Shown: one piece after another, positions 1 through 64,000 of the stretch
How positions within the stretch are numbered: position 1 is the stretch's first letter
Layout: each line of letters begins with the position of its first letter
Origin: Planctomycetota bacterium
Lineage (GTDB): Bacteria > Planctomycetota > SZUA-567 > H5-PLA8
DNA length: 64,000 nucleotides
Direction of reading: 5' to 3'
Assembly (NCBI GenBank): GCA_038227875.1
Contig: JBBRPR010000038.1
Location: 1-64,000 of the forward strand
The notes under the pieces: model-generated
What the model was told of the DNA's origin: nothing
The model's input: the letters and a program-made list of their open reading frames with translations, nothing else
The model's database searches: none
Program-made: the position numbers and the translations under genes

Positions 1-418
<418 letters not shown>

Positions 419-666
419 ATGTTATTCTTTTGAAGTTCCCACTGCCGTACCGATATTGCTATCGTAACAACAGCGGGGTTCCAGTTCGATCAAGAGTCAG
501 ACAAACGTGATTTTCACATTCATCTGCTCGGTATTTGTCACTTATTTTGGTCGCCGCACAACAGCCCCTTCAAAGATCGTCGCCTCACGGCGTCGACCCT
601 TTAAGAACTATTGCGTGGCTTAGACCCACACATGGTTCTTTTAGTGCGTGCTAACTGCCTATGAAT

Positions 667-678
667 TTTTCAAAGAGC
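667..678 (-). promoter_or_regulatory. boxA-like antitermination element in the rRNA leader
   Basis: Minus strand GCTCTTTGAAAA, about 250 nt upstream of the 16S 5' end, resembling the boxA consensus GCTCTTTAACA. Confidence 0.6.
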
Positions 679-944
679 CGAACTTAAAATCTACACGTCA
701 ACTTCAAATCTGTTTAACGACGACGACAAACGGTCCAAGCCAACCCATTTCAACCGGAGAAACTTCCGCGTTTAAGACTTCGCGGAAAAACCGGTATGGA
801 GGCCGGAACCGCTGACACGTCTTGTTTCGCTGTCTGTTCGTCGTTCTTTTTCTACTTCGTCTGTTCGTCTTTCTTGTTCGTTCAATCTCAATCGCGTCGC
901 GCGTTCTTTCGAGCGCAACTGCGTTCGTTACTGCGATGGGGAAT

Positions 945-973
945 AACTTAACTCCGACCCCCTCATCTGTCAA
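945..973 (-). promoter_or_regulatory. sigma70-type promoter of the rRNA operon
   Basis: Minus strand TTGACA (973-968), 17-nt spacer, TAAGTT (950-945), pointing towards boxA and the 16S gene. Confidence 0.7.
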
Positions 974-1598
974 CGCAGATTTGATTCTTTGCGGGAAAAT
1001 TTTTAATGGAGGACAAAGCTATACACCACAACGAGTTGCGCGTTGTATTGAAACACCGCTCGAAAATTTCATAGGCTCAAAGCCTGTTATACCTGAGCGC
1101 TTGGCCTTCAATACCTGCACTTGAGCAGCACTCGAAATTCGCTTTTTGCAATGCCCTCCGCGACCCTCATTCTCACTCAGTGTGCTTAAAACAACACACC
1201 TTAAGCGCTTTGTTTTCAACAACTTCCAGTGTTTCAAGCCCGCTTTCGGTGCAAACTTCCGATTAAGCAAATGAGTTTCCAGAGTCCGTCGAAATCGAAT
1301 TCGTACGTGATCCGCATCAACGCTTCATGTGACCGCAAACACCGTTCGGAAAAATTTCACGCGCTCTCCGCAGCACGCGATTTCTCCTATGAGAATTGGC
1401 CTCGTGATTTTTTCGACAGACACGCGGTTTGCGTTTGTGCGGGTCTCTGCAAGCGCGGCGGTGGCGCGCCATATCCACAGCATAAAGGCGTGCTGCGCGC
1501 TTCCGCCTTCCTTCTTGATCGCAGGCGCCTGGCCGTTAAAACCACTCTTTCGGATTCACTTCTTGTTTCGGAAATCTCATTTCTCATAGGAGAACGTC

Positions 1599-2246
1599 GT
1601 GAAAATTGGCAAGAACGAAAAGCTCGTCATGATCGGCGATTCGATTACCGACGCCGGCCGCGCGCGCCCCATCGGCGAAGGTCTGTTTGATGCAATCGGC
1701 AAAGGCTACGTCGGAAATGTGGATGCGCTGCTGTGCGCGACGTATCCGGAGCTGGGCATTCGCATCACCAATGTCGGCTCCAGCGGCAATACCGTGCGCG
1801 ATCTGAAAGCGCGCTGGCAGACGGACGTGCTGGATCTGAAGCCCGATTGGCTTTCGATCATGATCGGCACGAATGATGTATGGCGGCAATTCGACATGCC
1901 CCGCCAGAAGGAGTGCCACGTTATGCCCGAGGAATACGAGCGGATTTACGAGGAGCTGATCTCCCAGACGAAACCAAAACTGAAGGGATTGATCCTGATG
2001 ACACCCTTCTACATCGAATCCAATCCTCAGGACGCGATGCGCGCGCAGATGGATCGCTACGGCGCGATCGTGAAAAAACTCGCGACCAAGCATGACGCGA
2101 TTTTCGTCGACACGCAGGCGGCGTTCAACGCGACGCTGAAGCATCTCTACGCGGCGACGCTGGCCTGGGATCGCGTGCACCCGAATCAGATCGGCACAAT
2201 GGTGATCGCGCGGGCGTTTTTGAATGCGATTGGGTATCAGTGGTGA
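1599..2246 (+). CDS. SGNH/GDSL hydrolase family esterase
   Basis: Motifs IGDSIT, GSSGNT, IGTND and DRVHP (blocks I, II, III, V); AGGAG RBS before a GTG start. Confidence 0.93.
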   Translation: MKIGKNEKLVMIGDSITDAGRARPIGEGLFDAIGKGYVGNVDALLCATYPELGIRITNVGSSGNTVRDLKARWQTDVLDLKPDWLSIMIGTNDVWRQFDMPRQKECHVMPEEYERIYEELISQTKPKLKGLILMTPFYIESNPQDAMRAQMDRYGAIVKKLATKHDAIFVDTQAAFNATLKHLYAATLAWDRVHPNQIGTMVIARAFLNAIGYQW

Positions 2247-2251
2247 AGAGC

Positions 2252-2275
2252 AGGACTGAGGACTGAGGACTGAGG
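2252..2275. repeat. Heptamer tandem repeat (AGGACTG)x3
   Basis: Read directly just after the SGNH stop codon. Confidence 0.8.
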
Positions 2276-2303
2276 AAACGCGCCGCTTTCAGCGGCGCGT
2301 TTT
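2276..2303 (+). terminator. Probable intrinsic terminator
   Basis: AAACGCGCCGCT-TTC-AGCGGCGCGTTT hairpin ending in a short T run. Confidence 0.7.
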
Positions 2304-2471
2304 CATTATCAGATGTAGCGGTTTACCTATGAAAATTGACGCTGAACACGTGCAGCAACTTTATTGATACTTTCGAAAGATAAATCTTTACAATGTATTT
2401 GGCGGGTGTATTATTCCCCTGTGAAGTGAAATGCAGGTTATTCAATGCGACAGCGACACGAGGGGACAACG

Positions 2472-3050
2472 ATGCTCAGCTCGAATGCTTCATCCCAGAC
2501 TTCCAACCTGACTTTCGAATCGCGTGTGCTGATCGTGGGCACGAGCCTCAATGCGGGATCCAAGTCGTGGATCATGGCCAATGCGGCCGGCGAACAGTTG
2601 CGCGCACGGGGCGTGGCGGTGGAGCTGATCTCCCTGCGCGATTTGAAATTGCCGTTCGCGGGCGAAGCGGAAGGCGATCGCGCGGCGGATGTCGCGAAGA
2701 TCAAGGCGGCGTTCAAGCGCGCCACGCATATCGTCCTGGCGATGCCGATCTACAACGGCGAAGTCAATGCGCCGGCGCGCAACCTGGTCAATCTCGGCTG
2801 CGATTTCCGCGACAAGACCGTCAGCTTCCTCTGCGCAGCGGGCGGCGACCGCTGCTACCTCGGCGTCTACCCACTGGCCAATTCGCTGATGCTCGAATTC
2901 GAATGCTGGATCGTCCCGCGCCACGTCTACGCGACGGGCAACGACTTTGCCGCCAACGCCATCTCCAACCCCGACATCCTCAAGCGCATCGACGCGATGC
3001 TCAACGCGCTGCTGAGCCGCCAGCCGGCTCCCGCGTTGGCCGTCGCTTAA
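2472..3050 (+). CDS. NADPH-dependent FMN reductase (flavodoxin-like fold)
   Basis: GTSLNAGSKS phosphate-binding loop, MPIYNG and NLV motifs. Start moved to ATG 2472, which follows a GAGGGG RBS. Confidence 0.85.
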   Translation: MLSSNASSQTSNLTFESRVLIVGTSLNAGSKSWIMANAAGEQLRARGVAVELISLRDLKLPFAGEAEGDRAADVAKIKAAFKRATHIVLAMPIYNGEVNAPARNLVNLGCDFRDKTVSFLCAAGGDRCYLGVYPLANSLMLEFECWIVPRHVYATGNDFAANAISNPDILKRIDAMLNALLSRQPAPALAVA

Positions 3051-3096
3051 CGAGTGTTCGATTTCATGGGTCCTCTTTAAATAAAGGAGCACGACT

Positions 3097-3513
3097 ATGG
3101 CTGCCTATCTGGAACACGCGAATATCACGGTCAAGAATCTCGACAACGCCGTCCGTTTCCTCACCTTGGCGTGCCCGAATTTCAAGGTGCGCGGGCAGGG
3201 CCGCGGCAACGATGGCCAGCGCTGGCTGCACATCGGCACCGACCAGGCGTACTTGGCGATCAACGAAGACGTCCGCGTCAACGAAGCCCGCACGATGTAT
3301 GCGAATTCGGGCTTGAACCACGTGGGCATCGTCGTCGACGACGCCAAGGAGGTGCGGAAGAAGCTGACCGAAAATGGCTTTCACGAAGGCTTCGTGCCAC
3401 CCAAGCACCCGCATCGCGAACGCATCTATTTCTTCGATCAGGACGGGCTGGAATGGGAGTTTATTGAGTACTACACAGACGATCCGGCGAAGCGGAATGA
3501 CTACGCGCTGTAG
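3097..3513 (+). CDS. VOC (glyoxalase/bleomycin resistance/dioxygenase) family protein
   Basis: LEHANITV, LNHVGIVV and IYFFDQDGLEWE motifs; AAGGAG RBS. Confidence 0.92.
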   Translation: MAAYLEHANITVKNLDNAVRFLTLACPNFKVRGQGRGNDGQRWLHIGTDQAYLAINEDVRVNEARTMYANSGLNHVGIVVDDAKEVRKKLTENGFHEGFVPPKHPHRERIYFFDQDGLEWEFIEYYTDDPAKRNDYAL

Positions 3514-3551
3514 CGCGAAATTCAAAATTATAGAACGCACGCGGAAGGTCA

Positions 3552-3683
3552 TGGTGCCACGGATGTGCGGACGCTTGAGCGTAGCGATAGCGTCCTCTCA
3601 TCCGTGTTTGCATCTCGGACGCGCAACGCACGGATGAATAAACTTCTTCGTTGCACTCAGAAGTTTATGCATCCGTGGCACCA
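3552..3683. repeat. REP-like multi-arm palindromic element
   Basis: Outer IR TGGTGCCACGGATG/CATCCGTGGCACCA encloses three inner hairpins: GGACGCT/AGCGTCC, TCATCCGTG/CACGGATGA and ATAAACTTCT/AGAAGTTTAT. Confidence 0.7.
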
Positions 3684-3710
3684 GTCCGATCCGCGTGCGT
3701 TTTTGAACTT

Positions 3711-6700
3711 TTAATTTTGAATTTCTTCAACAACGATCTGCCGGTAATCATGCCTCTCCACCGGCACCACAATCTCGCCCGAGCTTTCCACCGTCAGCGG
3801 CGCCTGGGTCTCGGCGTCGTAGACCTTCCACTGCCCGCGGTCGGGCAGGGCGAGCTTTGCGGCGTCGAGCTGGATGTGGGCGTCGATTTTCTCGCCGAAA
3901 TTGGTGACGGCCAGCAGGATCTTCGATTTGCCGTTCTTGTTCGGGCGCGTCCAGGCTGACATCTTCACGTCCTTCGCGTCGGTCTTGAAGCCGGGCTCGC
4001 GCTCCCAGTAACCGATGAAGCGGACGTCCTTCGCTTCGATGCCGAAGCGGTCGCGTCCGATCGAGACTTCCGGATTGAGCGCGTTGCCGTTGGCGGTGGC
4101 GAGCGTGTCGGTGAGGATCACCGTGCCGGAGTAGGCGCGCATGGCCTTCACCAGCTTGGCGTGATCCCAGTCACCCTGATGCTCCTGCAGGAAATTGACG
4201 GCCACGCCCCACTGGCCGGATTGGTCGAAGCGCAGGCGCTCCAGGCTCCAGCAGTCCATGAAATCTTTGTTCATCTCCGCATAGATCACGTTCAGTTCGC
4301 CGTCGAGCGCGATGTCGCCGGCGCCGATCCACGGGATGATCATGTTGTTGGTCATGTGGAGAACGATCTTGTTGGCCTTGCCCTGCTCCAGGAACGCGGC
4401 TCGCATGCGCAGAAAGTAGCGGCGCGTGTCGAACATCTGGTACGTGGGCTGGATGCGGCCGTCGGGCAGGCGGTAGCCGCGTCCGGCGTCGATGTTGTCG
4501 TCGGCGAGCGGATTGACGTTGTCGACGTAGAAGCCGTCGATGCCGGTGGTCTTCGCCCACATGCCGAGATTGTGAATGACGAAATCGCTGAATGTCTTGC
4601 CGTAGTACAGGCCACGGCTGACGGAGGTGCGCCACTCGTCGCCGAAGTAGGCAATCTCCGGGACGTAGTCCTTGCCGATGGCGATGTGTTCGAAGTACGG
4701 CACGGCGGTCTGGTGGTACTTCTCGATGCCCATGATGTACTTCGACGTGGCCTTGTGGTGCTCGTCGACCATCTTGCGGCATTTCTCGGCGTCGAGCGTG
4801 AAAGGGATCGAGGTAAAGATAAGGTGCCCGCCTTTGGGTTCGACGCAGGCGAAATCCTTGAACGAGTCGCCGGTCCACCACGGATCCATGCGCCAGCCTT
4901 CGTGAATCGGTTTCACCGGCGTGGCCTGAAATGCAAACGTGATCGAGCGCGGTTTATCGATGGTAAAATTGGAACTGATCAGATTCAGCACGAGGTCCGT
5001 GTGTCCTGATTTGTCACGGCGAACTTCGATGGCCGGCGTCTTCTCATCCGGCACCCAGCCTTCATCGCTGTCGGCAAACCAGCAGAGTCCCGCGCGCGAG
5101 TTTCCGATCCAGAGGTACGGGATGAACGAGCCGGTGAGCATCGGCTGGCCGTCGACCGTCAGGCAATCCCAGATGCGGCCGGTTTTATCCTTAGGTAGCG
5201 CACCGTAGAAAAATCCGTAGCGGATCCCCTCCCCCGTCGCGTGCAGCAGTTCCGCGAATTCGTCTTTCAGCGGCACGATGACCTTGAGCGACTTCACGGC
5301 CGTGGCTTGCGTGGGCGTAATCGTCAGATCAACTTTGTACATGCCGTCGAATTCGGTCGTGACGGTGCTCGACAGATCGAGCGTTTTCAGCGTGCTGGTC
5401 ACGCGCGCCACGGCGCGGTGTTCGGCCTGAGAGAGCTGTTCGGTCTTCACGCCTTCCGCTTTGGCCGTGGTTCCGTCCGCGAGTTCCGCGGTGAGCTCCG
5501 CGGGGGCCGCGAGCAGATCGAGTTCCTGCGAGCTGACCTGCTTCGGCAAACCGGCAGCGCCGAGGGTCATCGTACGGCCCCAGACTTTCGTGCTGTCTTG
5601 AGCAACGACGACCGGCGTCCACGGCGCGATGACTTTTTCGATGTTGCCGAGGCTCGTGTTCCACCACGGGAACGTGGCCGGGTCCTTCTTTTCGAACTGG
5701 GCGTCGCGGGTCAACACCACGGCGTTGTCTTTGGCGTAGGCGATCAGCGTGGTGGTGTACTTGCCCGGCGCGAGGTCGGCGAGTTTCACCACGCCGCGGA
5801 CGTAGGCCAACTCATCAAGCGGCAGATCGGTTTCCGCCATTACTTTCTTGTTCGCATCGGTGATGGCGACGTGGGTGCGTGCGATGGTGGCGCGGGCGTC
5901 GTAGTTGATGAAGTCGCCGTTCACGCGCACGTAGTTGTGGACGGGATTGAATTCGAGCGAGAGCGCGACATCGTCGCCACGGTCGTTCAGTTTTTCATGA
6001 AGCGGCTTCAGGTCGTTGAACTTCAGCGGGGCGCTCCAGTCGAGCAGCATGGTTTTGCGGTCGGCCGACGTCACGCGGATGCGGTAATTGCCGGCGCCAG
6101 GCTTCAGGACATCGAAGCCGGCTACGACTTCAGCACGCTTGCCGGCGTCGAGCTTCAACTGGCCTTCCTTCTTCTCGCCGGAATCACTTTCGAGCGACCA
6201 GGCCAGCTCGGCGGCGTCGCGTGAGACGGCGGCAAGATTCAGGCCGAACGACTGCTTTTCGGGATCGGCGATGCCGAGGAGGTGAAGCGCCGGTGCGGTC
6301 TTGGAAAGCGTGCAGCGGGAGTAGCTATCGCGCACGGAAAAGCTGCCGCTGCCGCCGATGGAATTCTGTTCCCACGGCCGCTTGAAATTGCGCACGACCA
6401 GCAGGTTGAAGTTGAAACCGTCTGCGAATGGCGTGGCTTTAAAAATCGAGGCACGCGGAATGGCGACTTCCATCTCCCAGTTTTTGCCGTCCGGAGTCAG
6501 CCGGTTTTTCGGCGTCCAGTTGCTGTTCCAGCCCACGCGCATGTTGCCGACGGCCGGTTCATGGAGCACGTCGTACCGCGCGCCGGTGAAATTGGAGAGG
6601 AACTGAAAAAACGACGGCTGTCCGTCGAGCGTCTTGGTGCCGACGTCGAGCCAGATCTCGTAGCTGTCGTCGAAAACCACGGCGGCGCTTTCTTTGCTCT

Positions 6701-7022
6701 GCCGGTACGCCTGGATCAGCCGTTCGCCCTCGCGCAACGGCGAACGCATCGCGACGTAGAGATTTTCGTCGTCCCACATCAGCCAGAAGCGTGCCTGTCG
6801 CGCGCTGACCAGATGCTCCGTGTTCTGCAGCGCGTTCAAGCTCAGCGCGCCGGACCACTCCGCGTCGTCGACGGTGCCGTCGATGGTGGGCTTGGTTTGA
6901 GCGAACGGAATCGTCAGCGCGGGAGCTTTGTAGTCGGCACTGACGCTCTGCGCGGCCGCCGAACCTGCGATCAAACTCAGCAGGAGAAGTCCGCAAACGA
7001 GGCCAAGTCGATCCAGATTCAT
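3711..7022 (-). CDS. Secreted glycoside hydrolase-like protein (CBM9-like N-terminus, DUF6067-like region)
   Basis: Signal peptide; PTIDGTVDDAEW...WDDENLYVA CBM9-like start; EFDGM, GLCWFADSD and IDGFYVDN motifs typical of these uncharacterised GH-like proteins; AAGGAG RBS. Confidence 0.75.
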   Translation of the reverse strand: MNLDRLGLVCGLLLLSLIAGSAAAQSVSADYKAPALTIPFAQTKPTIDGTVDDAEWSGALSLNALQNTEHLVSARQARFWLMWDDENLYVAMRSPLREGERLIQAYRQSKESAAVVFDDSYEIWLDVGTKTLDGQPSFFQFLSNFTGARYDVLHEPAVGNMRVGWNSNWTPKNRLTPDGKNWEMEVAIPRASIFKATPFADGFNFNLLVVRNFKRPWEQNSIGGSGSFSVRDSYSRCTLSKTAPALHLLGIADPEKQSFGLNLAAVSRDAAELAWSLESDSGEKKEGQLKLDAGKRAEVVAGFDVLKPGAGNYRIRVTSADRKTMLLDWSAPLKFNDLKPLHEKLNDRGDDVALSLEFNPVHNYVRVNGDFINYDARATIARTHVAITDANKKVMAETDLPLDELAYVRGVVKLADLAPGKYTTTLIAYAKDNAVVLTRDAQFEKKDPATFPWWNTSLGNIEKVIAPWTPVVVAQDSTKVWGRTMTLGAAGLPKQVSSQELDLLAAPAELTAELADGTTAKAEGVKTEQLSQAEHRAVARVTSTLKTLDLSSTVTTEFDGMYKVDLTITPTQATAVKSLKVIVPLKDEFAELLHATGEGIRYGFFYGALPKDKTGRIWDCLTVDGQPMLTGSFIPYLWIGNSRAGLCWFADSDEGWVPDEKTPAIEVRRDKSGHTDLVLNLISSNFTIDKPRSITFAFQATPVKPIHEGWRMDPWWTGDSFKDFACVEPKGGHLIFTSIPFTLDAEKCRKMVDEHHKATSKYIMGIEKYHQTAVPYFEHIAIGKDYVPEIAYFGDEWRTSVSRGLYYGKTFSDFVIHNLGMWAKTTGIDGFYVDNVNPLADDNIDAGRGYRLPDGRIQPTYQMFDTRRYFLRMRAAFLEQGKANKIVLHMTNNMIIPWIGAGDIALDGELNVIYAEMNKDFMDCWSLERLRFDQSGQWGVAVNFLQEHQGDWDHAKLVKAMRAYSGTVILTDTLATANGNALNPEVSIGRDRFGIEAKDVRFIGYWEREPGFKTDAKDVKMSAWTRPNKNGKSKILLAVTNFGEKIDAHIQLDAAKLALPDRGQWKVYDAETQAPLTVESSGEIVVPVERHDYRQIVVEEIQN

Positions 7023-7047
7023 TTTTTCTTCTCCTTATTTATCAATA

Positions 7048-7067
7048 TAATACAACTTACTGTATTA
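7048..7067. promoter_or_regulatory. Palindromic operator candidate TAATACA-N6-TGTATTA
   Basis: Perfect inverted half-sites in the AT-rich gap upstream of the 1103-aa gene; a near-identical copy lies at 11163-11180. Confidence 0.55.
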
Positions 7068-7098
7068 AATTGTTTTTACAATATGGAACTTCTGCTGA

Positions 7099-10000
7099 TT
7101 ATTTTTGAGCTGCGCCTCCATGCTGGGTAATAAAGTGGCGGAGCGCCGGCTGGCTATAGGTGTCGCCGTACCGGGCGTCGATTGCCGTTTGCGCCAAGGC
7201 GACGGCCTCGCGACTGCGGCCTTTCACTTCAAGCCACTGCGCCAGCCACAGGCGCCACTCCACGCACCACATGTGATGCGGCCATTTGGCGGTAGGCACC
7301 GGTTCGCGCTTTTCAAAAAACATCTCGGCGAGTTCCAGCTGCGGGCCCGCGAGGCGGTTGACGTAGTCTTTCCGGACTTCATCGGCCAACGCGCCCTTGA
7401 TCAAGCCCAGGCTGACGAGCATGACCTGGCGCAGATACGGATTGATCATGCGGATTTCACGGCGCGGTTCCAGATGCTCGACGTTGAGCAATGACGCGGC
7501 GCGTTCGAAGTCGCCGAAGTCGTGAGCGATCTGCGAGAGCGCCACCCTTTCCATGAGCTCCTGGCCCGCGACGGGGCGGGTGCGCCAGAAATTCAGCCAG
7601 CGCTGGAGCAGTTCGGTGTGTCCGGTCTCGACCAGAGCGAAGGCGACATCACGCATATACCGTAGCGAGCCGCCGACCTTGGCATGCTCCAGGACCATGT
7701 CCATTATTTTATCGGCGCCAGTTAGGTCTCCGGCTGCGACGTGCGTGAGGATCAAGTCAGTGTAGCCGGGAATCTTTTCCGGAGTCATGATGTCGTACTT
7801 GACGTCGCGGCAGAACGCGTTGAAGCGCTGGAGATTTCCTGTTCGAACCGCCACATGCAAAGTCAGTCCGCTGGCCCAATCAGCGAACATGAAATTCCAA
7901 CCGGTGAGTTCCCGGTCATCGTAAATCAGCAGGTCGTCCCGGCCATTGGCCAGCGCGGCCCACATCAAATGAGGACGGCAGAGCAGATTCTGGCGCTCGG
8001 GAATCGCGGCGTAAAGTTTCTGCATTTCGGCGAGCGCGGCGGACCAATCGCCCAAGAGTCCGTCGATGCGAGCCAGTTGGTTGAGGATATGCAGTTGGGT
8101 CGACGTGGGCGGCCAGAGCGCCTTGCCGGTCAGAGTATGGAGTTGCTGAAGCAGGCTCAGCGTCTCCGTGAGCGGCATGCCATGAAACGTATCGATGTTG
8201 ATAAAGAGAACCACCGACGGAGTGAGCCGCCAGCGGGCCTGGCTGTCGGGAAAGCGGTGAATCACGTCACGGGCCAGTTCCAACCCCCGCCAGGGTTCTT
8301 TCAGTTCGCGGAGTTCAATCACGGATTGTTCGGCCAGCGCATAGGGCTCCATGACCGTGCCGGCCAGAGCTTGAAAGGCCTGCCGCGCCTCGTCCTTGCG
8401 CTTCAGCATGCCCAGGCTCATCGCCCGCTTCAGCTGCGCTTCGAGACCTTCGAGACGATTGGGCGCGCGTTCGGCGATTTCGCGGTAGCGCTCAAGCGCG
8501 GCTTCGTAGGCGCCGTAGCGGTAAAGATTGTCGGCGCTGCGGATGGCCGGAACCTGAAGTCCCCAGACCTTGCGATGAATTTCCAGCGGCCGGATGTGTG
8601 TGCCGCCGACGAAGGAATAGAAACCGATGTAATTGCCGGGAAAGCTGAAGAGTTCGCGGTAGGCAAAGATCTGCTGGCCATCGACATAACAATGGAGCCA
8701 GCCTTCCTGTTCCTGGTATTCCAGCTCGAGTTTATACTTCCGTCCGGGCACGGCAGGACCGCGTACCGCGGCGACGCCCGAGCCGGTGCGGCTGAGTTTG
8801 CTGATGGTGTTGAATTCCGCGCCGAACTGGAAGATGTAACCCAAACGGAACGTCGGTTCGAGGGTCGCGGCGCCGATCAACGCCAGTTCGCCCATGTTCT
8901 CGTCGATCCAGCCTTCGGCAACGAAACGGAACGAGCCCTGCACGGGAACTTTCCAGAGCAGAATGTGTTCGTACCCGCCGCAGGAGATCGACGTGAAAAA
9001 TCCGTCTTTCAATTCGAACCGGCCGACAACCGGATTCCATTCCTCTTCAACCAGCGGGTGTTCCGGGCCGAAACGGGTAACGATCCATTCCGCTTCGCGG
9101 CGCACGAAGCGGCCGAGTTTCTCCGAGAATTCAAGCGCCGTGATGCGCGCGGCCGGATCGGGCTTCAAGGCGTTCAGACAGATTTCCGAGAGCGTCGGAT
9201 CGATGCCCACTTCCGGCTTGAGTTGTTCGGGCGGCACCACCGTTCCGGCGGCGAGAAGCCGCAGGGTTTCGTCGAGCGTCGCACCTTGAAAGGGCGCGCG
9301 CAGGGTCAGTATCTCGTAGAGCATCGCGCCGAGCGCAAAGACGTCGGCAGCGGGTCCGGGTGGCGCGAAGTTGGGCGGGACCTGTTCGGGCGCGAGGTAC
9401 CGCGGCGAGCCCGCGATCATGGAGAGCGATAGCGAATTCGGATTGGGCCCTCGCGTCAGTGCCGAGGAACTCGCGCCGCAACCCCAGTCGATCACCGTCA
9501 CTTCGCCAAAATCGCCAATGACCAGATTCGACGGCGTGAGATCCAAATGCGCGACGCCGCGCTGGTGCGCGTAGGCCATCGTCTCCGAGGCGCGTTGCAG
9601 CACTTCCAGCAGCCGATTCTGACTGTAATCGCGCGTGAACTCCAGATTTCCGGCGCGGTGCTGGTCCAGCACATACGCCAGCGAGAATCCGTCCAGCGGC
9701 TTCATCGTGTAGTAACGGCGACCGTCCAGATCGCGCCCCATGTTGTGAACGGTGACCACGCCGGGATGATTGAGCGAAGCGGTGACGCGCGCCTCCTGCT
9801 CGAAAGCTTTCGTCTGTTCTTCCGTGAGGTGCGACGTGAGCGGCCGCTTGAGCGCGATTTCGCGATTGAGTTCCGGCTGCTTGACCAGCAACACCTCGCC
9901 ATTGCTGCCCGTGCCCAGGCGGCGGACAAGCACGTGGCCGTCGATTTTCTCCTGCAAATTATCAGCGAGGCGGATGGCTGGATCGCCGGCGCCAGACGTC

Positions 10001-11001
10001 CGCGCGGACTTCCGATCGACCTGGCGGAGCTGCACGGGCGCTGGCAGTGCGGACTCGCGATGATTGGAGACGATTACGCGGTTGCGGCCGGCTTCCTTCG
10101 CCTGATAAAGCGCCGCGTCGGTCTGCAGGAAGAGCGTCGCACCGTCGGCGGCGTTGAGCGGATGCCCCGCGATGCCAATGGTGCCGGTGACTTTGACGTC
10201 GAATTTCAGTTCGGAAATCGCTGCGCGGATTTTCTCCGCGACCAGTGTGGCCTTGTCCGGCGGCGTATCGGGCAGAAGCACTTCGAATTCGTCGCCGCCG
10301 AAGCGGGCCAGCACGTCCGTCGAGCGCAACAGCCGCTTGAGCAGACTCGAGACCTGAAGCAGACAAGCGTTGCCCGCCGCGTGGCCGCACGTGTCGTTCA
10401 GCTGCTTGAAGTGATCAAGATCGAGCAGTAGCAGCGAGACCGGACTTTCCGTGCGCATGGCGCGGCGCACCGCGTGCTCGACTTCCTGCTGAAACTGGCG
10501 ATGCGTCAGCAGCCCGGTGAGCGGGTCGGTGATCGCGGAATGGTAGAGGTTGGCGTGTTCAATGGCGGTGGCGGCCTGCAGCGCCAGCGTTTCGAGAAAT
10601 TCGCGATCGCGATCCGACAAGGTGAAATCGGGCGCGGAGGATTCCAGATACAGCGCCCCCACCACGCCGCGCGCTGCCGCAAGCGGCGCACAGAAGAGCG
10701 TCAGCCCGGCACCGCCGGTGACGGCGTTGGCGAGTTGATGCCCGCTGATCACGCGCGCTGTGCGGATTGCTTCGCGCGCGGCTTCTTCGGCGTGCGCTTT
10801 CGGACTGCTTCCCACAGGCATGCAGGCGCGCGACGTTAAGCCGTCGCGTTCCAGCAGGAAGACGGCACTGAACTGCATGCCGGAAAATTGAATCGCGTCG
10901 GCGGCGATGCGGACGAGCAACTGCTCAAACTGCGGCTCCGAACCCCAGATGCGGCTGGCGCCGAAGAGCGCCTTCCACCGACTGTCGGATGCTGCCGCCA
11001 C
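7099..11001 (-). CDS. GAF - diguanylate cyclase (GGDEF) - Ser/Thr protein kinase - beta-sandwich - TPR fusion
   Basis: GAF (APL...VVGALYL), TDPLTGL, DLDHFKQLND, RSTD I-site plus RFGGDEF; kinase motifs LGTGSNG, IALK, HLDLTPSN, DWG, APEQ, ADVFALG; helical TPR-like C-terminus. GTG 11001 with a GAGG RBS is preferred to the track start at 11061. Confidence 0.88.
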   Translation of the reverse strand: MAAASDSRWKALFGASRIWGSEPQFEQLLVRIAADAIQFSGMQFSAVFLLERDGLTSRACMPVGSSPKAHAEEAAREAIRTARVISGHQLANAVTGGAGLTLFCAPLAAARGVVGALYLESSAPDFTLSDRDREFLETLALQAATAIEHANLYHSAITDPLTGLLTHRQFQQEVEHAVRRAMRTESPVSLLLLDLDHFKQLNDTCGHAAGNACLLQVSSLLKRLLRSTDVLARFGGDEFEVLLPDTPPDKATLVAEKIRAAISELKFDVKVTGTIGIAGHPLNAADGATLFLQTDAALYQAKEAGRNRVIVSNHRESALPAPVQLRQVDRKSARTSGAGDPAIRLADNLQEKIDGHVLVRRLGTGSNGEVLLVKQPELNREIALKRPLTSHLTEEQTKAFEQEARVTASLNHPGVVTVHNMGRDLDGRRYYTMKPLDGFSLAYVLDQHRAGNLEFTRDYSQNRLLEVLQRASETMAYAHQRGVAHLDLTPSNLVIGDFGEVTVIDWGCGASSSALTRGPNPNSLSLSMIAGSPRYLAPEQVPPNFAPPGPAADVFALGAMLYEILTLRAPFQGATLDETLRLLAAGTVVPPEQLKPEVGIDPTLSEICLNALKPDPAARITALEFSEKLGRFVRREAEWIVTRFGPEHPLVEEEWNPVVGRFELKDGFFTSISCGGYEHILLWKVPVQGSFRFVAEGWIDENMGELALIGAATLEPTFRLGYIFQFGAEFNTISKLSRTGSGVAAVRGPAVPGRKYKLELEYQEQEGWLHCYVDGQQIFAYRELFSFPGNYIGFYSFVGGTHIRPLEIHRKVWGLQVPAIRSADNLYRYGAYEAALERYREIAERAPNRLEGLEAQLKRAMSLGMLKRKDEARQAFQALAGTVMEPYALAEQSVIELRELKEPWRGLELARDVIHRFPDSQARWRLTPSVVLFINIDTFHGMPLTETLSLLQQLHTLTGKALWPPTSTQLHILNQLARIDGLLGDWSAALAEMQKLYAAIPERQNLLCRPHLMWAALANGRDDLLIYDDRELTGWNFMFADWASGLTLHVAVRTGNLQRFNAFCRDVKYDIMTPEKIPGYTDLILTHVAAGDLTGADKIMDMVLEHAKVGGSLRYMRDVAFALVETGHTELLQRWLNFWRTRPVAGQELMERVALSQIAHDFGDFERAASLLNVEHLEPRREIRMINPYLRQVMLVSLGLIKGALADEVRKDYVNRLAGPQLELAEMFFEKREPVPTAKWPHHMWCVEWRLWLAQWLEVKGRSREAVALAQTAIDARYGDTYSQPALRHFITQHGGAAQK

Positions 11002-11162
11002 GTTGCGCCTCGCTGATTGGAAGTTGCAGGGCCATGATACGGAGATGGAACTGCCGGGCAAGCAGCACGTCGAAATAAATCCATCAAGGTGCGTGCTTAA
11101 GTTGACCCTAATTTGAAATTAATGCGCTTGTTTTGAAATTTTACGTCTTTATTTATAATCAA

Positions 11163-11180
11163 AATACAACTAAGTGTATT
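11163..11180. promoter_or_regulatory. Palindromic operator candidate AATACA-N6-TGTATT
   Basis: AATACAACTAAGTGTATT in the divergent intergenic region, 16/18 identical to 7049-7066. Confidence 0.55.
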
Positions 11181-11237
11181 ATTGTGTACTTGAGCGCATC
11201 TCGCTCATTTGTCGACACTTCGGGGGAGACTGGCATC

Positions 11238-14200
11238 ATGAAGACGCAGGCTAAAGTGATGGAGCGGCTGGGCTGGATCATCTTCGCGGTCTGCGCGGGG
11301 GCCTTGGGCCTGGTGCTCAGCGGCTCGGTTCACGCCGCCACCTATTATGTCAGCCCCAGCGGTAGCGACTCCAATCCCGGCACCACTCAGCAAGCGCCGT
11401 GGCAGACCGCATCGAAAGTCAACGCGTCGGCGCTGCAGCCGGGAGACACGGTCTTCTTCGCGCGCGGCGGCGAATGGCACGAACGGCTCGCGCCCAACTC
11501 CAGCGGCGCGCAAGGCAACCCGATCACCTTCGATGCCTACGGTTCAGGCGCGAAGCCGAAGTTCTGGGGCAGCGATGTGCTCACGCCGGGGAATTGGACC
11601 GCGCAGGGCGGAAACGTGTACGCCTACTCCGGCTTCTCCTCGAACGTGACCGAAGTGCTCGCCAACCACGGGACCGACGTCAACGGTCAGTGGTACAACG
11701 GAGGCAGCCCCAACAGCCAGACCGGCGTTTTCGATTTCAACAGCGGCACGCTGCGCATCAGTTCCGTCAGCGATCCGCGCAGCGACGGTCGCGTGTACAC
11801 GGCGGTTGTTCGGCAGGATGTGGTTGCATCGAACGGCAAGGACCACCTCGTCTTCAAAAATCTCCAAGGCGACGAATGCGCCGATCCGGGCGCGGGCTAC
11901 GTCTTCCGCTGCGAAGGCAGCCAGGACGTCACCTTCGACACCTGCGATGCCTACCGCGGCGGGCGGCACAATTTCGGCGTGATCAACGCGACGGGCTTCG
12001 TCGGGCGGAATCTTTACGCGGCGTACGCGATGCCCAATATCAGCGGCGGCGCGACGTTCTACGTCACGTACTCGGGATCGGAATCGAACTACAGCAACTG
12101 CACCTCCTCTTATATCAACTGCACTGGCGAACATTTCGAAGACGGCAACGGCGGCGCGTACCAGTATTTCGTCTGCCACGGCGCCAAGCAGGGCCCGATT
12201 TCGTTCCAGAACTGCATCGACAAGGGCGGCAAGTTTTCGATTCTGCAGGAGAACCCCGCACAACTCGTGACCGTGACGGGCGGCACCATTTACGACGCCG
12301 ACTACGAATTGTTCTGCGACAATGTCGTCACCGACGGCCTGACGCTGACGGGAAATTCCGCCGTCGACTGCTATTCGAAGAACTGCATCTTTCAGAACCT
12401 GCTGATGACAATCAATCCCAACGGTGGCGGGCCGACCGGTTATGGCGCCGCGTTCGTGTTCCGTTCCGGAGCTCAGAACAACACGATCCGCTTCTGCACC
12501 GTCGCGATGGACCCACCCACAGGCAACGACAAGCCGTGCATTGTGTTTCCGGTGAGCAACACGCCGACGAGCTGGTACGGCAACGTCTTCATCAGCACGG
12601 GGCAAGCCGTCTCGGACTGGGGCACGCTTTTCAACGCCGGCGGCACGATCCCCTCCAGCGACATTGTGACCGTTGATTACAACTACTACGCGACGTCCGG
12701 CACGTTCAATCACCAAAGTCTGAGCGCCTGGCAGGGCCTGGGCTTTGCCGATCAGCATTCCATCGCGGGCGCGCTTCCGTTCAACAACGCGGCCAGCGGC
12801 GATTACACGCTTAAAGCAGGCTCCGCGGCGATCGATGCTGCTGCCGTCAGCGCCGCCAACATCCCGGCTCAGGATTTCAACGGGACCGCCCGACCGCAGG
12901 GCTCCGCCGCGGACATGGGCGCATTCGAAGTCTCCGGCGCGCCAGTCAAGCCGGTGATCACGAGCTCCAATACGGCGACGGGCGTGGTCGGGCAGAGTTT
13001 CTCGTATCAGATCACGGCCTCGGGAAGCCCGACGAGTTTCGGCGCGTCGCCTTTGCCGAACGGTTTGAATATCAGCGCCTCGGGCTTGATCTCCGGCACG
13101 CCCACGGCGGCCAGCAGCGGAACGGTAACGCTGACGGCCTCCAATGGCGCCGGCCAGGGGACACTGCAACTGACGCTCACCGTCACGGCGGCCGCGAACA
13201 TTCCGCCGACGATCTCCATCACGTCGCCCGGCGGCGGAACGCTCTTTCCGACCGCGCCGTCCAACGTTGCCATCACAGTCAACGCGGCCGATGCCGACGG
13301 CTCGGTCAGCAAGGTTGATTTTTACGCCGGCTCGACGTTTCTCGGCACCAGCAGCACGGCGCCGTTCAACTTCACGTGGAACAGCGCGCCGCAGGGAGCG
13401 TACGATCTGACAGCGAAGGCGACGGACAATCAGAACGCGACGACCACCTCAGCGATCGTACACATCACCGTCGGCGCGAGCGGCACGGTCTACTACGTCA
13501 GCCCCACCGGCAACGACGCCAACGACGGCAAGTCGACGGCGACGGCATGGAAGACGGTCCATCAGGTCAATCTGCTGACGTTCAAGCCGGGCGATGCGAT
13601 TTTGTTCGAACGCAACGGCACCTGGCGCGAACAGGTCGCGCCGAATTCCAACGGCACCGCCGGCAATCCGCTGGTCTACGGAGCGTACGGCACCGGCGCG
13701 AAGCCGAAGTTCCTCGGCAGTGAACTGCTGACCAATGCCAACTTCACTCTGGTCACCGGCAGCACGTACAAGTACGTCACGCCTTACGCCGTTAACGGCT
13801 CTTGCGGCATCGCGGTGAACGACACGCTGCTACCGTGGACGGGAGATTTCAACTCCACAACCTTGTCGACCGTGGAGAGCACCGCCAACAGCTTCGCGAT
13901 CGATAGCGCGAACAACACGATCTACATCAACACCGGCGGCAGCAACCCGGCCAGCGACGGCAAAGCCTACGCCGTCTGCGTGCGCGAAGATGAATTCCTG
14001 ATCGTCGGTCGGCAGTACGTGACGTTCCAGGACCTGGCCACCGACGAGACCGCGCGCAACGACGGCGGCTACGGCTGGCGCATCAATGCCGACAGTCATT
14101 TGCTCTTCCAACGCTGCGAAGCCTACCGCGCGGGCGTCGCGCACTTCGGGATCGTCGATTCAGATCAGATCACCATCGATCAGTGTTTCGCGGCGTACGC

Positions 14201-16154
14201 GTTGCCCAACCTGCATATCCGCAACGCAGCCTACCTGGTGAACAACACCATCAACGCCAGCACGCAATTCACCGACTGCGTCGCGCAGCATCTTCAAAAT
14301 TCGCCGGGCAATGAAACCTATTGGGCCTTCGCTTCGGTTGGAAACGGGACCGGCACGAATCTGTTCAAAAATCTGACCTGCACCGGTTTCGGTGGCGGCG
14401 AGTTCTACCTCGCGGGAAAGAACCTTAACACCGTCCAGGGCGGCGTGCTCGAAAACGGACGCGGCCAGTTTTTCGCCGACAGCGTCCTGCTCGATGGCCT
14501 CACCATCACCGGCAGCGGCGGTGTCGACAACTACGGCAAGAACTGTGTCATCCAGAATTGCGTCTTCAACTGCCCGCTCGGCGGATTCTCCGGCGGCTAT
14601 CCCGCCGCGATTGCACTGCGCGGGGGTGCCACGGGCAACATCATCCGCTTCAACACGATGAACATGGGCTCCGGCTCGGCGATCAAGCTGCTGAGCACCG
14701 GTCTGCAAACGAACATCTATGGCAACATCCTGCTCAGCGGCAATCCCGTGATCAGCGGGACCGTCGGCAGCACTGCGGATGTCGCGTCGATGGACTACAA
14801 TTTCTTCAACGCCTCTCCGACGTTCACGGATTCCAACACGAGCTTCGCCAGTTGGAAAGCGAACTACGATTCGCATTCGCTCACCGGCGATCCCAAGTTC
14901 ACCAATGCGGCCTCGGGAGACTTCTCGCTGCTGCAGTCGTCGCCCGCCATCGATCAGGCCCTGGTTTCGGCGGCGAACATTCCGGCGACGGACTTCGCGG
15001 GACTCGCGCGGCCCCTGGGCCAGGCCGCAGACATCGGCGCGTTTGAATTCAACGGCAACGCGCCGTTGCTGATCACCACGGCGACGCTCCCCGACGGCAC
15101 CGTCGGCACCGCCTATACGAAGACACTCACGGCCAGCGGCGGTTCGGGCGTCTACGCGTGGACCGTGAAGTCAGGAACACTGCCCAACGGCGTGACGTTA
15201 AGCACCTCCGGCGTGCTCAGCGGAACGCCGACACTGGATGGCGCGTTCAACTTCACGCTGCAGGTGAAGGACTCCGCCAACGTTATCACGACAAAGACCT
15301 ACTCGATCACGATTCAGAAGAAAATCGTCACGGTCAATCACGCGCCGACGATCGTCTCCGGACCGACCGGTACACCGGGCTCGGCTCACGTCGGCGACAC
15401 GATCAGTTTCAGCAGCGCCGGCAGCGATCCGGACAGCGATCCGCTCACGTACACGTGGGATTACGGTGACGGCACGTCCGCCACCAGCGCGAACACCACG
15501 CATGTGTACGCGGTTCCCGGAACGTTCACGGTCACGCTCACGGTTTCAGATCCGGGCGGGCTGAATGCGAAGAAAAGCATCAGCGTCGTGATCGTCGCTG
15601 CGTCCACGAATCCCGGCGGTGGTGGTGGAACGGGAACTGGGTCGGGCGGAGGAGGCACGGGCGGCGACGGTGGCACAGGTGGTGGTGGCCTGCCGGGCGG
15701 ACCGCTGAGCATGACTGTGTCGAAACTTTCCGGCGGCGCGAGCTTCAAAACAGCGGGCCACGACAGCGCGTCGATTTCCGGCGTCATTCCGAATGTTCCC
15801 GCGACGTTCTCGCCGCTGGGCCAGACGCTGGTGTTGGATATCGGCGGCGCGGCCGTCACGTTTACGCTCGACAAAAACGGCAAAGCCAAAAACACGCAGG
15901 GAACGCTGGCACTGAAACTGAAAGGCAAGAAAGTGAAGAAGGTCTTCACCTTTGCCGGCGGCGATGTGCCGTTCACCGCGAAAATTCAGAAGGGCACGTG
16001 GGCCGGCAACTGGGGCTTGGACCCAAATGCCACGCAAGCCAAAGGCACGACGTCGATGGTGATCAACATTGCGCTCGGCGGCAACACTTACGCCAGCACC
16101 GTAAATCTGACGTTGTCCTCGAAAGCGCACGTCAGCGCGAAGTTCAAGAAGTAA
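11238..16154 (+). CDS. Large secreted protein: two right-handed beta-helix modules, choice-of-anchor-Q-like segments, Ig-like and PKD domains, Gly linker, basic C-terminal domain
   Basis: Signal peptide after ATG 11238 (GGGAG RBS); duplicated YYVSPxGxDxNxG...PGDxxxFxRxGxWxE modules; SxAID...DxxGxxRP...DxGAFE; PKD motif YTWDYGDG. Confidence 0.85.
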   Translation: MKTQAKVMERLGWIIFAVCAGALGLVLSGSVHAATYYVSPSGSDSNPGTTQQAPWQTASKVNASALQPGDTVFFARGGEWHERLAPNSSGAQGNPITFDAYGSGAKPKFWGSDVLTPGNWTAQGGNVYAYSGFSSNVTEVLANHGTDVNGQWYNGGSPNSQTGVFDFNSGTLRISSVSDPRSDGRVYTAVVRQDVVASNGKDHLVFKNLQGDECADPGAGYVFRCEGSQDVTFDTCDAYRGGRHNFGVINATGFVGRNLYAAYAMPNISGGATFYVTYSGSESNYSNCTSSYINCTGEHFEDGNGGAYQYFVCHGAKQGPISFQNCIDKGGKFSILQENPAQLVTVTGGTIYDADYELFCDNVVTDGLTLTGNSAVDCYSKNCIFQNLLMTINPNGGGPTGYGAAFVFRSGAQNNTIRFCTVAMDPPTGNDKPCIVFPVSNTPTSWYGNVFISTGQAVSDWGTLFNAGGTIPSSDIVTVDYNYYATSGTFNHQSLSAWQGLGFADQHSIAGALPFNNAASGDYTLKAGSAAIDAAAVSAANIPAQDFNGTARPQGSAADMGAFEVSGAPVKPVITSSNTATGVVGQSFSYQITASGSPTSFGASPLPNGLNISASGLISGTPTAASSGTVTLTASNGAGQGTLQLTLTVTAAANIPPTISITSPGGGTLFPTAPSNVAITVNAADADGSVSKVDFYAGSTFLGTSSTAPFNFTWNSAPQGAYDLTAKATDNQNATTTSAIVHITVGASGTVYYVSPTGNDANDGKSTATAWKTVHQVNLLTFKPGDAILFERNGTWREQVAPNSNGTAGNPLVYGAYGTGAKPKFLGSELLTNANFTLVTGSTYKYVTPYAVNGSCGIAVNDTLLPWTGDFNSTTLSTVESTANSFAIDSANNTIYINTGGSNPASDGKAYAVCVREDEFLIVGRQYVTFQDLATDETARNDGGYGWRINADSHLLFQRCEAYRAGVAHFGIVDSDQITIDQCFAAYALPNLHIRNAAYLVNNTINASTQFTDCVAQHLQNSPGNETYWAFASVGNGTGTNLFKNLTCTGFGGGEFYLAGKNLNTVQGGVLENGRGQFFADSVLLDGLTITGSGGVDNYGKNCVIQNCVFNCPLGGFSGGYPAAIALRGGATGNIIRFNTMNMGSGSAIKLLSTGLQTNIYGNILLSGNPVISGTVGSTADVASMDYNFFNASPTFTDSNTSFASWKANYDSHSLTGDPKFTNAASGDFSLLQSSPAIDQALVSAANIPATDFAGLARPLGQAADIGAFEFNGNAPLLITTATLPDGTVGTAYTKTLTASGGSGVYAWTVKSGTLPNGVTLSTSGVLSGTPTLDGAFNFTLQVKDSANVITTKTYSITIQKKIVTVNHAPTIVSGPTGTPGSAHVGDTISFSSAGSDPDSDPLTYTWDYGDGTSATSANTTHVYAVPGTFTVTLTVSDPGGLNAKKSISVVIVAASTNPGGGGGTGTGSGGGGTGGDGGTGGGGLPGGPLSMTVSKLSGGASFKTAGHDSASISGVIPNVPATFSPLGQTLVLDIGGAAVTFTLDKNGKAKNTQGTLALKLKGKKVKKVFTFAGGDVPFTAKIQKGTWAGNWGLDPNATQAKGTTSMVINIALGGNTYASTVNLTLSSKAHVSAKFKK

Positions 16155-16320
16155 GCGCTGCTGCACTAAGAGCATTCTTACACTGTGCGCAAAACCGTGG
16201 TCGCAAATTTGCGACCACCAAAAACCAACGATCCCCATTGCTTCGTTTCATCCCTTTACGCGCGTCGCTCCCGGCGAGTAATGTACTCCGCGGCGCAGCT
16301 ATATAAGGGAGATTCGATCC

Positions 16321-16977
16321 ATGCGGCTCATCGACCTATCGCAACCGGTGTTCGATCAGTGCCCGAACTGTCCGGCGCATCCGCCGATCACCGTTAACAT
16401 GCTGGCCACGCACGAGAAAGACGGCTGGCAGGTCGAAGGCATCGCGATCACGCCGCACGGCGGCACGCACCTCGACGCGCCGCTGCACAAATTCGCCAGC
16501 GGGACGAGCATTGACAAGATGCCGCTGGAAGGCTTCGTCGCCAACGCGTACATCGCCGACTTTCGCGGCGTTCCCAAAAACACGCCGATCGACGGAAAGA
16601 TGTTCGCGTCGAAGCTTCCCGACAAGCTGGACGACGCCGTCGTGCTGATCGCAACCGGCTGGGGCTACCAGCGCGCGCGGACGAAGGAATGGTTTTACGA
16701 AGCGCCGCACATGGTTGCCGACGGCGCGCGCTGGCTGGCGGAACGGAACATCCGTGGCGTGGGCATCGACCACTATTCCATTTCCTGCAACGAACCCGAA
16801 AACACACGCACCCACGAAGTCCTGCTCGGCACGAACAAGATCTGGATTCTGGAAGAACTGCATTTCCCCGAAGCCGCCTTCGCCCTCCCCCGCCCGTCGA
16901 AAATCTGGGCGCTGCCAATCAACATTCGTGGCGGGAGCGGAGCGTGGTGTAGGCCGGTGCTTGTGGCAGAAGCGTGA
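16321..16977 (+). CDS. Cyclase family metal hydrolase (kynurenine formamidase-like)
   Basis: IDLSQP, HGGTHLDAPLH (HxGTHxDxPxH) and GVGID motifs. Confidence 0.92.
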   Translation: MRLIDLSQPVFDQCPNCPAHPPITVNMLATHEKDGWQVEGIAITPHGGTHLDAPLHKFASGTSIDKMPLEGFVANAYIADFRGVPKNTPIDGKMFASKLPDKLDDAVVLIATGWGYQRARTKEWFYEAPHMVADGARWLAERNIRGVGIDHYSISCNEPENTRTHEVLLGTNKIWILEELHFPEAAFALPRPSKIWALPINIRGGSGAWCRPVLVAEA

Positions 16978-16987
16978 GGTTACCGGC

Positions 16988-17086
16988 AGTTTTTAGTTGT
17001 GAGTTTTGAGTTTTGAGTTGAGTTGCGGGATAGACGCTTGTTTTGTCCGATCACAACTCAAAACTAAAACTTCAAAACTCAAAACT
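16988..17086. repeat. Inverted arrays of the heptamer GAGTTTT/AAAACTC between convergent genes
   Basis: (GAGTTTT)n on the left and (AAAACTC)n on the right can pair as a long stem; possible bidirectional terminator. Confidence 0.7.
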
Positions 17087-17094
17087 ATCTCTTG

Positions 17095-20000
17095 TTAGTT
17101 CTGCGTCACCACAATCGTCACCGTAATCGTCTGTTGCACTCCCGCGCCCTTGGTCAGCGCGGTCGGCGCGGTCAGGCGCAGGTCGAAGGCTTTGTACTGG
17201 CCCGAGTAGAGCATCGACGTCAGCACCTGCGGCGTCGACAGGTTAAGTCCAAACACGCCGGTGAGCGGGACGCTGTTGTCGGCTTTCATCTGGAATTGAT
17301 CGGTGCTCGGCGCGGCTCCGGCAACCCAGCCGCTCGGCGCGGAGGCGGAACACGAGATCGTACACTGCTGGCGGACCGTGCCTGTGTTGACCAGATTCAG
17401 CGCGACGGGGATGGGCGTGTTCGTCGACGCGGTGACGACGTCGTTGAGATCGATCGAGCCCATATCCCAGATGCGCGGCGTAATCGTCGTGTCGTCCCAC
17501 GAGACGGAGAGCACGCCCGCGCCGCCAGGGAGCAGGTCCACGGCCGCGGCGGTTCCGGCGGCCGAAGTCGGATAGCTGTACGTGAAATTTCCAAACGTAT
17601 CCTTCAGGTGAATACCACTGATGATGTAAACACCCGTCGGCACGCCTGCGGAAGTGGCCAGCGGCGAATAGGTACCGCCGGGCGTTAACTGCGGCAGCCC
17701 GGCGAGCGTGATCGTCACCGTGCTGCTGGCTGTCGCGTTGCCGACGACGACGGAGGTATCAAACGTGTCGCCGGTTACCGGCAGACCAATTTCGCCGATC
17801 AGCGCGCCGGTGGATTTCACCGGAATGCTGAACGTCAGCACCACTGTGTCGCCGGCGTCGACGCCCGGATTCGAACTGCCCAGGCCGTCGATCCACTTTG
17901 CGGAGAGCAGCACCGGGACCTGATGCAGCGTTACCGCATTGCCGAGATAACTGATCGAGAACCCTTGTGTGCCGTCGACGCTCATGACCAATCCGCCTTC
18001 CGGCAGGCCATTGAACGTGCCGACGATCGCCGAGGTGGACGTCATGATCGTGTAGAAATTGTTGGTGACGCCAGTGGTCGGCAAACCCGGACCGATGGAG
18101 ACATTCAGCGTGGCGCCGGTGACATTCAACGTGCCGGTCACGCTCAGCTGATCGTACGTCGAACCCAAAGTGGTGCCGTTGAGCAGCGGCGCATAGAGCG
18201 AGCCGGCATTGAAAACGGTGTTGCCTGCGGCATTCAGAATTCCCGTCGCGGCAGGCGTTCCGGGCATCACCACGCCGCCGCTGCTCACGGTCAGCGCGCT
18301 GACACTGCCGGTGCCGCTGAGCGTCGCGGAGTTACCAACGGTCGTCAGACCCGCTCCGGCGGCGAGCGTGCCGTTTACGAAAGTCGTGCCGGCGCTGAGC
18401 GTCGTGGTGCCGGTGTAGGTTTCCGCGGCGGCGAGCGTCACCGATCCGACGCCGGTGTTCGAGATGCCGCCCGAGTTGCTGATGACGCCATTGAGATTTG
18501 TCGCGCCCGCGGAGGCGACGCTTAGCAGCAGCCCTCCATTGTTGAGCGTCCCGCCCAATGTCAAAGTTCCGCCGGCAAAGGTGGTGATCGTGGGTGCGGC
18601 AGTGCCAAAGGCGATGTTGTTGTTGATGGCGTTCGCGCCCGCCGTGGCGCTGTAATTGATCGCCGCCGCGCCGCCTGTCAGGGTGACGCTGTTACCACTG
18701 AGCGTGTAGCCGGCGTCGGTAAAGTTGATCGCGTTGAAACTGGTTCCCGCGGCGATGTCGTTGGTCGTCGTGGTTTTGCGTGCCGCGCCGGCATTTCCGA
18801 ATGTGAGCGTATCGCCGACGCCCGGTGCGACGCCGCCGACCCAGTTCGCACCGTTCGACCAGTTGTCGTTGGCGCCGGCGCCGTTCCAGATGTAGTTACC
18901 GACCACGCGGGTCAGCACCACGCTGTTGGCATTGTAGGTGATCTGGAAATTCTGCCCGCTGATTGGGAAAATCGCGTTATTGGCCAGGCCCGTGAACAAA
19001 TTCGAGCGCGCACCCGTGCTGGTCATGATCGTGAACGCATCGCCGTTGGCTGCCGTGTACCCGCAGGTCACGCTGAGCGTCGCGTTGGTCAGATTGAGCG
19101 TGCCGGTGACGGCCAGCACGTCGAAATTGCCCGCGCCCGTTCCGTTCAACTGAACCTTAAAGGTGGACGCGCTGCTGAACGAGACCGCGCCGGTGCTCAG
19201 CTTGCCGGGATTGGTGTCGGGATCGCCGGGGCTAAGCGTTCCCCCCGTGCCCGTCACAGTGCCGTTGATCGTGCCGGTGCCACCGAGCGTTGCCGATGCG
19301 GCAACGCTCACCGCACTGCCCGCGGCCAGCGAACCGTCGACCAGCATCGTTCCCGCACTGACGGTCGTCGCGCCTGTGTACGTATTAACGCCAGAAAGTT
19401 TCAGCGTGCCCGTTCCGGTTTTGCTCAGCGCACCCGTGCTGGAGATCACGCCGCTGAGCGTGAGCACATTCGTCGCGGTGTCGATCTGAAACGCGCCCGT
19501 GCCGCCCGCGGCTAAGGTGAACGGCATCGTGCTGCTCGGCGACGTATTTCCGGTCAGTTCCAGCGTTCCCGTTTGTGTGTTGGAACCGAGCGTGACCGAC
19601 GGAACGTGGCCGAGCGGCTGATCGGTGCTGACGTTCGCCACCGTTCCCACCGAGATCGCACCCTGCGCGATGGTCGTGCCGCCCGTGAAGGTGTTGGTGC
19701 CGGACAAGGTCAGCGTGCCGGTGCCGGACTTGGTGAGGAATCCGGTACCCGAGATCACGCCCGCATAGGCGGCCGGGCTGGTGTTGTCGGAACCGACCGT
19801 CAGCGTCGCCGCGCCGAGTGTCACGTTGCCGCCGGTAGCTCCGCCGCCGGTGAGCGAACCGATGGTATTGTTGAAGCCAGTGGTGTCGAGAACCACGCCG
19901 GCCGTGTTGGCCAGCGTCACGGCGGACGTCACACCAAACGCCTGCGTCGCGATACCGGCCTTCAGCGTTCCGCCGTTCACGGTCATCGCGCCGGTGTAGG

Positions 20001-23000
20001 CATTCGCGCCGGAGACGGTCAGCGTTCCCGTTCCGGTTTTGGCAATGCCGCCGGTTCCGGAGATCACACCCGCGTACGCGGTGCTCGTGTTGTTCCCGCC
20101 CGCCGTCAAGGTCGCCGCGCCCAGGGTCACATTGCCGCCCAGCGCTCCGCCGCCGGCGAGCGAACCGATGGTGTTGCTGAAGCCGGTGATGTCGAGCGTC
20201 ACGCCCGCAACGTTGGCCAGCGTGACGGCCGAATTGACGCCGAACGCCTGCGTCGCGACGCCGGCTTTCAGCGTTCCCACATTAACTGTAGTCGCGCCGG
20301 AATAGGTGTTGGTTCCAGACAACGTGATCGTGCCCGAACCATTTTGCGTCAACGTTCCTGTTCCGCTGATCGTGTTGCTCACGCCCAGTGCCGCGGTCCG
20401 ATTGAAAATCAGTGCGCCACTGTCGGTGACCGCACCGGTACCGAGCGTCCCGGTCGCTCCGCCGTTGCCGATCTGCAGCGTGCCCGCGTTGATCGAAGTG
20501 GTTCCCGTGTAGGTATTGGTTCCGGTGAAAATCCACGTGCCCGCGTTGCTCTTCGCAACAGACGTTGCGCCACCATTGTCGCCCACCACCGCGGCGAGAA
20601 TATTGCTTCCGGCGTTCGTACCCGTCAGCGTCAGCGTGCGCGTTCCCGCGGCGGCGTTGAAGCCCATCGCGCCGGCATTGTTGAAATTCAGTGCGCCCGC
20701 GCCGGAGGAATCGATCGTGCCGCTATTGATTCCCACACTGAAAAGTCGATCGGTGGTGACACCCGCGCCGGTGTACTGCAGCGTGCCGCCGTCGAGGATC
20801 AGATTCGTCGCGACGTTCGTGGAGGCGCCGATGTTGCTGTTGGCGCCGCCGTTGGCCAGTGACGCGACGCTCAGCGTTCCGGCGGTCACGGCGGTCAGTC
20901 CCGTGTATGTGTTCGTTCCCGAAAGCGTTAGCACGCCACTTCCGGCCTGCGCGACGCTGCCCGTGCCGCTGACCACGTTCGAGACGGCGATGTTGTCGGT
21001 GCGATTAAAGACCAGCGCGCCATTGTCGGTCACACCCGCGGTGCCCAGTGACCCAGTCACGCCGGCGTTACCGATCTGCAAGGTTCCGGCGCTGATGGTG
21101 GTCAGGCCGCTATACGTATTCGCGCCGGTCAGAATCGTCGTGCCGGTTCCCGCTTGAGTCAGGGTGCCCGTTCCACTGATGGCGCTGCTGACGGTGAGTG
21201 CATTTGTACGGTTGAAGGTCAGAATCGCGTTGTCCGTGACCGCTCCAGTGCCGAGCGTACCGGTGAGACCCGCGTTGCCGATCTGCAGCGAGCCTGCGCT
21301 GATCGTCGTGGTTCCGGAGTAGCTGTTGGCACCGGCCAGGATCACCGTCCCCGCGCCGCTGCTGGTAAGTCCGCCGGTGTTGCTGAGCGCGCCGTTGATG
21401 GTCGTCGCGCCGGCTGAAGCCAGCGTCACCAGCAGGCCGCCGTTGTCGATGGCGCCATTGAGCGTCAGTGTGCCGCCGGCGATCGTCGTCACGGTCGGCG
21501 CGGCAGTGGCGAACGTAATCGCATTGTTGATCGTGTTCGCTCCGGCCGTCGCGCTGTAATTCAACGCCGTGGCTCCGCCGGCCAGCGTCACGCCATTGCC
21601 GTTCAGGATGTAACCGGCGCTCTGGAACTGGATGAAATTGAAACTCGTTCCCGCCGCAATGTTGTTGGTGTTGGTGGTCTTGCGCGCTGCGCCGGCGGCT
21701 CCGAAAAGCAGACTGTCGCCGACGCCCGGCGCCACGCCGCCGACCCAGTTAAACCCCGTCGACCAATTATTGTTGCTGCCACCGCCGTTCCAGATGTAAG
21801 TACCGACCACGCGCGTCAGCACCACGCTGTTGGCGTTGTAGGTAATTTTGAAATTCTGGCCGCTGATCGGAAAGATCGTGTTGTTCGGCAAGCCGGCAAA
21901 CGTGCCGCTCACCGCACCCGTGCTGGAAATGATGGTGAACGCCGTCCCGTTGACTGGAAAATAGCCGACGCCGATGGTGGAATTCAGCGTGCTGCCGCCC
22001 AAGTTGATCGCGCCGGTGACGCTGAGCTGATCGTAATTCGTTCCAACAACCGGTCCGTTGATTTGAATATTCAAGTCCGCGGCGGCGTTGAGCGTAACGG
22101 CGCCGGTGGTCAGGATGCCGGGGTTGCTGTCGGGATCGCCGGGACTGATCGCGCCTCCGAGCGCCGACGACGTCACCGTTCCGAAAACGGTGCCGGTGCC
22201 GCCCAGCGTGCCGCCGGTCAGCGAGACGGCGCTGCCCGCCGCGATCGAACCATCAACCAGCAGGTAGCCGTTGTTGATCGTGGTGACGCCGGTGTAGGTG
22301 TTGACGGCCACGAGTTTCAGCGTGCCGGTACCGGACTTGGTCAACGCGGGCGTGTTGGTGTTGACGATGGGATTGTTGATCGTGAGCGTACCGGTGCCGG
22401 CCGTGACCACGATCAATTCCGAAGTCGCGGAGGTCACTGTCAGCGCAATCGCGCCGCCGCCGATGGTCGCCGCAGCTCCGTTGCGCGCGATTAAGCCGCC
22501 CGCGCCGACACTGACGGTGGTCGCGGCTCCGGCCGTCTGCGTCAAGCTGCCACCGGGGTTGAAGGCAATCGAGAATGGCACGTTGGCGGGCGCGCTGTTG
22601 ACCGTCACCGCGTTCTGAACAATCGCCACTGAACCGGCGGTCGGCGGACCGGCCGGCGTCCACGTGGATGGCGTATTCCAATCGGTGTTCGCTTGCGAGG
22701 TATAAACCGGAGCGGCGAAAGTCAGTCCGTTAACGATACCGTCGGCCGCGTTGGTCGTGTCGTATGTGGAAGAACTGGTCACACCGGCAATCGTCACCGT
22801 CGCGTACGTGACAGCTCCGGCAGCCTGTGCGGCGGAGGTCAAGTGCGCCAGCCCCGTTCCGCCGCCGGTGTTGCGAACGTAATTCAACGTCGCTCCGGAC
22901 GTGCGCGAGAAGGCGAGCGTCGAAGCCAGGCGCGTCCGGCCGGTGCCGTTGGGCGTCAGCGAGATGCTGTTGTCGCCGCTGCTGAAGACGAGTTGCGATA

Positions 23001-26000
23001 CCGTTTCCGTACGATCCGTGTTGGCCGGTGCTTCGATGCTGAAATTTCCGCCGTTGAACGTGACGACGGCAGCATCGGGAATGCGATTGGGATTCGCCAC
23101 GCCGCTGGCATCGATATCCAGCGTGCCTCCGGTGTTTAGCGTAACACCGCTGGTGGCCAGTGTCCCGGTGTCGCCTTTCAGTTGCAGCGTGCCGCCGTTG
23201 ACCGTCGTCGCGCCCGTGTACGTTTCGGCAGTGGTGAAAACCAGCGTGCCCAGCGCAGACGTGGAACCGGCCGTGATCGCAAAAGCTCCGCTAATCGTAT
23301 TGGAGAAGGTCACCGTACTTCCGGTCGCCGCCGTAAAAAACGTATTCGAACCCATCGTCACCGTGCCATTAAACGTGCCGGTCGTGCCGGAGAGCGAACC
23401 GATCGTGTTCGTGGACGCGCCGTTACCTGTGGTCGTGATGTTCTGCGGAATCGTGACGTTGCCGTCGATCAGCAGCGCCGCGTTGGCGACCGCGCGGTTG
23501 AACGTCGCGCCGTTGACACCGATTGATGCCGGAGCGCCCAGCGCATTGTTGTTGGCCAGCGCCAGCGTGCCGCACCACACCGCAATGGCCCCGGTGAACG
23601 TATTGTTGCCGCTCAATTCCACCGTGCCGGTAAACGAGCCGGCGGCGTCGCTGTAGCCGACATTCAAATTCGGTCCGCTGACCACGCCGCTGTTGATCCA
23701 CACCGTACCGGGGTTGGCCAGGAAGAACGAGCTGTTGATGCTGATAGCGCGGTTACCCGTAAACGTCGTCGCGCCCACGGCCGCGATGGCGTTGTTGTTG
23801 GTCATGATCAGCGTATTGACCGGGTCGCCGAAACTGGCGTCGCTGTTGAACTCCAGATTCGTCGCGTTGGCCATGGAAAGATTAGCGATGTACGTGTTGG
23901 CTCCGGCCAGCGAGAGCCATGCATCGGAATTTCCAATCAGGTTCAAAGTCTGCCCGACTCCGCCGCCGCTGATCACACCGGTGATCACGATGGGTGTGGC
24001 GGACGTGGTGTTGTTGGGAATGTTGATCGAGATGCCCGTCACGCCGGCGCCCAGCGTCATCGGATTGTTTACATTCGTCACGGCCGTAAGCGTAAATGTC
24101 GTCCCGTCATTGAGTGTAATGGTCGTGGCGGGATCGCCGAGTTGGTTGGCGTTGCTGATCTGCAGAGTGCCTGCCGCAACGGTCAGGAATTCTCCCGCGC
24201 CGCCGAAGGTGTTGACGCCGGTCGGAAGCAGCGTTCCGGTGTTGGTCTTCGTCAGCGAATTGGCGCCCGAGATCACGCCGGAAAGCGTCAGCGTCGTGGC
24301 CGCCGCGACGTTCAGTGTGCCGTCGCCCGCAGCCATGATGTAACCGCGGGCGGAGGTGAATGTCGCAGTCGTCGCCAGCGTACCGCCGCCGAGCGTCACG
24401 GTGTTGGCGGCGTTGCCCAGATTGTTGTCGGCTGCAATCGAGAATGTACCGCCGCTGAGAGTCACGGCGCCGGTAAACGTGCTGGCCACGGGACTGGTCA
24501 GTATTCCGGCTCCAGTTTTCGTCAGCCCCGCCGCGCCGCTGATGATGCCGTTGAGCGCCGTGGCGCCGTCGCTGTTGACCGTCACCAGCAGGCCGCCGTT
24601 GTTGATGGTTCCGCCGATCGTCAGCGTGCCGCCGGCCAGGCAGGTGATCGTCGGCGCGCTGGTGGCGAAGATCAGCGGGATGCTGATGGAGTTGGCACCC
24701 GCAAAATTATTGTTCACCGCCGCCGCGCCGCCGTTGAGCGTCACGCTGTTGCCACTGAGCGTGTAACCGGAATCGGTGAATTGAATCGAGCCGAACGTCG
24801 TCGCCGCAGCGAAATTGTTCGTGTTGGTGGTCTTTCGTGCCGCACCCGCGGCTCCGAAAATCAGATTGTCGCCGACCCCTGGCGCAACGCCGCCGACCCA
24901 GTTGCCTCCGGTCGTCCAGTTGTTGTCCGCGCCTGCGCCGTTCCAGGTGAAATTTCCGACGAAGCGCGTGATCACCACACTGTTGGCGTTGTACGTGATC
25001 TGAAAATTCAATCCACCGATCGCAAAGATGGCGTTGTTGGCCAGCCCGGTGAATGTGTTGGAGATCGCGCCAGTACTGGTAAGAATCGTATACGTATCGC
25101 CGTTAAGCGGCACATAGCCCAGCGTGGCGTTGAGCGTACAATTGGTGAGATTGACCGCGCCGGTGACTGCAATCTGGTCGTACCCGGTACCGACCGTTGT
25201 CGAATTCAATTGCACTTTCAACGATGACGCGGCGGAAAATGAGAGCGCACCGGTCGCCAGAGTTTCGGGATTCGTGTCCGGATCGCCGGCGCTCAGCGTG
25301 CCGCCCGCAACAGTGACGCTGCCGCCGACCGCTCCCGTGCCGCCGAGCGTCGCGCCAGCGCTTACGGTTACCGCGCTGCCGGCGGCAAGAGAACCGTCGA
25401 CGAGCAGAATTCCCGTACTCACCGACGTTGCACCCGTATACGTGTTGACGGCCGTCAGTGTCAGCGTGCTGGAACCCGCCTGCGTCAGCGTGCCCGTGCC
25501 ACCGATGACATTGCTGACGGAATACGCATTGGTCCGGTTGAAAACCAGCGCCGCGTTGTTGGTGACACCGGCGGTGCCGAGCGTACCTGTCGCGCCCGCG
25601 TTTCCGATCTGCAACGTGCCCGCGCTGATCGTCGTTGTTCCGGAATACGTGTTGGCACCGGTGAGAATCGACGTACCTGTGCCCGCCTGCGTCAGCGTGC
25701 CCGTCCCGCTGATCACATTGGCCACGGTCATGCTGTTGGTGCGGTTGAAGGTCAGCGCCGCGTTGTCGGTCACCGCGCCCGTGCCCAGCGTTCCGGTCGC
25801 GCCTGCATTGCCGATCTGCAGTGTGCCGGCGCTGATCGTGGTGGTTGCCGTATACGTGTTCGCACCCGACAGGATCACGGTCCCCGCGGAGGATTTGGTA
25901 AATGCCCCCGCGCCCGCGAGAATTGCCGAAACGGTTCCGGCCTGCATGTCGAACGCCGTCGCACTCGTCACCGTGCCGTTTTGCAACGTACCGTTGTTGA

Positions 26001-26907
26001 CCACCGATACCGTCGGAATCGTCAGAGACTGGGCGCTCAGGTCGACCGTAGCGGTATCAACTTTTAGTGTCCCAGACACAGTTGTTGCGGCGGCGATGGT
26101 TTTCGTACCGCCCACACTGCCGGTGAGATTGACGTACGCTTTCGCGAGCACCGCCTGATTCGCATTCGCGTCGTAGACGACCGTGGCGCCGGTGCCGTTC
26201 AGCGTAACCGTATTCACACCCGTGCCGGATAGCGTCCACGGCGTCGCGTTGCCGAGGTTCAGCGTCGCGCTGCCATTGGTCATGGTAAAGCTTGACGTGT
26301 TGGCTGCGTTGGCGTTGACGGTCGTGAGTGTGCCGTTGACATCCACCAGCCCGCTGCCAAACGTGAAGGCAGCATTGTGAATGCGGGCGTTGCTGGTACC
26401 GATGAAACTGTTGAGCGTCAGAGTGCCAGTCACTACAAACGACGCGATCGACGAGGTCATCGTCATCGCGTAGGTACCGTTAACCGTGGAAGCCACCGCC
26501 GTACCCACGACCACCGTCGCGCACTGCAACGAGCCCGCGCCGGCGATAGTACACGCTGTGGCGCTGTTCAGCAGGCCTTTCAACGTAACGGAAGTGGTGA
26601 CCGTCAGGGTAAAGCCGGCGTTCACCGTGACCGTTCCCGAAGTGCTGCCGAACGCCAGGGAATTGCAGGTCCGGTTGCCATCGACAGTCAGAGTGAAGCC
26701 CGTGCCGACAACGATGTCATCGGTCGCCGCCGGAATAACGCCACCCGGCCACGGCGCGTTGTTCACCACGGAACTCCAGGCGCCCGATCCCGTCGTGGTG
26801 ATTGTCGCCGCCTGCGCGCTGGCGCCAAGGAACAGTACCACCAACGCCGCAGCAAAAATCCCTGCGCGCATCCGTGACTGCACCTCTGGCCATCCAACCA
26901 TCCTCAT
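17095..26907 (-). CDS. Giant secreted adhesin with autotransporter-associated beta-strand (PATR) repeats and a C-terminal pilin-like domain
   Basis: Signal peptide; many LTKxGxGTLxLxGxNTYTGxTxxxxGTL repeats; three internally repeated WNGxG...NWVGGVAPGVGD modules; no C-terminal beta-barrel; last ~140 aa align with the C-terminal domain of the four paralogs at 29487-33229. Confidence 0.9.
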   Translation of the reverse strand: MRMVGWPEVQSRMRAGIFAAALVVLFLGASAQAATITTTGSGAWSSVVNNAPWPGGVIPAATDDIVVGTGFTLTVDGNRTCNSLAFGSTSGTVTVNAGFTLTVTTSVTLKGLLNSATACTIAGAGSLQCATVVVGTAVASTVNGTYAMTMTSSIASFVVTGTLTLNSFIGTSNARIHNAAFTFGSGLVDVNGTLTTVNANAANTSSFTMTNGSATLNLGNATPWTLSGTGVNTVTLNGTGATVVYDANANQAVLAKAYVNLTGSVGGTKTIAAATTVSGTLKVDTATVDLSAQSLTIPTVSVVNNGTLQNGTVTSATAFDMQAGTVSAILAGAGAFTKSSAGTVILSGANTYTATTTISAGTLQIGNAGATGTLGTGAVTDNAALTFNRTNSMTVANVISGTGTLTQAGTGTSILTGANTYSGTTTISAGTLQIGNAGATGTLGTAGVTNNAALVFNRTNAYSVSNVIGGTGTLTQAGSSTLTLTAVNTYTGATSVSTGILLVDGSLAAGSAVTVSAGATLGGTGAVGGSVTVAGGTLSAGDPDTNPETLATGALSFSAASSLKVQLNSTTVGTGYDQIAVTGAVNLTNCTLNATLGYVPLNGDTYTILTSTGAISNTFTGLANNAIFAIGGLNFQITYNANSVVITRFVGNFTWNGAGADNNWTTGGNWVGGVAPGVGDNLIFGAAGAARKTTNTNNFAAATTFGSIQFTDSGYTLSGNSVTLNGGAAAVNNNFAGANSISIPLIFATSAPTITCLAGGTLTIGGTINNGGLLVTVNSDGATALNGIISGAAGLTKTGAGILTSPVASTFTGAVTLSGGTFSIAADNNLGNAANTVTLGGGTLATTATFTSARGYIMAAGDGTLNVAAATTLTLSGVISGANSLTKTNTGTLLPTGVNTFGGAGEFLTVAAGTLQISNANQLGDPATTITLNDGTTFTLTAVTNVNNPMTLGAGVTGISINIPNNTTSATPIVITGVISGGGVGQTLNLIGNSDAWLSLAGANTYIANLSMANATNLEFNSDASFGDPVNTLIMTNNNAIAAVGATTFTGNRAISINSSFFLANPGTVWINSGVVSGPNLNVGYSDAAGSFTGTVELSGNNTFTGAIAVWCGTLALANNNALGAPASIGVNGATFNRAVANAALLIDGNVTIPQNITTTGNGASTNTIGSLSGTTGTFNGTVTMGSNTFFTAATGSTVTFSNTISGAFAITAGSTSALGTLVFTTAETYTGATTVNGGTLQLKGDTGTLATSGVTLNTGGTLDIDASGVANPNRIPDAAVVTFNGGNFSIEAPANTDRTETVSQLVFSSGDNSISLTPNGTGRTRLASTLAFSRTSGATLNYVRNTGGGTGLAHLTSAAQAAGAVTYATVTIAGVTSSSTYDTTNAADGIVNGLTFAAPVYTSQANTDWNTPSTWTPAGPPTAGSVAIVQNAVTVNSAPANVPFSIAFNPGGSLTQTAGAATTVSVGAGGLIARNGAAATIGGGAIALTVTSATSELIVVTAGTGTLTINNPIVNTNTPALTKSGTGTLKLVAVNTYTGVTTINNGYLLVDGSIAAGSAVSLTGGTLGGTGTVFGTVTSSALGGAISPGDPDSNPGILTTGAVTLNAAADLNIQINGPVVGTNYDQLSVTGAINLGGSTLNSTIGVGYFPVNGTAFTIISSTGAVSGTFAGLPNNTIFPISGQNFKITYNANSVVLTRVVGTYIWNGGGSNNNWSTGFNWVGGVAPGVGDSLLFGAAGAARKTTNTNNIAAGTSFNFIQFQSAGYILNGNGVTLAGGATALNYSATAGANTINNAITFATAAPTVTTIAGGTLTLNGAIDNGGLLVTLASAGATTINGALSNTGGLTSSGAGTVILAGANSYSGTTTISAGSLQIGNAGLTGTLGTGAVTDNAILTFNRTNALTVSSAISGTGTLTQAGTGTTILTGANTYSGLTTISAGTLQIGNAGVTGSLGTAGVTDNGALVFNRTDNIAVSNVVSGTGSVAQAGSGVLTLSGTNTYTGLTAVTAGTLSVASLANGGANSNIGASTNVATNLILDGGTLQYTGAGVTTDRLFSVGINSGTIDSSGAGALNFNNAGAMGFNAAAGTRTLTLTGTNAGSNILAAVVGDNGGATSVAKSNAGTWIFTGTNTYTGTTSINAGTLQIGNGGATGTLGTGAVTDSGALIFNRTAALGVSNTISGTGTLTQNGSGTITLSGTNTYSGATTVNVGTLKAGVATQAFGVNSAVTLANVAGVTLDITGFSNTIGSLAGGGALGGNVTLGAATLTAGGNNTSTAYAGVISGTGGIAKTGTGTLTVSGANAYTGAMTVNGGTLKAGIATQAFGVTSAVTLANTAGVVLDTTGFNNTIGSLTGGGATGGNVTLGAATLTVGSDNTSPAAYAGVISGTGFLTKSGTGTLTLSGTNTFTGGTTIAQGAISVGTVANVSTDQPLGHVPSVTLGSNTQTGTLELTGNTSPSSTMPFTLAAGGTGAFQIDTATNVLTLSGVISSTGALSKTGTGTLKLSGVNTYTGATTVSAGTMLVDGSLAAGSAVSVAASATLGGTGTINGTVTGTGGTLSPGDPDTNPGKLSTGAVSFSSASTFKVQLNGTGAGNFDVLAVTGTLNLTNATLSVTCGYTAANGDAFTIMTSTGARSNLFTGLANNAIFPISGQNFQITYNANSVVLTRVVGNYIWNGAGANDNWSNGANWVGGVAPGVGDTLTFGNAGAARKTTTTNDIAAGTSFNAINFTDAGYTLSGNSVTLTGGAAAINYSATAGANAINNNIAFGTAAPTITTFAGGTLTLGGTLNNGGLLLSVASAGATNLNGVISNSGGISNTGVGSVTLAAAETYTGTTTLSAGTTFVNGTLAAGAGLTTVGNSATLSGTGSVSALTVSSGGVVMPGTPAATGILNAAGNTVFNAGSLYAPLLNGTTLGSTYDQLSVTGTLNVTGATLNVSIGPGLPTTGVTNNFYTIMTSTSAIVGTFNGLPEGGLVMSVDGTQGFSISYLGNAVTLHQVPVLLSAKWIDGLGSSNPGVDAGDTVVLTFSIPVKSTGALIGEIGLPVTGDTFDTSVVVGNATASSTVTITLAGLPQLTPGGTYSPLATSAGVPTGVYIISGIHLKDTFGNFTYSYPTSAAGTAAAVDLLPGGAGVLSVSWDDTTITPRIWDMGSIDLNDVVTASTNTPIPVALNLVNTGTVRQQCTISCSASAPSGWVAGAAPSTDQFQMKADNSVPLTGVFGLNLSTPQVLTSMLYSGQYKAFDLRLTAPTALTKGAGVQQTITVTIVVTQN

Positions 26908-26917
26908 CCGAATTCCG

Positions 26918-27226
26918 CTACTCCGCCTTTTCCGCCGCCGAAACCTTGATGTTCGCGTCGTCGATCTTCGAGCCCGTCAGTTTTACTTTCAGTCCCTTGG
27001 CCGCCCAGTCCTTCAGGTCTTTAGCCGTGTCGCTGTCGGCCCACACATTCACGACCACGTCTTTCGCGCCTTCCTTGAACGTCAGCGTTGCTACGACTCC
27101 TTCTTTTGCGCCCGCCGGGGCCGCCGCCAGCGTGCCCGTCCAGACCTGATTGATCGCACTGGCCGGCGCCGACAGCAGCAGTAAAAACACCAGCGCCAGC
27201 GGCACCGCCTGATTCATTCGTCGCAT
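26918..27226 (-). CDS. Small secreted beta-rich protein, unknown function
   Basis: Signal peptide ending APASA; tightly packed in the operon (10-11 nt gaps); AAGGA RBS. Confidence 0.8.
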   Translation of the reverse strand: MRRMNQAVPLALVFLLLLSAPASAINQVWTGTLAAAPAGAKEGVVATLTFKEGAKDVVVNVWADSDTAKDLKDWAAKGLKVKLTGSKIDDANIKVSAAEKAE

Positions 27227-27237
27227 CGCGTCATCCT

Positions 27238-28419
27238 TTATTTTCGCTTCAGCACAAACCGAGCGTTGGCGTTCAGCACGTTCCGGCTGACTTTGTAGAG
27301 CACCTTCGGCTGATCGATGTACACCTGGTTGCTCAGCGTCAGACTGATCGGCAGCGACGCCATCGCGCCGGCCTTGGGCGTGGCCACGTTGGTCAGGCCG
27401 CTGGCCGCGAGCGCCGCCGCAAAGTCGCCGCGGAGGAAGAAGTTGATCTTCACCGGCCCGCCGAAGAACTGTTTCCGGATCAGTTTGCGGACGAGCGAGA
27501 AGCGATTGGTGCCGGACTTGCCACGTCCGTTCTTATCCATCGTGAATGTCGCCGTCACATTCCCCACAGCGACCTGCACCGTTTGTTTCAGCGGATTGAA
27601 TCCCGCCGGCAGCGTCACCAGGCCGAAGACCTGAATTCGGTCGCGGCCCTTGATCTTGAAGTTTAAATTGATGCTCGCGCGCGTGACCGTCCACGGCAGC
27701 ACCGTCGGCGGAATCACTGCCGCGCCCTGCGAAACCTTGACCAGCATCGGCACCAGCAACACGCCTCCGAAGCCATCGGTGACCGTGATCGTTGCCAGGT
27801 ACGAATTGGCCGTGGGATAGTTATGCTGAACCGTCGCCCCGCTGCCAAACGTCCCATCGCCAAAATCCCACGAATAGTTCAGCGTCGCCCCGACCGGGCT
27901 CGTCGCCAGACACGTGAAGTTGACCATGTCCGCCGTCGTCGGCGCCGCCGGAGAAAAACTCGGATTGATCGTAAACACCGGCGGAATATCGCCGTAGTTG
28001 AAGGCCAGGCCGGAGCCCTTAGGTATCGGCACGTTACCGGGTGTGCGGAACACGTTGTCGAAGAGAGCCACCCGCTTGGCGCCGAAACTGTTCAGCGAAC
28101 CATCGTAAAGTATATTGAGCGTGCGAGCGTCGGCCCAGACCAATTGACGCGCGGTCAGGCCGGCAGGCAGCAGGACCTGCTTAATGTCGATCTGCGTGAT
28201 ATTCATGTCTTCGCTAAAGACGAATTGAATCTGAGGTGTGGCGCTGGTGATTGTCGAACCGTCCGTCGGAAGTGTTGAGATAATGACCGGCGCGTTTCCG
28301 GTTCGGTTCGCGACCGTCGCGCTGATACCGACTCCCAGACCTGAATTCTTGCTTGCTGCCGCAAATACAGACGAAGCTGTTAGAGTTGCCAGCAGGCAAA
28401 GAATCCAAGATCTAAACAT
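27238..28419 (-). CDS. Secreted Ig-like plus PKD protein with an N-terminal pilin-type strand and a basic C-terminal domain (putative pilus base/anchor)
   Basis: Signal peptide; SKNSGLGVGISATVANR; Big_5-like APVIISTLP...FSEDM; PKD motif YSWDFGDG; C-terminal domain shared with 11238-16154 and 54040-56442. Confidence 0.85.
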   Translation of the reverse strand: MFRSWILCLLATLTASSVFAAASKNSGLGVGISATVANRTGNAPVIISTLPTDGSTITSATPQIQFVFSEDMNITQIDIKQVLLPAGLTARQLVWADARTLNILYDGSLNSFGAKRVALFDNVFRTPGNVPIPKGSGLAFNYGDIPPVFTINPSFSPAAPTTADMVNFTCLATSPVGATLNYSWDFGDGTFGSGATVQHNYPTANSYLATITVTDGFGGVLLVPMLVKVSQGAAVIPPTVLPWTVTRASINLNFKIKGRDRIQVFGLVTLPAGFNPLKQTVQVAVGNVTATFTMDKNGRGKSGTNRFSLVRKLIRKQFFGGPVKINFFLRGDFAAALAASGLTNVATPKAGAMASLPISLTLSNQVYIDQPKVLYKVSRNVLNANARFVLKRK

Positions 28420-28465
28420 AACCAGGCCTTTTTCACAGTTGCATCATCAAGAAGTAGCGCACTTT

Positions 28466-29404
28466 TCACGGCTTTTTGGCCGGCGCAATGTCCGCGAGTG
28501 GTTGCAGCGCGATAATCGATCGCGCCCGCAGAAAATCAGTTACTTTGCCTTTCTCATCGGCGACAAAAACCAGCTCTTCATAGTTCTTGCCGCGCACTGC
28601 TGAGGAGGGCACGTTCACTTTCAACGATAGAGCTTTGGATTCACCCGCTTTCAAGGTGAAGGGCTTGTCCATTTCGATCCATTCGTCTTTTAGCACCGGT
28701 GTGCAACCTTTGCCGTAATAGCGTTCGTGGTGTCCGACTTCCTTTTCCACCTCGCCGATCCGCTTCAACGAGTATGTGTGTTCCTCTTTCGAATTATTCG
28801 TGAATTTGGTCAGCACCGTCCAGAACGTTCCTGGTTGCGTCTCCGGCATTTCCAGTATGGAAGGAATTACCGTCGTTTCGCCAAGCGCTTCTTTCGACAT
28901 CGGTTCGGCGAGCGTTTCCAATTGAACTCGTGATGCAACTTGCAAGCCAACAACGCCCGTCGCATTGGCTTTACCAGGGCTGCAGCAGACCACAACCATC
29001 CATTTTTGATTGTACAATTCTGGTTTGTCGGGAACTTTAACGAACAAGTTCACTTTGCCTTCGGATTTGGCCGGGACTTCCAACTCTTCTTTATCCAGCG
29101 AGCACCAAGCAGCATCAGGAATGTCACGGTATCCCAGTTCCCAAGAACCTAGAACGCCAGAAACCTTCCTCACAGCGATGTTGAAAACCTGCGCCTTGTC
29201 CGTACCGTTGTAGACAATGAATGAGCCTGTACCCGCGAAGACATCGACCTTGTCGGCTCCGGGGCGAATGTTCTCGACCAGAACCATTCCTGGCCCGATG
29301 CCAAATCCGGTTCCACCTTCAGCACCCCACGCTGGCGAGGTCGTAACTAGAACTGCCAGCACGATTACGAAAGAGCGAAATAAGGAAGAAGATGGAATGT
29401 GCAT
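28466..29404 (-). CDS. Secreted two-Ig-domain protein, DUF916-like or fimbrial chaperone-like
   Basis: Signal peptide; two internally similar domains with VxNxT...W...LxVPAxSxxxVxLxVKVP patterns recalling PapD/EcpB-like chaperones and DUF916. The ORF is solid; the functional call is inference. Confidence 0.65.
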   Translation of the reverse strand: MHIPSSSLFRSFVIVLAVLVTTSPAWGAEGGTGFGIGPGMVLVENIRPGADKVDVFAGTGSFIVYNGTDKAQVFNIAVRKVSGVLGSWELGYRDIPDAAWCSLDKEELEVPAKSEGKVNLFVKVPDKPELYNQKWMVVVCCSPGKANATGVVGLQVASRVQLETLAEPMSKEALGETTVIPSILEMPETQPGTFWTVLTKFTNNSKEEHTYSLKRIGEVEKEVGHHERYYGKGCTPVLKDEWIEMDKPFTLKAGESKALSLKVNVPSSAVRGKNYEELVFVADEKGKVTDFLRARSIIALQPLADIAPAKKP

Positions 29405-29486
29405 GCGTGTGCCCCTCAGAAAAGAGGACTTCCTCTCAAAAATTTAATTTGGCAAATTCCGGCAAAAACGTCCATGCGAGTATCCC

Positions 29487-30341
29487 TCAGTTAGCCGTTG
29501 CCGTCAATGTAACGTTGTACTGATTCAGCACTCCCGCGTTTCCGGCCGTCACTGTGGTGGGGTTGTCCACTTCCAACACCAAGGGCATGTCGGTGGCAGT
29601 GGTCAAGTTCACGGTCAGATTCTGAGCGGTAAACAGAGAGGTGGGCGCGACACCGTTCATTCCGCCTTTGATGGCCACGACGTTTGGACCGGCCGCGGCG
29701 GCGAGATTGAAAGGCCCTGCAGTCTTCACAGCAATAGCGCTGATGGTGCAGGCACTGCCTGTGGCCGAGACATTCGAAACGTTGATCGTTTTGTTGTTTT
29801 GCGCATCGTCGCTGCGGTAGATCGTGGCGAGGTCTGTCTGACTAGCCGCCAATAGCGTGCTGTCCTTGACGGTCCACGCATAGTTGGAAACCCGATTGGC
29901 GGGCTGGGTATGATCCACGGACCCATCGTCCGGCGTAGTGCCGTTACCCCACTGAATCTGGGCGCGCTTGGAAACGGTGGTGCTAACGACGACAACCAAC
30001 TGGTTGTTGCGGGAGACATACGTGTAGAAATTAGCGGCGGATACCGTGCCATTGACCGTAACCGTCACGGCGCCGGCCGATCCCGCGGGGGTCAAGGCGA
30101 CATCCAGCGTGTTGTTGGCCACATTCACTGCGGTCACGGTTGCCGAGGTGGCGCCAAAGAGAACGGTATTGCTGGCAGGTGTTGCATTGATCGCAATACC
30201 GGAGGTGAAAATTCGCACGAGCTGGCCGCCTGTGGCGGGTCCGCTGTTAGGGGAGATCGAGTTGACGGTAGCTGCGAAGGTGTTGCCGAGCGAAGCGAGG
30301 AGAAGAAGCAGCGCAAGTTTGAACGTTCGGGTCATCGTCAT
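29487..30341 (-). CDS. IPT/TIG domain plus pilin-like domain secreted protein (paralog 4)
   Basis: Signal peptide; ISPNSGPATGGQLVRI IPT start; conserved RAQIQWG...NYAWTVKD...VTLTATAN C-terminal domain. Confidence 0.88.
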   Translation of the reverse strand: MTMTRTFKLALLLLLASLGNTFAATVNSISPNSGPATGGQLVRIFTSGIAINATPASNTVLFGATSATVTAVNVANNTLDVALTPAGSAGAVTVTVNGTVSAANFYTYVSRNNQLVVVVSTTVSKRAQIQWGNGTTPDDGSVDHTQPANRVSNYAWTVKDSTLLAASQTDLATIYRSDDAQNNKTINVSNVSATGSACTISAIAVKTAGPFNLAAAAGPNVVAIKGGMNGVAPTSLFTAQNLTVNLTTATDMPLVLEVDNPTTVTAGNAGVLNQYNVTLTATAN

Positions 30342-30371
30342 TGAGTCCGCGTTTCAGGAAGTGTTGTCCCA

Positions 30372-30409
30372 AACAAACAAAGGTGGCGCCGTGCAATTCC
30401 CGGCGCCAC
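30372..30409 (-). terminator. Terminator-like hairpin inside the operon
   Basis: GTGGCGCCG/CGGCGCCAC 9-bp stem, followed on the minus strand by CTTTGTTTGTTT, just after the stop of 30423-31295. Confidence 0.55.
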
Positions 30410-30422
30410 ACTCGATCGATTC

Positions 30423-31295
30423 TTAGTTCGCCGTCGCTGTCATCGTCACGTTGTAGGTATTCAGCACGCCGGCGTTACCAGAAGTGACCGTGGTCGGCGT
30501 GTCGAATTCCAGAACCAGCGGCTGATCGGTCGTGGTGAGCAAACTTCCCGTCAATGTCTGAGCGGTGAACAGCGAAGTGAGTGCACCAGCGCCCATTGCT
30601 CCTTTGATCGCGACAACGTCGGGACCGGCGGTGGCCGCGAGATTGAAGTTACCGGCCGTCTTGGTGGCAATCGCACTGATCGTGCAGGCATTTCCAGTCG
30701 ACGAAACATTGGAGACGTTGATCGTCTTGTTGTTTTGCGCATCGTCGCTGCGGTAGATCGTGCCTAGATCGGTCTGGAGCGAAGCCAGCAGCGTGCTGTC
30801 TTTCACCGTCCAGGCGTAATTGGAGATGCGGTTGGCAGCCAGTGTATGGTCGACAGCACCGTCGTCAACCGTTGTGCCAGTACCCCACTGGATCTGTGCG
30901 CGCTTGGCCACTGTATCGCTGACCACCACGACGAGCGTGTTGTTGCGAGAAACGAACGTATACAACGTATTTGCCACATTGGTGCCATTTGCGTTGGTGA
31001 CCGTGACGCTCAGGTTCGCGCCCGCTACGGCTGCCAACGTCGTAAAGTCGCAGGTAGTGGTGGTCGCTGCACTGGCGGGAATGCCACCGGCGGGGAGACC
31101 GTTGATTTTGACCAGGTTGTTCGCCGCGGTGGTATCGAAATTGGTGCCGTAAATTCGAATGAGCTGCCCGCCGGCAATTGGACCGCTATTCGGCGAAACA
31201 GCCGTGACGGTGGGGACGGCAGCGAGAGCCTGGCTGGACATGCCAACGGCGGCCACGACGGCTACAGCTAGAATGAGTGAGTTCAACTTTTTCAT
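30423..31295 (-). CDS. IPT/TIG domain plus pilin-like domain secreted protein (paralog 3)
   Basis: Signal peptide; PTVTAVSPNSGPIAGG IPT start; same C-terminal domain, ending VTMTATAN; GGAG RBS. Confidence 0.9.
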   Translation of the reverse strand: MKKLNSLILAVAVVAAVGMSSQALAAVPTVTAVSPNSGPIAGGQLIRIYGTNFDTTAANNLVKINGLPAGGIPASAATTTTCDFTTLAAVAGANLSVTVTNANGTNVANTLYTFVSRNNTLVVVVSDTVAKRAQIQWGTGTTVDDGAVDHTLAANRISNYAWTVKDSTLLASLQTDLGTIYRSDDAQNNKTINVSNVSSTGNACTISAIATKTAGNFNLAATAGPDVVAIKGAMGAGALTSLFTAQTLTGSLLTTTDQPLVLEFDTPTTVTSGNAGVLNTYNVTMTATAN

Positions 31296-31339
31296 GTCCG
31301 CTTCTCCAAGGTGTCTACTATTTCAAGTCTTGAAAGAAC

Positions 31340-31368
31340 CGCCCGCAGTCGTTACACGACTGCGGGCG
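31340..31368. other. Perfect 13-bp intergenic stem-loop
   Basis: CGCCCGCAGTCGT-TAC-ACGACTGCGGGCG between paralogs 2 and 3. Confidence 0.65.
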
Positions 31369-31384
31369 TTGGCACCGGTCTAGG

Positions 31385-32263
31385 TTAGTTGCCCGTGGCA
31401 GTCAAGGTCACGGTGACGACGGCGGTCTGGCCCTGATTTCCATTTGTAATGGTGGTCGGGGAATCAAATTCCAGGACGAGAGGCTGGTCTGAACCAACCG
31501 TTAGATTGTTCGTCAATGTTTTTGCAGTAAACAGGTTCTTCATTGCAGTGTTGTTCATTTCGCCGCTGACTGAAATGACGTCAGGAGCAGCCGCAGCAGC
31601 CAACGTGTAAGGTGCGCCACCCGTCGCAATTGCACTGATGGTGCAGCTCGAACCGGCAATCGAAGAGACGTTCGAAACGTTGATCGTCTTGCCATTGTTG
31701 AAATCGTCGCTGCGGTAGTTGGTTGCCAAGTCGATCTGTTGCTTGCCAGCGATTACGCCAATCGAGTTGTCTTTTACCGTCCAAGCGTAGTTGGTGATGT
31801 AATCGGCAGCCACCGTGTGATCGACGGAGGCATCGTCCACCGTCGTTCCTGTGCCCCACTGGATCTGCGCACGATTGGCCACTGTCGCGCTGATCTGCAC
31901 AACCAGCTTGTTGTTACGAGAAACAAATTTGTAATTGACTGCGCCGCCACTCTGAGTGCTGGCGCCTGAAGAATTGGTATTTACAACAACCAAGCCTGAA
32001 CCAGTCGTGGTCGTTGCCAGGGTTGTGCAGGTAAGCTGCGTCGCGGTTGCAGCCGTGACCGTGACAGCCACGCCGTTCAATGTCACGACGTTATTGGCTG
32101 CCGTCGTGTCGAATCCCGAGCCATAGATACGAACAAACTGACCGCCACCGGACGGGCCGCTGGTAGGCGAAATCGCGGTCACATCGGATACTGCTGCGAA
32201 CGCGCTACCGGATACCACCATCGCCGCCAAAACCATCACCACCTTCAGTAAGTTCGTCTTCAT
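31385..32263 (-). CDS. IPT/TIG domain plus pilin-like domain secreted protein (paralog 2)
   Basis: Start moved to ATG 32263 (AAGGAG RBS, signal peptide MKTNLLK...SAFA); SRNNKLVVQISATVANRAQIQW; ends VTVTLTATGN. Confidence 0.9.
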   Translation of the reverse strand: MKTNLLKVVMVLAAMVVSGSAFAAVSDVTAISPTSGPSGGGQFVRIYGSGFDTTAANNVVTLNGVAVTVTAATATQLTCTTLATTTTGSGLVVVNTNSSGASTQSGGAVNYKFVSRNNKLVVQISATVANRAQIQWGTGTTVDDASVDHTVAADYITNYAWTVKDNSIGVIAGKQQIDLATNYRSDDFNNGKTINVSNVSSIAGSSCTISAIATGGAPYTLAAAAAPDVISVSGEMNNTAMKNLFTAKTLTNNLTVGSDQPLVLEFDSPTTITNGNQGQTAVVTVTLTATGN

Positions 32264-32386
32264 CCCCGCGTCTCCTTTGCAAAAGCTCCTAGGTTGTAAA
32301 GTTTTCACAGTATCCGAGTGCCGGTGGTTCCAATTCTGTTTCAAGTTTGACTTCCCTCCCCCACGCCGTGCGCGGTGCCCGTTTGG

Positions 32387-33229
32387 TTAGTTCGCTGTAG
32401 ACACCAGCGTCACTGTTGAAGTCTGTGCCACTCCTGCCGCCGCCGCCGTAATGCTCGTTGGCGTCGCCATCTCCAGTACCAGCGCTTGGTCCGTACCCTT
32501 GACCAGTGCGTTGGTCAGCACTGTTGGCGCGGCGCTCAGTGCCACCGGAGCCGCGCCGCCCAGGGACGCGCGCAGACGAAAGGTGTTTGCTCCTGCGGCG
32601 GCGCCAATGGTCCAGGACGCGGTGTTGGTGGCGATGGCATTGATCGTATTCGTGGCGTTGGTGGGCGAGATATTCGAGAGGTTGATGACCTTGTTATTCA
32701 ACGCATCGTTGCTTTGGTAGACCGTGTTTACGTCCGCGTTCACGCCCAGCGAACTGTCTTTTACAATCCACATATAGTTGGTGATGCGGTTGGCACCGAC
32801 AGTGTGGTCGACACCCGCGTCGTCGACGCTTGTACCGTTGCCCCACTGGATGTCGGAGCGCTTCGGGATCGTCAGCACCACGGACACCTGAACATTAACG
32901 TTTCCGTTCGTGTATGTGTAGCCATTCGCCAGCGTCGAGGTTCCGATTCCCGCTCCGTTGGTCACCGAGATCGTGACGTTGCCGACGGTGTGAGCGGGAA
33001 CTACAGCGCTGATTGTAGCGTCGTCGATCACTGTAAAAGTCGCAGGCGAGATGCCGAAGGTGACGCCAGTTGCCGCACCATTGTTAAAGTTTGAACCAGA
33101 GATCGTCACCGTCGTGCCGCCATTGATCGTGCCCGAATTCGGAACCACGCCAGAGATCGTCGGCACAGCGGCCCCGAATGCAGCGCGGGTCATGAACGCG
33201 AAGATGAAGATCAAGGTGCCGGTTTTCAC
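32387..33229 (-). CDS. IPT/TIG domain plus pilin-like domain secreted protein (paralog 1)
   Basis: GTG 33229 after AAGGA; canonical IPT domain PTISGVVPNSG..GGTTVTISGSNF...VTFG; C-terminal domain ends TVTLVSTAN. Confidence 0.9.
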   Translation of the reverse strand: MKTGTLIFIFAFMTRAAFGAAVPTISGVVPNSGTINGGTTVTISGSNFNNGAATGVTFGISPATFTVIDDATISAVVPAHTVGNVTISVTNGAGIGTSTLANGYTYTNGNVNVQVSVVLTIPKRSDIQWGNGTSVDDAGVDHTVGANRITNYMWIVKDSSLGVNADVNTVYQSNDALNNKVINLSNISPTNATNTINAIATNTASWTIGAAAGANTFRLRASLGGAAPVALSAAPTVLTNALVKGTDQALVLEMATPTSITAAAAGVAQTSTVTLVSTAN

Positions 33230-33861
33230 GTGTGACTTTTCCTTCTCGATTGCACTGGTGCTGAGCTCGCGATGCAAATTGAATCAATTTGCGACTCAAC
33301 TGTTTTGTTCTTCGGACGACGTCTGTATTGCAAACGAGACACCATGTGCGGATTCCACTACACTTTGCTCGTTTCAAATCGGCAGGCCCTTCAGCATCAA
33401 GCGGTTAACTTTTAAATTTCGATTTTCTGCAAAATTTGCAGTTCAAAATTTGGCATGAGTTTTGACTCAATTTGCCACTCCGCAAATTTTGATGTGACTC
33501 ATTACGCGCCGGAAATTATCGGCTGTTGTCTGGCGCAACGGTTCTTGGAAGTTGTGATTCTGGAAGGAATTGCTGTCCGATTCGTTAACAATTTTTGGCG
33601 GCGCAAATATGCACGCGTTCGTCGCTCACGTTTAGAAACGTGTGCATCGACAACGCGAATATAACAATACTAAAAGGTAGGTTGTCGTCGTGTGCCAATT
33701 GGCACTTGGCATCTTTTTGTCATTGGTTCGAAGTCGATCCCGCGCCTTCGCCTCAAAGTGCGGCAACATGCGCGCGGCCACCATCGCGCGGTGATTTTCC
33801 TTAAGGCGCCGGCGTCGCAGCTAGACCGAGATCACGAACTCGACCATGGTGGACAAGGAGG

Positions 33862-35619
33862 TCACTGCTCGCTGAACGCCGCGCGCACTTTCGCTTCGAT
33901 CTCCGGCGACTTCTCGAAGTAGTGCTTCGCCAGATCCGGCTTGCCGGCGAGCAGGCAGAAGAACGCAGCCGTCGCGCGATCGGGCGAGTCGTCTTGTGCG
34001 ACGCCGGCAGCGAGCGTCATCAGGTCGCTGGGGGCGAGTTGCTCCCACGCGTAATCCATTTCGCCGCCTTCGTTGAATTTCAACTTCATCTTGCCGTCGG
34101 CATCGCAGGTCTGAACTTGTCCGCCGGCGTGGAGCGCGGCGATCTCCAGTTTCGGATGTCCGCCATCGCTGATCGATTTCACGACCGCGTCTTTCAGTTT
34201 CGCTTTGAAGTTGTCGAGCGCCGTGGTGTCGCTGAGCTTCAGCGCTTTTGGTTTTGCTGCGACGGCGGTGCCCGTCGAAGTAGACGTCGACGTCGAGCTC
34301 GTCGTCGCCGCATCGTCTCCCTTCGCGCCATCGCCCAATTTTTTCAACGCGGGAATTTTTGACGCGGCAACCGCTTTGCCCAGGATCGGGCAGGGCTGCT
34401 TGTAGTACTCGCCCACGCGCAGGCGGATGTACCCGCCGTCATCGTCGGCGTACTGCGCGGTGTTGCCGAGCGTCCCTGGAATCGCGTCGGGATTGGTGAT
34501 GCCGTCCTTCTTCGCGTCCCACGCGCAGGTACTCTCGCCCTGCCCGCCCTGAAAAAGCCAGCCGCAGTATCCGGCTTGAACGTAGCGCGCGATCGTGTTG
34601 TTCTTTGGGTAGTCCTCGAGCAGCAGTTGCGCGAGATTGTCGCATTCGTGGCCGGGCGTGTTGTTGCAGGTTTTGAAGTAGGTGTTGCCCATTGCGACCT
34701 GCCAGACGACGACGTAAAGTCCGGACGCTTCGTGAAATTCGGAGATCCACTTGATGTGGTTTTCGAGATTGCCGGTGACGCCAATCTTGTTCGCGTACGG
34801 CGGTTTCTCATTCGCCGCGCCTTTGTCACGGTCGGATGTTTCGAATGTCGCCAGCTCGTACTTGTCGGCGCAGAGCGCTTTAAACAGCGCGCCCAGTTTT
34901 TTGCCGCTCATCGAATTCTGCCAATCCCAGCCCGACGGATTGCACGCCAGCAAAACGTTATTCGGCGAATAGAGATCGCGCAGTTTCGCGAACGCCGCCG
35001 CCCAGCCGAATTCGTTATCGGGAAGGCCTTTCAGTTCGTCCATGCCGCAGCTGCCGACTTTCACGTCGACCTTATTCGGATCCATGCCGCCGCTGAGCAG
35101 CAAGTGGCACCACTCATCGGGCTCGATCTGAATGACCACGACAGTGTCGGGATGCTTCGCGCAAATCTGCAGCAGCCGTTTGAAGTTCGTGAAGTACGCC
35201 TTCATCGTCGTCGCGATTTTGGCGTTGGCGGGCGTCGCCTGTGCGGGGCCTGGCTTGTAATGAGCAGGGGCCGACTGGGCCAGCGCGTACCACGTGTACC
35301 AGACCACGCAGCCGATGCTGGGGCCTTCCTTGAGCATGTTGTCGGCGGCGCCGTACTTGATCCACCACGGATCTTCCGGATCGCCCGCGCCGCCAGAAAT
35401 GTAGGCGTCGCGGATATCCCAGCGCGCGCCGTTTTTCTCGATGGTCTCCTTCATCCAATCAATCGGTGCGGGAATGCCCCACATGAAATGGTCGAGCAGC
35501 CGGTCGTGCAGAATTTTCTGACGCCGCGCCTTCGCCCCGTCTTCCTCGCTCGCGCGTAGCGAGAAAGTCAGCATCGCGGCCGTGGCCATCGCAAAAAGTA
35601 CAAGACGCAGAATCCGCAC
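33862..35619 (-). CDS. Secreted glycoside hydrolase-like TIM-barrel protein with a Ser/Thr linker and helical C-terminal domain
   Basis: GTG 35619 after GAGG gives a signal peptide; IQIEPDEW and VVVWQV motifs resemble clan GH-A/GH26-like barrels; family not assigned. Confidence 0.65.
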   Translation of the reverse strand: MRILRLVLFAMATAAMLTFSLRASEEDGAKARRQKILHDRLLDHFMWGIPAPIDWMKETIEKNGARWDIRDAYISGGAGDPEDPWWIKYGAADNMLKEGPSIGCVVWYTWYALAQSAPAHYKPGPAQATPANAKIATTMKAYFTNFKRLLQICAKHPDTVVVIQIEPDEWCHLLLSGGMDPNKVDVKVGSCGMDELKGLPDNEFGWAAAFAKLRDLYSPNNVLLACNPSGWDWQNSMSGKKLGALFKALCADKYELATFETSDRDKGAANEKPPYANKIGVTGNLENHIKWISEFHEASGLYVVVWQVAMGNTYFKTCNNTPGHECDNLAQLLLEDYPKNNTIARYVQAGYCGWLFQGGQGESTCAWDAKKDGITNPDAIPGTLGNTAQYADDDGGYIRLRVGEYYKQPCPILGKAVAASKIPALKKLGDGAKGDDAATTSSTSTSTSTGTAVAAKPKALKLSDTTALDNFKAKLKDAVVKSISDGGHPKLEIAALHAGGQVQTCDADGKMKLKFNEGGEMDYAWEQLAPSDLMTLAAGVAQDDSPDRATAAFFCLLAGKPDLAKHYFEKSPEIEAKVRAAFSEQ

Positions 35620-35758
35620 GGCGTACCTCTTAAAGGTGAACTCACTAGTGCTGACGAAACGCCGCGCAGAAACTTGGGTCGATTTACATAGGGGCGTTGG
35701 CTTCTTGCATGTGTTATTTGACGTGTCATAGTTACTACGCCATCGGGGAGAAAACCGC

Positions 35759-36931
35759 GTGTTTCGAATTCTGCTGCTTACCCTCCTCTGCCTGCCACTG
35801 ATTCTTCGCGCGGAATCCGAACCCACGAAACCGGAGCTCAAGCCGCTGGCGCAACGCATCGCGGATCGCGCATTTCCGTCGGTCTTTCAAGCCTGGAGCC
35901 CCGCCGACAATTTGAAGGGCGAAGACCGCTTCGTCACGATGGCGCGGCACGACCTGGTATTTCATTCCGCGCCTTCCTTTCTCAATCTGGCGTGGAAAGA
36001 GGCCAGCGCGGGTCTGGGGACGGAGTTCACTACAGAGAGCGTCGGCAGGGCAAAAATTATCCGCGACAAAATGCGCGCGTTGAATCCCAATCAGATTTTC
36101 CTTTCAGAAGTCCGCTACCGTGACGCGTGGGATGCGTATCTTCCCGCCGATCATAAATGGTGGAAACGCAAACCCGATGGCCAGCGCGTCCCGGGCTGGG
36201 AAGAAGGCAAGTTCTACATTCTCGATTTCCAGAACGCGGAATTCCGCGCTCACGTCGCGCGGCAATGCAAGGCGATCGTCGAGACCGGACTGGCCGACGG
36301 TGTCATGCTGGATTGGTGGGAAGACGACGAGGACCGACTCGCGCTGATCAAAGCCATTCGCGCAGCCATCGGCGAGCAGGCGTTGATCCTGGTGAACGCC
36401 AACGACCGCCAGATTCCGCGGACGGCGCAATTTATCAACGGCGTGTTCATGGAGTGCTACCGTAGCAAATCCGCCGACGATTGGGCGCGGATAGAAACGA
36501 CGCTCGCCTGGGCCGAAGAACATTTACGCCAGCCGCGCATCAATTGCGTGGAGACCTGGTACGAAAAGTCGCGCCAGGATCTCAACCGCATGCGCGCCAC
36601 CACGACGCTCAGTTTGACGCGCTCCGACGGCTACTGCCTTTTTTCTGATCCCAACGAATTACCCTCGCCGGACCACCTTCACGATTGGTATCCGTTCTGG
36701 GACAAAAGCCTCGGCAAGGCGACCGGTAAGGGAAAGCTCCGACCCGACGGCGCATGGGAACGCGACTACGAACGCGGCAGCGCCGTCTACAATTCTGCTT
36801 CCAATACAGCCGTGAAGATCACATTCGATTTCGACCGAACCAGCGCAGCGTCCGGAACAAAAGCGCGCGAGTTCACGCTCCCACCACTGGACGGCGATCT
36901 ATTCCTGAAGCCCGACGAGCCGAAAAAATAG
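35759..36931 (+). CDS. Putative glycoside hydrolase (GHL15-like TIM barrel), secreted
   Basis: Signal peptide; LNPNQIFL, DGVMLDWW, NGVFME and C-terminal W.R.YE.G...N motifs; GGGGAG RBS. Confidence 0.7.
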   Translation: MFRILLLTLLCLPLILRAESEPTKPELKPLAQRIADRAFPSVFQAWSPADNLKGEDRFVTMARHDLVFHSAPSFLNLAWKEASAGLGTEFTTESVGRAKIIRDKMRALNPNQIFLSEVRYRDAWDAYLPADHKWWKRKPDGQRVPGWEEGKFYILDFQNAEFRAHVARQCKAIVETGLADGVMLDWWEDDEDRLALIKAIRAAIGEQALILVNANDRQIPRTAQFINGVFMECYRSKSADDWARIETTLAWAEEHLRQPRINCVETWYEKSRQDLNRMRATTTLSLTRSDGYCLFSDPNELPSPDHLHDWYPFWDKSLGKATGKGKLRPDGAWERDYERGSAVYNSASNTAVKITFDFDRTSAASGTKAREFTLPPLDGDLFLKPDEPKK

Positions 36932-36949
36932 TGCGGCCAACGCCGGGGT

Positions 36950-39900
36950 TCATTCGCCCATCAGTATCAGGTCGCCCACCGTATCGATCTGCTTGGTGTG
37001 CGGGTTGCCGAACCATCCGATGAAACCCGTGCGCCCCTTGCCGTCGTCTTCGTTCACGATCATCGACAGCCCCAGATTCGCGCCCGCGACGGGCTTGAAC
37101 GGAGCGAGGCGCGACCAGGGAATCGCCAGCTCGTAAACCATGCCGCCCTCGCGCGGTTTGGCGGCGACCACGATGTCCGTCAGCGCACCCACCGGCGTCG
37201 AACTGCTGCCGGAAAGAAAACACCACGCTTGCGGACCCTTCTTGCCCAGCGCCATGCCCAGATCGTACTTGCCCGACTTCTCGCTCGATTCGCGCTTCGG
37301 ATCGATCAGAAATTGCAGCCCGTCGCCCGCCCAGAGTTCGCCGTCCTGCTTCGTGTTGGAGAAGACGTCGTCGCTCACGTCGACCGCGACGTACAGAAAT
37401 TTCTCGTCCCACAAGTAGCGCATCGTTGCCGACAGATCCGCCGCGCCCTTCCACAGCACGTCCTTGTCGAGCGTGAAGTACTGCTGCTTCTGGTCGAGAC
37501 GCTGAACCGGGGCGCGCTTCCAATCGGCTTCGTCGAGCACCCCGTCGATCGACGGCGGCGCAGCCACTTTCGGCACCGCGACGAAACCGCCGAGCATCCG
37601 TTCAGCCGTGAGATTGCCGCCGCTGGCGTCGGTGATCGTCGCGGTCACGGCATAGAGCTTGATCGGGTCGGCGCCGGATACCGGCACACTCACCGCGGCC
37701 TCCTGCTTGGCCGGCACAGTCAGCGTTCCGGTCGTGGCCTCGCTGAAAAACGCCTGCGTCGCCGTCTGCGCCGCGTACTGGCCGTCGATGAGGCTGCGTT
37801 CGCCGCTCAGTGAGATGGACCACGTCAGCGTCTGGGTGTCCGCGGAAAAATTGTGCACGAGAATCTTCGCCGCGGACTTGCCGTCCGCAGCCGCGGGCAC
37901 GGGTCGCACGTCGATCGTCAAATGTCCCGAGAGCGCCGGCCGGAAAGAAAGCTCGCCGGTAATTCCGCCCGCCGCATTGGCCACGCGGATCAGAATTTCA
38001 CCCTCACGCACCGCGCTGGTTTCCGGTGACGTAATGGTGAAGCGAAGCGGCGTGCCTGGGGTCGTCTCCACCTTCCAGCCCAGCGGCGCAAGCAGTGAGA
38101 CCAGCTTCGCATCCACGGTTCCCGCGACGTCGACCGTCGCCGGTACGCCGCGCACCATCGTGACCGGAATCCCGCTCAGCGAAACGGCCGGCTCGCCCAG
38201 CGCATCCGGCAGGTCCGCCGCGCCGTCGAAATTCAACAGCAGCGGATCCTCGTTCAGCGTCAACGTCAGTCCCTTGCCTTCTGCGTCCAGCGCGGAGCGT
38301 CGGCCGTCAATGTGAATCGCCTGCACCGCTTTGACATCCTTCAGCGCGACGAAGATATCCTTGCGCCCCTTGTCCTTCCACAGCACCGCGAACGCATGCT
38401 GCTCCGCGTCGCGGAAGAGCACGGCGTGGATCCCGTCGGCGTAGTTGCGCTCGGTCGAGAATTTCTTGATGCCGATGCCGTTGACAAGATTGTAGAGCGT
38501 CACCGCGTCCAGCCGCGCGGCGTACTTGCAGTAACGGCTGTCGAAGATGTTCATCGCGTCGCCGGAGCTGCCGAAGTTCTGCGCATCGTTGTCGGGGTAG
38601 AGAAAATCGAACCACGAAATATTTGCGCCGCCCGCCGCGAAGAAAACCGCGAACTTCCGGATCATGTCGCCGGCGATGTGCTGCCGCGTCAGGCCTTGAC
38701 TGTTGAGGCCGATTTCCGTCGACCAGATCGGCTTGACGCAGTTGTATTTCTTCATCAGCGCCTGATAGCTCTTGATCGCCTCGCGCACATTCTCCGGCGC
38801 TTCGTAGACGTGAAAATCGAAGGCGTCGCAGGCGTTCTGGTATCCGGCCTGAAAATATTCCTCGGTCGGCGGCACCGACGTCGCCAGCACGATAATCGTC
38901 GGGTCGATCTTCTTCATTTCGTCGTAGACGATCGTGTACGCGTGAACGCTCTCCTTGAGACGCTCGCCTTTGTTGTTCGGCTCATTTCCCAGGTCGATGA
39001 TCAGCGGCCGGTTCTTGCCGAACGTCGCGACGAAATTGCGCGCGCCTTCGCGCAAGGCTTTCTCGTCGTACTTTTCATAGCCGCCGTGATGTCCTTCGAT
39101 CGTTCCCGACGGACAACCCGTCAGGACTCCCATGTTCAGTTCCGTGCAGACGTCGTACATCGGCGCGTCCGGTTTGTATGGCGGCGTAGCAGACCAGCCG
39201 CCCCAAAGCCCGGCAACGCGAATGCCGACACGGTCGGTCAGGCGGATGTATTCCGGAAAGCGGTTGTCCCAATTGCGCGAGGTAAATGGAATCTGATCGG
39301 CCTTGAATTTCTTATTCGGCGCTTCGGGCAGAATCACGAAGCCCGCGAAGTTCTTGAAGGGATCGCCCTCTCCCAGCGGCACTTCCGCGTGGACTTCGTA
39401 ATAGCGTCCAATTTCCAGCGGCGCACCCGCCAGATCAATCTGGCCTTCGTAAACGAGCCGATTCTTGTTCTTGCCCTTCGCCGCCACCACGAGCGAACCG
39501 GCCGCCGTCTGCTCCGCGCCCCAGTAATCGCGTACGATCCAGGAGAGTTTGCGTTCTGCTTCCGTCAGTTCGCGATACGATTCAACCGTAATCGAAAACG
39601 TGCGCGGATCGTCCGGATGAAACATATTTCCCAACTGCGGCGAGGCGAACACCACGCGGTTGACCACCGGAGCCCGCACGCTGCTGCCCGCCGACGACGC
39701 GGTGAGCGCATCGACCCAGAAGCGCCCCTCGCATTTGTTTAACCGCACTGAAAAACGTGCGGCCGCCGCCTGCTTCGGAATCTCCACGCGCTTGCGTGCC
39801 AGTTGCCACGCGTGTTTGCCGAAGAGTTCGCCCACCGTGTGCGTCTCGATCTGTTTGCCCGACGCGTCGAAAATTTCAAATGAGACCATTCCGTTGAACG

Positions 39901-40753
39901 ACGAATCCGGCGACGTCAGTTCCGACTTCAGCGCGCATGAAACCGTCCACTGCCCGGGCGTCACCGGAAATTTCGCGCCTTCCGCCGAGCACGGTTTTTC
40001 AATATCCGCCGCGGAGCGCTGCACCAGCAGCGCATGTTTGCCCTGAAACGCATCTTTCGGATCGATCGAGATTGCGCCTTCGCTCTTCCACTCGGGCGGC
40101 ACCGTCGCCGCGTCCTCAAAGTCGCAGGAGTACGTCGCGGTGTGGGAACTGGCCGAGACGCCCGAGACCCAGATTTTCAGCGGTGTCTTGCCGTCGCCGA
40201 TTCTTCCCAGCAGCAGCACAATCAGGTTCAGCTTGCCGTGCCACTTGCCATCGTTGGCGCCGCCCCAATGCTCGTACTTCGCGACGCCCTTCACCGCTTC
40301 AGCCGTGCCCTGGTTGGCGAAAAAGCGTTCGACGGGAAATGTCACCAGCCGCCAGTCGTCGGAGACCGGATCGAAGTGCAGCGAAATCTGATGGCATTGC
40401 TTCGAGCCGTCGATCAGGCGCATGCCAATGCCCGAGACGCCCGGCGCTTTGATCCAGAACGAGAGCGCCGACAAATTCAAATTCAGCGCCGCGACATCGC
40501 GGCTCATCTGCACGTAATTGCCGCCGCCGGTGAAATCGCCGCTCAGCCGCAAGCTCTCGCGGCCGTCGTGTTTCACCTCCGCGTCGGCCTCGAGTTCGCC
40601 TTTCGCGCCAGGAAATTCGCGGCCGTTATCGAACGCCCAGCCCAGCGCCGGCTTTCCCGAGACCAGCAGCTGCACGTCCTGCTCCGCGCGCACGGAGGAC
40701 AGTGTCGACAGTGCCACTGCAATCAGGACCACGATTGGCATTCGCATACACAT
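36950..40753 (-). CDS. Secreted multi-domain clan GH-A-like glycoside hydrolase with CBM-like domains and C-terminal CBM9-like domain
   Basis: Signal peptide; GNEPN (acid/base), DFHVY, IWSTEIG (nucleophile); C-terminal PSIDGVLDEADW...WDEKFLYVAVDVSDD...YELAIPW. Confidence 0.8.
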   Translation of the reverse strand: MCMRMPIVVLIAVALSTLSSVRAEQDVQLLVSGKPALGWAFDNGREFPGAKGELEADAEVKHDGRESLRLSGDFTGGGNYVQMSRDVAALNLNLSALSFWIKAPGVSGIGMRLIDGSKQCHQISLHFDPVSDDWRLVTFPVERFFANQGTAEAVKGVAKYEHWGGANDGKWHGKLNLIVLLLGRIGDGKTPLKIWVSGVSASSHTATYSCDFEDAATVPPEWKSEGAISIDPKDAFQGKHALLVQRSAADIEKPCSAEGAKFPVTPGQWTVSCALKSELTSPDSSFNGMVSFEIFDASGKQIETHTVGELFGKHAWQLARKRVEIPKQAAAARFSVRLNKCEGRFWVDALTASSAGSSVRAPVVNRVVFASPQLGNMFHPDDPRTFSITVESYRELTEAERKLSWIVRDYWGAEQTAAGSLVVAAKGKNKNRLVYEGQIDLAGAPLEIGRYYEVHAEVPLGEGDPFKNFAGFVILPEAPNKKFKADQIPFTSRNWDNRFPEYIRLTDRVGIRVAGLWGGWSATPPYKPDAPMYDVCTELNMGVLTGCPSGTIEGHHGGYEKYDEKALREGARNFVATFGKNRPLIIDLGNEPNNKGERLKESVHAYTIVYDEMKKIDPTIIVLATSVPPTEEYFQAGYQNACDAFDFHVYEAPENVREAIKSYQALMKKYNCVKPIWSTEIGLNSQGLTRQHIAGDMIRKFAVFFAAGGANISWFDFLYPDNDAQNFGSSGDAMNIFDSRYCKYAARLDAVTLYNLVNGIGIKKFSTERNYADGIHAVLFRDAEQHAFAVLWKDKGRKDIFVALKDVKAVQAIHIDGRRSALDAEGKGLTLTLNEDPLLLNFDGAADLPDALGEPAVSLSGIPVTMVRGVPATVDVAGTVDAKLVSLLAPLGWKVETTPGTPLRFTITSPETSAVREGEILIRVANAAGGITGELSFRPALSGHLTIDVRPVPAAADGKSAAKILVHNFSADTQTLTWSISLSGERSLIDGQYAAQTATQAFFSEATTGTLTVPAKQEAAVSVPVSGADPIKLYAVTATITDASGGNLTAERMLGGFVAVPKVAAPPSIDGVLDEADWKRAPVQRLDQKQQYFTLDKDVLWKGAADLSATMRYLWDEKFLYVAVDVSDDVFSNTKQDGELWAGDGLQFLIDPKRESSEKSGKYDLGMALGKKGPQAWCFLSGSSSTPVGALTDIVVAAKPREGGMVYELAIPWSRLAPFKPVAGANLGLSMIVNEDDGKGRTGFIGWFGNPHTKQIDTVGDLILMGE

Positions 40754-40771
40754 TCCCCCTGACAGATACGC

Positions 40772-41914
40772 TCACACGTTTGCAGCAAATTTTCGCGTCG
40801 CGGATTTTCGCGCCCCCGTTTTGGCCGGGCACGACGACTCCCGCACGATCAGCGGCACTGTTTTCGGCTGCAGCAGCAGCGGACCGGCCCACGGCGTCTC
40901 GCGCTGCGCCACCCAATCCAGGCAGGTCGTCACATACGGCGCGGGATCAGTCGGCTCCAGCGCCGTCACCGACGGCATCAGCAACTGCGCGTAGCCTTCG
41001 CCGTTGACCACGCCGATGGCCACGTCGCGGCCGGGCCGGATCTTGCAATCGGAAAGCGCGCGCATCGCGCCGACAGCCGCGGGCGCCGTCGTGCAGAGCA
41101 GCGCCGTGACATCGAACTGCTTCGCCTTGATCGCCTGTCTCACCGCCGTGTACGCCGCCTGAAACGGCGTCGTCTGCACCGGCACCGGCGCATCCCACAA
41201 CCGTCCGGTCAGTTCGTGCGCCGCGTTCCAGATCTTCCATTGCCCGATGCGTTCGCGAATCACATCGTCGTGCGGCTGCGTATTCAAGCAGCCGATCCGC
41301 GCGTGCCCCAGCGCCGCGAAATGATCGAGCAGCCGCTGCACGAACACCGGCGGAAAAAGCTGGATCGAAACAAATCCGCGGTCGCTCCAGTCGTCATCGA
41401 CAACCACCAACCGCGGCGTCTCCTTCAGCCTCTGCAGCACCCGCGGCGGAATCGCGCCGGAGACCGGAATCAGAAACGACGCGTCGAATCCCTTCAGCGC
41501 ATCCAGCAACGTCGGGTCATCCCAGTGAACGTACAGCACCGGCCGCAGCGTCCATCCGCGCTTTCGCACCGCTGCGTCGAGCGCAATGCGCCAGCCTTCC
41601 ACGTTGGGCGACGAGTACGTCGGCGCCAGCAGCGCGATCTGCCGCGGCGGCGGGAGCGGCGAGCCATTCCCGTTCGCTTTGCCGTTCCCTTTATTCGCGC
41701 CGGGAACATTTTTGCGGCTGATCTCCAGCCGCCCGTTGGGCCGCCGCACGATCCAGCCGTCGTTGAGCAACTCCTTCACTGCGCGCCGCGCCGTCATGTA
41801 CGAAACGCCAGTCTCGAGCGCCAACTGCCGCTCCGCCGGAAAATTCGTGAGCGCATAGTCCCCCTGAGCGATACGGGTGCGGAGCAGCGCGACGACGTGC
41901 GAATACTTCTTCAT
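40772..41914 (-). CDS. GntR-family HTH plus LacI-type sugar-binding domain transcriptional regulator
   Basis: FPAERQLALETGVSYMTARRAV GntR HTH; periplasmic-binding-protein-like C-terminus (GHARIG, PSVT, LIVRES). Confidence 0.9.
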   Translation of the reverse strand: MKKYSHVVALLRTRIAQGDYALTNFPAERQLALETGVSYMTARRAVKELLNDGWIVRRPNGRLEISRKNVPGANKGNGKANGNGSPLPPPRQIALLAPTYSSPNVEGWRIALDAAVRKRGWTLRPVLYVHWDDPTLLDALKGFDASFLIPVSGAIPPRVLQRLKETPRLVVVDDDWSDRGFVSIQLFPPVFVQRLLDHFAALGHARIGCLNTQPHDDVIRERIGQWKIWNAAHELTGRLWDAPVPVQTTPFQAAYTAVRQAIKAKQFDVTALLCTTAPAAVGAMRALSDCKIRPGRDVAIGVVNGEGYAQLLMPSVTALEPTDPAPYVTTCLDWVAQRETPWAGPLLLQPKTVPLIVRESSCPAKTGARKSATRKFAANV

Positions 41915-41942
41915 AGCAACTGACTATACATTTGTTTCTAAT

Positions 41943-41959
41943 TATAGCAAGATGCTATA
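41943..41959. promoter_or_regulatory. Palindromic operator candidate upstream of the GntR gene
   Basis: TATAGCA-AGA-TGCTATA perfect inverted repeat about 30 nt upstream of the start codon. Confidence 0.55.
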
Positions 41960-42024
41960 CATAACTTTTTTTGAGAGGAACCGACAAAGTTGGCGGCAGC
42001 GATTACGCCGCGTATTCTCAGCCC

Positions 42025-42864
42025 TCAGCCCTTCCCTTCCTCCCGCATCGCCACGCGCCGCCGGTACTCCAGTGGCGTCTGCGCCGTGTGCCGCTTGAAG
42101 AAGCGATAGAAGTAATACGCGTCTGCAAATCCCAGCTCGAGCGCCACGTCCTGAACTTTCTCGTCAGTCCCGGCCAGCCGCTCCTTGGCGCGTTGGATCA
42201 GCACGTCCTGCAGGTGTTTCTTGAGCGGGATGCCGAAGCTGCGCTGAAAGCCTTTCGAGAGCGCCGCGCGCGGACGGCGCAGTCGCTGCGCCAATTCGGC
42301 GACGGTCATCGTCGCGTTGCATTTGAGGCGGATGTGATCGAGCAATTCGCGGTAGCGATGCGCGTGGTCCATGCGCGGCTGCAGGCGCTCGAAAAATGGC
42401 GCGCCGACGCGGCAGATCGCTTGCAGCAGCGCTGATTGCCAGCGCATCCGCATCGCACCATCGCCAGGGAATGTGGCGTTGAGCTCCTGTGACAGCGCCG
42501 CGCAGTCCGGCACGTTCAGAATTCCGTCGGCCGTGCGGAACACGTCGAGCCCGGCAAAGTCCTGCACCTGGACGTGGAAAAATCGGAACTCGCTGCCGCC
42601 GCGGTAATCGACTTCAAACGACTGACCCGCGGGCAACAGATAAATCTGACCCACCGCCAAGTTGCGTACTCGCGAACCCATCTGGATCCGGCAACCGCCC
42701 TTACGGAACAGAAACAACCGGTTGAACGGCGGGCTGGGATGGTCGAAGTGCGTCTTCTGAGCAAACTGCGCCAAACCGCTCTCCAGGAAACACAACCGCA
42801 CCGGCAGTTGCAGCGCCGGGTCGCGGAGCAGATACGTGATTTCGCTGCCTTCCTGCTGGATCAT
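42025..42864 (-). CDS. AraC family transcriptional regulator
   Basis: Cupin-like N-terminus; C-terminal VALELGFADAYYFYRFFKRHTAQTPLEYR. Confidence 0.93.
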   Translation of the reverse strand: MIQQEGSEITYLLRDPALQLPVRLCFLESGLAQFAQKTHFDHPSPPFNRLFLFRKGGCRIQMGSRVRNLAVGQIYLLPAGQSFEVDYRGGSEFRFFHVQVQDFAGLDVFRTADGILNVPDCAALSQELNATFPGDGAMRMRWQSALLQAICRVGAPFFERLQPRMDHAHRYRELLDHIRLKCNATMTVAELAQRLRRPRAALSKGFQRSFGIPLKKHLQDVLIQRAKERLAGTDEKVQDVALELGFADAYYFYRFFKRHTAQTPLEYRRRVAMREEGKG

Positions 42865-42967
42865 GTCTCAAAAGTATAGTCATTTTGAACACATGTCCAT
42901 TGTAGACCACGCTCCAGTGGAGTTATTTTAACAGTCGTTGCGCTTGAACCTTCTCTGGGGACTATCC

Positions 42968-44404
42968 ATGAGCATCTTCTATTGCCCTCCAACTGAAAAC
43001 GGCGGCGGCGTCGCGGCGGATTTCATTCCGTTTTACTGGCAGGGCGAATACCACATCTTTTACCTCCGCGACTACCGCAACGCGGAGAAACACGGCGAAG
43101 GCACGCCCTGGTTCCACCTCAGCACGCGCGATTTCGTGAACTTCACCGATCACGGCGAAGCCATTCCGCGCGGACCGGTCGGTTCGCAAGACCAGTGGAT
43201 TTTCACCGGCAGTGTCTTTGAATCCGCCGGCGTCTTCCACATTTTCTACACTGGTCACAATCGCAATCTGAAGGACCGGCCGATCGAAGGCGTGATGCAC
43301 GCGACCAGTTCCGATCTCAAAAACTGGACCAAGGATCCCGACTTCTTCCTGCGCGCGCCGGCGGAGTACGAGCCCAACGACTGGCGCGATCCGTTCATCT
43401 TCAAAGACGAACGCAGCGGAAAATTCCAGATGCTCCTGGCCGCGCGACGCACGTCCGGTCCCGCGCGCAACCGCGGCTGCACCGCGCTGCTTTCCAGCCC
43501 CGACCTGGCGCGCTGGACGGTCGAACAACCGTTCTGGTCGCCCGACGCTTACTTCACGCACGAATGTCCGGACTACTTCCGCAGCGGCGACTGGCACTAC
43601 CTTGTCTACTCCGAATTCAGCGAAGGATGCCTGACGCGGTACCGCGACAGCCGCTCAATCGACGGCCCGTGGCGCACGCCGCCCGGCGCGGACGGCGGCG
43701 AGAGCTTCGATGCCCGCGCGTACTACGCCGCCAAAACCGCCTCCGACGGCCGCCAGCGCTTCGCGTTCGGCTGGCTCCCCACCCGCAACGGCGACAAGGA
43801 CGACGGCCATTTTCAGTGGGGCGGCAATCTGGTCGTACATGAAGTCGAGCAGCATCCCGACGGTCTGCTCACCGTCCGCGCGCCGCGCGCGGTCCTCGCC
43901 AGTTTCAACCGCGAACTGCCGCTGAACTCCGCCACGAAACTCGGCGAGTGGCGCAGCGACGGCCGCTCCGTCTCCACGCGCTCTGAAGGAAAGCAGTCGC
44001 TGCTCACGCTCGGCGCAATGCCGGGCGAATGTCTCCTGGAGACCACGCTCAAACTCGATTCCGCCTCGCGCGCGGGCGTGCTACTCCGCGTCGATGAGAA
44101 AGCCGAAACGTATTACCAACTCCGCGTCGAACCGCAGCGCCAGCGCGTGGTGATCGACCGCTGGCCGCGTCCCGGCGATCAGCCGTTCATGCTGGAACGC
44201 CCCGTCGCGCTTCCACCCGGCGCCCCGGTAAAGCTGCAACTCATCGCCGCCGGCACGTGCCTCGTCGCTTACATCAACGATCGTGTCGCGCTCTCCTGTC
44301 GCATGTACGATCACGCCGCGGGCGAATGGGGCGTGTGTGTGGACGACGGACATGCCGAATTTTCCGAGTGCTCGATGCGCATTCAAGCTGGAAATAGCCT
44401 GTGA
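42968..44404 (+). CDS. Glycoside hydrolase family 32 (beta-fructofuranosidase-like)
   Basis: AADFIPF nucleophile region, FTGS, WRDP, HECP, YYAAK motifs and a C-terminal beta-sandwich; no signal peptide. Confidence 0.9.
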   Translation: MSIFYCPPTENGGGVAADFIPFYWQGEYHIFYLRDYRNAEKHGEGTPWFHLSTRDFVNFTDHGEAIPRGPVGSQDQWIFTGSVFESAGVFHIFYTGHNRNLKDRPIEGVMHATSSDLKNWTKDPDFFLRAPAEYEPNDWRDPFIFKDERSGKFQMLLAARRTSGPARNRGCTALLSSPDLARWTVEQPFWSPDAYFTHECPDYFRSGDWHYLVYSEFSEGCLTRYRDSRSIDGPWRTPPGADGGESFDARAYYAAKTASDGRQRFAFGWLPTRNGDKDDGHFQWGGNLVVHEVEQHPDGLLTVRAPRAVLASFNRELPLNSATKLGEWRSDGRSVSTRSEGKQSLLTLGAMPGECLLETTLKLDSASRAGVLLRVDEKAETYYQLRVEPQRQRVVIDRWPRPGDQPFMLERPVALPPGAPVKLQLIAAGTCLVAYINDRVALSCRMYDHAAGEWGVCVDDGHAEFSECSMRIQAGNSL

Positions 44405-44491
44405 ATGCTGGAAATTTCATGCACCCGTGGCGTATCCTGACGACACTCTTTAATGGTGTCCCTGACATACGATTCTTCAGGAGTGGTCACG

Positions 44492-45574
44492 ATGCGCACG
44501 AACGTTCTGTCCGTCTTTCTCCTTGTCGCCACGGCCCTTACGACAACTTCATGGTCGTCCGAACCCGTGCGAGCCATCGCGACGCCCGATGGCGGCGCCG
44601 CGCAGCACGCAATCACCGATGCCGACGGCACGATCCACCTGCTCTATGACAAGGGCAACGAACCGTTCTACGCCAAATCCACCGACGGCGGTGCGACGTT
44701 CTCGGCGCCGCTCCCGCTGGTCGACGCTGCGTCGAAAAAACCGGAACTCAATTACATCGTCTGGGACATGGCGCTGGGCAAGAGCGGCCAGGTGTTTGCG
44801 GTGCTCGGCAATAACGCGTGGCAGCTGAAGTTGCCCAAGGATCAGTTTGGACTTTTTTTCACCACGCTCGAACCTGGCGCAAAAGCCTTCACGCCGCTGC
44901 GCAACATCAATCATGAACCCAGCGAAGGATTCGCCATCGCCGCCGACGGCAAAGGCAACGTGGCGCTCAGTTGGCTGAAAGGAAAGATCTTCGCCTCAAT
45001 TTCACGCGACGGCGGCAAGACCTTTAGCCCCGGCGCGGAATTGAGCCCCAGTTTGAATCCCTGCCCGTGCTGCACCACCGCGCTGACCTACGGCGCCGAC
45101 GGCAAGCTCGCGATGCTTTACCGCGAACAGACCAACGATGACCGGGAACTTTACATGGTCCTCGTCGGCACCGATGGCAAGCAGACCCGCCAGAAAGTCA
45201 GCACGATCCCGTGGAAAGTCAACGCCTGCCCGATGACGTACTACAGCGTCAACCCGTCGAAGGACGGCTACACCACCGCGTACCCGATGAAGGGCGAGAT
45301 TTATTTCACGCGCCTCAGCGCCGACGGTAAGGTACTGCCGCCCGGCGAAATCAAAACCGCCGGCAAAAGCGGCATGCGCAGCGGCATCATCACGGTCAGC
45401 AATTCCAACGGCGACACACTGGTCGCGTGGAACAGCGAAAGCAAAGTGAACTGGAAAGTCTACGACGCCAAAGGAGCGCCCGTCGCCGGCGCCGGTTCCG
45501 GCTCCGAACCCACCCGCGGCAAAGGCCTGGCCGCCGCGCTGGCGAAGGACGGGACGTTTTTGATTTTCAAATAA
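44492..45574 (+). CDS. Secreted BNR/Asp-box beta-propeller (sialidase-like fold) protein
   Basis: Signal peptide; Asp-boxes STDGGATFS and SRDGGKTFS; CPCC and WKVNACPM motifs; AGGAG RBS. Confidence 0.82.
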   Translation: MRTNVLSVFLLVATALTTTSWSSEPVRAIATPDGGAAQHAITDADGTIHLLYDKGNEPFYAKSTDGGATFSAPLPLVDAASKKPELNYIVWDMALGKSGQVFAVLGNNAWQLKLPKDQFGLFFTTLEPGAKAFTPLRNINHEPSEGFAIAADGKGNVALSWLKGKIFASISRDGGKTFSPGAELSPSLNPCPCCTTALTYGADGKLAMLYREQTNDDRELYMVLVGTDGKQTRQKVSTIPWKVNACPMTYYSVNPSKDGYTTAYPMKGEIYFTRLSADGKVLPPGEIKTAGKSGMRSGIITVSNSNGDTLVAWNSESKVNWKVYDAKGAPVAGAGSGSEPTRGKGLAAALAKDGTFLIFK

Positions 45575-45608
45575 CGCCTCACGCGCGCCGCGAATAGAAT
45601 GCGTGGGT

Positions 45609-46037
45609 ATGAAAACGGTCCACGCAATATGTACTCCCACGCAGTTCTTTCAAAACCTGGCCAGCGCCACGGAACGTTATTCAGATCAACGTTTCTTCAC
45701 GTTCCTGGACGGCAAGCTGGTCAGCGTCATCGCCGAACCGAATTTCAGAATCTGGCCTCGATCGAAAGGCTGCAGTCCCGTTGTCGTGGGACGCGTCGAT
45801 AGTTCAGTCAATGGAATAACGGTCCATTGGCACTCCCGATTACCGCTGCCGATAATCCTTGTCTATTCCGCCATGGGTCTTTTCGCACTCGTTGCATTTC
45901 CATTGGAAGCGTCCATGTTTGTACTAGCTGCAATCTCGATCCTGGTGGCCATGTTCTCTTTTTTCGGCCGGACAAATCAGGCAAAGATCGAACGCCTCAT
46001 TCATGAAGCCGCGGGCGCGGAGCCGCTCGAAAAATGA
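45609..46037 (+). CDS. Hypothetical membrane protein
   Basis: Open frame with two C-terminal hydrophobic helices; stop overlaps the next start (ATGA). Confidence 0.6.
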   Translation: MKTVHAICTPTQFFQNLASATERYSDQRFFTFLDGKLVSVIAEPNFRIWPRSKGCSPVVVGRVDSSVNGITVHWHSRLPLPIILVYSAMGLFALVAFPLEASMFVLAAISILVAMFSFFGRTNQAKIERLIHEAAGAEPLEK

Positions 46038-46245
46038 ACGATGTCCCCGTCCGCCGTCCCTGGCGCATCCATCTCAGCACCGCGCTCATCCTGATGTTCG
46101 CCGCCGCGCTGATGATGCTTCCGATCAGCTCAATCATCCACGAAGCCACATCTCCCAACATTTCAACGCCTTGGTCATACTTTTCGCGATTGGATTCATC
46201 TCTGAGGCGGCAATCTTCCACCGCTTTGCGCGCCGTAATTTTTAA
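46034..46245 (+). pseudogene. Small two-TM protein split across two frames
   Basis: N-terminal RRPWRIHLSTALILMFAAALMML in one frame and C-terminal FNALVILFAIGFISEAAIFHRFARR in another; junction about 46120-46160. Confidence 0.5.
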
Positions 46246-46252
46246 ACCTTTC

Positions 46253-47416
46253 TCAATCGTCCCTATGTAGCCTTTTGGTGAGCTTCGTGATCTTGGCTTT
46301 CAAATCCGAATCGACAGCCAGCACATTGGCATGCACAACCCAGATCTTTGCGGCTTTCCACTGCCACCAATCGTCTTCCTCCGCGATCCAAAAGCAGCCC
46401 AGCGCCACGGCATCTTTATTCTCAATTTTGTCGGCAAGTTTGAGTATGTCCTCGTCCTTCAGCACACCCGACTTTCCGAGCCCATAGATTGTTTCTGCGC
46501 AGTGCAAGCCGTCCTGCTTCGGTGCACCGGTCACGAGTATGTCCTTCAATTTCGCCACCAACTCCGCCCGTTTTGCTATCACCTCCAAAGCGGCATCCAG
46601 CATCAACGCTTCGCCGTTCGGGCTGGCAGCCTTTTTATAATCAATCGGAGTGGAGTTTGATTTCAGAAAATTCGTTAGGAAGTCTTCAAACCACGCATCG
46701 ACAGCCGGATCCTTTAACGACGCCAATGCTTCCATGAGATTGCGCATGCGATAAGAAGGAAAATACGGTTCCTCGGTTTTCAACAGCTCTGGCCGGAGTG
46801 CATCGGCGGCATGAATCAGTGCTGCAACGGCCCCATCTGAATGTTCGAGGACGTACGCCTTGCCACCGCGTGTGGACTCGACGCTGATGCCTTGAATGCG
46901 TTTGATCGCCTCGGCGAGATCTTTGATCTGCGACTTGGGATCACGAGAATCTCGCTGGCGCTGTTTCGGCCGTGGAGCTTCCGGATCCTTTTCGGCTTGT
47001 TCAGCGGTTAATCGGTCTGCCGCGTCAGCGTCTTTGTCCTCAATCTCCAATGACGCCAGAAAGCGAACTTCGTCTTCGTAGTCGAGCGTGAGAACTGGAA
47101 ATTCAGGACCCATATAATGCACGTTCAGGTATAGAATTTCCTTGTTCACATCCCCACCGTCGATGGAACGCATCCGCGCTGCGCTGATCTTATCGCCCGG
47201 CTTGTGCGTGCCGCGAATCGTCTTCACGACCTGAAATTGCGCGACTTCTTTTTCCGCGTCGTAACTGAGCACCTTTACAACATAGATCTCCGAAGCGAGG
47301 CTGACCGAACTGGCCAGATAGTTATGAATGTTTCAAGCCGGACACGCGCGCGCTGGCGCGGGGAATAGCATAGACATGCAGAGGGTCAGTATCAGGGCGA
47401 GTCGGAAATAGCGCAT
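46253..47416 (-). CDS. Secreted protein with an in-frame TGA at codon 28 (candidate selenoprotein, CxxU; alternatively a nonsense pseudogene)
   Basis: GGGAGG RBS, ATG 47416, signal peptide MRYFRLALILTLCMSMLFPAPARA, then C-P-A-TGA (47335-47333), continuing in frame into the 339-aa track ORF 46253-47272. Confidence 0.75.
47301..47317 (-). promoter_or_regulatory. Bacterial SECIS-like hairpin
   Basis: CUGGCC-AGUUC-GGUCAG; the loop starts 21 nt after the UGA and has G at position 2 followed by U. Confidence 0.55.
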
Positions 47417-47728
47417 CGCGGCAGCCTCCCATAAAGTTCGTGAATCCTTCACACCATTGCGTTGCGTCGAGTCACGCGAGCAGTTGCATACGACTCAAAA
47501 ATATTTTTCAAATTTATCCGCCTAACCACCCCCTCGGCGGAGATATATCCAATGAAAGGGGTGAGGACAATGCGCTCGGCAAGTTCATCCGAAATACCGC
47601 TGTCCTGCACCCGTGCACAAGATTTGACTGAGGATTTTTCACAATTCAGTGCTGAAGTCAGCCGATGCTCAGTTTGATCTTTTGATGGGAACTGGCGGCA
47701 GGAAAAGCTAAAGAACGAGGAGCGAATC

Positions 47729-47959
47729 ATGGAACTTCAACCGCGCATCGGACAACGGGTACGCCGCATTCAATCCTGGGAACGCGCCGGCATGGAAGGC
47801 CAGCCCACCGGCCCGGAACTGACCATCGTCAACGTTTTCCCCGGCGCCGATTTCGCCATCTGCAAACTCTCCGACGGACGCCACGAATTCGAATTCAACC
47901 TCGTCGCCTCCGCCTTCTCGTTCACCCAGAACAATCCGGTCCATCTTGCCGCGAGCTGA
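47729..47959 (+). CDS. Small hypothetical protein (76 aa)
   Basis: GAGGAG RBS, genome-typical codon usage, fills the gap before the convergent gene. Confidence 0.7.
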   Translation: MELQPRIGQRVRRIQSWERAGMEGQPTGPELTIVNVFPGADFAICKLSDGRHEFEFNLVASAFSFTQNNPVHLAAS

Positions 47960-47966
47960 TTGAGCG

Positions 47967-50900
47967 TCACTTTTCTGTAGGAGCCTGCCCTGAGCTCGTC
48001 GAAGGGCTTGTCGAAGGGCCCACCAGCACCAAGTCGCTCACCTCCATCGTCTGCTCCATATCTCCTGAAATCAGCCCGACCCCCAGCGTCGTGATCCGAT
48101 CCAGATGCAGCGGCTCGTTCTGCATCCCCGGCGTGAAATAACGCAGCGTCTCAAACGGAATGTAAACCGTGTGCCACTTCCCGTCCGCGACGAACAGATC
48201 GTTGGCGCGAATGTCGCTGTGCCCGTCAACCAGGATCAGCATGATGCTCCGCCCGCCGCGCTTCAGCACGCGGCCGCGCAGCACAATTCCGGACGTGTTC
48301 TTCGCGTCGATCGGCTTGGGCACCGTGAAGTACGGGTACGCCCACGCGTCGCCGGCGCGGTGGAATGTCACATCCATGCGCCAGATCTTGCCGTCAGGGC
48401 TGGAGAACACTTCCTTGGAATCCCCGCCGCCGCGCACCTGCCAGCGCTTCAGCTCCGCGATCGGCAGCGCGTCCTGCCGCGGAAAACGCGCCAGAATCTC
48501 ATCGCGCTCCCCTTCGACCAGAAACGGCAGCGCCAGCGGCAGAATGTTCGGCGCGGCGTCGCAGCTCGCGGTGATGCGAATCAAGCGGGCTTCGCACACA
48601 TCCAGAGCGGCCGACGCGTCCACCGTCCACGACGCTTCAGCGATGGCGTGTGCCGCGAGGGTCACCGGCGCGTGCGCGAATTCCTTCGACCCCGCGCCCG
48701 GCAGATGCAGCGTCGGCGTCACCGTCAGCGGCGCATCGCCGAGATTCTGTAGCCGCACCGTCAGCGGCAACGCCGCGGCCGTGGCCCGGTCGACAAAATA
48801 CGCCCGCTTGGAAATCTCACCCACCTTCGGCGAGTACGAAAACTGCAGCACCACCGGCGAAGCCGGCGCGCGCTTCGGCAGCGCCGTGCGGCTGGCCGCC
48901 AGCAACGCCGCCGCCGGCGTCTTGGTATTCAATGCCTCACCCAGTGTCCCGCGCGCAAACCACACGTAGCCCAGTCCATCCGGAAGCGGACAAGCGCCGT
49001 CGGCCGAAAGTTTCAACACGCGCCCATCGGCGCCGCTCACGCGCAGCGGCACCGCCGGCAATTTGACTTCGCACTTCGGGTCCACGTTCTCCGTATACAG
49101 CACTGCGACGTCCTCGCCGTCCTGGTTGGAAAACACGCGCGCCAGCCGCACGCGCGGATCATCGACGCGCAAATCCCCGCTGTAGTCGCGTCCAGCAAGA
49201 GCGTCCGCGCACCACGCGTACGCCGCGAACGAACGCAGCGGCGTCACTTCGCGACCGAACATGCTGAAACTTTTGATTCCGCCTTCCTCGTAAAACGGCA
49301 GGCAGAACGGAAAGTAGCGCGCCACGCCGCACGCGCGCGCTTCCACCGCTTTCGCGCTGATCTCCCGCGCGCTGTCGCGGTCCTGATCCAGCGGCGGGCG
49401 GCTGGGCCCCAGCACCCACGGATGCCCGCACTCCGTCACCCAGATCGGCAGTCCCGACTTGCCCGCTCCCGTCACGTACTCGCGGCACGCCTGGATCTGC
49501 CCCTGCACCAACGGCGCGCGATCGTACTGATGGACCGACAGCGCATCGAGACACTCCAGCATCCCGTTGGCGGTGCACGCGTCGTAGTACGAACCTTGCG
49601 GCACATTCGCAAACACGCCGCCCACCGTCAGTCGGTGCGGCTCGCTGTGATCGGCCGCGTACGCCTGAGCTTTGCACATCACCGCGTACTGATCGGCCGG
49701 CATGCCGGGCATCGCCAGATCCGGCTCGTTGCCCACTTCACCCGCCGCCCAGCCCTGCCCCCAGCGCACCGTCAGCGCCGACCACGCCGTCGCCGTCTCG
49801 ACCAGATTCTGTGAAAAACTGTGATTCAACCCCGGCTCAAAATGCGCCGGCTCACCCGACATCAGTTCCAGCACCTCCACGCCGGCGTCGCGGTACATCT
49901 TGCGCAGCGCGTCGCTCTGCCGCTTGCCGTTCTGCCAGTCGTACTCGCCCGGCTTGGGGTTGATCGCATTCATGCTCAGCCGTTCACGCGCGACGCCAAT
50001 GCCCGTACGCTTGAGCGCCGCGATCAGCCCCGCGCGCATCTTCTCGCGCGTCTCGAGCGTGGAGAGTGCCGCGTCGATCCCGAAAAACGGATCCGCGCGC
50101 CCACCTAGCCCGGTGTGAGCTTTCATCGCGAGCACGCCAAACGCCTGATGCGTCGGCCCAAACGCAATTTCATAATACCCGCGCGGCAGATTCACCGGCA
50201 CCGCCAGCGTGCCGTCCGCCGCGAACACCGCGTCGCCGCTCGCGACGGTCTTTCCCGTGTAATCGCTCACCGTGTACGGCACGCGCTCGCTGGGCCCGCG
50301 CACCGCCGCCGTCCAGCGTAGCGTCACCGGAACATCCGGATCGATCAGCAGCGCCGCGAGGTCCACGGGCTCCAGCCCCGCCACCGTCGCGCTCTCCACC
50401 GTGATCTGAAAATTCCGGATCAGCGGCGCGTTGGGCGTCACCGGCTCGTTGAAACGAAAACCCGCCTCCGTGGATGCCTGCGCCGATGCGCTGCCCGGAA
50501 ATGCTTTCGCGTCGAGCACCGTCGTGCCATTCAGCCGCGCCGTCACCGTCCGCGCTTCCGTATCGAGGACCAGCTCAGCCAGATTGAAACCCTTCTTCAC
50601 CAGCGCCGCGTCCGTTTTGGGAATCAGATTGGTCTTGCCTACCATCAGCGCGTACCCGCCCTCGCGAATCGAAAACAGCACCTCGTATGATTTCCAGAAA
50701 TCGCTCGACAGATTGCCGTGCCCGAAAGCCAATCCCGCAAAACCGCACCCCGCCGGATCCAGTTCCGCGCGCAGCGTGATCTTCCCCGCGATCGCCGGAA
50801 TCGGCAGATGCCCGCCGCCCGGCGAAGCGTTCGACATCGTCGCGCCCTTCGCCGTCACCAGCACTCCGCTGAACGCCGTCCACGCCGGCTTCCCCGCGCC

Positions 50901-51050
50901 GAGTTCTCGTCCCTCCAGAGCCACATTCGCCGGCGCGATCAACGTGTCCGGAAAAACCAGCGCGCCGGCCGAGACCGGAGCGGGCGTCTCCGCCGCTGAC
51001 AGCGCAGCAAACATCATGAACGCGGCGAGCACAGCGCAGATCGTTTTCAT
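47967..51050 (-). CDS. Secreted clan GH-A-like (GH39/GH5-like) glycoside hydrolase with CBM-like C-terminus
   Basis: Signal peptide from ATG 51050 (ATGA overlap with the LacI stop); EVGNEPD, LSVHQY and IWVTECG motifs; WHTVYIPF CBM11-like end. Confidence 0.8.
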   Translation of the reverse strand: MKTICAVLAAFMMFAALSAAETPAPVSAGALVFPDTLIAPANVALEGRELGAGKPAWTAFSGVLVTAKGATMSNASPGGGHLPIPAIAGKITLRAELDPAGCGFAGLAFGHGNLSSDFWKSYEVLFSIREGGYALMVGKTNLIPKTDAALVKKGFNLAELVLDTEARTVTARLNGTTVLDAKAFPGSASAQASTEAGFRFNEPVTPNAPLIRNFQITVESATVAGLEPVDLAALLIDPDVPVTLRWTAAVRGPSERVPYTVSDYTGKTVASGDAVFAADGTLAVPVNLPRGYYEIAFGPTHQAFGVLAMKAHTGLGGRADPFFGIDAALSTLETREKMRAGLIAALKRTGIGVARERLSMNAINPKPGEYDWQNGKRQSDALRKMYRDAGVEVLELMSGEPAHFEPGLNHSFSQNLVETATAWSALTVRWGQGWAAGEVGNEPDLAMPGMPADQYAVMCKAQAYAADHSEPHRLTVGGVFANVPQGSYYDACTANGMLECLDALSVHQYDRAPLVQGQIQACREYVTGAGKSGLPIWVTECGHPWVLGPSRPPLDQDRDSAREISAKAVEARACGVARYFPFCLPFYEEGGIKSFSMFGREVTPLRSFAAYAWCADALAGRDYSGDLRVDDPRVRLARVFSNQDGEDVAVLYTENVDPKCEVKLPAVPLRVSGADGRVLKLSADGACPLPDGLGYVWFARGTLGEALNTKTPAAALLAASRTALPKRAPASPVVLQFSYSPKVGEISKRAYFVDRATAAALPLTVRLQNLGDAPLTVTPTLHLPGAGSKEFAHAPVTLAAHAIAEASWTVDASAALDVCEARLIRITASCDAAPNILPLALPFLVEGERDEILARFPRQDALPIAELKRWQVRGGGDSKEVFSSPDGKIWRMDVTFHRAGDAWAYPYFTVPKPIDAKNTSGIVLRGRVLKRGGRSIMLILVDGHSDIRANDLFVADGKWHTVYIPFETLRYFTPGMQNEPLHLDRITTLGVGLISGDMEQTMEVSDLVLVGPSTSPSTSSGQAPTEK
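47983..48018 (-). repeat. REP-like repeat embedded in frame at the 3' end of the hydrolase gene
   Basis: CCCTTCGACAAG-CCCTTCGACGAGCTCAGGGCAGGC, with a partial duplication, encoding PSTSPSTSSGQA. Confidence 0.6.
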
Positions 51051-52090
51051 TTCGGGATTCCTGTACACGACGCACGTTCAACAATTTTCGGAGACAAGCG
51101 GATCGTCCTAAACGGACTCGGCGGAATCTTCCCCGCGATCACGTCCAGCAGCAGCGCGATCGCCGCCCGGCCGTTTCCGCGCGCTTCCAGAGAAACAGAA
51201 GTGATCGGCACCGGCCCGCTCGCATCCCGCGGCGCGTCGTCGAAACCCAACACGCTCATCCCCGACGGCACGCCGATTTCCGCCACGCGCAGCCCCATCA
51301 CCACCGCGCGCGCCAGCATGTCGTCGGCCGCGTAGATCGCCGTGGGCCGCTCCGCCGCAGGACGCTCACGCAGCGGAATGGCGAACTCCACGCCGCCGTA
51401 CTCGTTGTCGCCCGTCTCGAAAATATCCGCCGCATCCACGCGCGCGCCGACCGCCAGCAGCGCGTCGCGCAGCCGCTGCAGCCGGTTGCGGTGAAGTTCC
51501 CCGCGCAGCCCGGGCACCCGCGTCGCCGTCGCGATCCCAATGCGCCGATGCCCCAGCCCGACGAGATAGTCCGCGCCCAGCTTCAGCGCCGAGAATTCCG
51601 ACATGCCGACGAGGTGCCCCATCTTGGACGGCCCGCCCAGAATCACGAACGGCATCCGCGCCGCATGCAACTTCTCGACCGTCGCTTTCAGTTGCTCGTT
51701 GGATCCGCCGGCCGGGCACCAGATCACGCCGTCGACGCGGTTTTCGCAAAACTGGAGCAGCCCGGCGAGTTCGCGCTGCGGATCCCAATCGCAGAATTTG
51801 ATCGCGATGGCATTCTTGCTCTGCTCCGCCGCCGCCTGAAATTCTTCCAGATGCGGCGCGAAAAACTGATTCTCCATCCCCGGCAGCATCACGCCGATGA
51901 CCCGCGAGCGCCCGCTGGAGAGCGCGCTGGCCAATTGATTGGGCACATAATTCATCCGCCGCGCCACATCCGCAACGCGCAGCCGCGTCTGCTCCGCAAT
52001 CCGCCGATCGCCCCGCAACGCCAGCGAGACGGTGGAATTATCCAACCCGGTCTCCCGAGCCACTTCGACGATGGTGACGCGCTTCCCCAT
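51047..52090 (-). CDS. LacI family transcriptional regulator
   Basis: VTIVEVARETGLDNSTVSLALRG HTH, YVPNQLA hinge, LGHRRIG, SVLGFDD. Confidence 0.95.
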   Translation of the reverse strand: MGKRVTIVEVARETGLDNSTVSLALRGDRRIAEQTRLRVADVARRMNYVPNQLASALSSGRSRVIGVMLPGMENQFFAPHLEEFQAAAEQSKNAIAIKFCDWDPQRELAGLLQFCENRVDGVIWCPAGGSNEQLKATVEKLHAARMPFVILGGPSKMGHLVGMSEFSALKLGADYLVGLGHRRIGIATATRVPGLRGELHRNRLQRLRDALLAVGARVDAADIFETGDNEYGGVEFAIPLRERPAAERPTAIYAADDMLARAVVMGLRVAEIGVPSGMSVLGFDDAPRDASGPVPITSVSLEARGNGRAAIALLLDVIAGKIPPSPFRTIRLSPKIVERASCTGIPK

Positions 52091-52102
52091 AATTTCCCGC
52101 CC

Positions 52103-52124
52103 AAAATTCAAACGTTTGAATTTT
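52103..52124. promoter_or_regulatory. LacI-type operator (probable autoregulation)
   Basis: Perfect 22-bp palindrome AAAATTCAAACGTTTGAATTTT with the central CG typical of LacI operators, between a minus-strand TTGACA (52148-52143) and the start codon. Confidence 0.75.
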
Positions 52125-52305
52125 TAGCGAAATTGAGCCCATTGTCAATCCTATTCGCCGCTTCTGGACCGGCCTTTCGCCAACCCACTCCGGGTGGGTG
52201 AGCAACGCGAACAAGAACCTCTTAAATAAGTTCGCTTCAGCAAACACCGTTCCGGAGAACACGGAAGCACGGTCTAATGCCACCACGATCAGTGCCGTTG
52301 CTGTT

Positions 52306-52334
52306 CTTAGCGTCTTTGCGGCTTTGCGTGAGAT
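52306..52334. repeat. Short intergenic repeat, copy 1
   Basis: Ends GCGGCTTTGCGTGAGAT; second copy at 61222-61250. Confidence 0.55.
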
Positions 52335-52463
52335 CAAGACGTACAGCCACAACAATCACGCGCAGCAGGGCGGATTCGAGATTTTCTCCAAATTCCCCCT
52401 CCAAAATTTGCAATCCCGCAATCGCGTGGGGTAAAGTGGTTGTTCACCTTTGGAGGACTTCTG

Positions 52464-52801
52464 ATGAGCGACGAAACGCCAGAGGAAACGCCCCCCCGGT
52501 GGCGCAAGAAGAGCAAGACCCGCAAGACCCGCAAGACGAGCAGGAGCCGCAGGAAGAACGCCTCTGCCAACGCTGTAACGCCGTGATCCCCGCTGAGCGC
52601 GTCGAAGCGCTCCCCGACACCGAAGTCTGCATCGCCTGCAGCACCGCCATCGGCGGCGAATTCAAACTCGCCGTCATCCCCGACAGCATCGGGAAAAGCA
52701 CCAGCATGAAGAAAAATTACGGCGTCTTCTCCCTCCAGAAAACGCGCAAGCGCATCTGGCCGGTGAAGCCCAAGCCCCCTCAGCCGAACCCGGACGCATA
52801 A
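52464..52801 (+). pseudogene. TraR/DksA C4-type zinc finger protein, frameshifted at a C7 run
   Basis: GGAGG RBS and ATG 52464 are out of frame with CQRC...IPAERVEALPDTEVCIAC; one extra C in 52491-52497 restores a single ORF. Confidence 0.75.
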
Positions 52802-52851
52802 AGCCGCGTCCGCCTCGCGGCGCAACCGTGGACTCCAAGACAATTTTGAAT

Positions 52852-52911
52852 TTTGAATTCTTAATTTTGAATCGCTGCCGCCGCGAAGTAATTCAAAATT
52901 AAGAATTCAAA
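52852..52911. repeat. Perfect 21-bp AT-rich inverted repeat built from ATTTTGA-like heptamers
   Basis: TTTGAATTCTTAATTTTGAAT (52852-52872) and ATTCAAAATTAAGAATTCAAA (52891-52911). Confidence 0.75.
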
Positions 52912-52980
52912 TTTGTCTGAAAGCCGCATGCAAGCATGAACTGTTGAAGACTCACGCGCCGCCATTACGATGGCCCACGC

Positions 52981-54015
52981 ATGGCCTATCAGCTCCTGGC
53001 ACCGATGAACGTCTTCTTCCTGCTGATCCTCGTGCCGGCGGCGCTGGCCTGCGGAGCGTGGGTGTTTGATCCGGTCAGAACCATCAAAAATTCCCGCGCC
53101 AAATGGCAATGCCAGTTGCCGGATGTGCTCCTGCTGATCGGACAACTGGGCCTGGCCGGAGCACTCGTCTTCCGCCTCGAACCGGAATTCAGTGTCGTCG
53201 AAGAAGTGCTGGGGCTCTTTCTGCTCTGGGCGCTGATGGCGCTGTGGTGGTATATGGGCATCCGCGCGCTCTCGCGTGGCGCCGTCTCCGATCCGCTCCG
53301 CCGCTTCGTCATTCTGGGCATCATTTGCCCGGTCCTGTATTGCTGGCCGCTGAGCGAACTGGTGGTCAATCCGTTGTTCATGGTCATCTTCGGAAATGTG
53401 TTTCTCGTTATTCCCGCGCTGATGATGTTTGTCCTGTTCCGCTTCTGCCGATCGATCGTGAAATGGGCGGTGACGCCACCACCGCCTGCGCCACCCGAAC
53501 TACCCGATCAACCCGATCAACCCGCCCAACCCGCGACGGGTCTGCGCTCCGCGCGGCTCCGGCCCATCTACTTCTCCGCCTGCATTCTCACGTCGGCGCT
53601 GGTCGTGGTCGGCGCCACCGCGCCGCTCTGGTGCGACGTGACCATCGGTCCGGTCTACTACGTCACCGCCCTCCGCCGTTTCCGCGGCGCCATGCGCCGC
53701 AGCGCCGACATTCCCGCGATCCAAGCCTGGCTGAAAAGCCGCGCCGCGACGATCGCTCCGGCCAGCGTCACCGGCAACACGAGCGGCAACAACATCCGTG
53801 AAATCCTGGAGCAAGAGCGACCCGAATGTCTCCAGCACTTGTCGCACCGCGCTTACTACAACAATTCCGGCGCCCTCCGCTTAACCTGGGGCGGCGGCTT
53901 CGGCCACTGGGGGCTGGACGTGGCTCTCCCCGGCACACCCATGCCCCCCAGCACCGGCCGCGAATACCACCTGCACCTCAGCGACGGCGCCTGGGTCTGG
54001 CACGAGATTCAGCAA
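52981..54015 (+). CDS. Multi-pass membrane protein; expected stop near 54013-54015 is missing
   Basis: About six hydrophobic helices, a Pro/Gln linker and a soluble domain ending DGAWVWHEIQ. The track ORF continues to 55851, almost entirely as antisense of the next gene. Confidence 0.6.
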
Positions 54016-54039
54016 GCACGATCCAAAACTCGACGACCG

Positions 54040-56442
54040 TCAGTTCTCAACAATCGTGAATTTATGATTCAACGCGTTGTAGTGAACAGATTGATAAAAC
54101 ACCGTATGGTAGAACAAAACATAGACAGGAAAATTGGCGTCGCTTTTTTCATTGAACCCATTTTGTTCCAGCACCGTCTTGTAGCTGCCCTGCAAGGTCA
54201 TGGAGAACGACGCGTTCTCAGTGCCCACTTTCGATTTGCGATGACTGATGCGCACGCGCAGATCTTTATTCAGCGTCGAACCCTGCCCCGATTTTCCCAG
54301 CAGCATCTTTTCCACTACGCCCGATGCCAGAAAAATCACCTGCTCCTTGTCGACGGTGTAGCCCGCATCCATCGGCAGCGCGCCCGTCAGGGTGATCTTG
54401 TCTCCGTTTTTGCCCAACTTTATGTCGAGATGTTTGAGCGTAAACAAGCGCGTCCCCGAAGAGGTCGCGTTTCCTGCGAACGGCGTCGACTTCGGATCGA
54501 ACGGATTCGAGCCGAGAATTTTCTCAAAGCTGTTCGGGACTCCGTCGCCGTCTGCATCGCCGTCAGACGGCAAATCCTGGACGACGAACGTCAGGAATTG
54601 CTGTGTCGTCCCCACGGCATTGGTGGCCGTGATGAGCACGCCGTACGTGCCAGCCGTGGCGAACTGGCCGTTCAGAATATACCCGAGCGAAAATGTAACG
54701 CCCGACGGCAGCGCACCCACCGAAAAGTAGATCGGCTGCGAGCCACTCGCGAAAATCGACAGCGAAAACGGCTGGCCCACGAACAGCGACACGCTACTGG
54801 GATTGGTGAAGGTCGGCGGAAGCCCCGGCGCGATCGTGATAATCAAGGTCTGGTTGGTCGTGCCGCCGGCGTTGGTGGCGGAGAGAATGACCGTGTACGT
54901 ACCGGCCACCGTCGGAGTTCCCACGATGGAAGAACCGCCGTTGATCAATCCCGGCGGCACACCAAACGCGTTGAGCACGATCGGATTGGTGCCGGTCGCC
55001 GTGATGATGTACGTGAACGGAATTCCCACGGTACCGCTGGCCGTCAGCGGGCTGGTGATGACCGGCTTGGGCGTAAGCCCGGAGGAGATGTTGACGCTGC
55101 ACGCGTAAACGTCACAACCGGAAAGCGCGCCGTCAGGGTTGTCACCGGTGCTGTTGGAGTTGTCCGACCAGCACGGATAAAACACGCCGGCGTAAAACGA
55201 CAGTGCCGTGTAGTCTCCAAAGTCGTTGGGATCGGCGGCATCGGCGCTGTTGGAGACGCCGGTGGAAACGCGAAAGTTCGGCACGAACGTGGCTCCGCCG
55301 TCAGTGCTGAAGGTCGCGTAAAATTCAACGTCGTCGTTGGGATTGCCGTTGGTGTCGCCCGGGCCGCTTCCATTATCGTTGCGGCAGTCGTACCACGAAA
55401 AGGCGATATTTCCCGTCGTCGGGTCCAGCGCAATGCGCGGCATGAACTGACTGTTCGCCGTCGCGTCGTCGTTCACGCGCGCCCGCGGCGACCAGCTCGC
55501 GCCGCCATTGTCGGAATAGCGCAGGTAGATATCCAGATCCGTGTTGCTGGGCGCCGGCGCATCGGTATAGACCATGTACACGCGCCCGGCGTGCGCTCCG
55601 CTGGTGCGATCCCATGCCAGTCCCACTTCGGCATCGACGCTGCGTGTCATCTGCGGCGGGATGAAATTGAACCCGCCGATACTCGTTGTGGTGACGAAGG
55701 TTTGTGGGCCAAAGCCGCCGGGCCCCAGTCCGTCGGCGTCCACGTGAATAAAAATATTCGACGGCCCGACTCCGCCACTGTTGTCCTGGTAGGCGATCAT
55801 CACCTGCCCCGCCGGCCCGATCGCAATATCGCCAAAATTACAGCCGTTTGAACCCGGCGCGGTTTGCAGCGGGCTGAAACCCTGAACCTGCCCCAGACCC
55901 GTGATGCGCGCGCCCGTGGCTACAAGGTTGTTCGCGGCGTCCTGAAAAAAGAACCAGACACTTTGCGACCCCGGCGTATCGCCAGGACCCGTGACCAGCG
56001 TGGGCTGGTCACCGGCCGGAAACGAAGCCAGCTTCTGAAAGGTCTTGCCCCCATCGGTGCTGAGCGCCATGACCGCAATCGTGGTCGTTGAATCGAGGTA
56101 GCCGAAAAAACAATTTCCGAACGAATCGAAGCCAATAGTCGGATCGCAGCACGCCGGGATCAAGCTATCGTTACCGTCTGCAATCACAGACGTGCTCCAG
56201 GTAACACCGGCATCCATACTATAGGCCTGAAGAATCCCGGTGGCCAAATCGTTGGCGTTGGCCGCCATCACCAGGTTATTGGGATTGGTGGGATTGATCG
56301 CGATGGCTTCTTCACACTGATGCAGCGGCCGCCGCAGGATGTTGACGTTCGCTCCGACGGTGGCCGCGACCGCGACGTCTGCGCAGAGACCGCACACCGC
56401 CAGCGCCAGAACTCCGACGCAACGAACCGCAAATCGACTCAC
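54040..56442 (-). CDS. Secreted BNR/Asp-box beta-propeller with putative Ig domains, a DxDxDG motif and a basic C-terminal domain
   Basis: GTG 56442 after GGAGG gives a signal peptide; SxDGGxTF/W Asp-boxes, FGDY; PVITSPLTASGTVG..F.Y.ITA Ig repeats; DADGDGVPN. Confidence 0.85.
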   Translation of the reverse strand: MSRFAVRCVGVLALAVCGLCADVAVAATVGANVNILRRPLHQCEEAIAINPTNPNNLVMAANANDLATGILQAYSMDAGVTWSTSVIADGNDSLIPACCDPTIGFDSFGNCFFGYLDSTTTIAVMALSTDGGKTFQKLASFPAGDQPTLVTGPGDTPGSQSVWFFFQDAANNLVATGARITGLGQVQGFSPLQTAPGSNGCNFGDIAIGPAGQVMIAYQDNSGGVGPSNIFIHVDADGLGPGGFGPQTFVTTTSIGGFNFIPPQMTRSVDAEVGLAWDRTSGAHAGRVYMVYTDAPAPSNTDLDIYLRYSDNGGASWSPRARVNDDATANSQFMPRIALDPTTGNIAFSWYDCRNDNGSGPGDTNGNPNDDVEFYATFSTDGGATFVPNFRVSTGVSNSADAADPNDFGDYTALSFYAGVFYPCWSDNSNSTGDNPDGALSGCDVYACSVNISSGLTPKPVITSPLTASGTVGIPFTYIITATGTNPIVLNAFGVPPGLINGGSSIVGTPTVAGTYTVILSATNAGGTTNQTLIITIAPGLPPTFTNPSSVSLFVGQPFSLSIFASGSQPIYFSVGALPSGVTFSLGYILNGQFATAGTYGVLITATNAVGTTQQFLTFVVQDLPSDGDADGDGVPNSFEKILGSNPFDPKSTPFAGNATSSGTRLFTLKHLDIKLGKNGDKITLTGALPMDAGYTVDKEQVIFLASGVVEKMLLGKSGQGSTLNKDLRVRISHRKSKVGTENASFSMTLQGSYKTVLEQNGFNEKSDANFPVYVLFYHTVFYQSVHYNALNHKFTIVEN

Positions 56443-56705
56443 AGATTTTCCTCCGAATGAAGCGAGCATTATTTTTCGTGATACAAATATATGCTTTTCT
56501 ATGATCGTAATGTCTTGTAATATTACTTTCAACTCTATTGTTTATATTAGTTATTTATATGTTTTACGCGCTGTCTTTCTGGGGATGGGGTCCTTGGCAC
56601 GGGTTGGAACCAATAGATTTTTAGGGCCCGACAGCCCGAACCATCGAACCGCGTCGACTCCCACGCGCTACCGCTATTCCCAAATGTAAATCGGCCAACC
56701 TACCG

Positions 56706-57090
56706 GAGGAACATTGATCTCGCGAAGACAGTCATCGGCTCGCCGTGCCGCACCGCTTGGAAGTTAAGGGCCAAAGGCCCGCCGCTATACCAGCCCAAGG
56801 CAACGCCCTGGTTGCCGTTCATGCCGTTGCCGTTCATGCCGTTGCTGTACATGCCGTTGCTGTACATGCCGTTGCTGTACATGCCGTTGCTGTTCATGCC
56901 GTTGCTTGCCATCGCCTTCAGGCGGTGGTCGCCGTTGATGCTGTTGCTGTCAGCCGGCTTCAGCCGGTCTTTCCGGCCGTTGCTGAGGAACATTGATCTC
57001 TCAGCGATTGTCATCTCATCGCCGTGCCGCACCGCCTGGAAGTTAAGGGCCAAAGGCCCACCGCTATACCAGCCTGGGGCACCGCCCCAG
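56706..57090. repeat. ~105-bp direct repeat pair flanking a 15-bp tandem array
   Basis: Copies start GAGGAACATTGATCTC at 56706 and 56985; between them (GTTGCYGTWCATGCC) x ~6.4 at 56811-56906. Confidence 0.85.
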
Positions 57091-57241
57091 GAAAAATCAC
57101 GCCATCACCTGAGAGGGCTGTAAGCCCGAACTATCGAACGCAGGCACGCCATTGTTCGGGCTTTCAGCCCTTAACGATAATGGGGACATCCAATTCCTGG
57201 GGCGTTGCCCCAGGCTGATATAGCGGCGGGCCTTTGGCCCT
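57046..57241. repeat. REPIN/MITE-like nested palindrome
   Basis: AGGGCCAAAGGCCC...CCTGGGGC is inverted at 57196-57241; inner IR AGGGCTGTAAGCCCGAAC / GTTCGGGCTTTCAGCCCT. Confidence 0.75.
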
Positions 57242-57298
57242 TTGCTCGCTACGCTCGCAACGGCAAACGGTAAAACGGCTAAACAGAAAACGGTAAAA

Positions 57299-58438
57299 CT
57301 ACGGAGTCCTGAACGCAGGCACCACCACCACCACCCGAAAACCGAAGTTGTAGCTGCGGTAGTCCGGACCGTTCCCGAAGCGGGAAGCCGACCGACAGTA
57401 CAAGGGAGAGTAGCCCCAGGAACCGCCACGCAACAAACGCGCGGCACCGTGATCCGGGCCTTGTGGGTTCTCAGTGGATGACTTCGCGTAATAATTTTCA
57501 TCCCAAAGATCCTGGCACCATTGCCAGACGTTGCCATGCATATCGTACAGTCCGAATTTGTTTGGTTCTTTCTGGCCGACAGGATGCGTTGTATTCTTAC
57601 TGTTTCCGTCATACCAGGCAACGCGGCCCAGATCGGCTTCAGCATCGCCGGAATGGTATGCGGTCGTCGTTCCCGCCCGGCAGGAATATTCCCATTCGGC
57701 TTCGGTGGGCAGGCGAACAGTCTGCTTCGTTTGCTCTGTTAACTTCTTGCAGAATACCTGCGTGTCATCCCATGAAACCATTTCAACCGGGTTGTCCTTA
57801 CCTTTGAACTGGCTGGGATTCGTTCCGATCACGGCTTGATAGTGCTCTTGCGTCACGTCGTACTTCCCAATGTAAACCGGCTGAGTCAGCGTTACTGTAT
57901 GCGCCGGCTTCTCTCTTTCGTCTGCGCTTTTAAATCGCGCTTCAGCAGCGGTGTATTCCAATCGTGCCGCCTGTAGTCCGTTCGCCGATTGCCTCCAATG
58001 CAGCCCGCTCAGCACGCATCCGCCCGTGGCGACCGTGACCAGCAGCAGCAGGCCCAGCGACACTTGCGGGCGGCGTCGTTTACGGATGGCCTGCACGAGA
58101 ACGAAGCCCAACAGGACCAGCAACGCGCCACCGCTTACCGCCAGACCAAACTGCCCTCTTGCAATCTTCTTACTGAATCCGGTTTCATCCACGGGCGTGG
58201 GAGGTGGCGTCCCCATCATGAACTTCCCAGCCGGGATCAGCACCAGTTCGAGCTTCACTCCGTTGCCGAGGTCCAGCGTCTTCGTCGGCGGAAGGTTGAC
58301 GCGTTTAGCGTAATCGGCGACGGATTCGTGACCGTCCCAGAGCGGGTATTGTGGCTCGGCGCAGTTAACGATTGAGCAGGCTGCAGCTAGTGCGACGAGA
58401 AGCGAAACGCAAATGCGAATGGGCAAGGGGTTGCGCAT
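57299..58438 (-). CDS. FGE-sulfatase (SUMF1/C-type lectin fold) domain membrane protein, paralog A
   Basis: LIPAGKFMMG, VTQ, PVEMVSW, RLPTEAEWEY, NKFGLYDMHGNVWQW, RGGSW, GFRV. Start moved to ATG 58438, which gives a signal peptide. Confidence 0.93.
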   Translation of the reverse strand: MRNPLPIRICVSLLVALAAACSIVNCAEPQYPLWDGHESVADYAKRVNLPPTKTLDLGNGVKLELVLIPAGKFMMGTPPPTPVDETGFSKKIARGQFGLAVSGGALLVLLGFVLVQAIRKRRRPQVSLGLLLLVTVATGGCVLSGLHWRQSANGLQAARLEYTAAEARFKSADEREKPAHTVTLTQPVYIGKYDVTQEHYQAVIGTNPSQFKGKDNPVEMVSWDDTQVFCKKLTEQTKQTVRLPTEAEWEYSCRAGTTTAYHSGDAEADLGRVAWYDGNSKNTTHPVGQKEPNKFGLYDMHGNVWQWCQDLWDENYYAKSSTENPQGPDHGAARLLRGGSWGYSPLYCRSASRFGNGPDYRSYNFGFRVVVVVPAFRTP

Positions 58439-58440
58439 GG

Positions 58441-59481
58441 TCACGGAGTCCTGAACGCAGGCACCAACACAATCCGAAAACCGATGGAGCCGTAGCGGAT
58501 GCGTGGAACGTACCAGCAGCGGTAAGCCGACCGACAGTACATGGGAGGGCAGAGCCAAGAACCGCCGCGCAACTCACGGATGGCACCATGATCCGGGCCT
58601 TGCGGATTTTCTGCTGGAGATTTGGAGTAGTAGTCTTCACCGTACCAGTCTTGACACCATTGCCACACGTTGCCATGCATGTCGTACAATCCAAATTTAT
58701 TGGGATCATTCTGCCCAACAGGATAAGTTGTGCTCTTGCTGTTCGCGGAGTACCACGCCACGCGATCCAAATCGGAATCCAAGTCGCCGGAATAGAATTC
58801 CGTTGTAGTTCCCGCACGGCACGCGTACTCCCATTCCGCTTCGGTAGGCAATCGCACGCCGTCTTTTGTTTGCTCGGTTACTTTTTTGCAGAACGCCCGC
58901 GCATCGTCCCAGGATACTTGCTCAACGGGGTTATCCTTGCCTATGAAATTACTAGGATTCGTTCCGATCACCGCTTGGTACTGCTCCTGCGTCACGTCGT
59001 ACTTTCCCATATAAAACGGCTGAGTCAGCGTCACCGCATGCGCGGGATGTTCGTTGGGAAAATTGTCTGGATGTTTCAACGCTTCGTTCCAGCGCACGCC
59101 GCCCCAGACGCCAATGGCCGCTACGAAGGTCATCACCAGCATCAACCCCATGGAGAACTGAGGCCGCTTGTGATTACGCCGGGCGCGGATCAACCAGACC
59201 GCCACCACGAGAAGAAGTATGCCCCCGCTGATCCCTGTCATCGATTGCCCAACTACAGGTTTTTCGTGCTCCGGCGTCCCCATGACAAACTTCCCAGCCG
59301 GGATCAGCACCAGTTCAAGCTTCACGCCGTTGCCGAGCTCCAGCGACTTCGCCGGCGGAAGGTTGACGCGTTGGGCGTAGTCGGCGACGGACTCGTGATT
59401 ATCCCAGAGCGGGAAGGCTGGCGTGGCCTCAGCGGCCGCCAGCGAACTCGCGAACAAGAAGAGCAGCATCAACAAGCGCAT
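58441..59481 (-). CDS. FGE-sulfatase domain membrane protein, paralog B
   Basis: Same motifs as paralog A; ATG 59481 gives signal peptide MRLLMLLFLFASSLAAA. Confidence 0.93.
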   Translation of the reverse strand: MRLLMLLFLFASSLAAAEATPAFPLWDNHESVADYAQRVNLPPAKSLELGNGVKLELVLIPAGKFVMGTPEHEKPVVGQSMTGISGGILLLVVAVWLIRARRNHKRPQFSMGLMLVMTFVAAIGVWGGVRWNEALKHPDNFPNEHPAHAVTLTQPFYMGKYDVTQEQYQAVIGTNPSNFIGKDNPVEQVSWDDARAFCKKVTEQTKDGVRLPTEAEWEYACRAGTTTEFYSGDLDSDLDRVAWYSANSKSTTYPVGQNDPNKFGLYDMHGNVWQWCQDWYGEDYYSKSPAENPQGPDHGAIRELRGGSWLCPPMYCRSAYRCWYVPRIRYGSIGFRIVLVPAFRTP

Positions 59482-59607
59482 AGTTGAAGCGTAGTAAATT
59501 TGGAGTGCGCATGCCATACGGGATCGGTCGCGAGCGCGTTGCCCTGATTCAATTCGGTCGCATCGCCCCGGGAAATGAAAATGCCCCCGCCATTACAATC
59601 GGTAAAA

Positions 59608-60648
59608 CTATCGAGCCCCGAACGCGGGCACCAACCTAACCCGCATTCCAAAGAGGTAGTGGCGTTGAACCGGATCGTGTCTCACGCGGCGCGCCGATCG
59701 GGAGTCCACGGGATTGAGGTTCCAGGAGCCGCCGCGCAATACACGGTAGGCTCCTTCCGCAGGGCCTTGTGGATTCTCATTCGGCAAGTTCGCATAATTT
59801 TCTTCCCACAGATCCTGACACCATTGCCAGATGTTGCCATGCATATCGTACAACCCGAAATTGTTGGGTTCCTTCTGCCCCACGGGATGCGGGGTGCGCT
59901 TGCTGTTCGCGGCGTACCACGCCACGCGATCCAAATCAGATTCCACATCGCCGGAATAGTATTCAGTCCTCGTTCCCGCGCGGCACGCATACTCCCATTC
60001 CGCTTCGGTGGGCAGACCCACACTCGAATTCGTTTGCTCAGTTACCTTTTTGCAGAACGCCTGAGCATCATCCCACGACACGTTCTCAACAGGTTTGTCC
60101 GTGCCCTTAAAATTGCTGGGATTCGTTCCGATCACCGTTTGGTACTGCTCCTGCGTCACAGCGTACTTCCCCAGATAAAACGGTTGGGTCAGCGTCACCG
60201 GACGCGCCGGATGCTCGGCGGAAAAGTAGTATTGATGTTTCAACGCTTCGTTCCAACGCACCCCGCCCCAGACACCAACCGCCGCCACAAAGGTCATCAC
60301 CAGCATAAACCCCATCGAGAACTGAGGCCGCTTGCGGTGACGCCAAGCGCGGACCAACCACACCGCCACAACGAGTAGAAGTAAGCCCCCGCTAATCCCC
60401 GTCATCGTTTGCCCGACCACAGCCTTTTCAGGCTCGGGCGTCCCCATCACAAACTTCCCCGCCGGAATCAGCACCAGCTCGAGCTTCACGCCGTTGCCGA
60501 GGTCGAGCGTTTTCGTGGGCGGGAGATTTACTTTCTTGGCGTAGTCGGCCACGGACTCCACCCCGTCCCAAAGCGGATAGGCTGGCGCAGCTTCAGACGC
60601 GGCCAGCGATCCGGCCAGCACGATGACGATGAGCGGCAACGGGCGCAT
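59608..60648 (-). CDS. FGE-sulfatase domain membrane protein, paralog C
   Basis: Same motifs as paralogs A and B; signal peptide; more diverged C-terminus. Confidence 0.93.
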   Translation of the reverse strand: MRPLPLIVIVLAGSLAASEAAPAYPLWDGVESVADYAKKVNLPPTKTLDLGNGVKLELVLIPAGKFVMGTPEPEKAVVGQTMTGISGGLLLLVVAVWLVRAWRHRKRPQFSMGFMLVMTFVAAVGVWGGVRWNEALKHQYYFSAEHPARPVTLTQPFYLGKYAVTQEQYQTVIGTNPSNFKGTDKPVENVSWDDAQAFCKKVTEQTNSSVGLPTEAEWEYACRAGTRTEYYSGDVESDLDRVAWYAANSKRTPHPVGQKEPNNFGLYDMHGNIWQWCQDLWEENYANLPNENPQGPAEGAYRVLRGGSWNLNPVDSRSARRVRHDPVQRHYLFGMRVRLVPAFGAR

Positions 60649-60709
60649 GGCCGCATTGTAACATGGATGGTGGACGAGTGCTGAATGCGGCGGCCGGGAA
60701 AAGTTGGCC

Positions 60710-60943
60710 TTATCTAAGAAGGCTCAAAAGAACGAAGACGAAACCCGCGCAGGCAACAACAACGTAAACTGAAAATAATGCAACGCCCATACGGTATCGC
60801 TGCGGCGATTCAGTCTTTCGTACCCAACGCCAAGATTGATCCATCCATCGCTGATAAAATGCAATGTTGTAGATATTGAAAAGACCGACGCATCCGATGA
60901 CTCCAATGATGCAAAGCAGCAACTCGCCTTGGGCAACACGCAT
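60710..60943 (-). CDS. Small two-TM hypothetical protein
   Basis: Two hydrophobic helices separated by a basic loop; co-oriented with the FGE genes. Confidence 0.5.
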   Translation of the reverse strand: MRVAQGELLLCIIGVIGCVGLFNIYNIAFYQRWMDQSWRWVRKTESPQRYRMGVALFSVYVVVACAGFVFVLLSLLR

Positions 60944-61221
60944 ACCGTCAGTGTGCCGCGCTCAAGGACAGAATCAAGAACGGAGACAACGCCCCTGGAA
61001 AAGCGCCCCGGAGATCCACAGAGCTCTGAAAGAGCGCAATCACCAGCCCGCGACGCGCCCTCTCGCAAGGGCCCCACATTCGCGCTCCAGAAGCCTGTGG
61101 CGCCGCCAAAATCTCAACCCGACGACAAACACATGCGACACCCCGCGACATCGCCTCAGCCCCGCAAAACGCAAAAGAGAGGAGGACCCTTCCACTCCCT
61201 TCCGCCCACCCGTAGGCAGTT

Positions 61222-61250
61222 CTTTGCGGCTTAGCGGCTTTGCGTGAGAT
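61222..61250. repeat. Short intergenic repeat, copy 2
   Basis: CTTTGCGGCTTAGCGGCTTTGCGTGAGAT, matching 52306-52334. Confidence 0.55.
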
Positions 61251-61638
61251 TTGGAACTCTTCCAATCGAGCGAGCTCGCCACGCTTCACCCCGTGCACTG
61301 CTGCACATCCTGTATTATAAAATCTTTATATCGAATCTAGAAAATAACACTTGACTTTTGGGTTCGAGAGTTGCTTAATACAATAGGAAAATATGGCGAT
61401 GCTGTCGTTTATGCCCGTCCCCGGTTCATTTCTGCCGCCAGCACGAAGCGCCCGTCGTACCGACCACTTTTAGCCAGACTCCAACCCCAACCTCGCACAC
61501 GACCATTTTAAAGGACACCACCATGCACACGCCGCACGCCCCCTACCGACCACCGACTAATTTTCGCCGGACAGAGATTTCCGAGCCGTGCAGATACCTC
61601 AAACATCATGTGCACCTATAGAGGAGAACCCCGCCCAC

Positions 61639-61668
61639 GTAACATTTTGTAACATTCCGTAACATTGC
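61639..61668 (+). promoter_or_regulatory. Three GTAACATT direct repeats at 10-bp spacing (candidate TF binding site)
   Basis: GTAACATTTT-GTAACATTCC-GTAACATTGC, about 130 nt upstream of ATG 61799. Confidence 0.5.
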
Positions 61669-61798
61669 ACATTAGGAGGACGACCCCCGAATCCCCACTC
61701 CGAATCCTGCCGCCTTCAATTCTAGTGTACAATCTTCAACATCCTCCGCCCGCCGGTGTATAACAAGCAGCACAGTTTAAAACTCAAAGGAATCCCCC

Positions 61799-64000
61799 AT
61801 GCGCAACCGCTTCCCCGCCCTGCTCATCCTCCTCGTCGCCACTCTGACAGCTCAAGCCGCCGAGCCCGTGAAATGCCCGGACACGCGCGACATCTGGATC
61901 TCTGTCGTCGACGACCACGGCGAAACCAGCGGCGGCAAAGCGGGCAGGATCAAGCTCAAATGCTGGCAGGAATACGGGCTCCTCGACTTCGACGTCTCCG
62001 CGCTGAAAGGCAAGAAGATCGAGAAGGCCCAGCTCTTCATCGCGCCCGAAGGCGGCGCGGTCTTCGGCGGGAACCGTGGTACCGACCTGCGCTGGTTTAC
62101 CGTCTCCACTGTCAGCAGCGAGTGGGTCGAAGGCGAAGGCCAGCAGTACGGTAAGGACGACGCCGGACACGGCTCGACGTTCAACGAAGCCAGCTACAAG
62201 ACGCGTCCGTGGACGGTGCCAGGCTCGAAACTCTGGGACGTCACGCTCGGCAATGGCAAGACGCTGCGCTTCGATATCGATGCCGGCGACCCGCAGAACG
62301 GCTGGTTCGCCATCCCGCTCGACAAGCGCCTGGTCGAAGCGCTCGTCGCCAAAGCCTCGTACGGCTTCATGCTGATGGACGGCTCGACGGGCGTCGACCG
62401 CAACTGCAGCGTCGGATCGCGCGAGAGCGGCAATCATGCCCCCTACCTCCTGGTGACGCTCGCCGGCGACAACGTCGAAGCGCCGAAAGCGCCGCAGGGC
62501 CTGAGCCTCAAGCCCTCACCCAACGACGCCAGCACCGCCAACGGCGCGGCGACGCTAACATTCACGGTTCCCGAGAATGCCTTCGCCTACCAGATCAAAG
62601 TCGACGGCAAGGAACTCCCGCGCTGGCAGATTCCGTTCGCCGCCAAGGCTGGCTCGCAGCAGACGATTTACCTCGAATACCTCGCGCCAGGCGCGGACGT
62701 CAACGTCGAGGTTGCGGCCGTCGACGTCTCCGGCAACGTCTCGCCGGTGGCCAGCGTCAAAGGCAAAGCCAGCCCGAATATCACGGTGCCGTCGCTGCCG
62801 GAGTCCGATTGGAAGCCCAAGGGTGGCGAGTCGGGCGGCGATGCCGCGCTGAAAGTCTGGGCCTTCCCGGAAGTCTCGAAGCTCGATCCGCTCAGCGGCA
62901 AGATCGCCTGCGAACCGGGCATGGATACTGCCAGTGCGAAGAACAGCGTCTGGGACGGAGCGACCTCGACCGTGCGCGTCGCGGCGGCGCGCGGCGAGAT
63001 TGCGTCCTTCCAGCTGGCCCTCAACGCGCCCGGCGGCGCGGCCAGCGGCATCAAGATCGACATCAAGGGACTCGACGAAATCAAGACGCGGCTCTGGCGC
63101 GCGTGGTTCTTCTCCTTGAACAAACAGTGGCAGGGCGATTACGCCATCCCGCTGGCGGCAGGCGCGGCGCTGGCGATCCCCGCAACCGACAACAATATTC
63201 CGGGCCAGAAGTCGGCGGTGGTCACCGTCGACCTGATCGTCCCTGAATCGGCCAAGCCCGGCGACCACGACGGCACGATCTCGATTACCTACGAAGGCGG
63301 CGCGGAGATCAAGCTGCCACTGAAAGTGAAAGTTTACGCGGCGGTGATCCCCAAGGAGCCGCACTTCAATCCCGAGATGAACTGCTACGGCGGTCCCGGC
63401 GACGCGGGCACGGATTTCTTCTTCGATTCCTTCCGCCTCGCGCACTACCACCGCTCCACGATCAACCGCGTGCCGTACTCGCAGAGCGGCAATGTCCATC
63501 CCGACTACGCGCCGAAAGTCGGTCCGGATGGCAAGGTCACCGACTGGTCGGTCTTCGACAAGAATCTCGGGCCGCTGCTGGACGGATCCGCCTTCAAGGA
63601 CAACCCGCGCGCCAACGTCCCCGTCCCAACGCTCTACCTGCCGATGATGGAAAACTGGCCGCTGCCGATGCTGCCCAACTACAACCCCGGCGGCACGTTC
63701 ACCGGGAAGAACTGGAATCCGATCCACCACATGAAGGCCAAGTCGCCCGAGCAGTCGTTCACGCAGAATTACAAGGACGCCTTCACCAACAACGTCGCCG
63801 ACTTCATCAAGCACTTCGAAGAGAAGGGCTACACGAAGACGCTGGCGGAAGTCTTCTTCAACAACAAATACAGCTTCAGCAACGATGGCATCAAGGGCAC
63901 GGCGTGGATCATGGACGAACCGTTCATCGCCCTCGACTGGAATGCGCTGGCCTTCTACAGCCGCCTGGCGCATGAAGCGATGAAGCAGCAGAAGACGGCG
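61799..64000 (+). CDS. Secreted multi-domain glycan-active protein (DNRLRE/CBM-like, FN3-like, GH123/DUF4091-like), 3' partial
   Basis: Absent from the ORF track because it has no stop in the window. AAAGGA RBS, MRNRFPALLILLVATLTAQA signal peptide, LLDFDVSALKGKKIEKAQL, ARGEIASFQL, WIMDEP; appears open to the window end. Confidence 0.82.
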   Translation, partial: MRNRFPALLILLVATLTAQAAEPVKCPDTRDIWISVVDDHGETSGGKAGRIKLKCWQEYGLLDFDVSALKGKKIEKAQLFIAPEGGAVFGGNRGTDLRWFTVSTVSSEWVEGEGQQYGKDDAGHGSTFNEASYKTRPWTVPGSKLWDVTLGNGKTLRFDIDAGDPQNGWFAIPLDKRLVEALVAKASYGFMLMDGSTGVDRNCSVGSRESGNHAPYLLVTLAGDNVEAPKAPQGLSLKPSPNDASTANGAATLTFTVPENAFAYQIKVDGKELPRWQIPFAAKAGSQQTIYLEYLAPGADVNVEVAAVDVSGNVSPVASVKGKASPNITVPSLPESDWKPKGGESGGDAALKVWAFPEVSKLDPLSGKIACEPGMDTASAKNSVWDGATSTVRVAAARGEIASFQLALNAPGGAASGIKIDIKGLDEIKTRLWRAWFFSLNKQWQGDYAIPLAAGAALAIPATDNNIPGQKSAVVTVDLIVPESAKPGDHDGTISITYEGGAEIKLPLKVKVYAAVIPKEPHFNPEMNCYGGPGDAGTDFFFDSFRLAHYHRSTINRVPYSQSGNVHPDYAPKVGPDGKVTDWSVFDKNLGPLLDGSAFKDNPRANVPVPTLYLPMMENWPLPMLPNYNPGGTFTGKNWNPIHHMKAKSPEQSFTQNYKDAFTNNVADFIKHFEEKGYTKTLAEVFFNNKYSFSNDGIKGTAWIMDEPFIALDWNALAFYSRLAHEAMKQQKTA

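Follow-up and report, generated by a model that had tools for sequence, protein, structure and literature searches.

Pili held together by donor strands are textbook structures of Proteobacteria, where they depend on an usher. Protein fibres, as yet uncharacterised, also exist on the cell surface of planctomycetes. Among known systems, the WxL/Elr pilus, described very recently from Enterococcus faecalis and further Bacillota in an October 2026 preprint, comes closest to the locus described here; a screen of 4,698 genera by Pfam-based rules found it in Bacillota only (bioRxiv 10.64898/2026.10.17.759780).

Here, we describe a gene cluster in a stretch of 64,000 nucleotides from a Planctomycetota bacterium (the window). 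On the basis of sequence comparison and structure prediction, the cluster probably gives rise to a surface fibre in which donor-strand complementation joins the subunits non-covalently. Until now, pili of this type have been reported only from very different bacteria, with no description for Planctomycetota; a full-text search of a limited literature collection returned nothing joining Planctomycetes with a donor strand, or Planctomycetota with chaperone-usher pili.

Gene content of the locus

In line with the preliminary description, which was made from the sequence alone, positions 17095-33229 of the window hold eight co-oriented ORFs, all on the minus strand and with intergenic gaps of 10-123 nt. 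Signal peptides had been claimed for all of them, and each of the eight translations indeed starts with a hydrophobic, signal-peptide-like N-terminus, as judged by eye. The features are as follows.

g1, 32387-33229, minus strand: IPT domain, donor strand and pilin-like C-terminal domain (C-domain), paralog 1 (Pfam TIG, 1.4e-15; C-domain profile match 1-177)
g1 ORF, minus strand: extends open to a TTG at 33277
g2, 31385-32263, minus strand: IPT domain, donor strand and pilin-like C-domain, paralog 2; ORF open to 32344
Terminator-like hairpin between g2 and g3, 31340-31368, minus strand: 13-bp stem with 10 G-C pairs, from a consensus scan only
g3, 30423-31295, minus strand: IPT domain, donor strand and pilin-like C-domain, paralog 3; structure predicted
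g3 donor strand VSRNNTLVVVVSDTVAKR, 30900-30953, minus strand: residues 2-19 of the folded 177-aa part; interface of copy 3 in the three-copy model
g4, 29487-30341, minus strand: IPT domain, donor strand and pilin-like C-domain, paralog 4 (Pfam, C-domain profile)
g5, 28466-29404, minus strand: secreted 312-aa Ig-like protein, candidate periplasmic chaperone or assembly factor (FixG_C, fn3_5, sub-threshold WxLIP_PGBD; synteny)
g6, 27238-28419, minus strand: donor-only candidate base with signal peptide, strand, Big_5, PKD and a conserved C-terminal domain of ~165 aa
g6 mature N-terminal 20 residues with donor-like strand GLGVGISATVANR, 28300-28359, minus strand
g6 C-terminal domain, 27241-27738, minus strand: no Pfam match; conserved in loci of the same family; candidate envelope anchor
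g7, 26918-27226, minus strand: 102-aa secreted protein
g8, 17095-26907, minus strand: 3270-aa PATR-repeat adhesin, candidate tip (PATR 2.2e-69, 14 stretches; NCBIfam autotrns_rpt, 16 stretches)
g8 C-terminal acceptor-only pilin-like domain, 17098-17535, minus strand: profile positions 27-177, without donor strand and with AVDLLPGG in its place

Pfam recognises IPT/TIG in g1-g4, Big_5 and PKD in g6 and 14 PATR repeats in g8, while NCBIfam gave no family for g1-g7. The four paralogs proposed to combine an IPT and a beta domain thus correspond to g1-g4, in which the IPT/TIG domain is joined to a C-domain of ~177 aa that Pfam leaves unannotated. The hairpin between g2 and g3 may represent a partial terminator within the cluster.

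Comparison with described donor-strand systems

Set against the Elr system as portrayed in the preprint (bioRxiv 10.64898/2026.10.17.759780), the locus has a counterpart for each component. The tip combines a variable payload with a C-terminal acceptor-only module (ElrA; here g8), the pilin an N-terminal donor strand with an incomplete Ig-like domain (ElrD/ElrC; here g1-g4 and related small pilins), and the base a donor strand only with an anchor (ElrB; here g6, with a putative anchor). The neighbouring genes include one for a dedicated assembly protein with two Ig-like domains (ElrE, DUF916/DUF3324; here g5 as a candidate with sub-threshold PF06030 likeness). An usher is absent from both systems and tip payloads are modular in both. 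Unlike that system in the same account, WxL (PF13731) is found neither in the C-domain nor in the genome to which the locus belongs, g5 does not end in a transmembrane helix, g6 lacks an LPxTG motif and nothing points to anchoring by a sortase. Moreover, the host is a diderm member of the Planctomycetota instead of the Bacillota, and the strand is often located C-terminal to an N-terminal IPT payload.

The locus also resembles chaperone-usher pili (type 1, P, CFA/I, Csu) in that an incomplete Ig-like pilin is completed head to tail by the donor strand of a neighbour, as predicted here, and in having candidates for an acceptor-only two-domain tip adhesin, a donor-bearing terminator and a soluble periplasmic Ig-like partner; however, the genome has no usher (PF00577) or PapD_N, and there is no sequence relation. 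TasA fibres, AbpA bundling pili, Sulfolobus threads, cannulae and Tafi, all usher-independent polymers with N-terminal donor strands, provide the best structural matches, and TapA of the TasA system is a strand-only partner resembling g6. In contrast to this group, the locus gives no Peptidase_M73 match, whereas those systems, hosted by monoderms or archaea, have neither a tip adhesin sharing the pilin module nor a conserved gene for a g5-like Ig partner.

The pilin-like domain and its donor strand

A word-indexed search for homologues of the C-domain returned only 6 proteins, and a full profile search was used instead. This yielded 86 representatives at E ≤ 1e-3 among 1.84 billion, in all of which the domain is C-terminal. 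Since, in addition, the gene set recurs in other genomes (see below), the pattern of the cluster goes beyond chance. The C-domain gave no match to Pfam at E ≤ 10, including WxL (PF13731) and Peptidase_M73 (PF12389); when sequence profiles were compared with the PDB, one search returned nothing and the other only chance Ig matches (E 0.19-0.95).

The two strings quoted in the preliminary description were both located, SRNNKLVVQISATVANR in g2 and VTLTATAN in g4. Likewise, the adhesin had been described as having the C-domain without the strand, and the last ~146 residues of g8 do align to the C-domain of the paralogs, lacking the first ~26 positions. In the wider alignment (A5), rows of the pilin type carry the alternating strand directly C-terminal to the signal peptide or payload, and A-x-D-[LI]-x-P-G replaces the strand in six rows of large proteins (g8, L015, L016, L017, P0046 and P0053). 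Consistently, matches to an HMM based on alignment A3 start at profile positions 9-17 in large proteins versus 1-4 in small ones. Related loci encode plain small pilins of ~185-200 aa consisting of strand and domain without payload. In g1-g4, the strand is internal, C-terminal to the IPT domain, as opposed to the N-terminal extension of classical pilins. An acceptor-only tip, a donor-plus-acceptor pilin and a donor-only base are encoded together at the level of sequence and profiles.

Payloads attached to the C-domain are diverse: among 59 scanned proteins, 22 carry TIG and the others NHL, PATR, Peptidase_C25, RCC1, CotH/PA14/cadherin, MBG, Big_3_5 or none. A T9SS-CTD-like or PEP-CTERM-like sorting signal was considered for such varied payloads and set aside in view of the split into donor and acceptor forms and the predicted trans-strand interface.

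Predicted fold and strand exchange

An earlier AF2 model of full-length g3, built from 7 alignment rows (pLDDT 53, C-domain below 50), was replaced by a run on the C-terminal part of g3 with a 79-row alignment, which reached a pLDDT of 95.0 and a pTM of 0.87. A strand bound in cis had been named beforehand as grounds for abandoning the proposal. In the monomer model, residues 1-21 are not part of any sheet strand, and in a three-copy model of the same part, residues 2-19 (the NNTLVVVVSDTV strand) insert into the neighbouring copy, where they lie between its C-terminal strand and its residues 44-51. The interface comprises residues 2-19, 86-89 and 141 of copy 3 and residues 19-24, 44-51, 147-157 and 159-175 of copy 2. 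At least 96% of contacts are common between runs and the pLDDT of the partner is at least 90. The ipSAE values of 0.71, 0.72 and 0.71, against 0.00 for the best of three controls, come from a three-copy run with a custom alignment and are to be read as lying outside the calibration of the tool. The ipSAE mark was attained for 20 of 30 proteins whose solved structure is a pair of one chain, and for 1 of 23 whose solved structure is a single chain. The pass seen for g3 may in part be due to model memory of solved donor-strand pilins.

Donor-strand filaments ranked first when the g3 model was compared with the PDB using Foldseek. The sole match at E ≤ 0.001 is 7ueg_A, the bundling pilus of Pyrobaculum (E 2.3e-4, probability 1.00, TM 0.45), with the TasA fibre 8aur (E 8.3e-3), CfaB, CS20, Csu and type 1 pilins next in rank. 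VIA-align, which is independent of Foldseek and was run over 48,161 chains, gave the top ranks to two entries of equal Z (7.0): the Sulfolobus thread 7pnb, with 137 positions aligned at an rmsd of 7.5 Å, and 7ueg, with 144 at 7.4 Å. The TasA fibre 8aur reached Z 6.1. Fold matches also include CanA, Tafi, and chaperone-usher pilins and pilin domains, and the lists contain non-pilin Ig folds as well (FimH/FmlH lectin domains, GH123 N-domain, MSP and ASH domains). These structural matches are modest and may reflect just a common arrangement, because a Z of 7.0 is below ~8, the level that VIA-align itself calls only a common arrangement. No solved WxL pilin or ElrD structure is among the fold matches from the PDB copy used, which is older than the WxL/Elr preprint.

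The donor-only protein

The PKD protein g6 had been proposed to contribute only a strand, and GLGVGISATVANR is indeed found directly after its signal peptide, with no C-domain in the protein. Eight consecutive residues of this strand are identical to g2 (ISATVANR), and in locus L028 the strand of the g6-type protein and that of the pilin are identical at 9 of 10 residues. An unrestricted comparison of cognate with non-cognate strands was weak (mean 23.5, n = 14, versus 20.1, n = 112) and often chose other segments; it was replaced by a test of the N-terminus against the rest of the protein. Compared with the cognate pilin strands, the N-terminal 20 residues of g6 are the best window of the whole protein (score 33 versus a background maximum of 20). 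The N-terminus of the g6-type protein is the best whole-protein match to the cognate pilin strand in five of nine loci and among the top windows in the other four, where 3-13 background windows score equal or higher.

The C-terminal domain of g6 was matched by blastp and HMM in L015, L017-L020, L044, L045, L049, L052 and L053. Its HMM gave no match in the loci of a second family, in which the strand-first protein has other domains, and an atlas look-up gave only leads below 0.9. The g6 sequence contains no LPxTG motif with a membrane helix, and a Pfam search detected no sortase family among the eight proteins.

Conservation of the gene set

Failure of the gene set to recur in other genomes had likewise been set beforehand as a ground for rejection. 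An acceptor-only large protein, small pilins, g5 and a strand-only protein recur in three families of Planctomycetota and on metagenome contigs, with the g5 homologue nearly always next to the pilin genes. Within the same family, all five loci with enough sequence contain a large protein, one or more small pilins and homologues of g5 and g6. In the second family, g5 adjoins pilins in four loci, and in three of these a strand-first ORF follows g5. Metagenome loci found via g5 have an ORF with the C-domain directly upstream in 19 of 26 cases; three of the 26 have at least 1 kb upstream of g5 without such an ORF. No strand can be clearly made out in the ORF that follows g5 in L046 and L047. The small protein g7, for which neither Pfam nor NCBIfam gave a family, is probably not a core part of the system, because paralogs of it occur elsewhere without linkage to the system, and relatives occur in genera that lack the pilin domain.

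The candidate chaperone and the search for known machinery

Of the two Ig domains claimed for g5, the one in the second half is supported by Ig-like matches (FixG_C, 1e-6), while Pfam gives none in the first half. PF06030 (DUF916) matches below threshold in 22 of 34 members of the g5 family at E ≤ 0.1, with a best E of 1.9e-5, and the PDB entry for EfmWxLIP1 matches g5 at E 1.3; PapD_N gave no match among the 34 members at E ≤ 0.1. Judged from its sequence, the C-terminus of g5 carries no hydrophobic helix, and some relatives have a lipobox-like Cys. An atlas look-up for g5 returned Elusimicrobiota clusters and low-share WxLIP_PGBD clusters. As the partner most tightly linked to the C-domain gene, directly downstream of it in the metagenome loci counted above, g5 behaves as expected for a dedicated assembly factor. 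Together with the sub-threshold likeness to DUF916, this synteny suggests that g5 is most likely a chaperone or assembly factor keeping subunits competent in the periplasm.

The genome (88.1% complete) was also searched for known pilus machinery. The absence of an usher gene from the operon had been pointed out, and PF00577 has no matches genome-wide, nor among the eight proteins, while the control rings in E. coli. Neither PapD_N (PF00345; controls ring), WxL (PF13731; control rings in Lactococcus) nor Peptidase_M73 (PF12389; control rings in B. subtilis) has a match in the genome, and DUF916 (PF06030, WxLIP_PGBD) has none at E ≤ 0.01, while the control genome rings.

Discussion

Computation supports the domain homology, the fold class, the predicted trans-strand interface and a conserved gene set of tip, pilin, g5 and base. 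In the assembly that we infer, the shaft subunits (g1-g4, or the plain proteins of ~185-200 aa in related loci) would each be an incomplete Ig-like pilin domain lending its strand to a neighbour, thereby locking a thin fibre together, with the IPT domain, N-terminal to the strand in each shaft subunit, decorating it. Since g8 has a groove domain without a strand, it could only occupy the tip, at the distal end. Conversely, g6 has only a strand, at its mature N-terminus, and could thus fill the groove left open at the base, with its conserved C-terminal domain holding the fibre to the envelope. In the periplasm, g5 would keep subunits assembly-competent, a role played for the WxL/Elr pilus by the DUF916 chaperone, and subunits would cross the outer membrane without an usher. 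We also consider, only tentatively, that the locus and the WxL/Elr chaperone-pilin system of Gram-positive bacteria are distant homologues and more than analogues, the former working in a diderm that has no usher.

The same complementation might serve display instead of polymerisation: the C-domain would be a docking module, and each protein carrying it would sit singly or as a short oligomer on g6 through one strand-groove complementation, giving a coat of varied proteins and no long polymer. The great variety of payloads, reminiscent of a sorting or anchor module, agrees with such an arrangement, as does the make-up of g6 (a strand and a conserved C-terminal domain); WxL domains were long interpreted as wall-binding anchors (PMC10599100), and an IPT payload before the strand might hamper long polymers. 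We nevertheless regard it as unlikely, because a head-to-tail chain is predicted for subunits that possess a strand as well as a groove, and because related loci retain a payload-free protein of strand and domain, which is best understood as the building block of a polymer. Self-assembly outside the cell, with no chaperone, into a matrix fibre like those of TasA, AbpA or the threads, with g5 as another envelope or matrix component and g6 as a TapA-like nucleator acting by strand complementation, would fit the best structural matches, which are chaperone-free filaments (7ueg, 7pnb, 8aur, CanA and Tafi), and TapA is reported to act on TasA via strand complementation (PMC10151520). However, Peptidase_M73 is found neither in the genome nor in the C-domain at E ≤ 10, g5 is directly downstream of the C-domain gene in most metagenome loci (19/26), and in a diderm the subunits, while unassembled, must survive the periplasm, so that this reading appears quite improbable.

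Finally, the proteins might be unrelated Ig-like adhesins whose C-domain is a self-contained beta-sandwich with its strand in cis, the predicted interface being artefactual. Ig-like folds are common, matches with a Z of 6-7 are unspecific, and structure predictors often place chains side by side. Yet the controls scored 0.00 versus 0.71, the strand is unpaired in the monomer model, and acceptor-only and donor-only forms as well as the gene set are conserved across loci, making this explanation very hard to credit.

If the favoured reading of a donor-strand fibre is right, all four roles recur in Planctomycetota and Omnitrophota, filled with a pilin domain that has no Pfam model and, here, in a genome that lacks an usher. 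This would broaden the known range of donor-strand assembly, and it raises the question of how subunits get past the outer membrane in the absence of that protein. The modular C-domain would explain how payloads as diverse as PATR adhesins, C25 peptidases, and NHL and RCC1 propellers could be mounted on one fibre. If homology to the WxL/Elr system is true, chaperone-guided donor-strand pili would be an ancient cross-phylum class (Planctomycetota, Omnitrophota, Bacillota and perhaps beyond) missed by Pfam-based screens, and the locus would be a first molecular candidate for the surface fibres of planctomycetes. More generally, it gives candidates for surface fibres and for the display of giant adhesins in a phylum with a poorly understood cell surface.

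Organization of the gene cluster

Eight ORFs are arranged head to tail between 17095 and 33229, separated by intergenic gaps of 10-123 nt, with a gap of ~630 nt upstream and a convergent cyclase-like gene downstream.

Genes of the cluster (signal peptides judged by eye)
g1-g4: 32387-33229, 31385-32263, 30423-31295 and 29487-30341, minus strand; four paralogs of 280-292 aa, each with a signal peptide, one IPT/TIG domain (E 1e-6 to 1e-15) and ~177 further residues
g5: 28466-29404, minus strand; 312 aa, generic Ig-like matches in the second half only (FixG_C 1e-6, fn3_5 1e-4)
g6: 27238-28419, minus strand; 393 aa, Big_5 and PKD
g7: 26918-27226, minus strand; 102 aa, no family match
g8: 17095-26907, minus strand; 3270-aa PATR/autotransporter-repeat protein without a barrel

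A strong terminator-like hairpin (31340-31368, minus strand; 13-bp stem with 10 G-C pairs, T-rich tail) sits in the 89 nt that separate g2 from g3. Other pilus operons have partial terminators downstream of the major pilin gene; acting in this way, the hairpin could raise the first two paralogs relative to the rest. Four further genes flank the cluster:

11133-16154, plus strand; large secreted 1673-aa Big_7/He_PIG/PKD protein
33862-35859, minus strand; 665-aa secreted protein without family
35759-36931, plus strand; GHL15 glycosyl-hydrolase-like protein
36950-40753, minus strand; 1267-aa CBM9 protein

All four encode large secreted proteins, which fits a surface- and polysaccharide-related neighbourhood; their genes are not conserved with the g1-g8 locus, the flanks varying between loci.

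Distribution of the putative donor strand and the C-domain

The ~177-residue C-terminal part of g1-g4, hereafter the C-domain, has no match in Pfam or NCBIfam and starts with an alternating hydrophobic strand, the putative donor strand. The C-terminal 146 residues of g8 align to this domain from profile position 27 on, lacking the 'NNxLVVxVSxTVxKR' strand. In g6, GLGVGISATVANR directly follows the signal peptide, with eight consecutive residues identical to those of g2, and there is no C-domain. Alignment and profile thus bear out the gene set given in the preliminary description, with a C-domain but no strand in g8 and a strand but no C-domain in g6. We consider it probable that these genes encode a fibre in which g8 would occupy the tip, g1-g4 would form an IPT-decorated shaft, g6 would serve as base and anchor, and g5 would act as a periplasmic assembly factor.

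A word-indexed homologue search retrieved only six C-domain proteins, and a full HMMER profile search of 1.84 billion representatives 86 at E ≤ 1e-3 (45 of them ≤ 1e-10), the match reaching the C-terminus in all 86. Members with a named organism belong to Planctomycetota and Candidatus Omnitrophota. The domain is present in 8 of 401 sampled Planctomycetota genomes, spread over three families, and in 6 of 17 genomes of the window's own family; the five copies in the window's own genome all lie in the cluster. Judged from these profiles, the C-domain is a real, rare and always C-terminal module. Many members of ~170-200 aa consist of signal peptide, strand and domain and nothing else. IPT/TIG precedes the C-domain in 22 of the 59 proteins scanned with Pfam, other payloads being NHL propellers, PATR, Peptidase_C25, RCC1, CotH/PA14/cadherin-like domains, MBG and Big_3_5. 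In Omnitrophota and other members (P0084, P0031), a gingipain-like Peptidase_C25 stands ahead of the C-domain, which suggests that enzymes, not adhesins alone, are mounted through this module.

Conservation of the proposed roles in related loci

Five loci of the same family (L015, L017-L020) each encode one large protein of 826-1261 aa and one or two small ones of 185-369 aa, the match to the C-domain profile beginning at position 9-17 in the former and 1-4 in the latter, together with a g5 homologue (32-52% identity) and a g6 homologue; a sixth, L016, stops at the contig edge after its second gene. In the C-domain alignment A5, pilin-type rows have the alternating strand ahead of an 'IxW' strand, six large-protein rows have A-x-D-[LI]-x-P-G in its place and three others a short 'xLTF' stretch alone. 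All g6 homologues carry an alternating strand right behind the signal peptide. Their first 20 mature residues are the whole protein's best match to the cognate pilin strand in five of nine loci; in the remaining four, they are equalled or exceeded by 3-13 background windows. Base and pilin strands of L028 are identical at 9 of 10 residues.

In a second family (L028, L029, L031, L032), a g5 homologue once more lies downstream of the pilin genes, and in three of the four loci a strand-first protein with different downstream domains comes after it. A C-domain ORF immediately precedes g5, on the same strand, in 19 of 26 metagenome contigs found via g5 (in L052 at E 5e-4 only), although these rows are not independent, because some contigs duplicate counted MAG contigs (L044 = L015, L053 = L019). 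Of the other seven, four have <600 nt upstream and three at least 1 kb; no clear strand is seen in the ORF that follows g5 in L046 and L047. The division of labour among large, small, g5-type and g6-type proteins is, as far as gene content tells, conserved across related loci, and the genes of these four types, described beforehand within one set, do stay together in the own-family loci.

Between its strand-first protein and its tip adhesin, L029 encodes a 714-aa protein (10826-12967, minus strand; G114:C275) whose N-terminal region is acidic and whose C-terminal part is an outer-membrane beta-barrel (Pom 1.5e-12, OMP_b-brl) ending ...GVSYAF, a candidate pore or anchor; the window's locus has no such gene. 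A third-family variant, L033 (1639-6301; G237:C7), combines a 176-aa pilin, a 636-aa C-domain protein, a DUF11/CARDB-like protein and a 197-aa protein (NPCBM_assoc 2e-3) with one Ig-like domain, which a terminal hydrophobic helix and basic tail give a DUF916-like topology.

Predicted fold and placement of the strand in trans

The C-terminal part of g3 was predicted with a 79-row alignment at pLDDT 95.0 and pTM 0.87; in this monomer, residues 1-21, strand included, and 44-51 are not sheet strands. Foldseek against the PDB gave a single match at E ≤ 0.001, the Pyrobaculum bundling pilus 7ueg (2.3e-4, prob 1.00, TM 0.45), followed by the TasA fibre 8aur, CfaB, CS20, TTHA1873, Csu, type 1 pilus subunits and the Sulfolobus thread. 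VIA-align, run independently on all 48,161 representative chains, ranked the thread 7pnb and 7ueg highest (Z 7.0; rmsd 7.5 and 7.4 Å; 137 and 144 residues aligned, model range 3/5-177). Cannulae, TasA (6.1), Tafi and many chaperone-usher pilins fall at Z 5.5-6.6, as do non-pilins such as FimH/FmlH lectin domains, the GH123 N-domain, MSP and ASH domains. By the program's own yardstick, Z below 8 may reflect no more than a common arrangement. The fold class, a pilin-like Ig sandwich, is taken as shown by the model, and no one filament family is singled out as kin.

Three copies of this part, modelled with alignment A3, gave ipSAE values of 0.71, 0.72 and 0.71 vs 0.00 for the best of three controls in which an unrelated protein replaced the partner. 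Of 30 proteins solved as pairs of one chain, 20 reach the ipSAE mark, against 1 of 23 solved as single chains; this calibration does not extend to a prediction from a user-supplied alignment and three copies, and a pass can reflect solved look-alikes that the model has memorised. The runs agreed in ≥ 96% of contacts, with partner pLDDT ≥ 90. Residues 2-19 (and 86-89, 141) of one copy contact 19-24, 44-51, 147-157 and 159-175 of the next, and the lowest-error pairs (47:10, 49:12, 51:14; 169:10, 170:12, 171:9) have the donor running parallel to strand 44-51, next to the C-terminal strand. The predicted arrangement is that of donor-strand-exchanged pilins; it supports, rather than demonstrates, binding of the strand by the neighbouring copy. 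Of the checks proposed at the outset, the Foldseek search and the model of paralog with paralog came out as anticipated: donor-strand filaments (7ueg, TasA 8aur) and pilins lead the Foldseek list, and the strand, unpaired in the monomer, is predicted to lie in trans in the neighbouring copy of g3.

Three other explanations were weighed against the fibre. A non-polymeric display complex on g6, for which the strand behind the g6 signal peptide would speak, appears unlikely, as the modelled copies are predicted to join head to tail. We give slightly less credence to a TasA-like matrix fibre without chaperone, in which g5 would have another role; TasA figures among the structural matches, but g5 recurs beside the pilin genes. 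An artefact or ordinary Ig adhesins, for all the Ig-like folds, seem very improbable.

Genes g5 and g7

For g5, a chaperone role is inferred from gene linkage and analogy to the enterococcal ElrE. Its WxLIP_PGBD/DUF916 match is sub-threshold (4.7e-4; 20.6 bits vs a cut-off of 27.3), and it has no C-terminal membrane helix. Among 5.8 billion clusters there are 28 close proteins, all 'hypothetical', those with named organisms all from Planctomycetota; W-E-x-G-Y-E-E-I-P-D-A-S-W-C and P-D-K-P-E-Y-Y-N are conserved motifs. PF06030 matches 22 of 34 members, always below the cut-off, FixG_C 27 and fn3_5 25, and a PDB profile search found EfmWxLIP1 only at E 1.3. In the second family, the g5 homologues of L031 (6518-7777) and L032 (4750-5943) measure ~400-420 aa; their signal peptide is followed by a lipobox-like Cys, and they contain a long linker rich in Pro and Ala. 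Such features suggest that this form is tethered to a membrane, recalling the anchored WxL chaperone.

The small secreted-protein family of g7 (26918-27226) has three unlinked paralogs (39-54% identity) on other contigs of the own genome (G000:C116:2702-3007, C30:31894-32199 and C19:56863-57078) and relatives in genera without the pilin domain. No inspected paralog adjoins a pilin locus or giant adhesin, and g7 is treated as a probable local passenger or accessory.

Comparison with known systems

In the own genome (9.34 Mb, 88.1% complete), nothing matches Usher, PapD_N, WxL, WxLIP_PGBD or Peptidase_M73, each search being positive in control genomes; the usher missing from the operon in the preliminary description has no match genome-wide at this completeness. 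In the literature searched, a limited full-text collection, no paper linking Planctomycetes to donor-strand assembly was found.

A preprint (17 Oct 2026, 10.64898/2026.10.17.759780) describes the enterococcal elr/WxL cluster as a pilus assembled by chaperone-guided donor-strand exchange. There, ElrD and ElrC are pilins with an N-terminal strand and an incomplete WxL Ig fold, ElrA forms the tip, with a payload and an acceptor-only C-terminal WxL domain, ElrB is the base, with a strand only and LPxTG, and ElrE is a membrane-anchored DUF916/DUF3324 chaperone; among 4,698 genera the system was detected in Bacillota only. The same four roles are predicted for the present locus from sequences and models. 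The locus differs in falling outside the WxL Pfam definitions, in lacking a membrane helix and LPxTG/sortase anchoring, and in its diderm host. Since these four roles are predicted in both, but the locus lies outside the definitions of WxL, chaperone-usher (no usher, no PapD) and TasA systems, we file it as a putative further variety of donor-strand pilus matching no defined system.

PF06030 (DUF916) also matched proteins in the control genomes of Thermotoga maritima, Methanosarcina acetivorans and Lactococcus. Because the first two are among them, DUF916-like proteins exist well outside Bacillota, where they may mark further unrecognised pilin partners.

Follow-up and report, generated by a model that had tools for sequence, protein, structure and literature searches.

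The 393-aa secreted protein encoded on a 64,000-nucleotide stretch of a Planctomycetota bacterium contig (JBBRPR010000038.1; the whole stretch is referred to as the window) probably, judging from its sequence and its gene neighborhood, forms the end of an usher-less donor-strand fibre as a subunit with a strand only, and perhaps also anchors that fibre. Three classes of protein were distinguished in the operon: a giant adhesin carrying an acceptor domain only, four pilin-like paralogs carrying a strand plus an acceptor domain, and the 393-aa protein carrying a strand only. The paralogs are encoded upstream of the 393-aa gene on the same strand, and each has a signal peptide. All features are listed in Table 1. 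The 102-aa secreted protein included there gave no family match and had no homologue in the other loci examined.

Table 1. Positions of the putative fibre genes in the window and of the segments distinguished within them
Feature	Position	Strand	Basis or remark
3270-aa beta-strand-repeat adhesin, candidate tip	17095..26907	(-)	TIGR02601 repeats, E 3.5e-80
Acceptor-like end of the 3270-aa protein, last ~120 aa	17101-17457	(-)	pilin C-domain HMM
102-aa secreted protein	26918..27226	(-)	between the 393-aa gene and the giant; membership doubtful
393-aa protein	27238-28419	(-)	ORF of the window
pkdC, C-terminal basic beta-rich domain, residues 240-388 of the 393-aa protein	27256..27702	(-)	AF2
PKD domain, residues 148-230 of the 393-aa protein	27730..27978	(-)	Pfam PKD_4, E 3.1e-13
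Big_5, first Ig-like domain, residues 42-142 of the 393-aa protein	27994..28296	(-)	Pfam PF13205, E 4.8e-6; AF2 strands 45-142
Lone donor-like strand, residues 23-39 of the 393-aa protein	28303..28353	(-)	BLASTP, AF2
Signal peptide, residues 1-22 of the 393-aa protein	28354..28419	(-)	sequence read by eye
312-aa secreted protein, candidate chaperone	28466..29404	(-)	between paralog 4 and the 393-aa gene
Paralog 4: TIG, strand (29964-30014), acceptor-like C-domain	29487..30341	(-)	
Paralog 3: TIG, strand (30900-30950), C-domain	30423..31295	(-)	
Paralog 2: TIG, strand (31871-31921), C-domain	31385..32344	(-)	strand is the best match to the lone strand
Paralog 1: TIG, strand (32858-32908), C-domain	32387..33277	(-)	

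Residues 23-39 of the 393-aa protein read SKNSGLGVGISATVANR and map exactly to the interval given for the lone strand. The signal peptide in front of them is probably cleaved near VFA/AAS, as judged by eye. An earlier note on this DNA had claimed that the strand matches one in paralog 2 with eight consecutive identical residues. BLASTP bore this out: 12 of 17 residues were identical to residues 142-158 of paralog 2, the final eight of them consecutively (E 0.012, for one single comparison). The underlying DNA was identical at 27 of 51 bases, and the codons differed at 8 of the 12 identical residues, implying that the peptide has been kept by selection and does not stem from recent gene conversion. 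Six-frame translation of the organism's own 9.3-Mb genome gave 99,897 ORFs with a minimum length of 50 aa, in which a degenerate 12-position strand pattern was searched. The pattern had four matches, namely paralogs 2, 3 and 4 and the 393-aa protein.

The remainder of the 393-aa protein is of a different make. A pilin-like domain was not found in it (family HMM 0.6 bits with filters off), in agreement with what the earlier note had stated. As that note had also described, Ig and PKD domains follow the strand, and then comes a C-terminal domain, here called pkdC, which is present in a 1673-aa protein of the window as well. Pfam placed Big_5 at residues 42-110 and PKD at residues 161-219, and the PKD domain was superimposed on 2c4x_A over 88 residues (VIA Z 13.7, rmsd 1.5). 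No TM helix, LPxTG motif or lipobox was seen in the 393-aa protein when the sequence was judged by eye. An AF2 model built from 13 sequences had a mean pLDDT of 77.7. Residues 1-38 were unstructured, with pLDDT below 50, and the first strand of Big_5 was formed by residues 45-50. Thus, the model places the lone strand outside the protein's first Ig domain; the earlier note had named the opposite, an integral strand of that domain, as a result that would speak against its proposal.

Conservation of the strand in orthologues, a check set beforehand, was examined in an alignment of 13 sequences, comprising the 393-aa protein and 12 relatives (E 2e-188 to 2e-48). Nine sequences cover the N-terminus, two start inside the strand, and two are truncated. 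An alternating hydrophobic strand follows the signal peptide in all nine that cover this region, and the strand was retained in orthologues down to 37% identity. The lone strand is confirmed as real, conserved and specific, and not as a product of chance. An orthologue of 976 aa from genome G298 (L008:6554-9484, (-)) contains four tandem Big_5-PKD units between strand and C-terminal domain, showing that stalk length varies between genera. A metagenome scan with the orthologue alignment gained no syntenic locus, as generic PKD matches dominated. One orthologue, P0011, has a TIG domain ahead of the strand, as in the pilins of the window, and then the PKD body, as if the 5' part of a pilin gene had been grafted onto a PKD gene. 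Such an arrangement is what would be expected if the match were the relic of a gene fusion that has no function or serves as an integral strand of the protein itself. This explanation is highly improbable, because the peptide was kept through synonymous divergence and in orthologues as distant as those just mentioned, because the same strand occurs on four or more unrelated bodies (see below), and because it lies outside the Big_5 domain in the AF2 model. Taken as a functional element, the strand supports a subunit that could occupy the strand site of a pilin and would be unable to accept a further subunit.

The pilin-like paralogs end in a C-domain of ~160 aa that lacks a Pfam family. Searching 1.84 billion representatives yielded 33 proteins of this C-domain family at E<=0.001, and the organism's own genome contains four copies. 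A weak match in genome G122 was not confirmed as a member by the family HMM. Several members of only ~190-205 aa consist of a signal peptide, the strand and the C-domain, the strand following the signal peptide directly; in further members, NHL repeats, one to three TIG domains or modules of another kind come first. From the short members it follows that strand plus C-domain is the conserved unit. Across 35 pilin-family sequences, the 9-residue window of the strand scored 2.75 bits compared with a mean of 2.26 bits. It was surpassed only by windows from AQIQWG/TGTTVDD, PLVLEFDSPT and NYAWTVKD, and the C-terminal strand reached 2.70 bits. The strands in the window have the form L-x-V-x-I/V-x-A/D/T-x-V-x-N/K-R, with no terminal Phe. 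In an AF2 model of paralog 2 made from seq­uences of seven proteins, the pLDDT of the C-domain was about 33, too low for use. The pilin domain profile recovered from the PDB sequences two chance-level matches alone (E 1.8 and 4.8). In the ESM Atlas the domain fell among unnamed clusters, the nearest named ones being WxL (0.90) and SCPU (0.88, with SCPU carried by 15% of the cluster's members), both of which serve as leads only. With regard to gene starts, the TTG start listed for paralog 2 places 26 residues before a methionine (MKTNLL...) that opens a normal signal peptide; this ATG is probably the true start.

The 3270-aa protein is built of autotransporter-associated beta-strand repeats. 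Its C-terminus scored 57.1 bits with the 35-member HMM and matched model positions 58-174 only; the match was missed by default hmmsearch and seen only with filters off. The giant keeps the motif that follows the strand in the pilins (LSVSW). No amphipathic strand was found ahead of it, and the 22 preceding residues include six Pro/Gly. The tip-like proteins gave the same picture: in six of six loci from the organism's own family, their matches to the family HMM began no earlier than position 14, and thus these proteins are without the strand.

The 312-aa protein belongs to a strongly conserved family (29 sequences) and is the most conserved component of the gene set. Its C-terminal half matched generic Ig-like families, and the protein as a whole would consist of two Ig domains. 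PF06030 (WxLIP_PGBD, DUF916) was found at E<=1 in 24 of the 29 family members, with a best value of 8.3e-6; the copy in the window scored 20.6 bits, below the cut-off of 27.3. PF11797 was absent among the best 25 of the 30 families matched by the 312-aa family. When the whole PDB was searched with the family profile, the best matches were two chains of EfmWxLIP1, 9i25_C and 9i1y_A (E 0.066 and 0.072), the alignment covering the N-terminal half of the 312-aa protein including its invariant VGL-x-VASRVQ stretch. ESM features placed the protein with clusters in which PF06030 is carried by a minority (11-41%) of members, at scores of 0.88-0.89. Together these matches are suggestive, short of proof, of a distant relationship to the WxL-interacting chaperones. 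No TM helix was found in the 312-aa protein, which has a polar tail with no hydrophobic stretch at its end, and the copy in the window looks soluble. Three homologues elsewhere (L112:4750-5943, (+); L114:9518-10777, (-); L115:5705-6739, (-)) have long Pro/Ala linkers and apparent lipoprotein signals, recognized by eye from a Cys after an Ala/Gly-rich box; these signals would tether the candidate chaperone to the membrane.

The gene set recurs. The order tip, pilin(s), 312-aa homologue and strand-only protein was found in genomes of three Planctomycetota families. Besides the window, five loci of the organism's own family have this order (genomes G298, G404, G410, G408 and G409), each encoding a tip-like protein of 800-1260 aa, one or two pilins, a 312-aa homologue and a PKD-type protein with the N-terminal strand; a sixth contig of this family (G408:C590) has the last two genes alone. 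Members of the 312-aa family were detected in three families of the phylum, with 6 positive genomes out of 62 for the class and 9 out of 401 for the phylum sample. Wherever the gene after the 312-aa homologue was visible (13 of 13 loci, not counting L112 and L108, whose sequence stops too soon), it encoded a signal peptide followed directly by a strand of this type. The bodies behind the strand differ: PKD with pkdC in seven loci, Cadherin_3 in two, Big_5 or Big_12 in two, a combination of TIG, beta-helix, Calx-beta and PKD in one, and Big_13 in one, which amounts to at least four unrelated types. In locus L109, nine consecutive residues are common to the strand-only protein and the pilin.

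If the strands of the end subunit and of the pilins were to fit the same groove, they might be expected to resemble each other locus by locus. For the 11 loci that have both partners, the first 28 mature residues of each strand-only protein were compared with strand regions of 18 residues taken from the pilins of all the loci. The best ungapped local BLOSUM62 match was taken as the score, with the register left free for all pairs. The pilin of the own locus was the best match in 5 of 11 loci and ranked 2, 2, 3, 6, 8 and 10 in the others, the ranks 10, 8 and 6 belonging to G100, G123 and G408. The summed own-locus score was reached by 70 of 200,000 random re-pairings, by 49 of 200,000 after column normalisation, and by 717 of 200,000 when the locus of the window was left out; these permutation figures overstate independence, given the relatedness of the loci and the low complexity of the strands. 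The direction is clear, and the strands appear to track each other as a shared, co-evolving binding site would make them do.

These data also bear on the idea that the common segment does not polymerise subunits but serves as a tag, to be recognised by the 312-aa protein or in a shared export or processing step. Its position directly after the signal peptide, both in the short pilins and in all strand-only proteins, would suit a tag, as would the fact that the adjoining gene encodes the component with the strongest conservation. A tag would, however, be expected on the tip-like proteins of the same operons too, which are without the segment, and in the pilins of the window the segment is internal, behind the TIG domain. 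Moreover, with its alternating hydrophobic residues over 10-12 positions and its co-variation with the local pilin, the segment has the look of a groove-filling strand. A tag is therefore considered distinctly unlikely.

On the preferred reading, in which the segment is a donor strand, assembly may be pictured as follows. In each paralog an amphipathic beta-strand would precede an incomplete acceptor domain, and by insertion in trans each strand would complete the acceptor domain of a neighbour, with the 312-aa protein acting as periplasmic chaperone. The giant repeat adhesin, with an acceptor domain and no strand, would sit at one end of the fibre, the only place possible for it. The last free groove, most likely one into which the strand of paralog 2 fits too, would be filled by the strand of the 393-aa protein (about residues 26-39). 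Because the 393-aa protein has no acceptor domain, nothing could be added after it, and its position at the end of the chain would follow. Big_5 and PKD would form a short stalk, and pkdC, a module of about 70 secreted proteins, would fix this end of the fibre to the envelope.

The last of these steps was examined through the distribution of pkdC. The domain (~150 aa) has no Pfam family. It was detected in 93 ORFs of the organism's own genome at E<0.001 and in 69 by stricter criteria; the latter are spread over 46 contigs, and their median length is 938 aa. Apart from the 393-aa protein, the carriers are the 1673-aa beta-helix/PKD protein of the window (11133-16154, (+)) and 67 further ORFs. 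In 67 of the 69 stringent ORFs, pkdC lies within 20 residues of the ORF end. An extreme C-terminal position in so many otherwise unrelated secreted proteins is typical of a sorting or anchoring module, and pkdC may be an undescribed C-terminal signal of this kind in this planctomycete lineage. Foldseek and VIA searches with the 393-aa model returned PKD and Ig matches that filled the results, so that the C-terminal domain was not reached.

That the 393-aa protein is a cell-side anchor and not displayed cargo is the weakest step of the reading. The earlier note had called the protein a terminator that caps the last subunit and tethers the fibre to the cell surface. The strand-only subunit stood up, by conservation, by the 13 of 13 loci and by the tracking of strands within loci; its tethering to the cell surface we only infer. 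A strand that inserts in trans might belong to a cargo or adaptor protein, either exposed at the fibre's end or plugged into the acceptor domain of the giant, while attachment to the cell would be brought about by something else. The strand-only proteins of six distant loci (324-1517 aa) are unrelated to the PKD protein, pkdC was not found in them, and they are adhesin-like with no evident anchor, two being Cadherin_3 giants; they fit cargo as well as anchor. Large adhesin- or enzyme-like bodies (Cadherin_3, beta-helix, Calx-beta, Big) without any recognised anchor are indeed what cargo would look like, and a separate gene for an outer-membrane barrel of the Pom family in the L110 operon points the same way. 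On the other hand, the strict C-terminal placement of pkdC argues for anchoring, and in the models of the Elr and Pam pili, the two usher-less precedents considered (10.64898/2026.10.17.759780; 10.64898/2026.03.03.709456), it is the groove-only subunit that is placed at the distal tip. Cargo is thus rather unlikely, and the 393-aa protein is retained as the probable end subunit that perhaps serves as anchor.

The Pom-family gene just mentioned (L110:5826-7967, (-), genome G100) encodes a 714-aa protein composed of an acidic N-terminal region and a barrel (PF17251, E 1.5e-12). It lies in the operon between the strand-only and tip genes, was seen in L110 only, and is a candidate for an outer-membrane partner. 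The strand-only protein of L115 was considered as a barrel on account of its aromatic C-terminal residue; this was rejected when a comparison with the Pom-like L110 protein revealed no similarity (E 0.76).

Relations to known pili were analyzed by searching for their signature families. Neither Usher (PF00577) nor PapD_N (PF00345) had a match at E<=0.01 in the organism's own genome, with E. coli controls positive; PF13731, the WxL domain, gave no match at E<=0.01 with a positive control genome, and the genome-wide scan for PF06030 likewise gave none. The genome is 88.1% complete, which limits all of these genome-wide absences. An usher or other outer-membrane conduit was not seen within the window. 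PF13731 was found in 0 of 35 pilin-family members at E<=1, and SCPU (PF05229), the family of the archaic Csu/SCPU pilins, had no Pfam match in the paralogs or in the 35 family members. Classical chaperone-usher pili polymerise by donor-strand exchange, have a tip adhesin whose pilin domain is without a strand, and possess a dedicated subunit that ends growth. The terminator of P pili, PapH, retains a pilin domain with a non-exchangeable groove. Donor-strand polymerisation, as proposed here, a strandless tip and a dedicated end subunit would be common to both systems, whereas the end subunit in the window, unlike PapH, is without any acceptor domain.

A closer counterpart is the Elr/WxL pilus of Enterococcus faecalis. 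According to Sleutel et al. (10.64898/2026.10.17.759780), the pilins ElrC/D combine a donor strand with an Ig-like domain that is incomplete, ElrD polymerises by donor-strand exchange and ElrE, a membrane-anchored DUF916/DUF3324 protein, is the chaperone; ElrA, with a payload and, at its C-terminus, a WxL domain without strand, is the predicted tip, and ElrB, with a strand only and LPxTG, the predicted terminator and anchor. The same text gives the system as occurring in Bacillota only, among 4,698 genera screened, and states that a C-terminal TM helix anchors 96.7% of WxL chaperones. Set against this account, the window has candidates for the same four roles (pilins as ElrC/D, tip as ElrA, non-usher chaperone as ElrE, terminator as ElrB) and no usher, and its giant, as ElrA, joins a variable N-terminal tip payload to a C-terminal acceptor without strand. 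Differences are equally clear. Where ElrB has LPxTG, the putative terminator of the window carries two Ig-like domains and pkdC; the strands in the window do not show the Elr/WxL consensus [S/T]8-x-[G/A]10-x-[V/I]12-x-F14; no TM helix was found in the candidate chaperone, whose similarity to DUF916 stays below the threshold; and the host is a planctomycete, not a member of the Bacillota.

The second counterpart is the Pam pilus of Candidatus Mycosynbacter amalyticus, a member of the CPR. As described by Troman et al. (10.64898/2026.03.03.709456), a Pam pilin begins with a beta-sandwich, continues with a single internal linker strand that is given to the neighbour, and closes with a truncated Ig C-domain. 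The tip PamT is without strand. PamR, the predicted terminator and anchor of the fibre, has its strand at the N-terminus, followed by two FnIII domains and a TM helix; the pilins are reported as exclusive to the CPR. The order TIG, strand, C-domain of the pilins in the window is the same, and PamR, as there described, is the closest likeness of the 393-aa protein (strand, two Ig-like domains, terminal module), in both cases by layout. In contrast, the Pam cell has no outer membrane, and TM helices hold PamR and the Pam chaperones in place; the planctomycete protein has pkdC instead. The lipoprotein-type tether predicted for the three 312-aa homologues may be likened to the TM helix of ElrE and of PamC/D in those descriptions. 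Part by part, the operon in the window would thus reproduce the logic of the Elr and Pam systems, the likeness being one of gene layout.

Usher-less donor-strand pili with a strand-only terminator were first described in 2026 (10.64898/2026.10.17.759780; 10.64898/2026.03.03.709456). As stated there, they were confined to the Bacillota (Elr/WxL) or the CPR (Pam), both without outer membrane. The genes analyzed here would constitute a planctomycete variant, outside the taxa of both descriptions and in a phylum with an outer membrane. Among the papers searched, none combined 'donor strand' with Planctomycetes or Planctomycetota.

A further-reaching possibility, which we put forward tentatively, is that the Planctomycetota have a lineage of their own of usher-less, chaperone-assisted donor-strand fibres, with a portable plug strand of ~15 residues and with pkdC as a sorting or anchoring signal. 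The strand would then attach any secreted protein, be it a PKD stalk, a cadherin-like giant or a beta-helix enzyme, to a free fibre end, and pkdC would be a previously unrecognised C-terminal signal of about 70 proteins per genome. If true, this could identify the proteins of the long-unexplained surface fibres of planctomycetes. With a chaperone candidate that is soluble or lipid-anchored, pilins diverged beyond detection and end proteins that are interchangeable, the planctomycete version would extend the mechanism to a wider range. How such a fibre would cross or be fixed to an outer membrane then becomes a question, and the genes offer candidates that can be tested, both for the surface fibres of planctomycetes and for how giant adhesins are displayed.

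Follow-up and report, generated by a model that had tools for sequence, protein, structure and literature searches.

At positions 46253..47416 on the minus strand of the window (the whole stretch of 64,000 nucleotides analysed here), a long reading frame contains a TGA triplet just behind a putative signal peptide. Is this TGA a stop codon, or is it read as selenocysteine (Sec)? The codon, UGA-28, corresponds to Cys in about 70 homologue clusters. Four independent assemblies have TGA there, a conserved hairpin lies downstream, and the genome carries Sec genes. Based on these facts, the locus is in all likelihood a genuine selenoprotein gene, and it would found a selenoprotein family not yet catalogued. 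Its predicted product is very probably an exported bacterial protein with Sec as the fourth residue of the mature chain. It is also very probably the first Sec-form member seen of an uncharacterised family, whose predicted fold occurs in protease inhibitors of animals. The decoding of UGA as Sec, proposed in an earlier note on this DNA, is thus supported by the aligned TGAs, the Cys homologues, the Sec machinery and the hairpin, as a prediction from sequence.

Structure of the Gene

The whole coding sequence (46253..47416; this and all features below are on the minus strand) has 387 codons including UGA-28 read as Sec, and is closed by a TGA stop at 46253-46255. A Shine-Dalgarno-like GGGAGG (47425..47430) is separated by an 8-nt spacer from the ATG at 47416-47414. 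Codons 1–24 (47345..47416) are translated into a putative signal peptide, MRYFRLALILTLCMSMLFPAPARA, with a predicted signal peptidase I site at A-R-A|C. The next four codons, TGT CCG GCT TGA (47333..47344), correspond to Cys25-Pro26-Ala27-Sec28, the predicted residues 1–4 of the mature protein; the UGA itself is at 47333..47335. These elements can all be read in the sequence as the earlier note described them, and its estimate of about 360 in-frame codons past the TGA agrees with the 359 sense codons counted directly in the frame before the stop.

The predicted mature protein begins with an NTR/TIMP-like OB-fold domain (residues 25–125, 47042..47344). A charged linker of low model confidence follows (residues ~126–160, 46937..47041; mean pLDDT 58–74 in blocks 121–160), and the remainder is an all-helical ARM/HEAT-like repeat domain (residues ~161–387, 46256..46936; AF2 helices). 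The linker is mostly missing, as alignment gaps, in two other assemblies with TGA, G008 and G087.

The putative cleavage site is well preserved in the family. Position -1 is A, G or S in 71/71 members and position -3 is small or aliphatic in 70/71, while position -2 varies, with R, W, K, D and E among its residues. The CPxC/U motif adjoins this AXA-type site in all 71 members. The lipobox [LVI][ASTVI][GAS]C fits just six of the 71, and A-R-A-C of the studied protein does not fit it.

Conventional gene calling stops at the UGA. At this locus the table-11 ORF list contains solely a truncated frame of 339 aa (46253..47272), and the database product P0004 is the same 339-aa form, starting with GTG at 47272. 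Signal peptide, motif and first helix are all missing from P0004, a truncation that had been foreseen. At least two further members, P0009 and P0060, are cut likewise, and probably about a dozen more.

Cysteine and TGA at the Position of UGA-28

At E ≤ 1e-3 the profile search finds 111 cluster representatives, of which 92 remain at E ≤ 1e-10; the best homologues reach E 3.9e-69. The Cys that these homologues have at the UGA position belongs to an invariant CPxC motif. In alignment A3 (87 rows), both motif columns are C in 73/73 covering rows, including two Sec forms with U written as C. Pro is at the second motif position in 70 of the 73. The commonest variants among 71 members are CPAC (29), CPYC (9) and CPHC (8). 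An example of the Cys form with available DNA is L023, FFA|CPACNIHNYLSASV. Cys aligned to the TGA, which the earlier note had named as a sign of Sec, is therefore what is seen.

TGA is present at the matching aligned codon in three further assemblies: G008, G087 and the metagenome locus L029 (= L035). Their mature proteins would start as ...ASG|CPAU NIHNYLAGSV (G008), ...LRA|YTYU DTFHYLAGRV (G087) and ...INA|CPAU NIHNYLITSV (L029, with 424 codons after the UGA). Together with the studied gene, these make up the only four Sec-form loci readable as DNA. G087 retains Sec and has Tyr in place of the partner Cys, indicating that the partner Cys is not obligatory. The earlier suggestion that Sec replaces Cys in a CxxC motif thus holds, and can be extended to the second Cys of a family-wide invariant CPxC, except that the pairing with Cys is dispensable.

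Among 60 relatives, the gene is found in G008 alone (2/61 with the own genome). A sample of the phylum gives matches in 4/401 genomes at E ≤ 0.01, of which two are weak, and the order of G087 gives a match in 1/6. A pattern scan of metagenomes gives 15 loci, of which 13 are chance matches with short frames and two (L029 = L035) are real. This pattern demanded an upstream Cys-Pro, and forms of the YTYU type could not be found by it. An expression signal is seen as two 151-nt contigs from one RNA library, with possible DNA content.

Could the truncated annotation be correct? In that case TGA-28 would be a true stop, the gene would start at GTG 47272 as in the ORF list and P0004, and the upstream 27 codons would be a separate mini-ORF or non-coding. 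This is very unlikely. The 20 codons from the TGA to GTG 47272 are conserved as protein: between the own genome and G008, 12 residues are identical, and 5 of these 12 have a synonymous difference. Helix 1 of the domain would be lost from the truncated product, and so would the signal peptide and the invariant motif. For the called G008 protein P0009, which begins at the first downstream start (profile position 111), the loss extends to the entire N-domain, and about 80 codons before that position are open and conserved. Besides, the frames of the Cys forms run uninterrupted through the UGA position.

The Hairpin Downstream of the UGA

A SECIS-like hairpin, CUGGCC-AGUUC-GGUCAG (47301..47317), begins 15 nt past the UGA. 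It consists of a 5' arm CUGGCC (47317-47312), a loop AGUUC (47311-47307) and a 3' arm GGUCAG (47306-47301), and the 6-bp stem, loop and spacing are exactly those claimed in the earlier note. The 76-nt stretch is not unusually stable (-14.8 kcal/mol, z = 0.51), and 139 of 200 shuffled sequences fold at least as well. Across the genome, 358 of 276,457 TGA trinucleotides (0.13%) have a 6-bp stem within 9–24 nt, when at least four G-C pairs and an RGU loop are demanded. With a stricter form, picked after the data were seen (spacer 13–19 nt, loop start AGUU or GGUC), 63 TGAs remain (0.023%). The hairpin is beyond chance by its position and shape, not by energy alone.

The conservation of the stem strengthens this. 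Over its 12 nucleotides the stem does not differ between the own genome, G008 and G087, despite protein identity of 26–32%. Among 32 three-way-identical residues with at least four-fold degeneracy, the codon is shared in just seven; three of these are the stem codons CTG, GCC and GTC, and the proportion outside the stem is 4/29. At codon 41, Ser is changed to Arg, yet the paired AG is retained. The loops of the three Planctomycetota genes are AGUUC, GGUUC and GGUCG, and a variant in the RNA library X7 has A to G in the loop, giving GGUUC. TGA and hairpin are thus kept together in other genomes, another sign of Sec named beforehand. Compensatory change is found in 0/6 pairs of the three valid rows, as the stem never varies. 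The fourth Sec form, L029, has a different, weak hairpin, CCUC-GGUC-GAGG (-4.8 kcal/mol), with its onset 22 nt past the UGA. Rfam gives 0 matches on 47150-47450.

Sec Machinery and Other Selenoprotein Genes

The Sec machinery that the earlier note proposed to look for is present in the own genome: tRNA-Sec with anticodon tca (71.5 bits), selA (530.7 bits), selB (343.1 bits) and selD (301.6 bits). G008 and G087 have tRNA-Sec at 71.2 and 72.1 bits, respectively, with selA and selB above the cut-offs. In G439, a genome with the Cys form, the best tRNA-Sec score is 42.6 against a cut-off of 47, and selA has no match. As the machinery is common among relatives (selA is above the cut-off in 29/61 genomes), its presence is necessary but not discriminating.

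A crude hairpin scan of the own genome gives 66 candidates, six of which are in known families: redoxin, thioredoxin, MsrA (TIGR00401, 119.4 bits), ArsC-family (seleno)protein (NF041106, 141.6 bits) and HMA. In these six genes the UGA is at the position of the active-site Cys, the loops are AGUUG, AGUUU (three times), GGUCU and GGUC, and the spacers are 13–19 nt. One of the six, a redoxin selenoprotein gene on C32, has a stem identical to that of the studied gene, CUGGCC/GGUCAG, past its UGA. An organism-specific SECIS consensus can be formulated as a GC-rich 6-bp stem with loop AGUU/GGUC, 13–19 nt past the UGA; in this Planctomycetota genome of 9.3 Mb, six further selenoprotein genes were retrieved with it. 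L051, an MMPL transporter gene with TGA before the domain, is an apparent false positive of the scan. For Sec-FdhA, this genome gives neither a match above the cut-off nor an in-frame TGA.

Readthrough of UGA-28 could in principle occur by near-cognate insertion of Trp or Cys, or by other suppression. The full-length protein would be equally expected then, and nothing specific speaks for it. Such decoding is highly improbable: the studied gene and its G008 orthologue both terminate in TGA, the genomes of TGA forms examined (own, G008 and G087) all have Sec machinery, the hairpin type matches that of the known-family selenoprotein genes of the same genome, and the position is an invariant Cys elsewhere. 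The TGA could also mark a pseudogene, a nonsense mutation of recent origin, or TGT/TGC misread in sequencing; the earlier note had proposed to check the last of these at 47333-47335. All of this is hardly credible: most homologues have TGY here and one transversion gives TGA, but the TGA occurs in four assemblies with protein identity of 26–38% and frames otherwise intact, three other studies (runs X3, X4 and X7) contribute contigs that span it unchanged, the conserved hairpin follows it, and Sec forms fall in three separate clades of a quick tree.

With UGA-28 read as Sec, SelB carrying Sec-tRNA(Sec) and bound to the hairpin at 47317-47301 would decode the codon. The preprotein would leave via the Sec pathway, and signal peptidase I would cleave behind Ala24.

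Novelty of the Family and Predicted Fold

The studied protein (P0001) has no match in Pfam at E ≤ 1 and no NCBIfam model either. Pfam and NCBIfam searches with 87 family members match the core in 0/87. For the TIMP, NTR and NtA families of Pfam there is no passing match; the sole link is P0114, a tail member of the profile search, which scores 24.4 bits with NtA against a cut-off of 25.1. Against PDB sequences, the best E in a profile search is 0.059. Comparison with most of the selenoprotein families in Table 1 of a 2026 review (PMC13188914) gives no counterpart to this one. The earlier note recognised no selenoprotein family in this protein, and the searches of Pfam, NCBIfam and that table agree. 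The literature search found no paper joining selenocysteine with TIMP-like proteins, and none relevant by title on Planctomycetota selenoproteins.

According to the AlphaFold model, the protein is not fold-less, with NTR/TIMP-like and ARM/HEAT-like domains. The N-terminal part is predicted as an NTR/TIMP-like OB domain, that is, a beta-barrel of the OB type with helices at both termini; an ARM/HEAT-like solenoid comes after it. In structural comparison, the modelled OB domain resembles solved NTR/TIMP domains. In the alignments with TIMP-3 and TIMP-1, residue 1 of each is paired with residue 3 of the model (Cys25), the first aligned residue, and a helix of the model (26–40) starts at the motif. 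The ARM/HEAT-like domain has weak structural matches to ARM/HEAT proteins, and HEAT-repeat leads in the ESM Atlas (0.89). There is no thioredoxin-like chain among the matches listed, and no Trx-family Pfam match.

If recognised, it would be a selenoprotein family with a fold class, NTR/TIMP-like in the model, that is absent from the families compared in the review table (PMC13188914).

Possible Function of the N-Terminal Motif

It is a guess that the N-terminal Cys/Sec pair is the active centre. If so, in more than 100 secreted proteins that are uncharacterised, the functional centre would lie at the mature N-terminus CPxC/CPxU. After cleavage, the free N-terminus Cys1-Pro-Ala-Sec4 would cap the first helix of the NTR/TIMP-like OB domain, and the ARM/HEAT-like solenoid after it would present a presumed partner-binding surface. 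One tentative reading, with somewhat less than an even chance, is a metal-ligating claw formed by the free alpha-amine, the Cys1 thiolate and the Sec4 selenolate. Its target could be the catalytic metal of a partner enzyme, as in TIMPs, or a thiophilic ion.

Alternatively, CPxU may be a redox-active selenylsulfide at a helix N-terminus, as in Grx, DsbA and SelW-type proteins, and not a metal ligand. The substrate would be a partner protein bound to the ARM/HEAT-like domain. The motifs of glutaredoxin and DsbA, CPYC and CPHC, are both among the commonest forms of the family, with the nearly constant Pro at the second position. The start of helix 26–40 at the motif is also consistent with redox chemistry. 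Three further exported selenoproteins of the same genome belong to the redoxins or thioredoxins, and a redox role is assumed for most CxxU/UxxC selenoproteins (PMC13188914). On the other hand, the predicted fold is NTR/TIMP-like and not thioredoxin-like, and the G087 lineage has Sec with Tyr instead of the partner Cys. Redox chemistry has no obvious need for a motif exactly at the signal peptidase site, yet it is there in 71/71 members. The selenylsulfide is a real possibility, although a doubtful one at roughly a third. A centre that is neither metal claw nor selenylsulfide takes the smaller share that remains.

A more specific form of the metal claw can be speculated, although it is unlikely: a Sec-armed TIMP-like protein whose free N-terminus plugs or captures the metal of a metalloenzyme held by the ARM/HEAT-like domain. 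If true, this would be the first NTR/TIMP-fold selenoprotein, and the first case of a selenolate as an inhibitor warhead rather than a catalytic residue. The gene neighbourhoods have nothing in common. The neighbours are LacI/GntR/AraC regulators, GH32 and unknowns in the window, Peptidase_U32 and LeuA in G008, a sigma-54 activator and a ResB-like protein in G087, and a porin and ASL at L023. No protease is a conserved neighbour near the loci examined.

Comparison with Known Systems

The redoxin, thioredoxin, MsrA, ArsC-family and HMA selenoproteins of the same genome are similar to the studied protein in having UGA at the Cys of their homologues. They also share a GC-rich hairpin with a small RGU loop 13–19 nt downstream and depend on common Sec machinery, and several have signal peptides. 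The studied protein is unlike them in its predicted NTR/TIMP-like and ARM/HEAT-like fold, in having no Pfam or NCBIfam model, and in the position of Sec at mature residue 4.

Rdx proteins have a CxxU pair at a helix start, with Sec as its second residue. The studied protein resembles this SelW/Rdx type in the same placement of Sec. The SelW/Rdx type is thioredoxin-like in fold and cytosolic, whereas the studied protein is predicted to be NTR/TIMP-like and exported. SELENOW-like is given as CxxU in Table 1 of the review (PMC13188914).

The N-domain was compared with the TIMP/NTR superfamily (TIMP-1, TIMP-2 and TIMP-3, agrin NtA, PCOLCE NTR, complement C345C and meteorin NTR). Its motif is CPxC/U and not CxC, and this bacterial domain is joined to a helical solenoid. 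In TIMPs, structural disulfides tie the N-terminal Cys1 and Cys3 to the barrel. As A3 has no conserved Cys column beyond the two motif columns, disulfides of this type are impossible here.

A parallel in bacteria is Tim of Listeria, a TIMP-like lipoprotein paired with the metzincin Mtz (PMC8235301). Tim is bacterial and extracytoplasmic and has a TIMP-like fold, as predicted for the studied protein. It is a lipoprotein with its gene beside that of its protease (PMC8235301), and it is not a selenoprotein; here the lipobox is rare (6/71) and no protease neighbour is conserved. Tim is proof that TIMP-like modules exist and act with metalloproteases in bacteria (PMC8235301). Through the family described here, a connection of bacterial TIMP-like modules with metal or redox chemistry may become open to test.

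Gene Layout and Surroundings

The gene studied occupies 46253..47416 on the minus strand, and it is very probably a genuine selenoprotein gene. An RBS-like GGGAGG (47430–47425, minus strand) is placed 8 nt ahead of the ATG at 47416. Codons 1–24 (MRYFRLALILTLCMSMLFPAPARA) encode two Arg residues, a hydrophobic core and a terminal A-R-A. They are directly followed by TGT CCG GCT TGA, with the TGA at 47335–47333, and then by 359 sense codons up to the stop at 46255–46253. The earlier note had listed the RBS, the ATG, a 24-aa signal peptide and the C-P-A-TGA with a long open frame, and all are present as described. It had also stated that the ORF track truncates the gene; indeed, the sole entry for it in the standard ORF list is 46253..47272 (339 aa).

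The family was compared with the AXA signal-peptidase rule and the lipobox rule. Immediately before the first Cys (−1), all 71 family members have A, G or S; at −3, 70 of the 71 have a small or aliphatic residue, and −2 is variable. A lipobox fits only 6/71. Based on this pattern and the few lipobox fits, signal peptidase I should leave Cys as mature residue 1. The protein would be exported and then cleaved after Ala24, making Cys25 the first mature residue (Cys1).

Very long open frames are typical of large Planctomycetota genomes. They are seen in the window at 17095–26907 (minus, 3270 aa) and 11133–16154 (plus, 1673 aa), and further long ones at 7099–11061 (minus, 1320 aa) and 36950–40753 (minus, 1267 aa). 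The flanking genes at 47967–51068 (minus, 1033 aa) and 44453–45574 (plus, 373 aa) are without a Pfam match at E <= 0.001. Elsewhere in the neighbourhood are LacI/GntR/AraC-type regulators and a GH32 hydrolase.

Conservation of the TGA and Cys Homologues

The TGA at 47333–47335 is unchanged in contigs of three sequencing runs from three other studies, covering 47186–47474, 47141–47347 and, for an RNA library, 47213–47363. The RNA-library contig carries T>C at 47311 (plus strand), so that the SECIS loop begins with G instead of A and Ser becomes Gly. The resulting loop, GGUUC, is the same as that of the homologue in G008, a Planctomycetota genome of the same taxonomic family as the window's.

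G008 contains the sole homologue found by a six-frame search of 60 relatives (2/61 genomes including the own genome). It has one in-frame TGA and reads MSLHMRLVSAILLFAAIPASG|CPAU NIHNYLAGSV. In a phylum sample, 4/401 genomes matched at E <= 0.01: the own genome, two weak matches, and the Planctomycetota genome G087, whose 711-aa gene reads ...AAQLRA|YTYU DTFHYLAGRV with C-terminal ankyrin repeats. A pattern scan of metagenomes yielded 15 loci. Two represent one real gene (L029 = L035; 446 aa, ...VYSSINA|CPAU NIHNYLITSV), and the other 13 were rejected as chance matches.

The G087 member (L017:1147-3282, contig G087:C6) has YTYU in place of CPAU and is thus without the partner Cys. Its ankyrin-repeat fusion matches Ank_2 with 209 bits. 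A ResB-like cytochrome c biogenesis gene is located upstream in divergent transcription.

A profile search over 1.84 billion cluster representatives gave 111 protein matches with E <= 1e-3; 92 of these reached E <= 1e-10, and 45 reached E <= 1e-30. In most of them CPxCNI[HYF]NYL comes directly behind an N-terminal signal peptide. In the 87-row family alignment, both Cys columns contain C in 73/73 covering rows, counting two Sec forms whose U was entered as C. Pro is conserved in 70/73, N29 in 69/73 and E116 in 86/86, and no further conserved Cys column is seen in the 87 rows. One Cys form, from a Flavobacteriales MAG, is readable as DNA: FFA|CPACNIHNYLSASV. In this MAG, which may be incomplete, tRNA-Sec is below the cut-off (best 42.6 vs 47 bits) and the selA search gave no match.

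Translation Downstream of the TGA and Truncated Products

On sequence grounds, the stretch 3' of the UGA is translated. Twenty codons separate the UGA from the nearest start codon that could be used further 3'. Twelve of them encode the same residue in the own genome and G008, and 5 of these 12 differ synonymously. The gene-caller product of G008, P0009, has its start as late as profile position 111; about 80 codons between the UGA and this start are open and conserved. P0009, being part of the G008 gene, is a demonstrable truncation, and so is P0060, whose tree distance to L029 is zero.

Fourteen of the 87 alignment rows are short of the motif. A quick tree was built from 80 rows (the alignment minus 10 rows < 300 aa, plus P0003 cut to its first 375 aa, L029, and the Flavobacteriales Cys form L023). 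Support is SH-aLRT only, and deep branches are weak. The three Sec lineages fall in separate, well-supported small clades: the own gene with P0010 and G008; G087 with P0012 and P0048; and L029 with P0060. Each consists exclusively of Sec forms or N-truncated products. In a further clade, P0085/P0078/P0089, every member is truncated. The truncated family products other than P0009 and P0060 may also be Sec forms.

The Hairpin as a Probable SECIS Element

The hairpin CUGGCC/AGUUC/GGUCAG (47317–47301, minus strand) starts 15 nt 3' of the UGA, as had been noted. It is uncommon by shape and position, not by energy. Its folding energy is unremarkable (z = 0.51; 139/200 shuffles at least as stable). 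By a definition fixed after the data were seen, 358 of the 276,457 TGA trinucleotides in the genome (0.13%) have, 9–24 nt downstream, an RGU loop closed by a 6-bp stem in which four or more pairs are G-C, and only 63 (0.023%) remain with a narrower spacer (13–19 nt) and loop (starting AGUU or GGUC).

The own genome, G008 and G087 agree at all 12 nucleotides of the stem. The three proteins share 26–32% identity, and codons agree at only 34–40% of identical residues. Among 32 three-way-shared residues of at least four-fold degeneracy, the codon is common at only 7. The stem accounts for three of them (CTG, GCC and GTC), which leaves 4/29 elsewhere. Codon 41 changes from Ser to Arg with the paired AG kept, and codon 39 from Ser to Arg with the paired G kept. 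The loops are AGUUC, GGUUC (G008) and GGUCG (G087). The three-row fold alignment contains no covariation because the stem is invariant. The UGA of L029, whose source organism is AT-rich, is followed 22 nt 3' by only a weak hairpin of another sequence, CCUC-GGUC-GAGG (−4.8 kcal/mol).

Sec Machinery and Other Putative Selenoprotein Genes

The own genome contains tRNA-Sec (71.5 bits; ARAGORN SeC, tca), selA (530.7), selB (343.1) and selD (301.6). G008 and G087 also have tRNA-Sec (71.2 and 72.1), selA (544.5 and 502.3) and selB over the cut-off. As selA is above the cut-off in 29/61 relatives, the Sec trait is widespread in the group, and the machinery is therefore necessary rather than discriminating.

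The own genome contains 20 exact matches to the motif CTGGCC-N4-6-GGTCAG. Two of them are 15–18 nt 3' of an in-frame TGA within a long frame: the gene studied and an exported redoxin-like gene on contig C32 (...FWNADVAC-U-GGP, loop GGUCU). A crude hairpin scan of the genome, requiring an RGU loop, gave 66 candidates. In six of these, the frame belongs to a known family and the UGA takes the place of its active-site Cys. Two are AhpC-TSA/Redoxin genes, C21:66360-67481 (WGTH-U-GAC, AGUUG, spacer 19 nt) and C32:79219-80307 (the redoxin-like gene above; AC-U-GGP, GGUCU, 18 nt). The others encode a thioredoxin at C30:55964-56572 (59.8 bits; W-U-GAC, AGUUU, 19 nt), MsrA at C49:42142-42984 (TIGR00401, 119.4 bits, over the cut-off, and PF20939; G-U-FW, AGUUU, 13 nt), an ArsC-family (seleno)protein at C22:11314-11670 (NF041106, 141.6 bits, over the cut-off; G-U-VTC, AGUUU, 16 nt), and an exported HMA/MerP-like protein at C62:48710-49162 (HMA, 35.5 bits; GMT-U-PVNC, GGUC, 17 nt). 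Gene callers would truncate all six.

The six hairpins are GC-rich with AGUU or GGUC loops 13–19 nt after the TGA. The RGU loop is seen because the scan demanded it; the recovery of known families was not built in. The gene studied (AGUUC, 15 nt) fits this local SECIS consensus, and these putative selenoprotein genes lend independent support to the SECIS reading. UGA-28 would be decoded by ordinary SelB/SECIS recoding, as conservation, Cys homologues, machinery, translation and the hairpin suggest. The selenoprotein interpretation of the earlier note is supported.

One hit of the scan, an MMPL-family transporter frame (C25:36591-38933), is likely spurious: its TGA and hairpin lie 43 codons into the frame and ahead of the MMPL domain, and the true start would be downstream.

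Predicted Fold

The core has no Pfam or NCBIfam match in any of the 87 members; the only matches are ankyrin repeats in 2 members. No solved structure matches by sequence. An AlphaFold2 model on the 87-row alignment (pLDDT 91.7, pTM 0.87) contains a signal helix (residues 2–17), a helix starting at the motif (26–40), strands (44–53, 58–68, 76–80 and 93–97), a charged linker of low confidence (about 126–160) and then an all-helical domain to the C-terminus. Foldseek with the whole model gave only weak ARM/HEAT matches (best E 3.7e-3). A Foldseek-independent search found NTR/TIMP modules at residues 23–124, and Cys25 (model residue 3) is the first residue paired with residue 1 of TIMP-3 and TIMP-1. 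For the remainder, ESM Atlas gave HEAT-repeat relatives (0.89), a lead only.

Two short proteins matched by the profile tail, P0114 and P0115, start with a CSC-type N-terminus and come close to the agrin NtA threshold (P0114 vs Pfam NtA: 24.4 bits, just below 25.1). They point to a broader range of bacterial NTR/TIMP-like proteins that lack annotation.

Novelty and Possible Function

Table 1 of a 2026 review (PMC13188914) lists known and predicted selenoprotein families. Those covered here, which make up most of the table, can each be traced to a Pfam, NCBIfam, CDD or PANTHER entry, and none of their names corresponds to the gene studied, in agreement with the earlier note, which recognised no family. 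Nothing alike is mentioned in the passages covered of deep-Sep (PMC12013277) and BSepDB (PMC13326102). Literature searches found none pairing selenocysteine with TIMP-like proteins, and none relevant by title on selenoproteins in Planctomycetota. In our view the gene studied represents a new selenoprotein family with canonical recoding, of a fold class absent among the covered families of that table.

The N-terminal Cys/Sec centre could tentatively be considered a metal ligand. TIMPs chelate the protease zinc via the alpha-amine and carbonyl of Cys1. That the motif adjoins the cleavage site in 71/71 members suggests that the free N-terminus has a role. The modelled TIMP fold and the retention of Sec without Cys1 in G087 would argue in the same direction. 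A redox selenylsulfide at the motif is only slightly less likely than metal ligation. The motif is at a helix N-cap in the model, Pro follows the first Cys, CPYC and CPHC variants exist among the members, and most CxxU proteins are considered redox proteins (PMC13188914).

No conserved neighbour gene that could name a partner is present at the loci compared. In Listeria, a TIMP-like protein acts with a metzincin (PMC8235301), which is a bacterial precedent for a TIMP-like module together with a metzincin.
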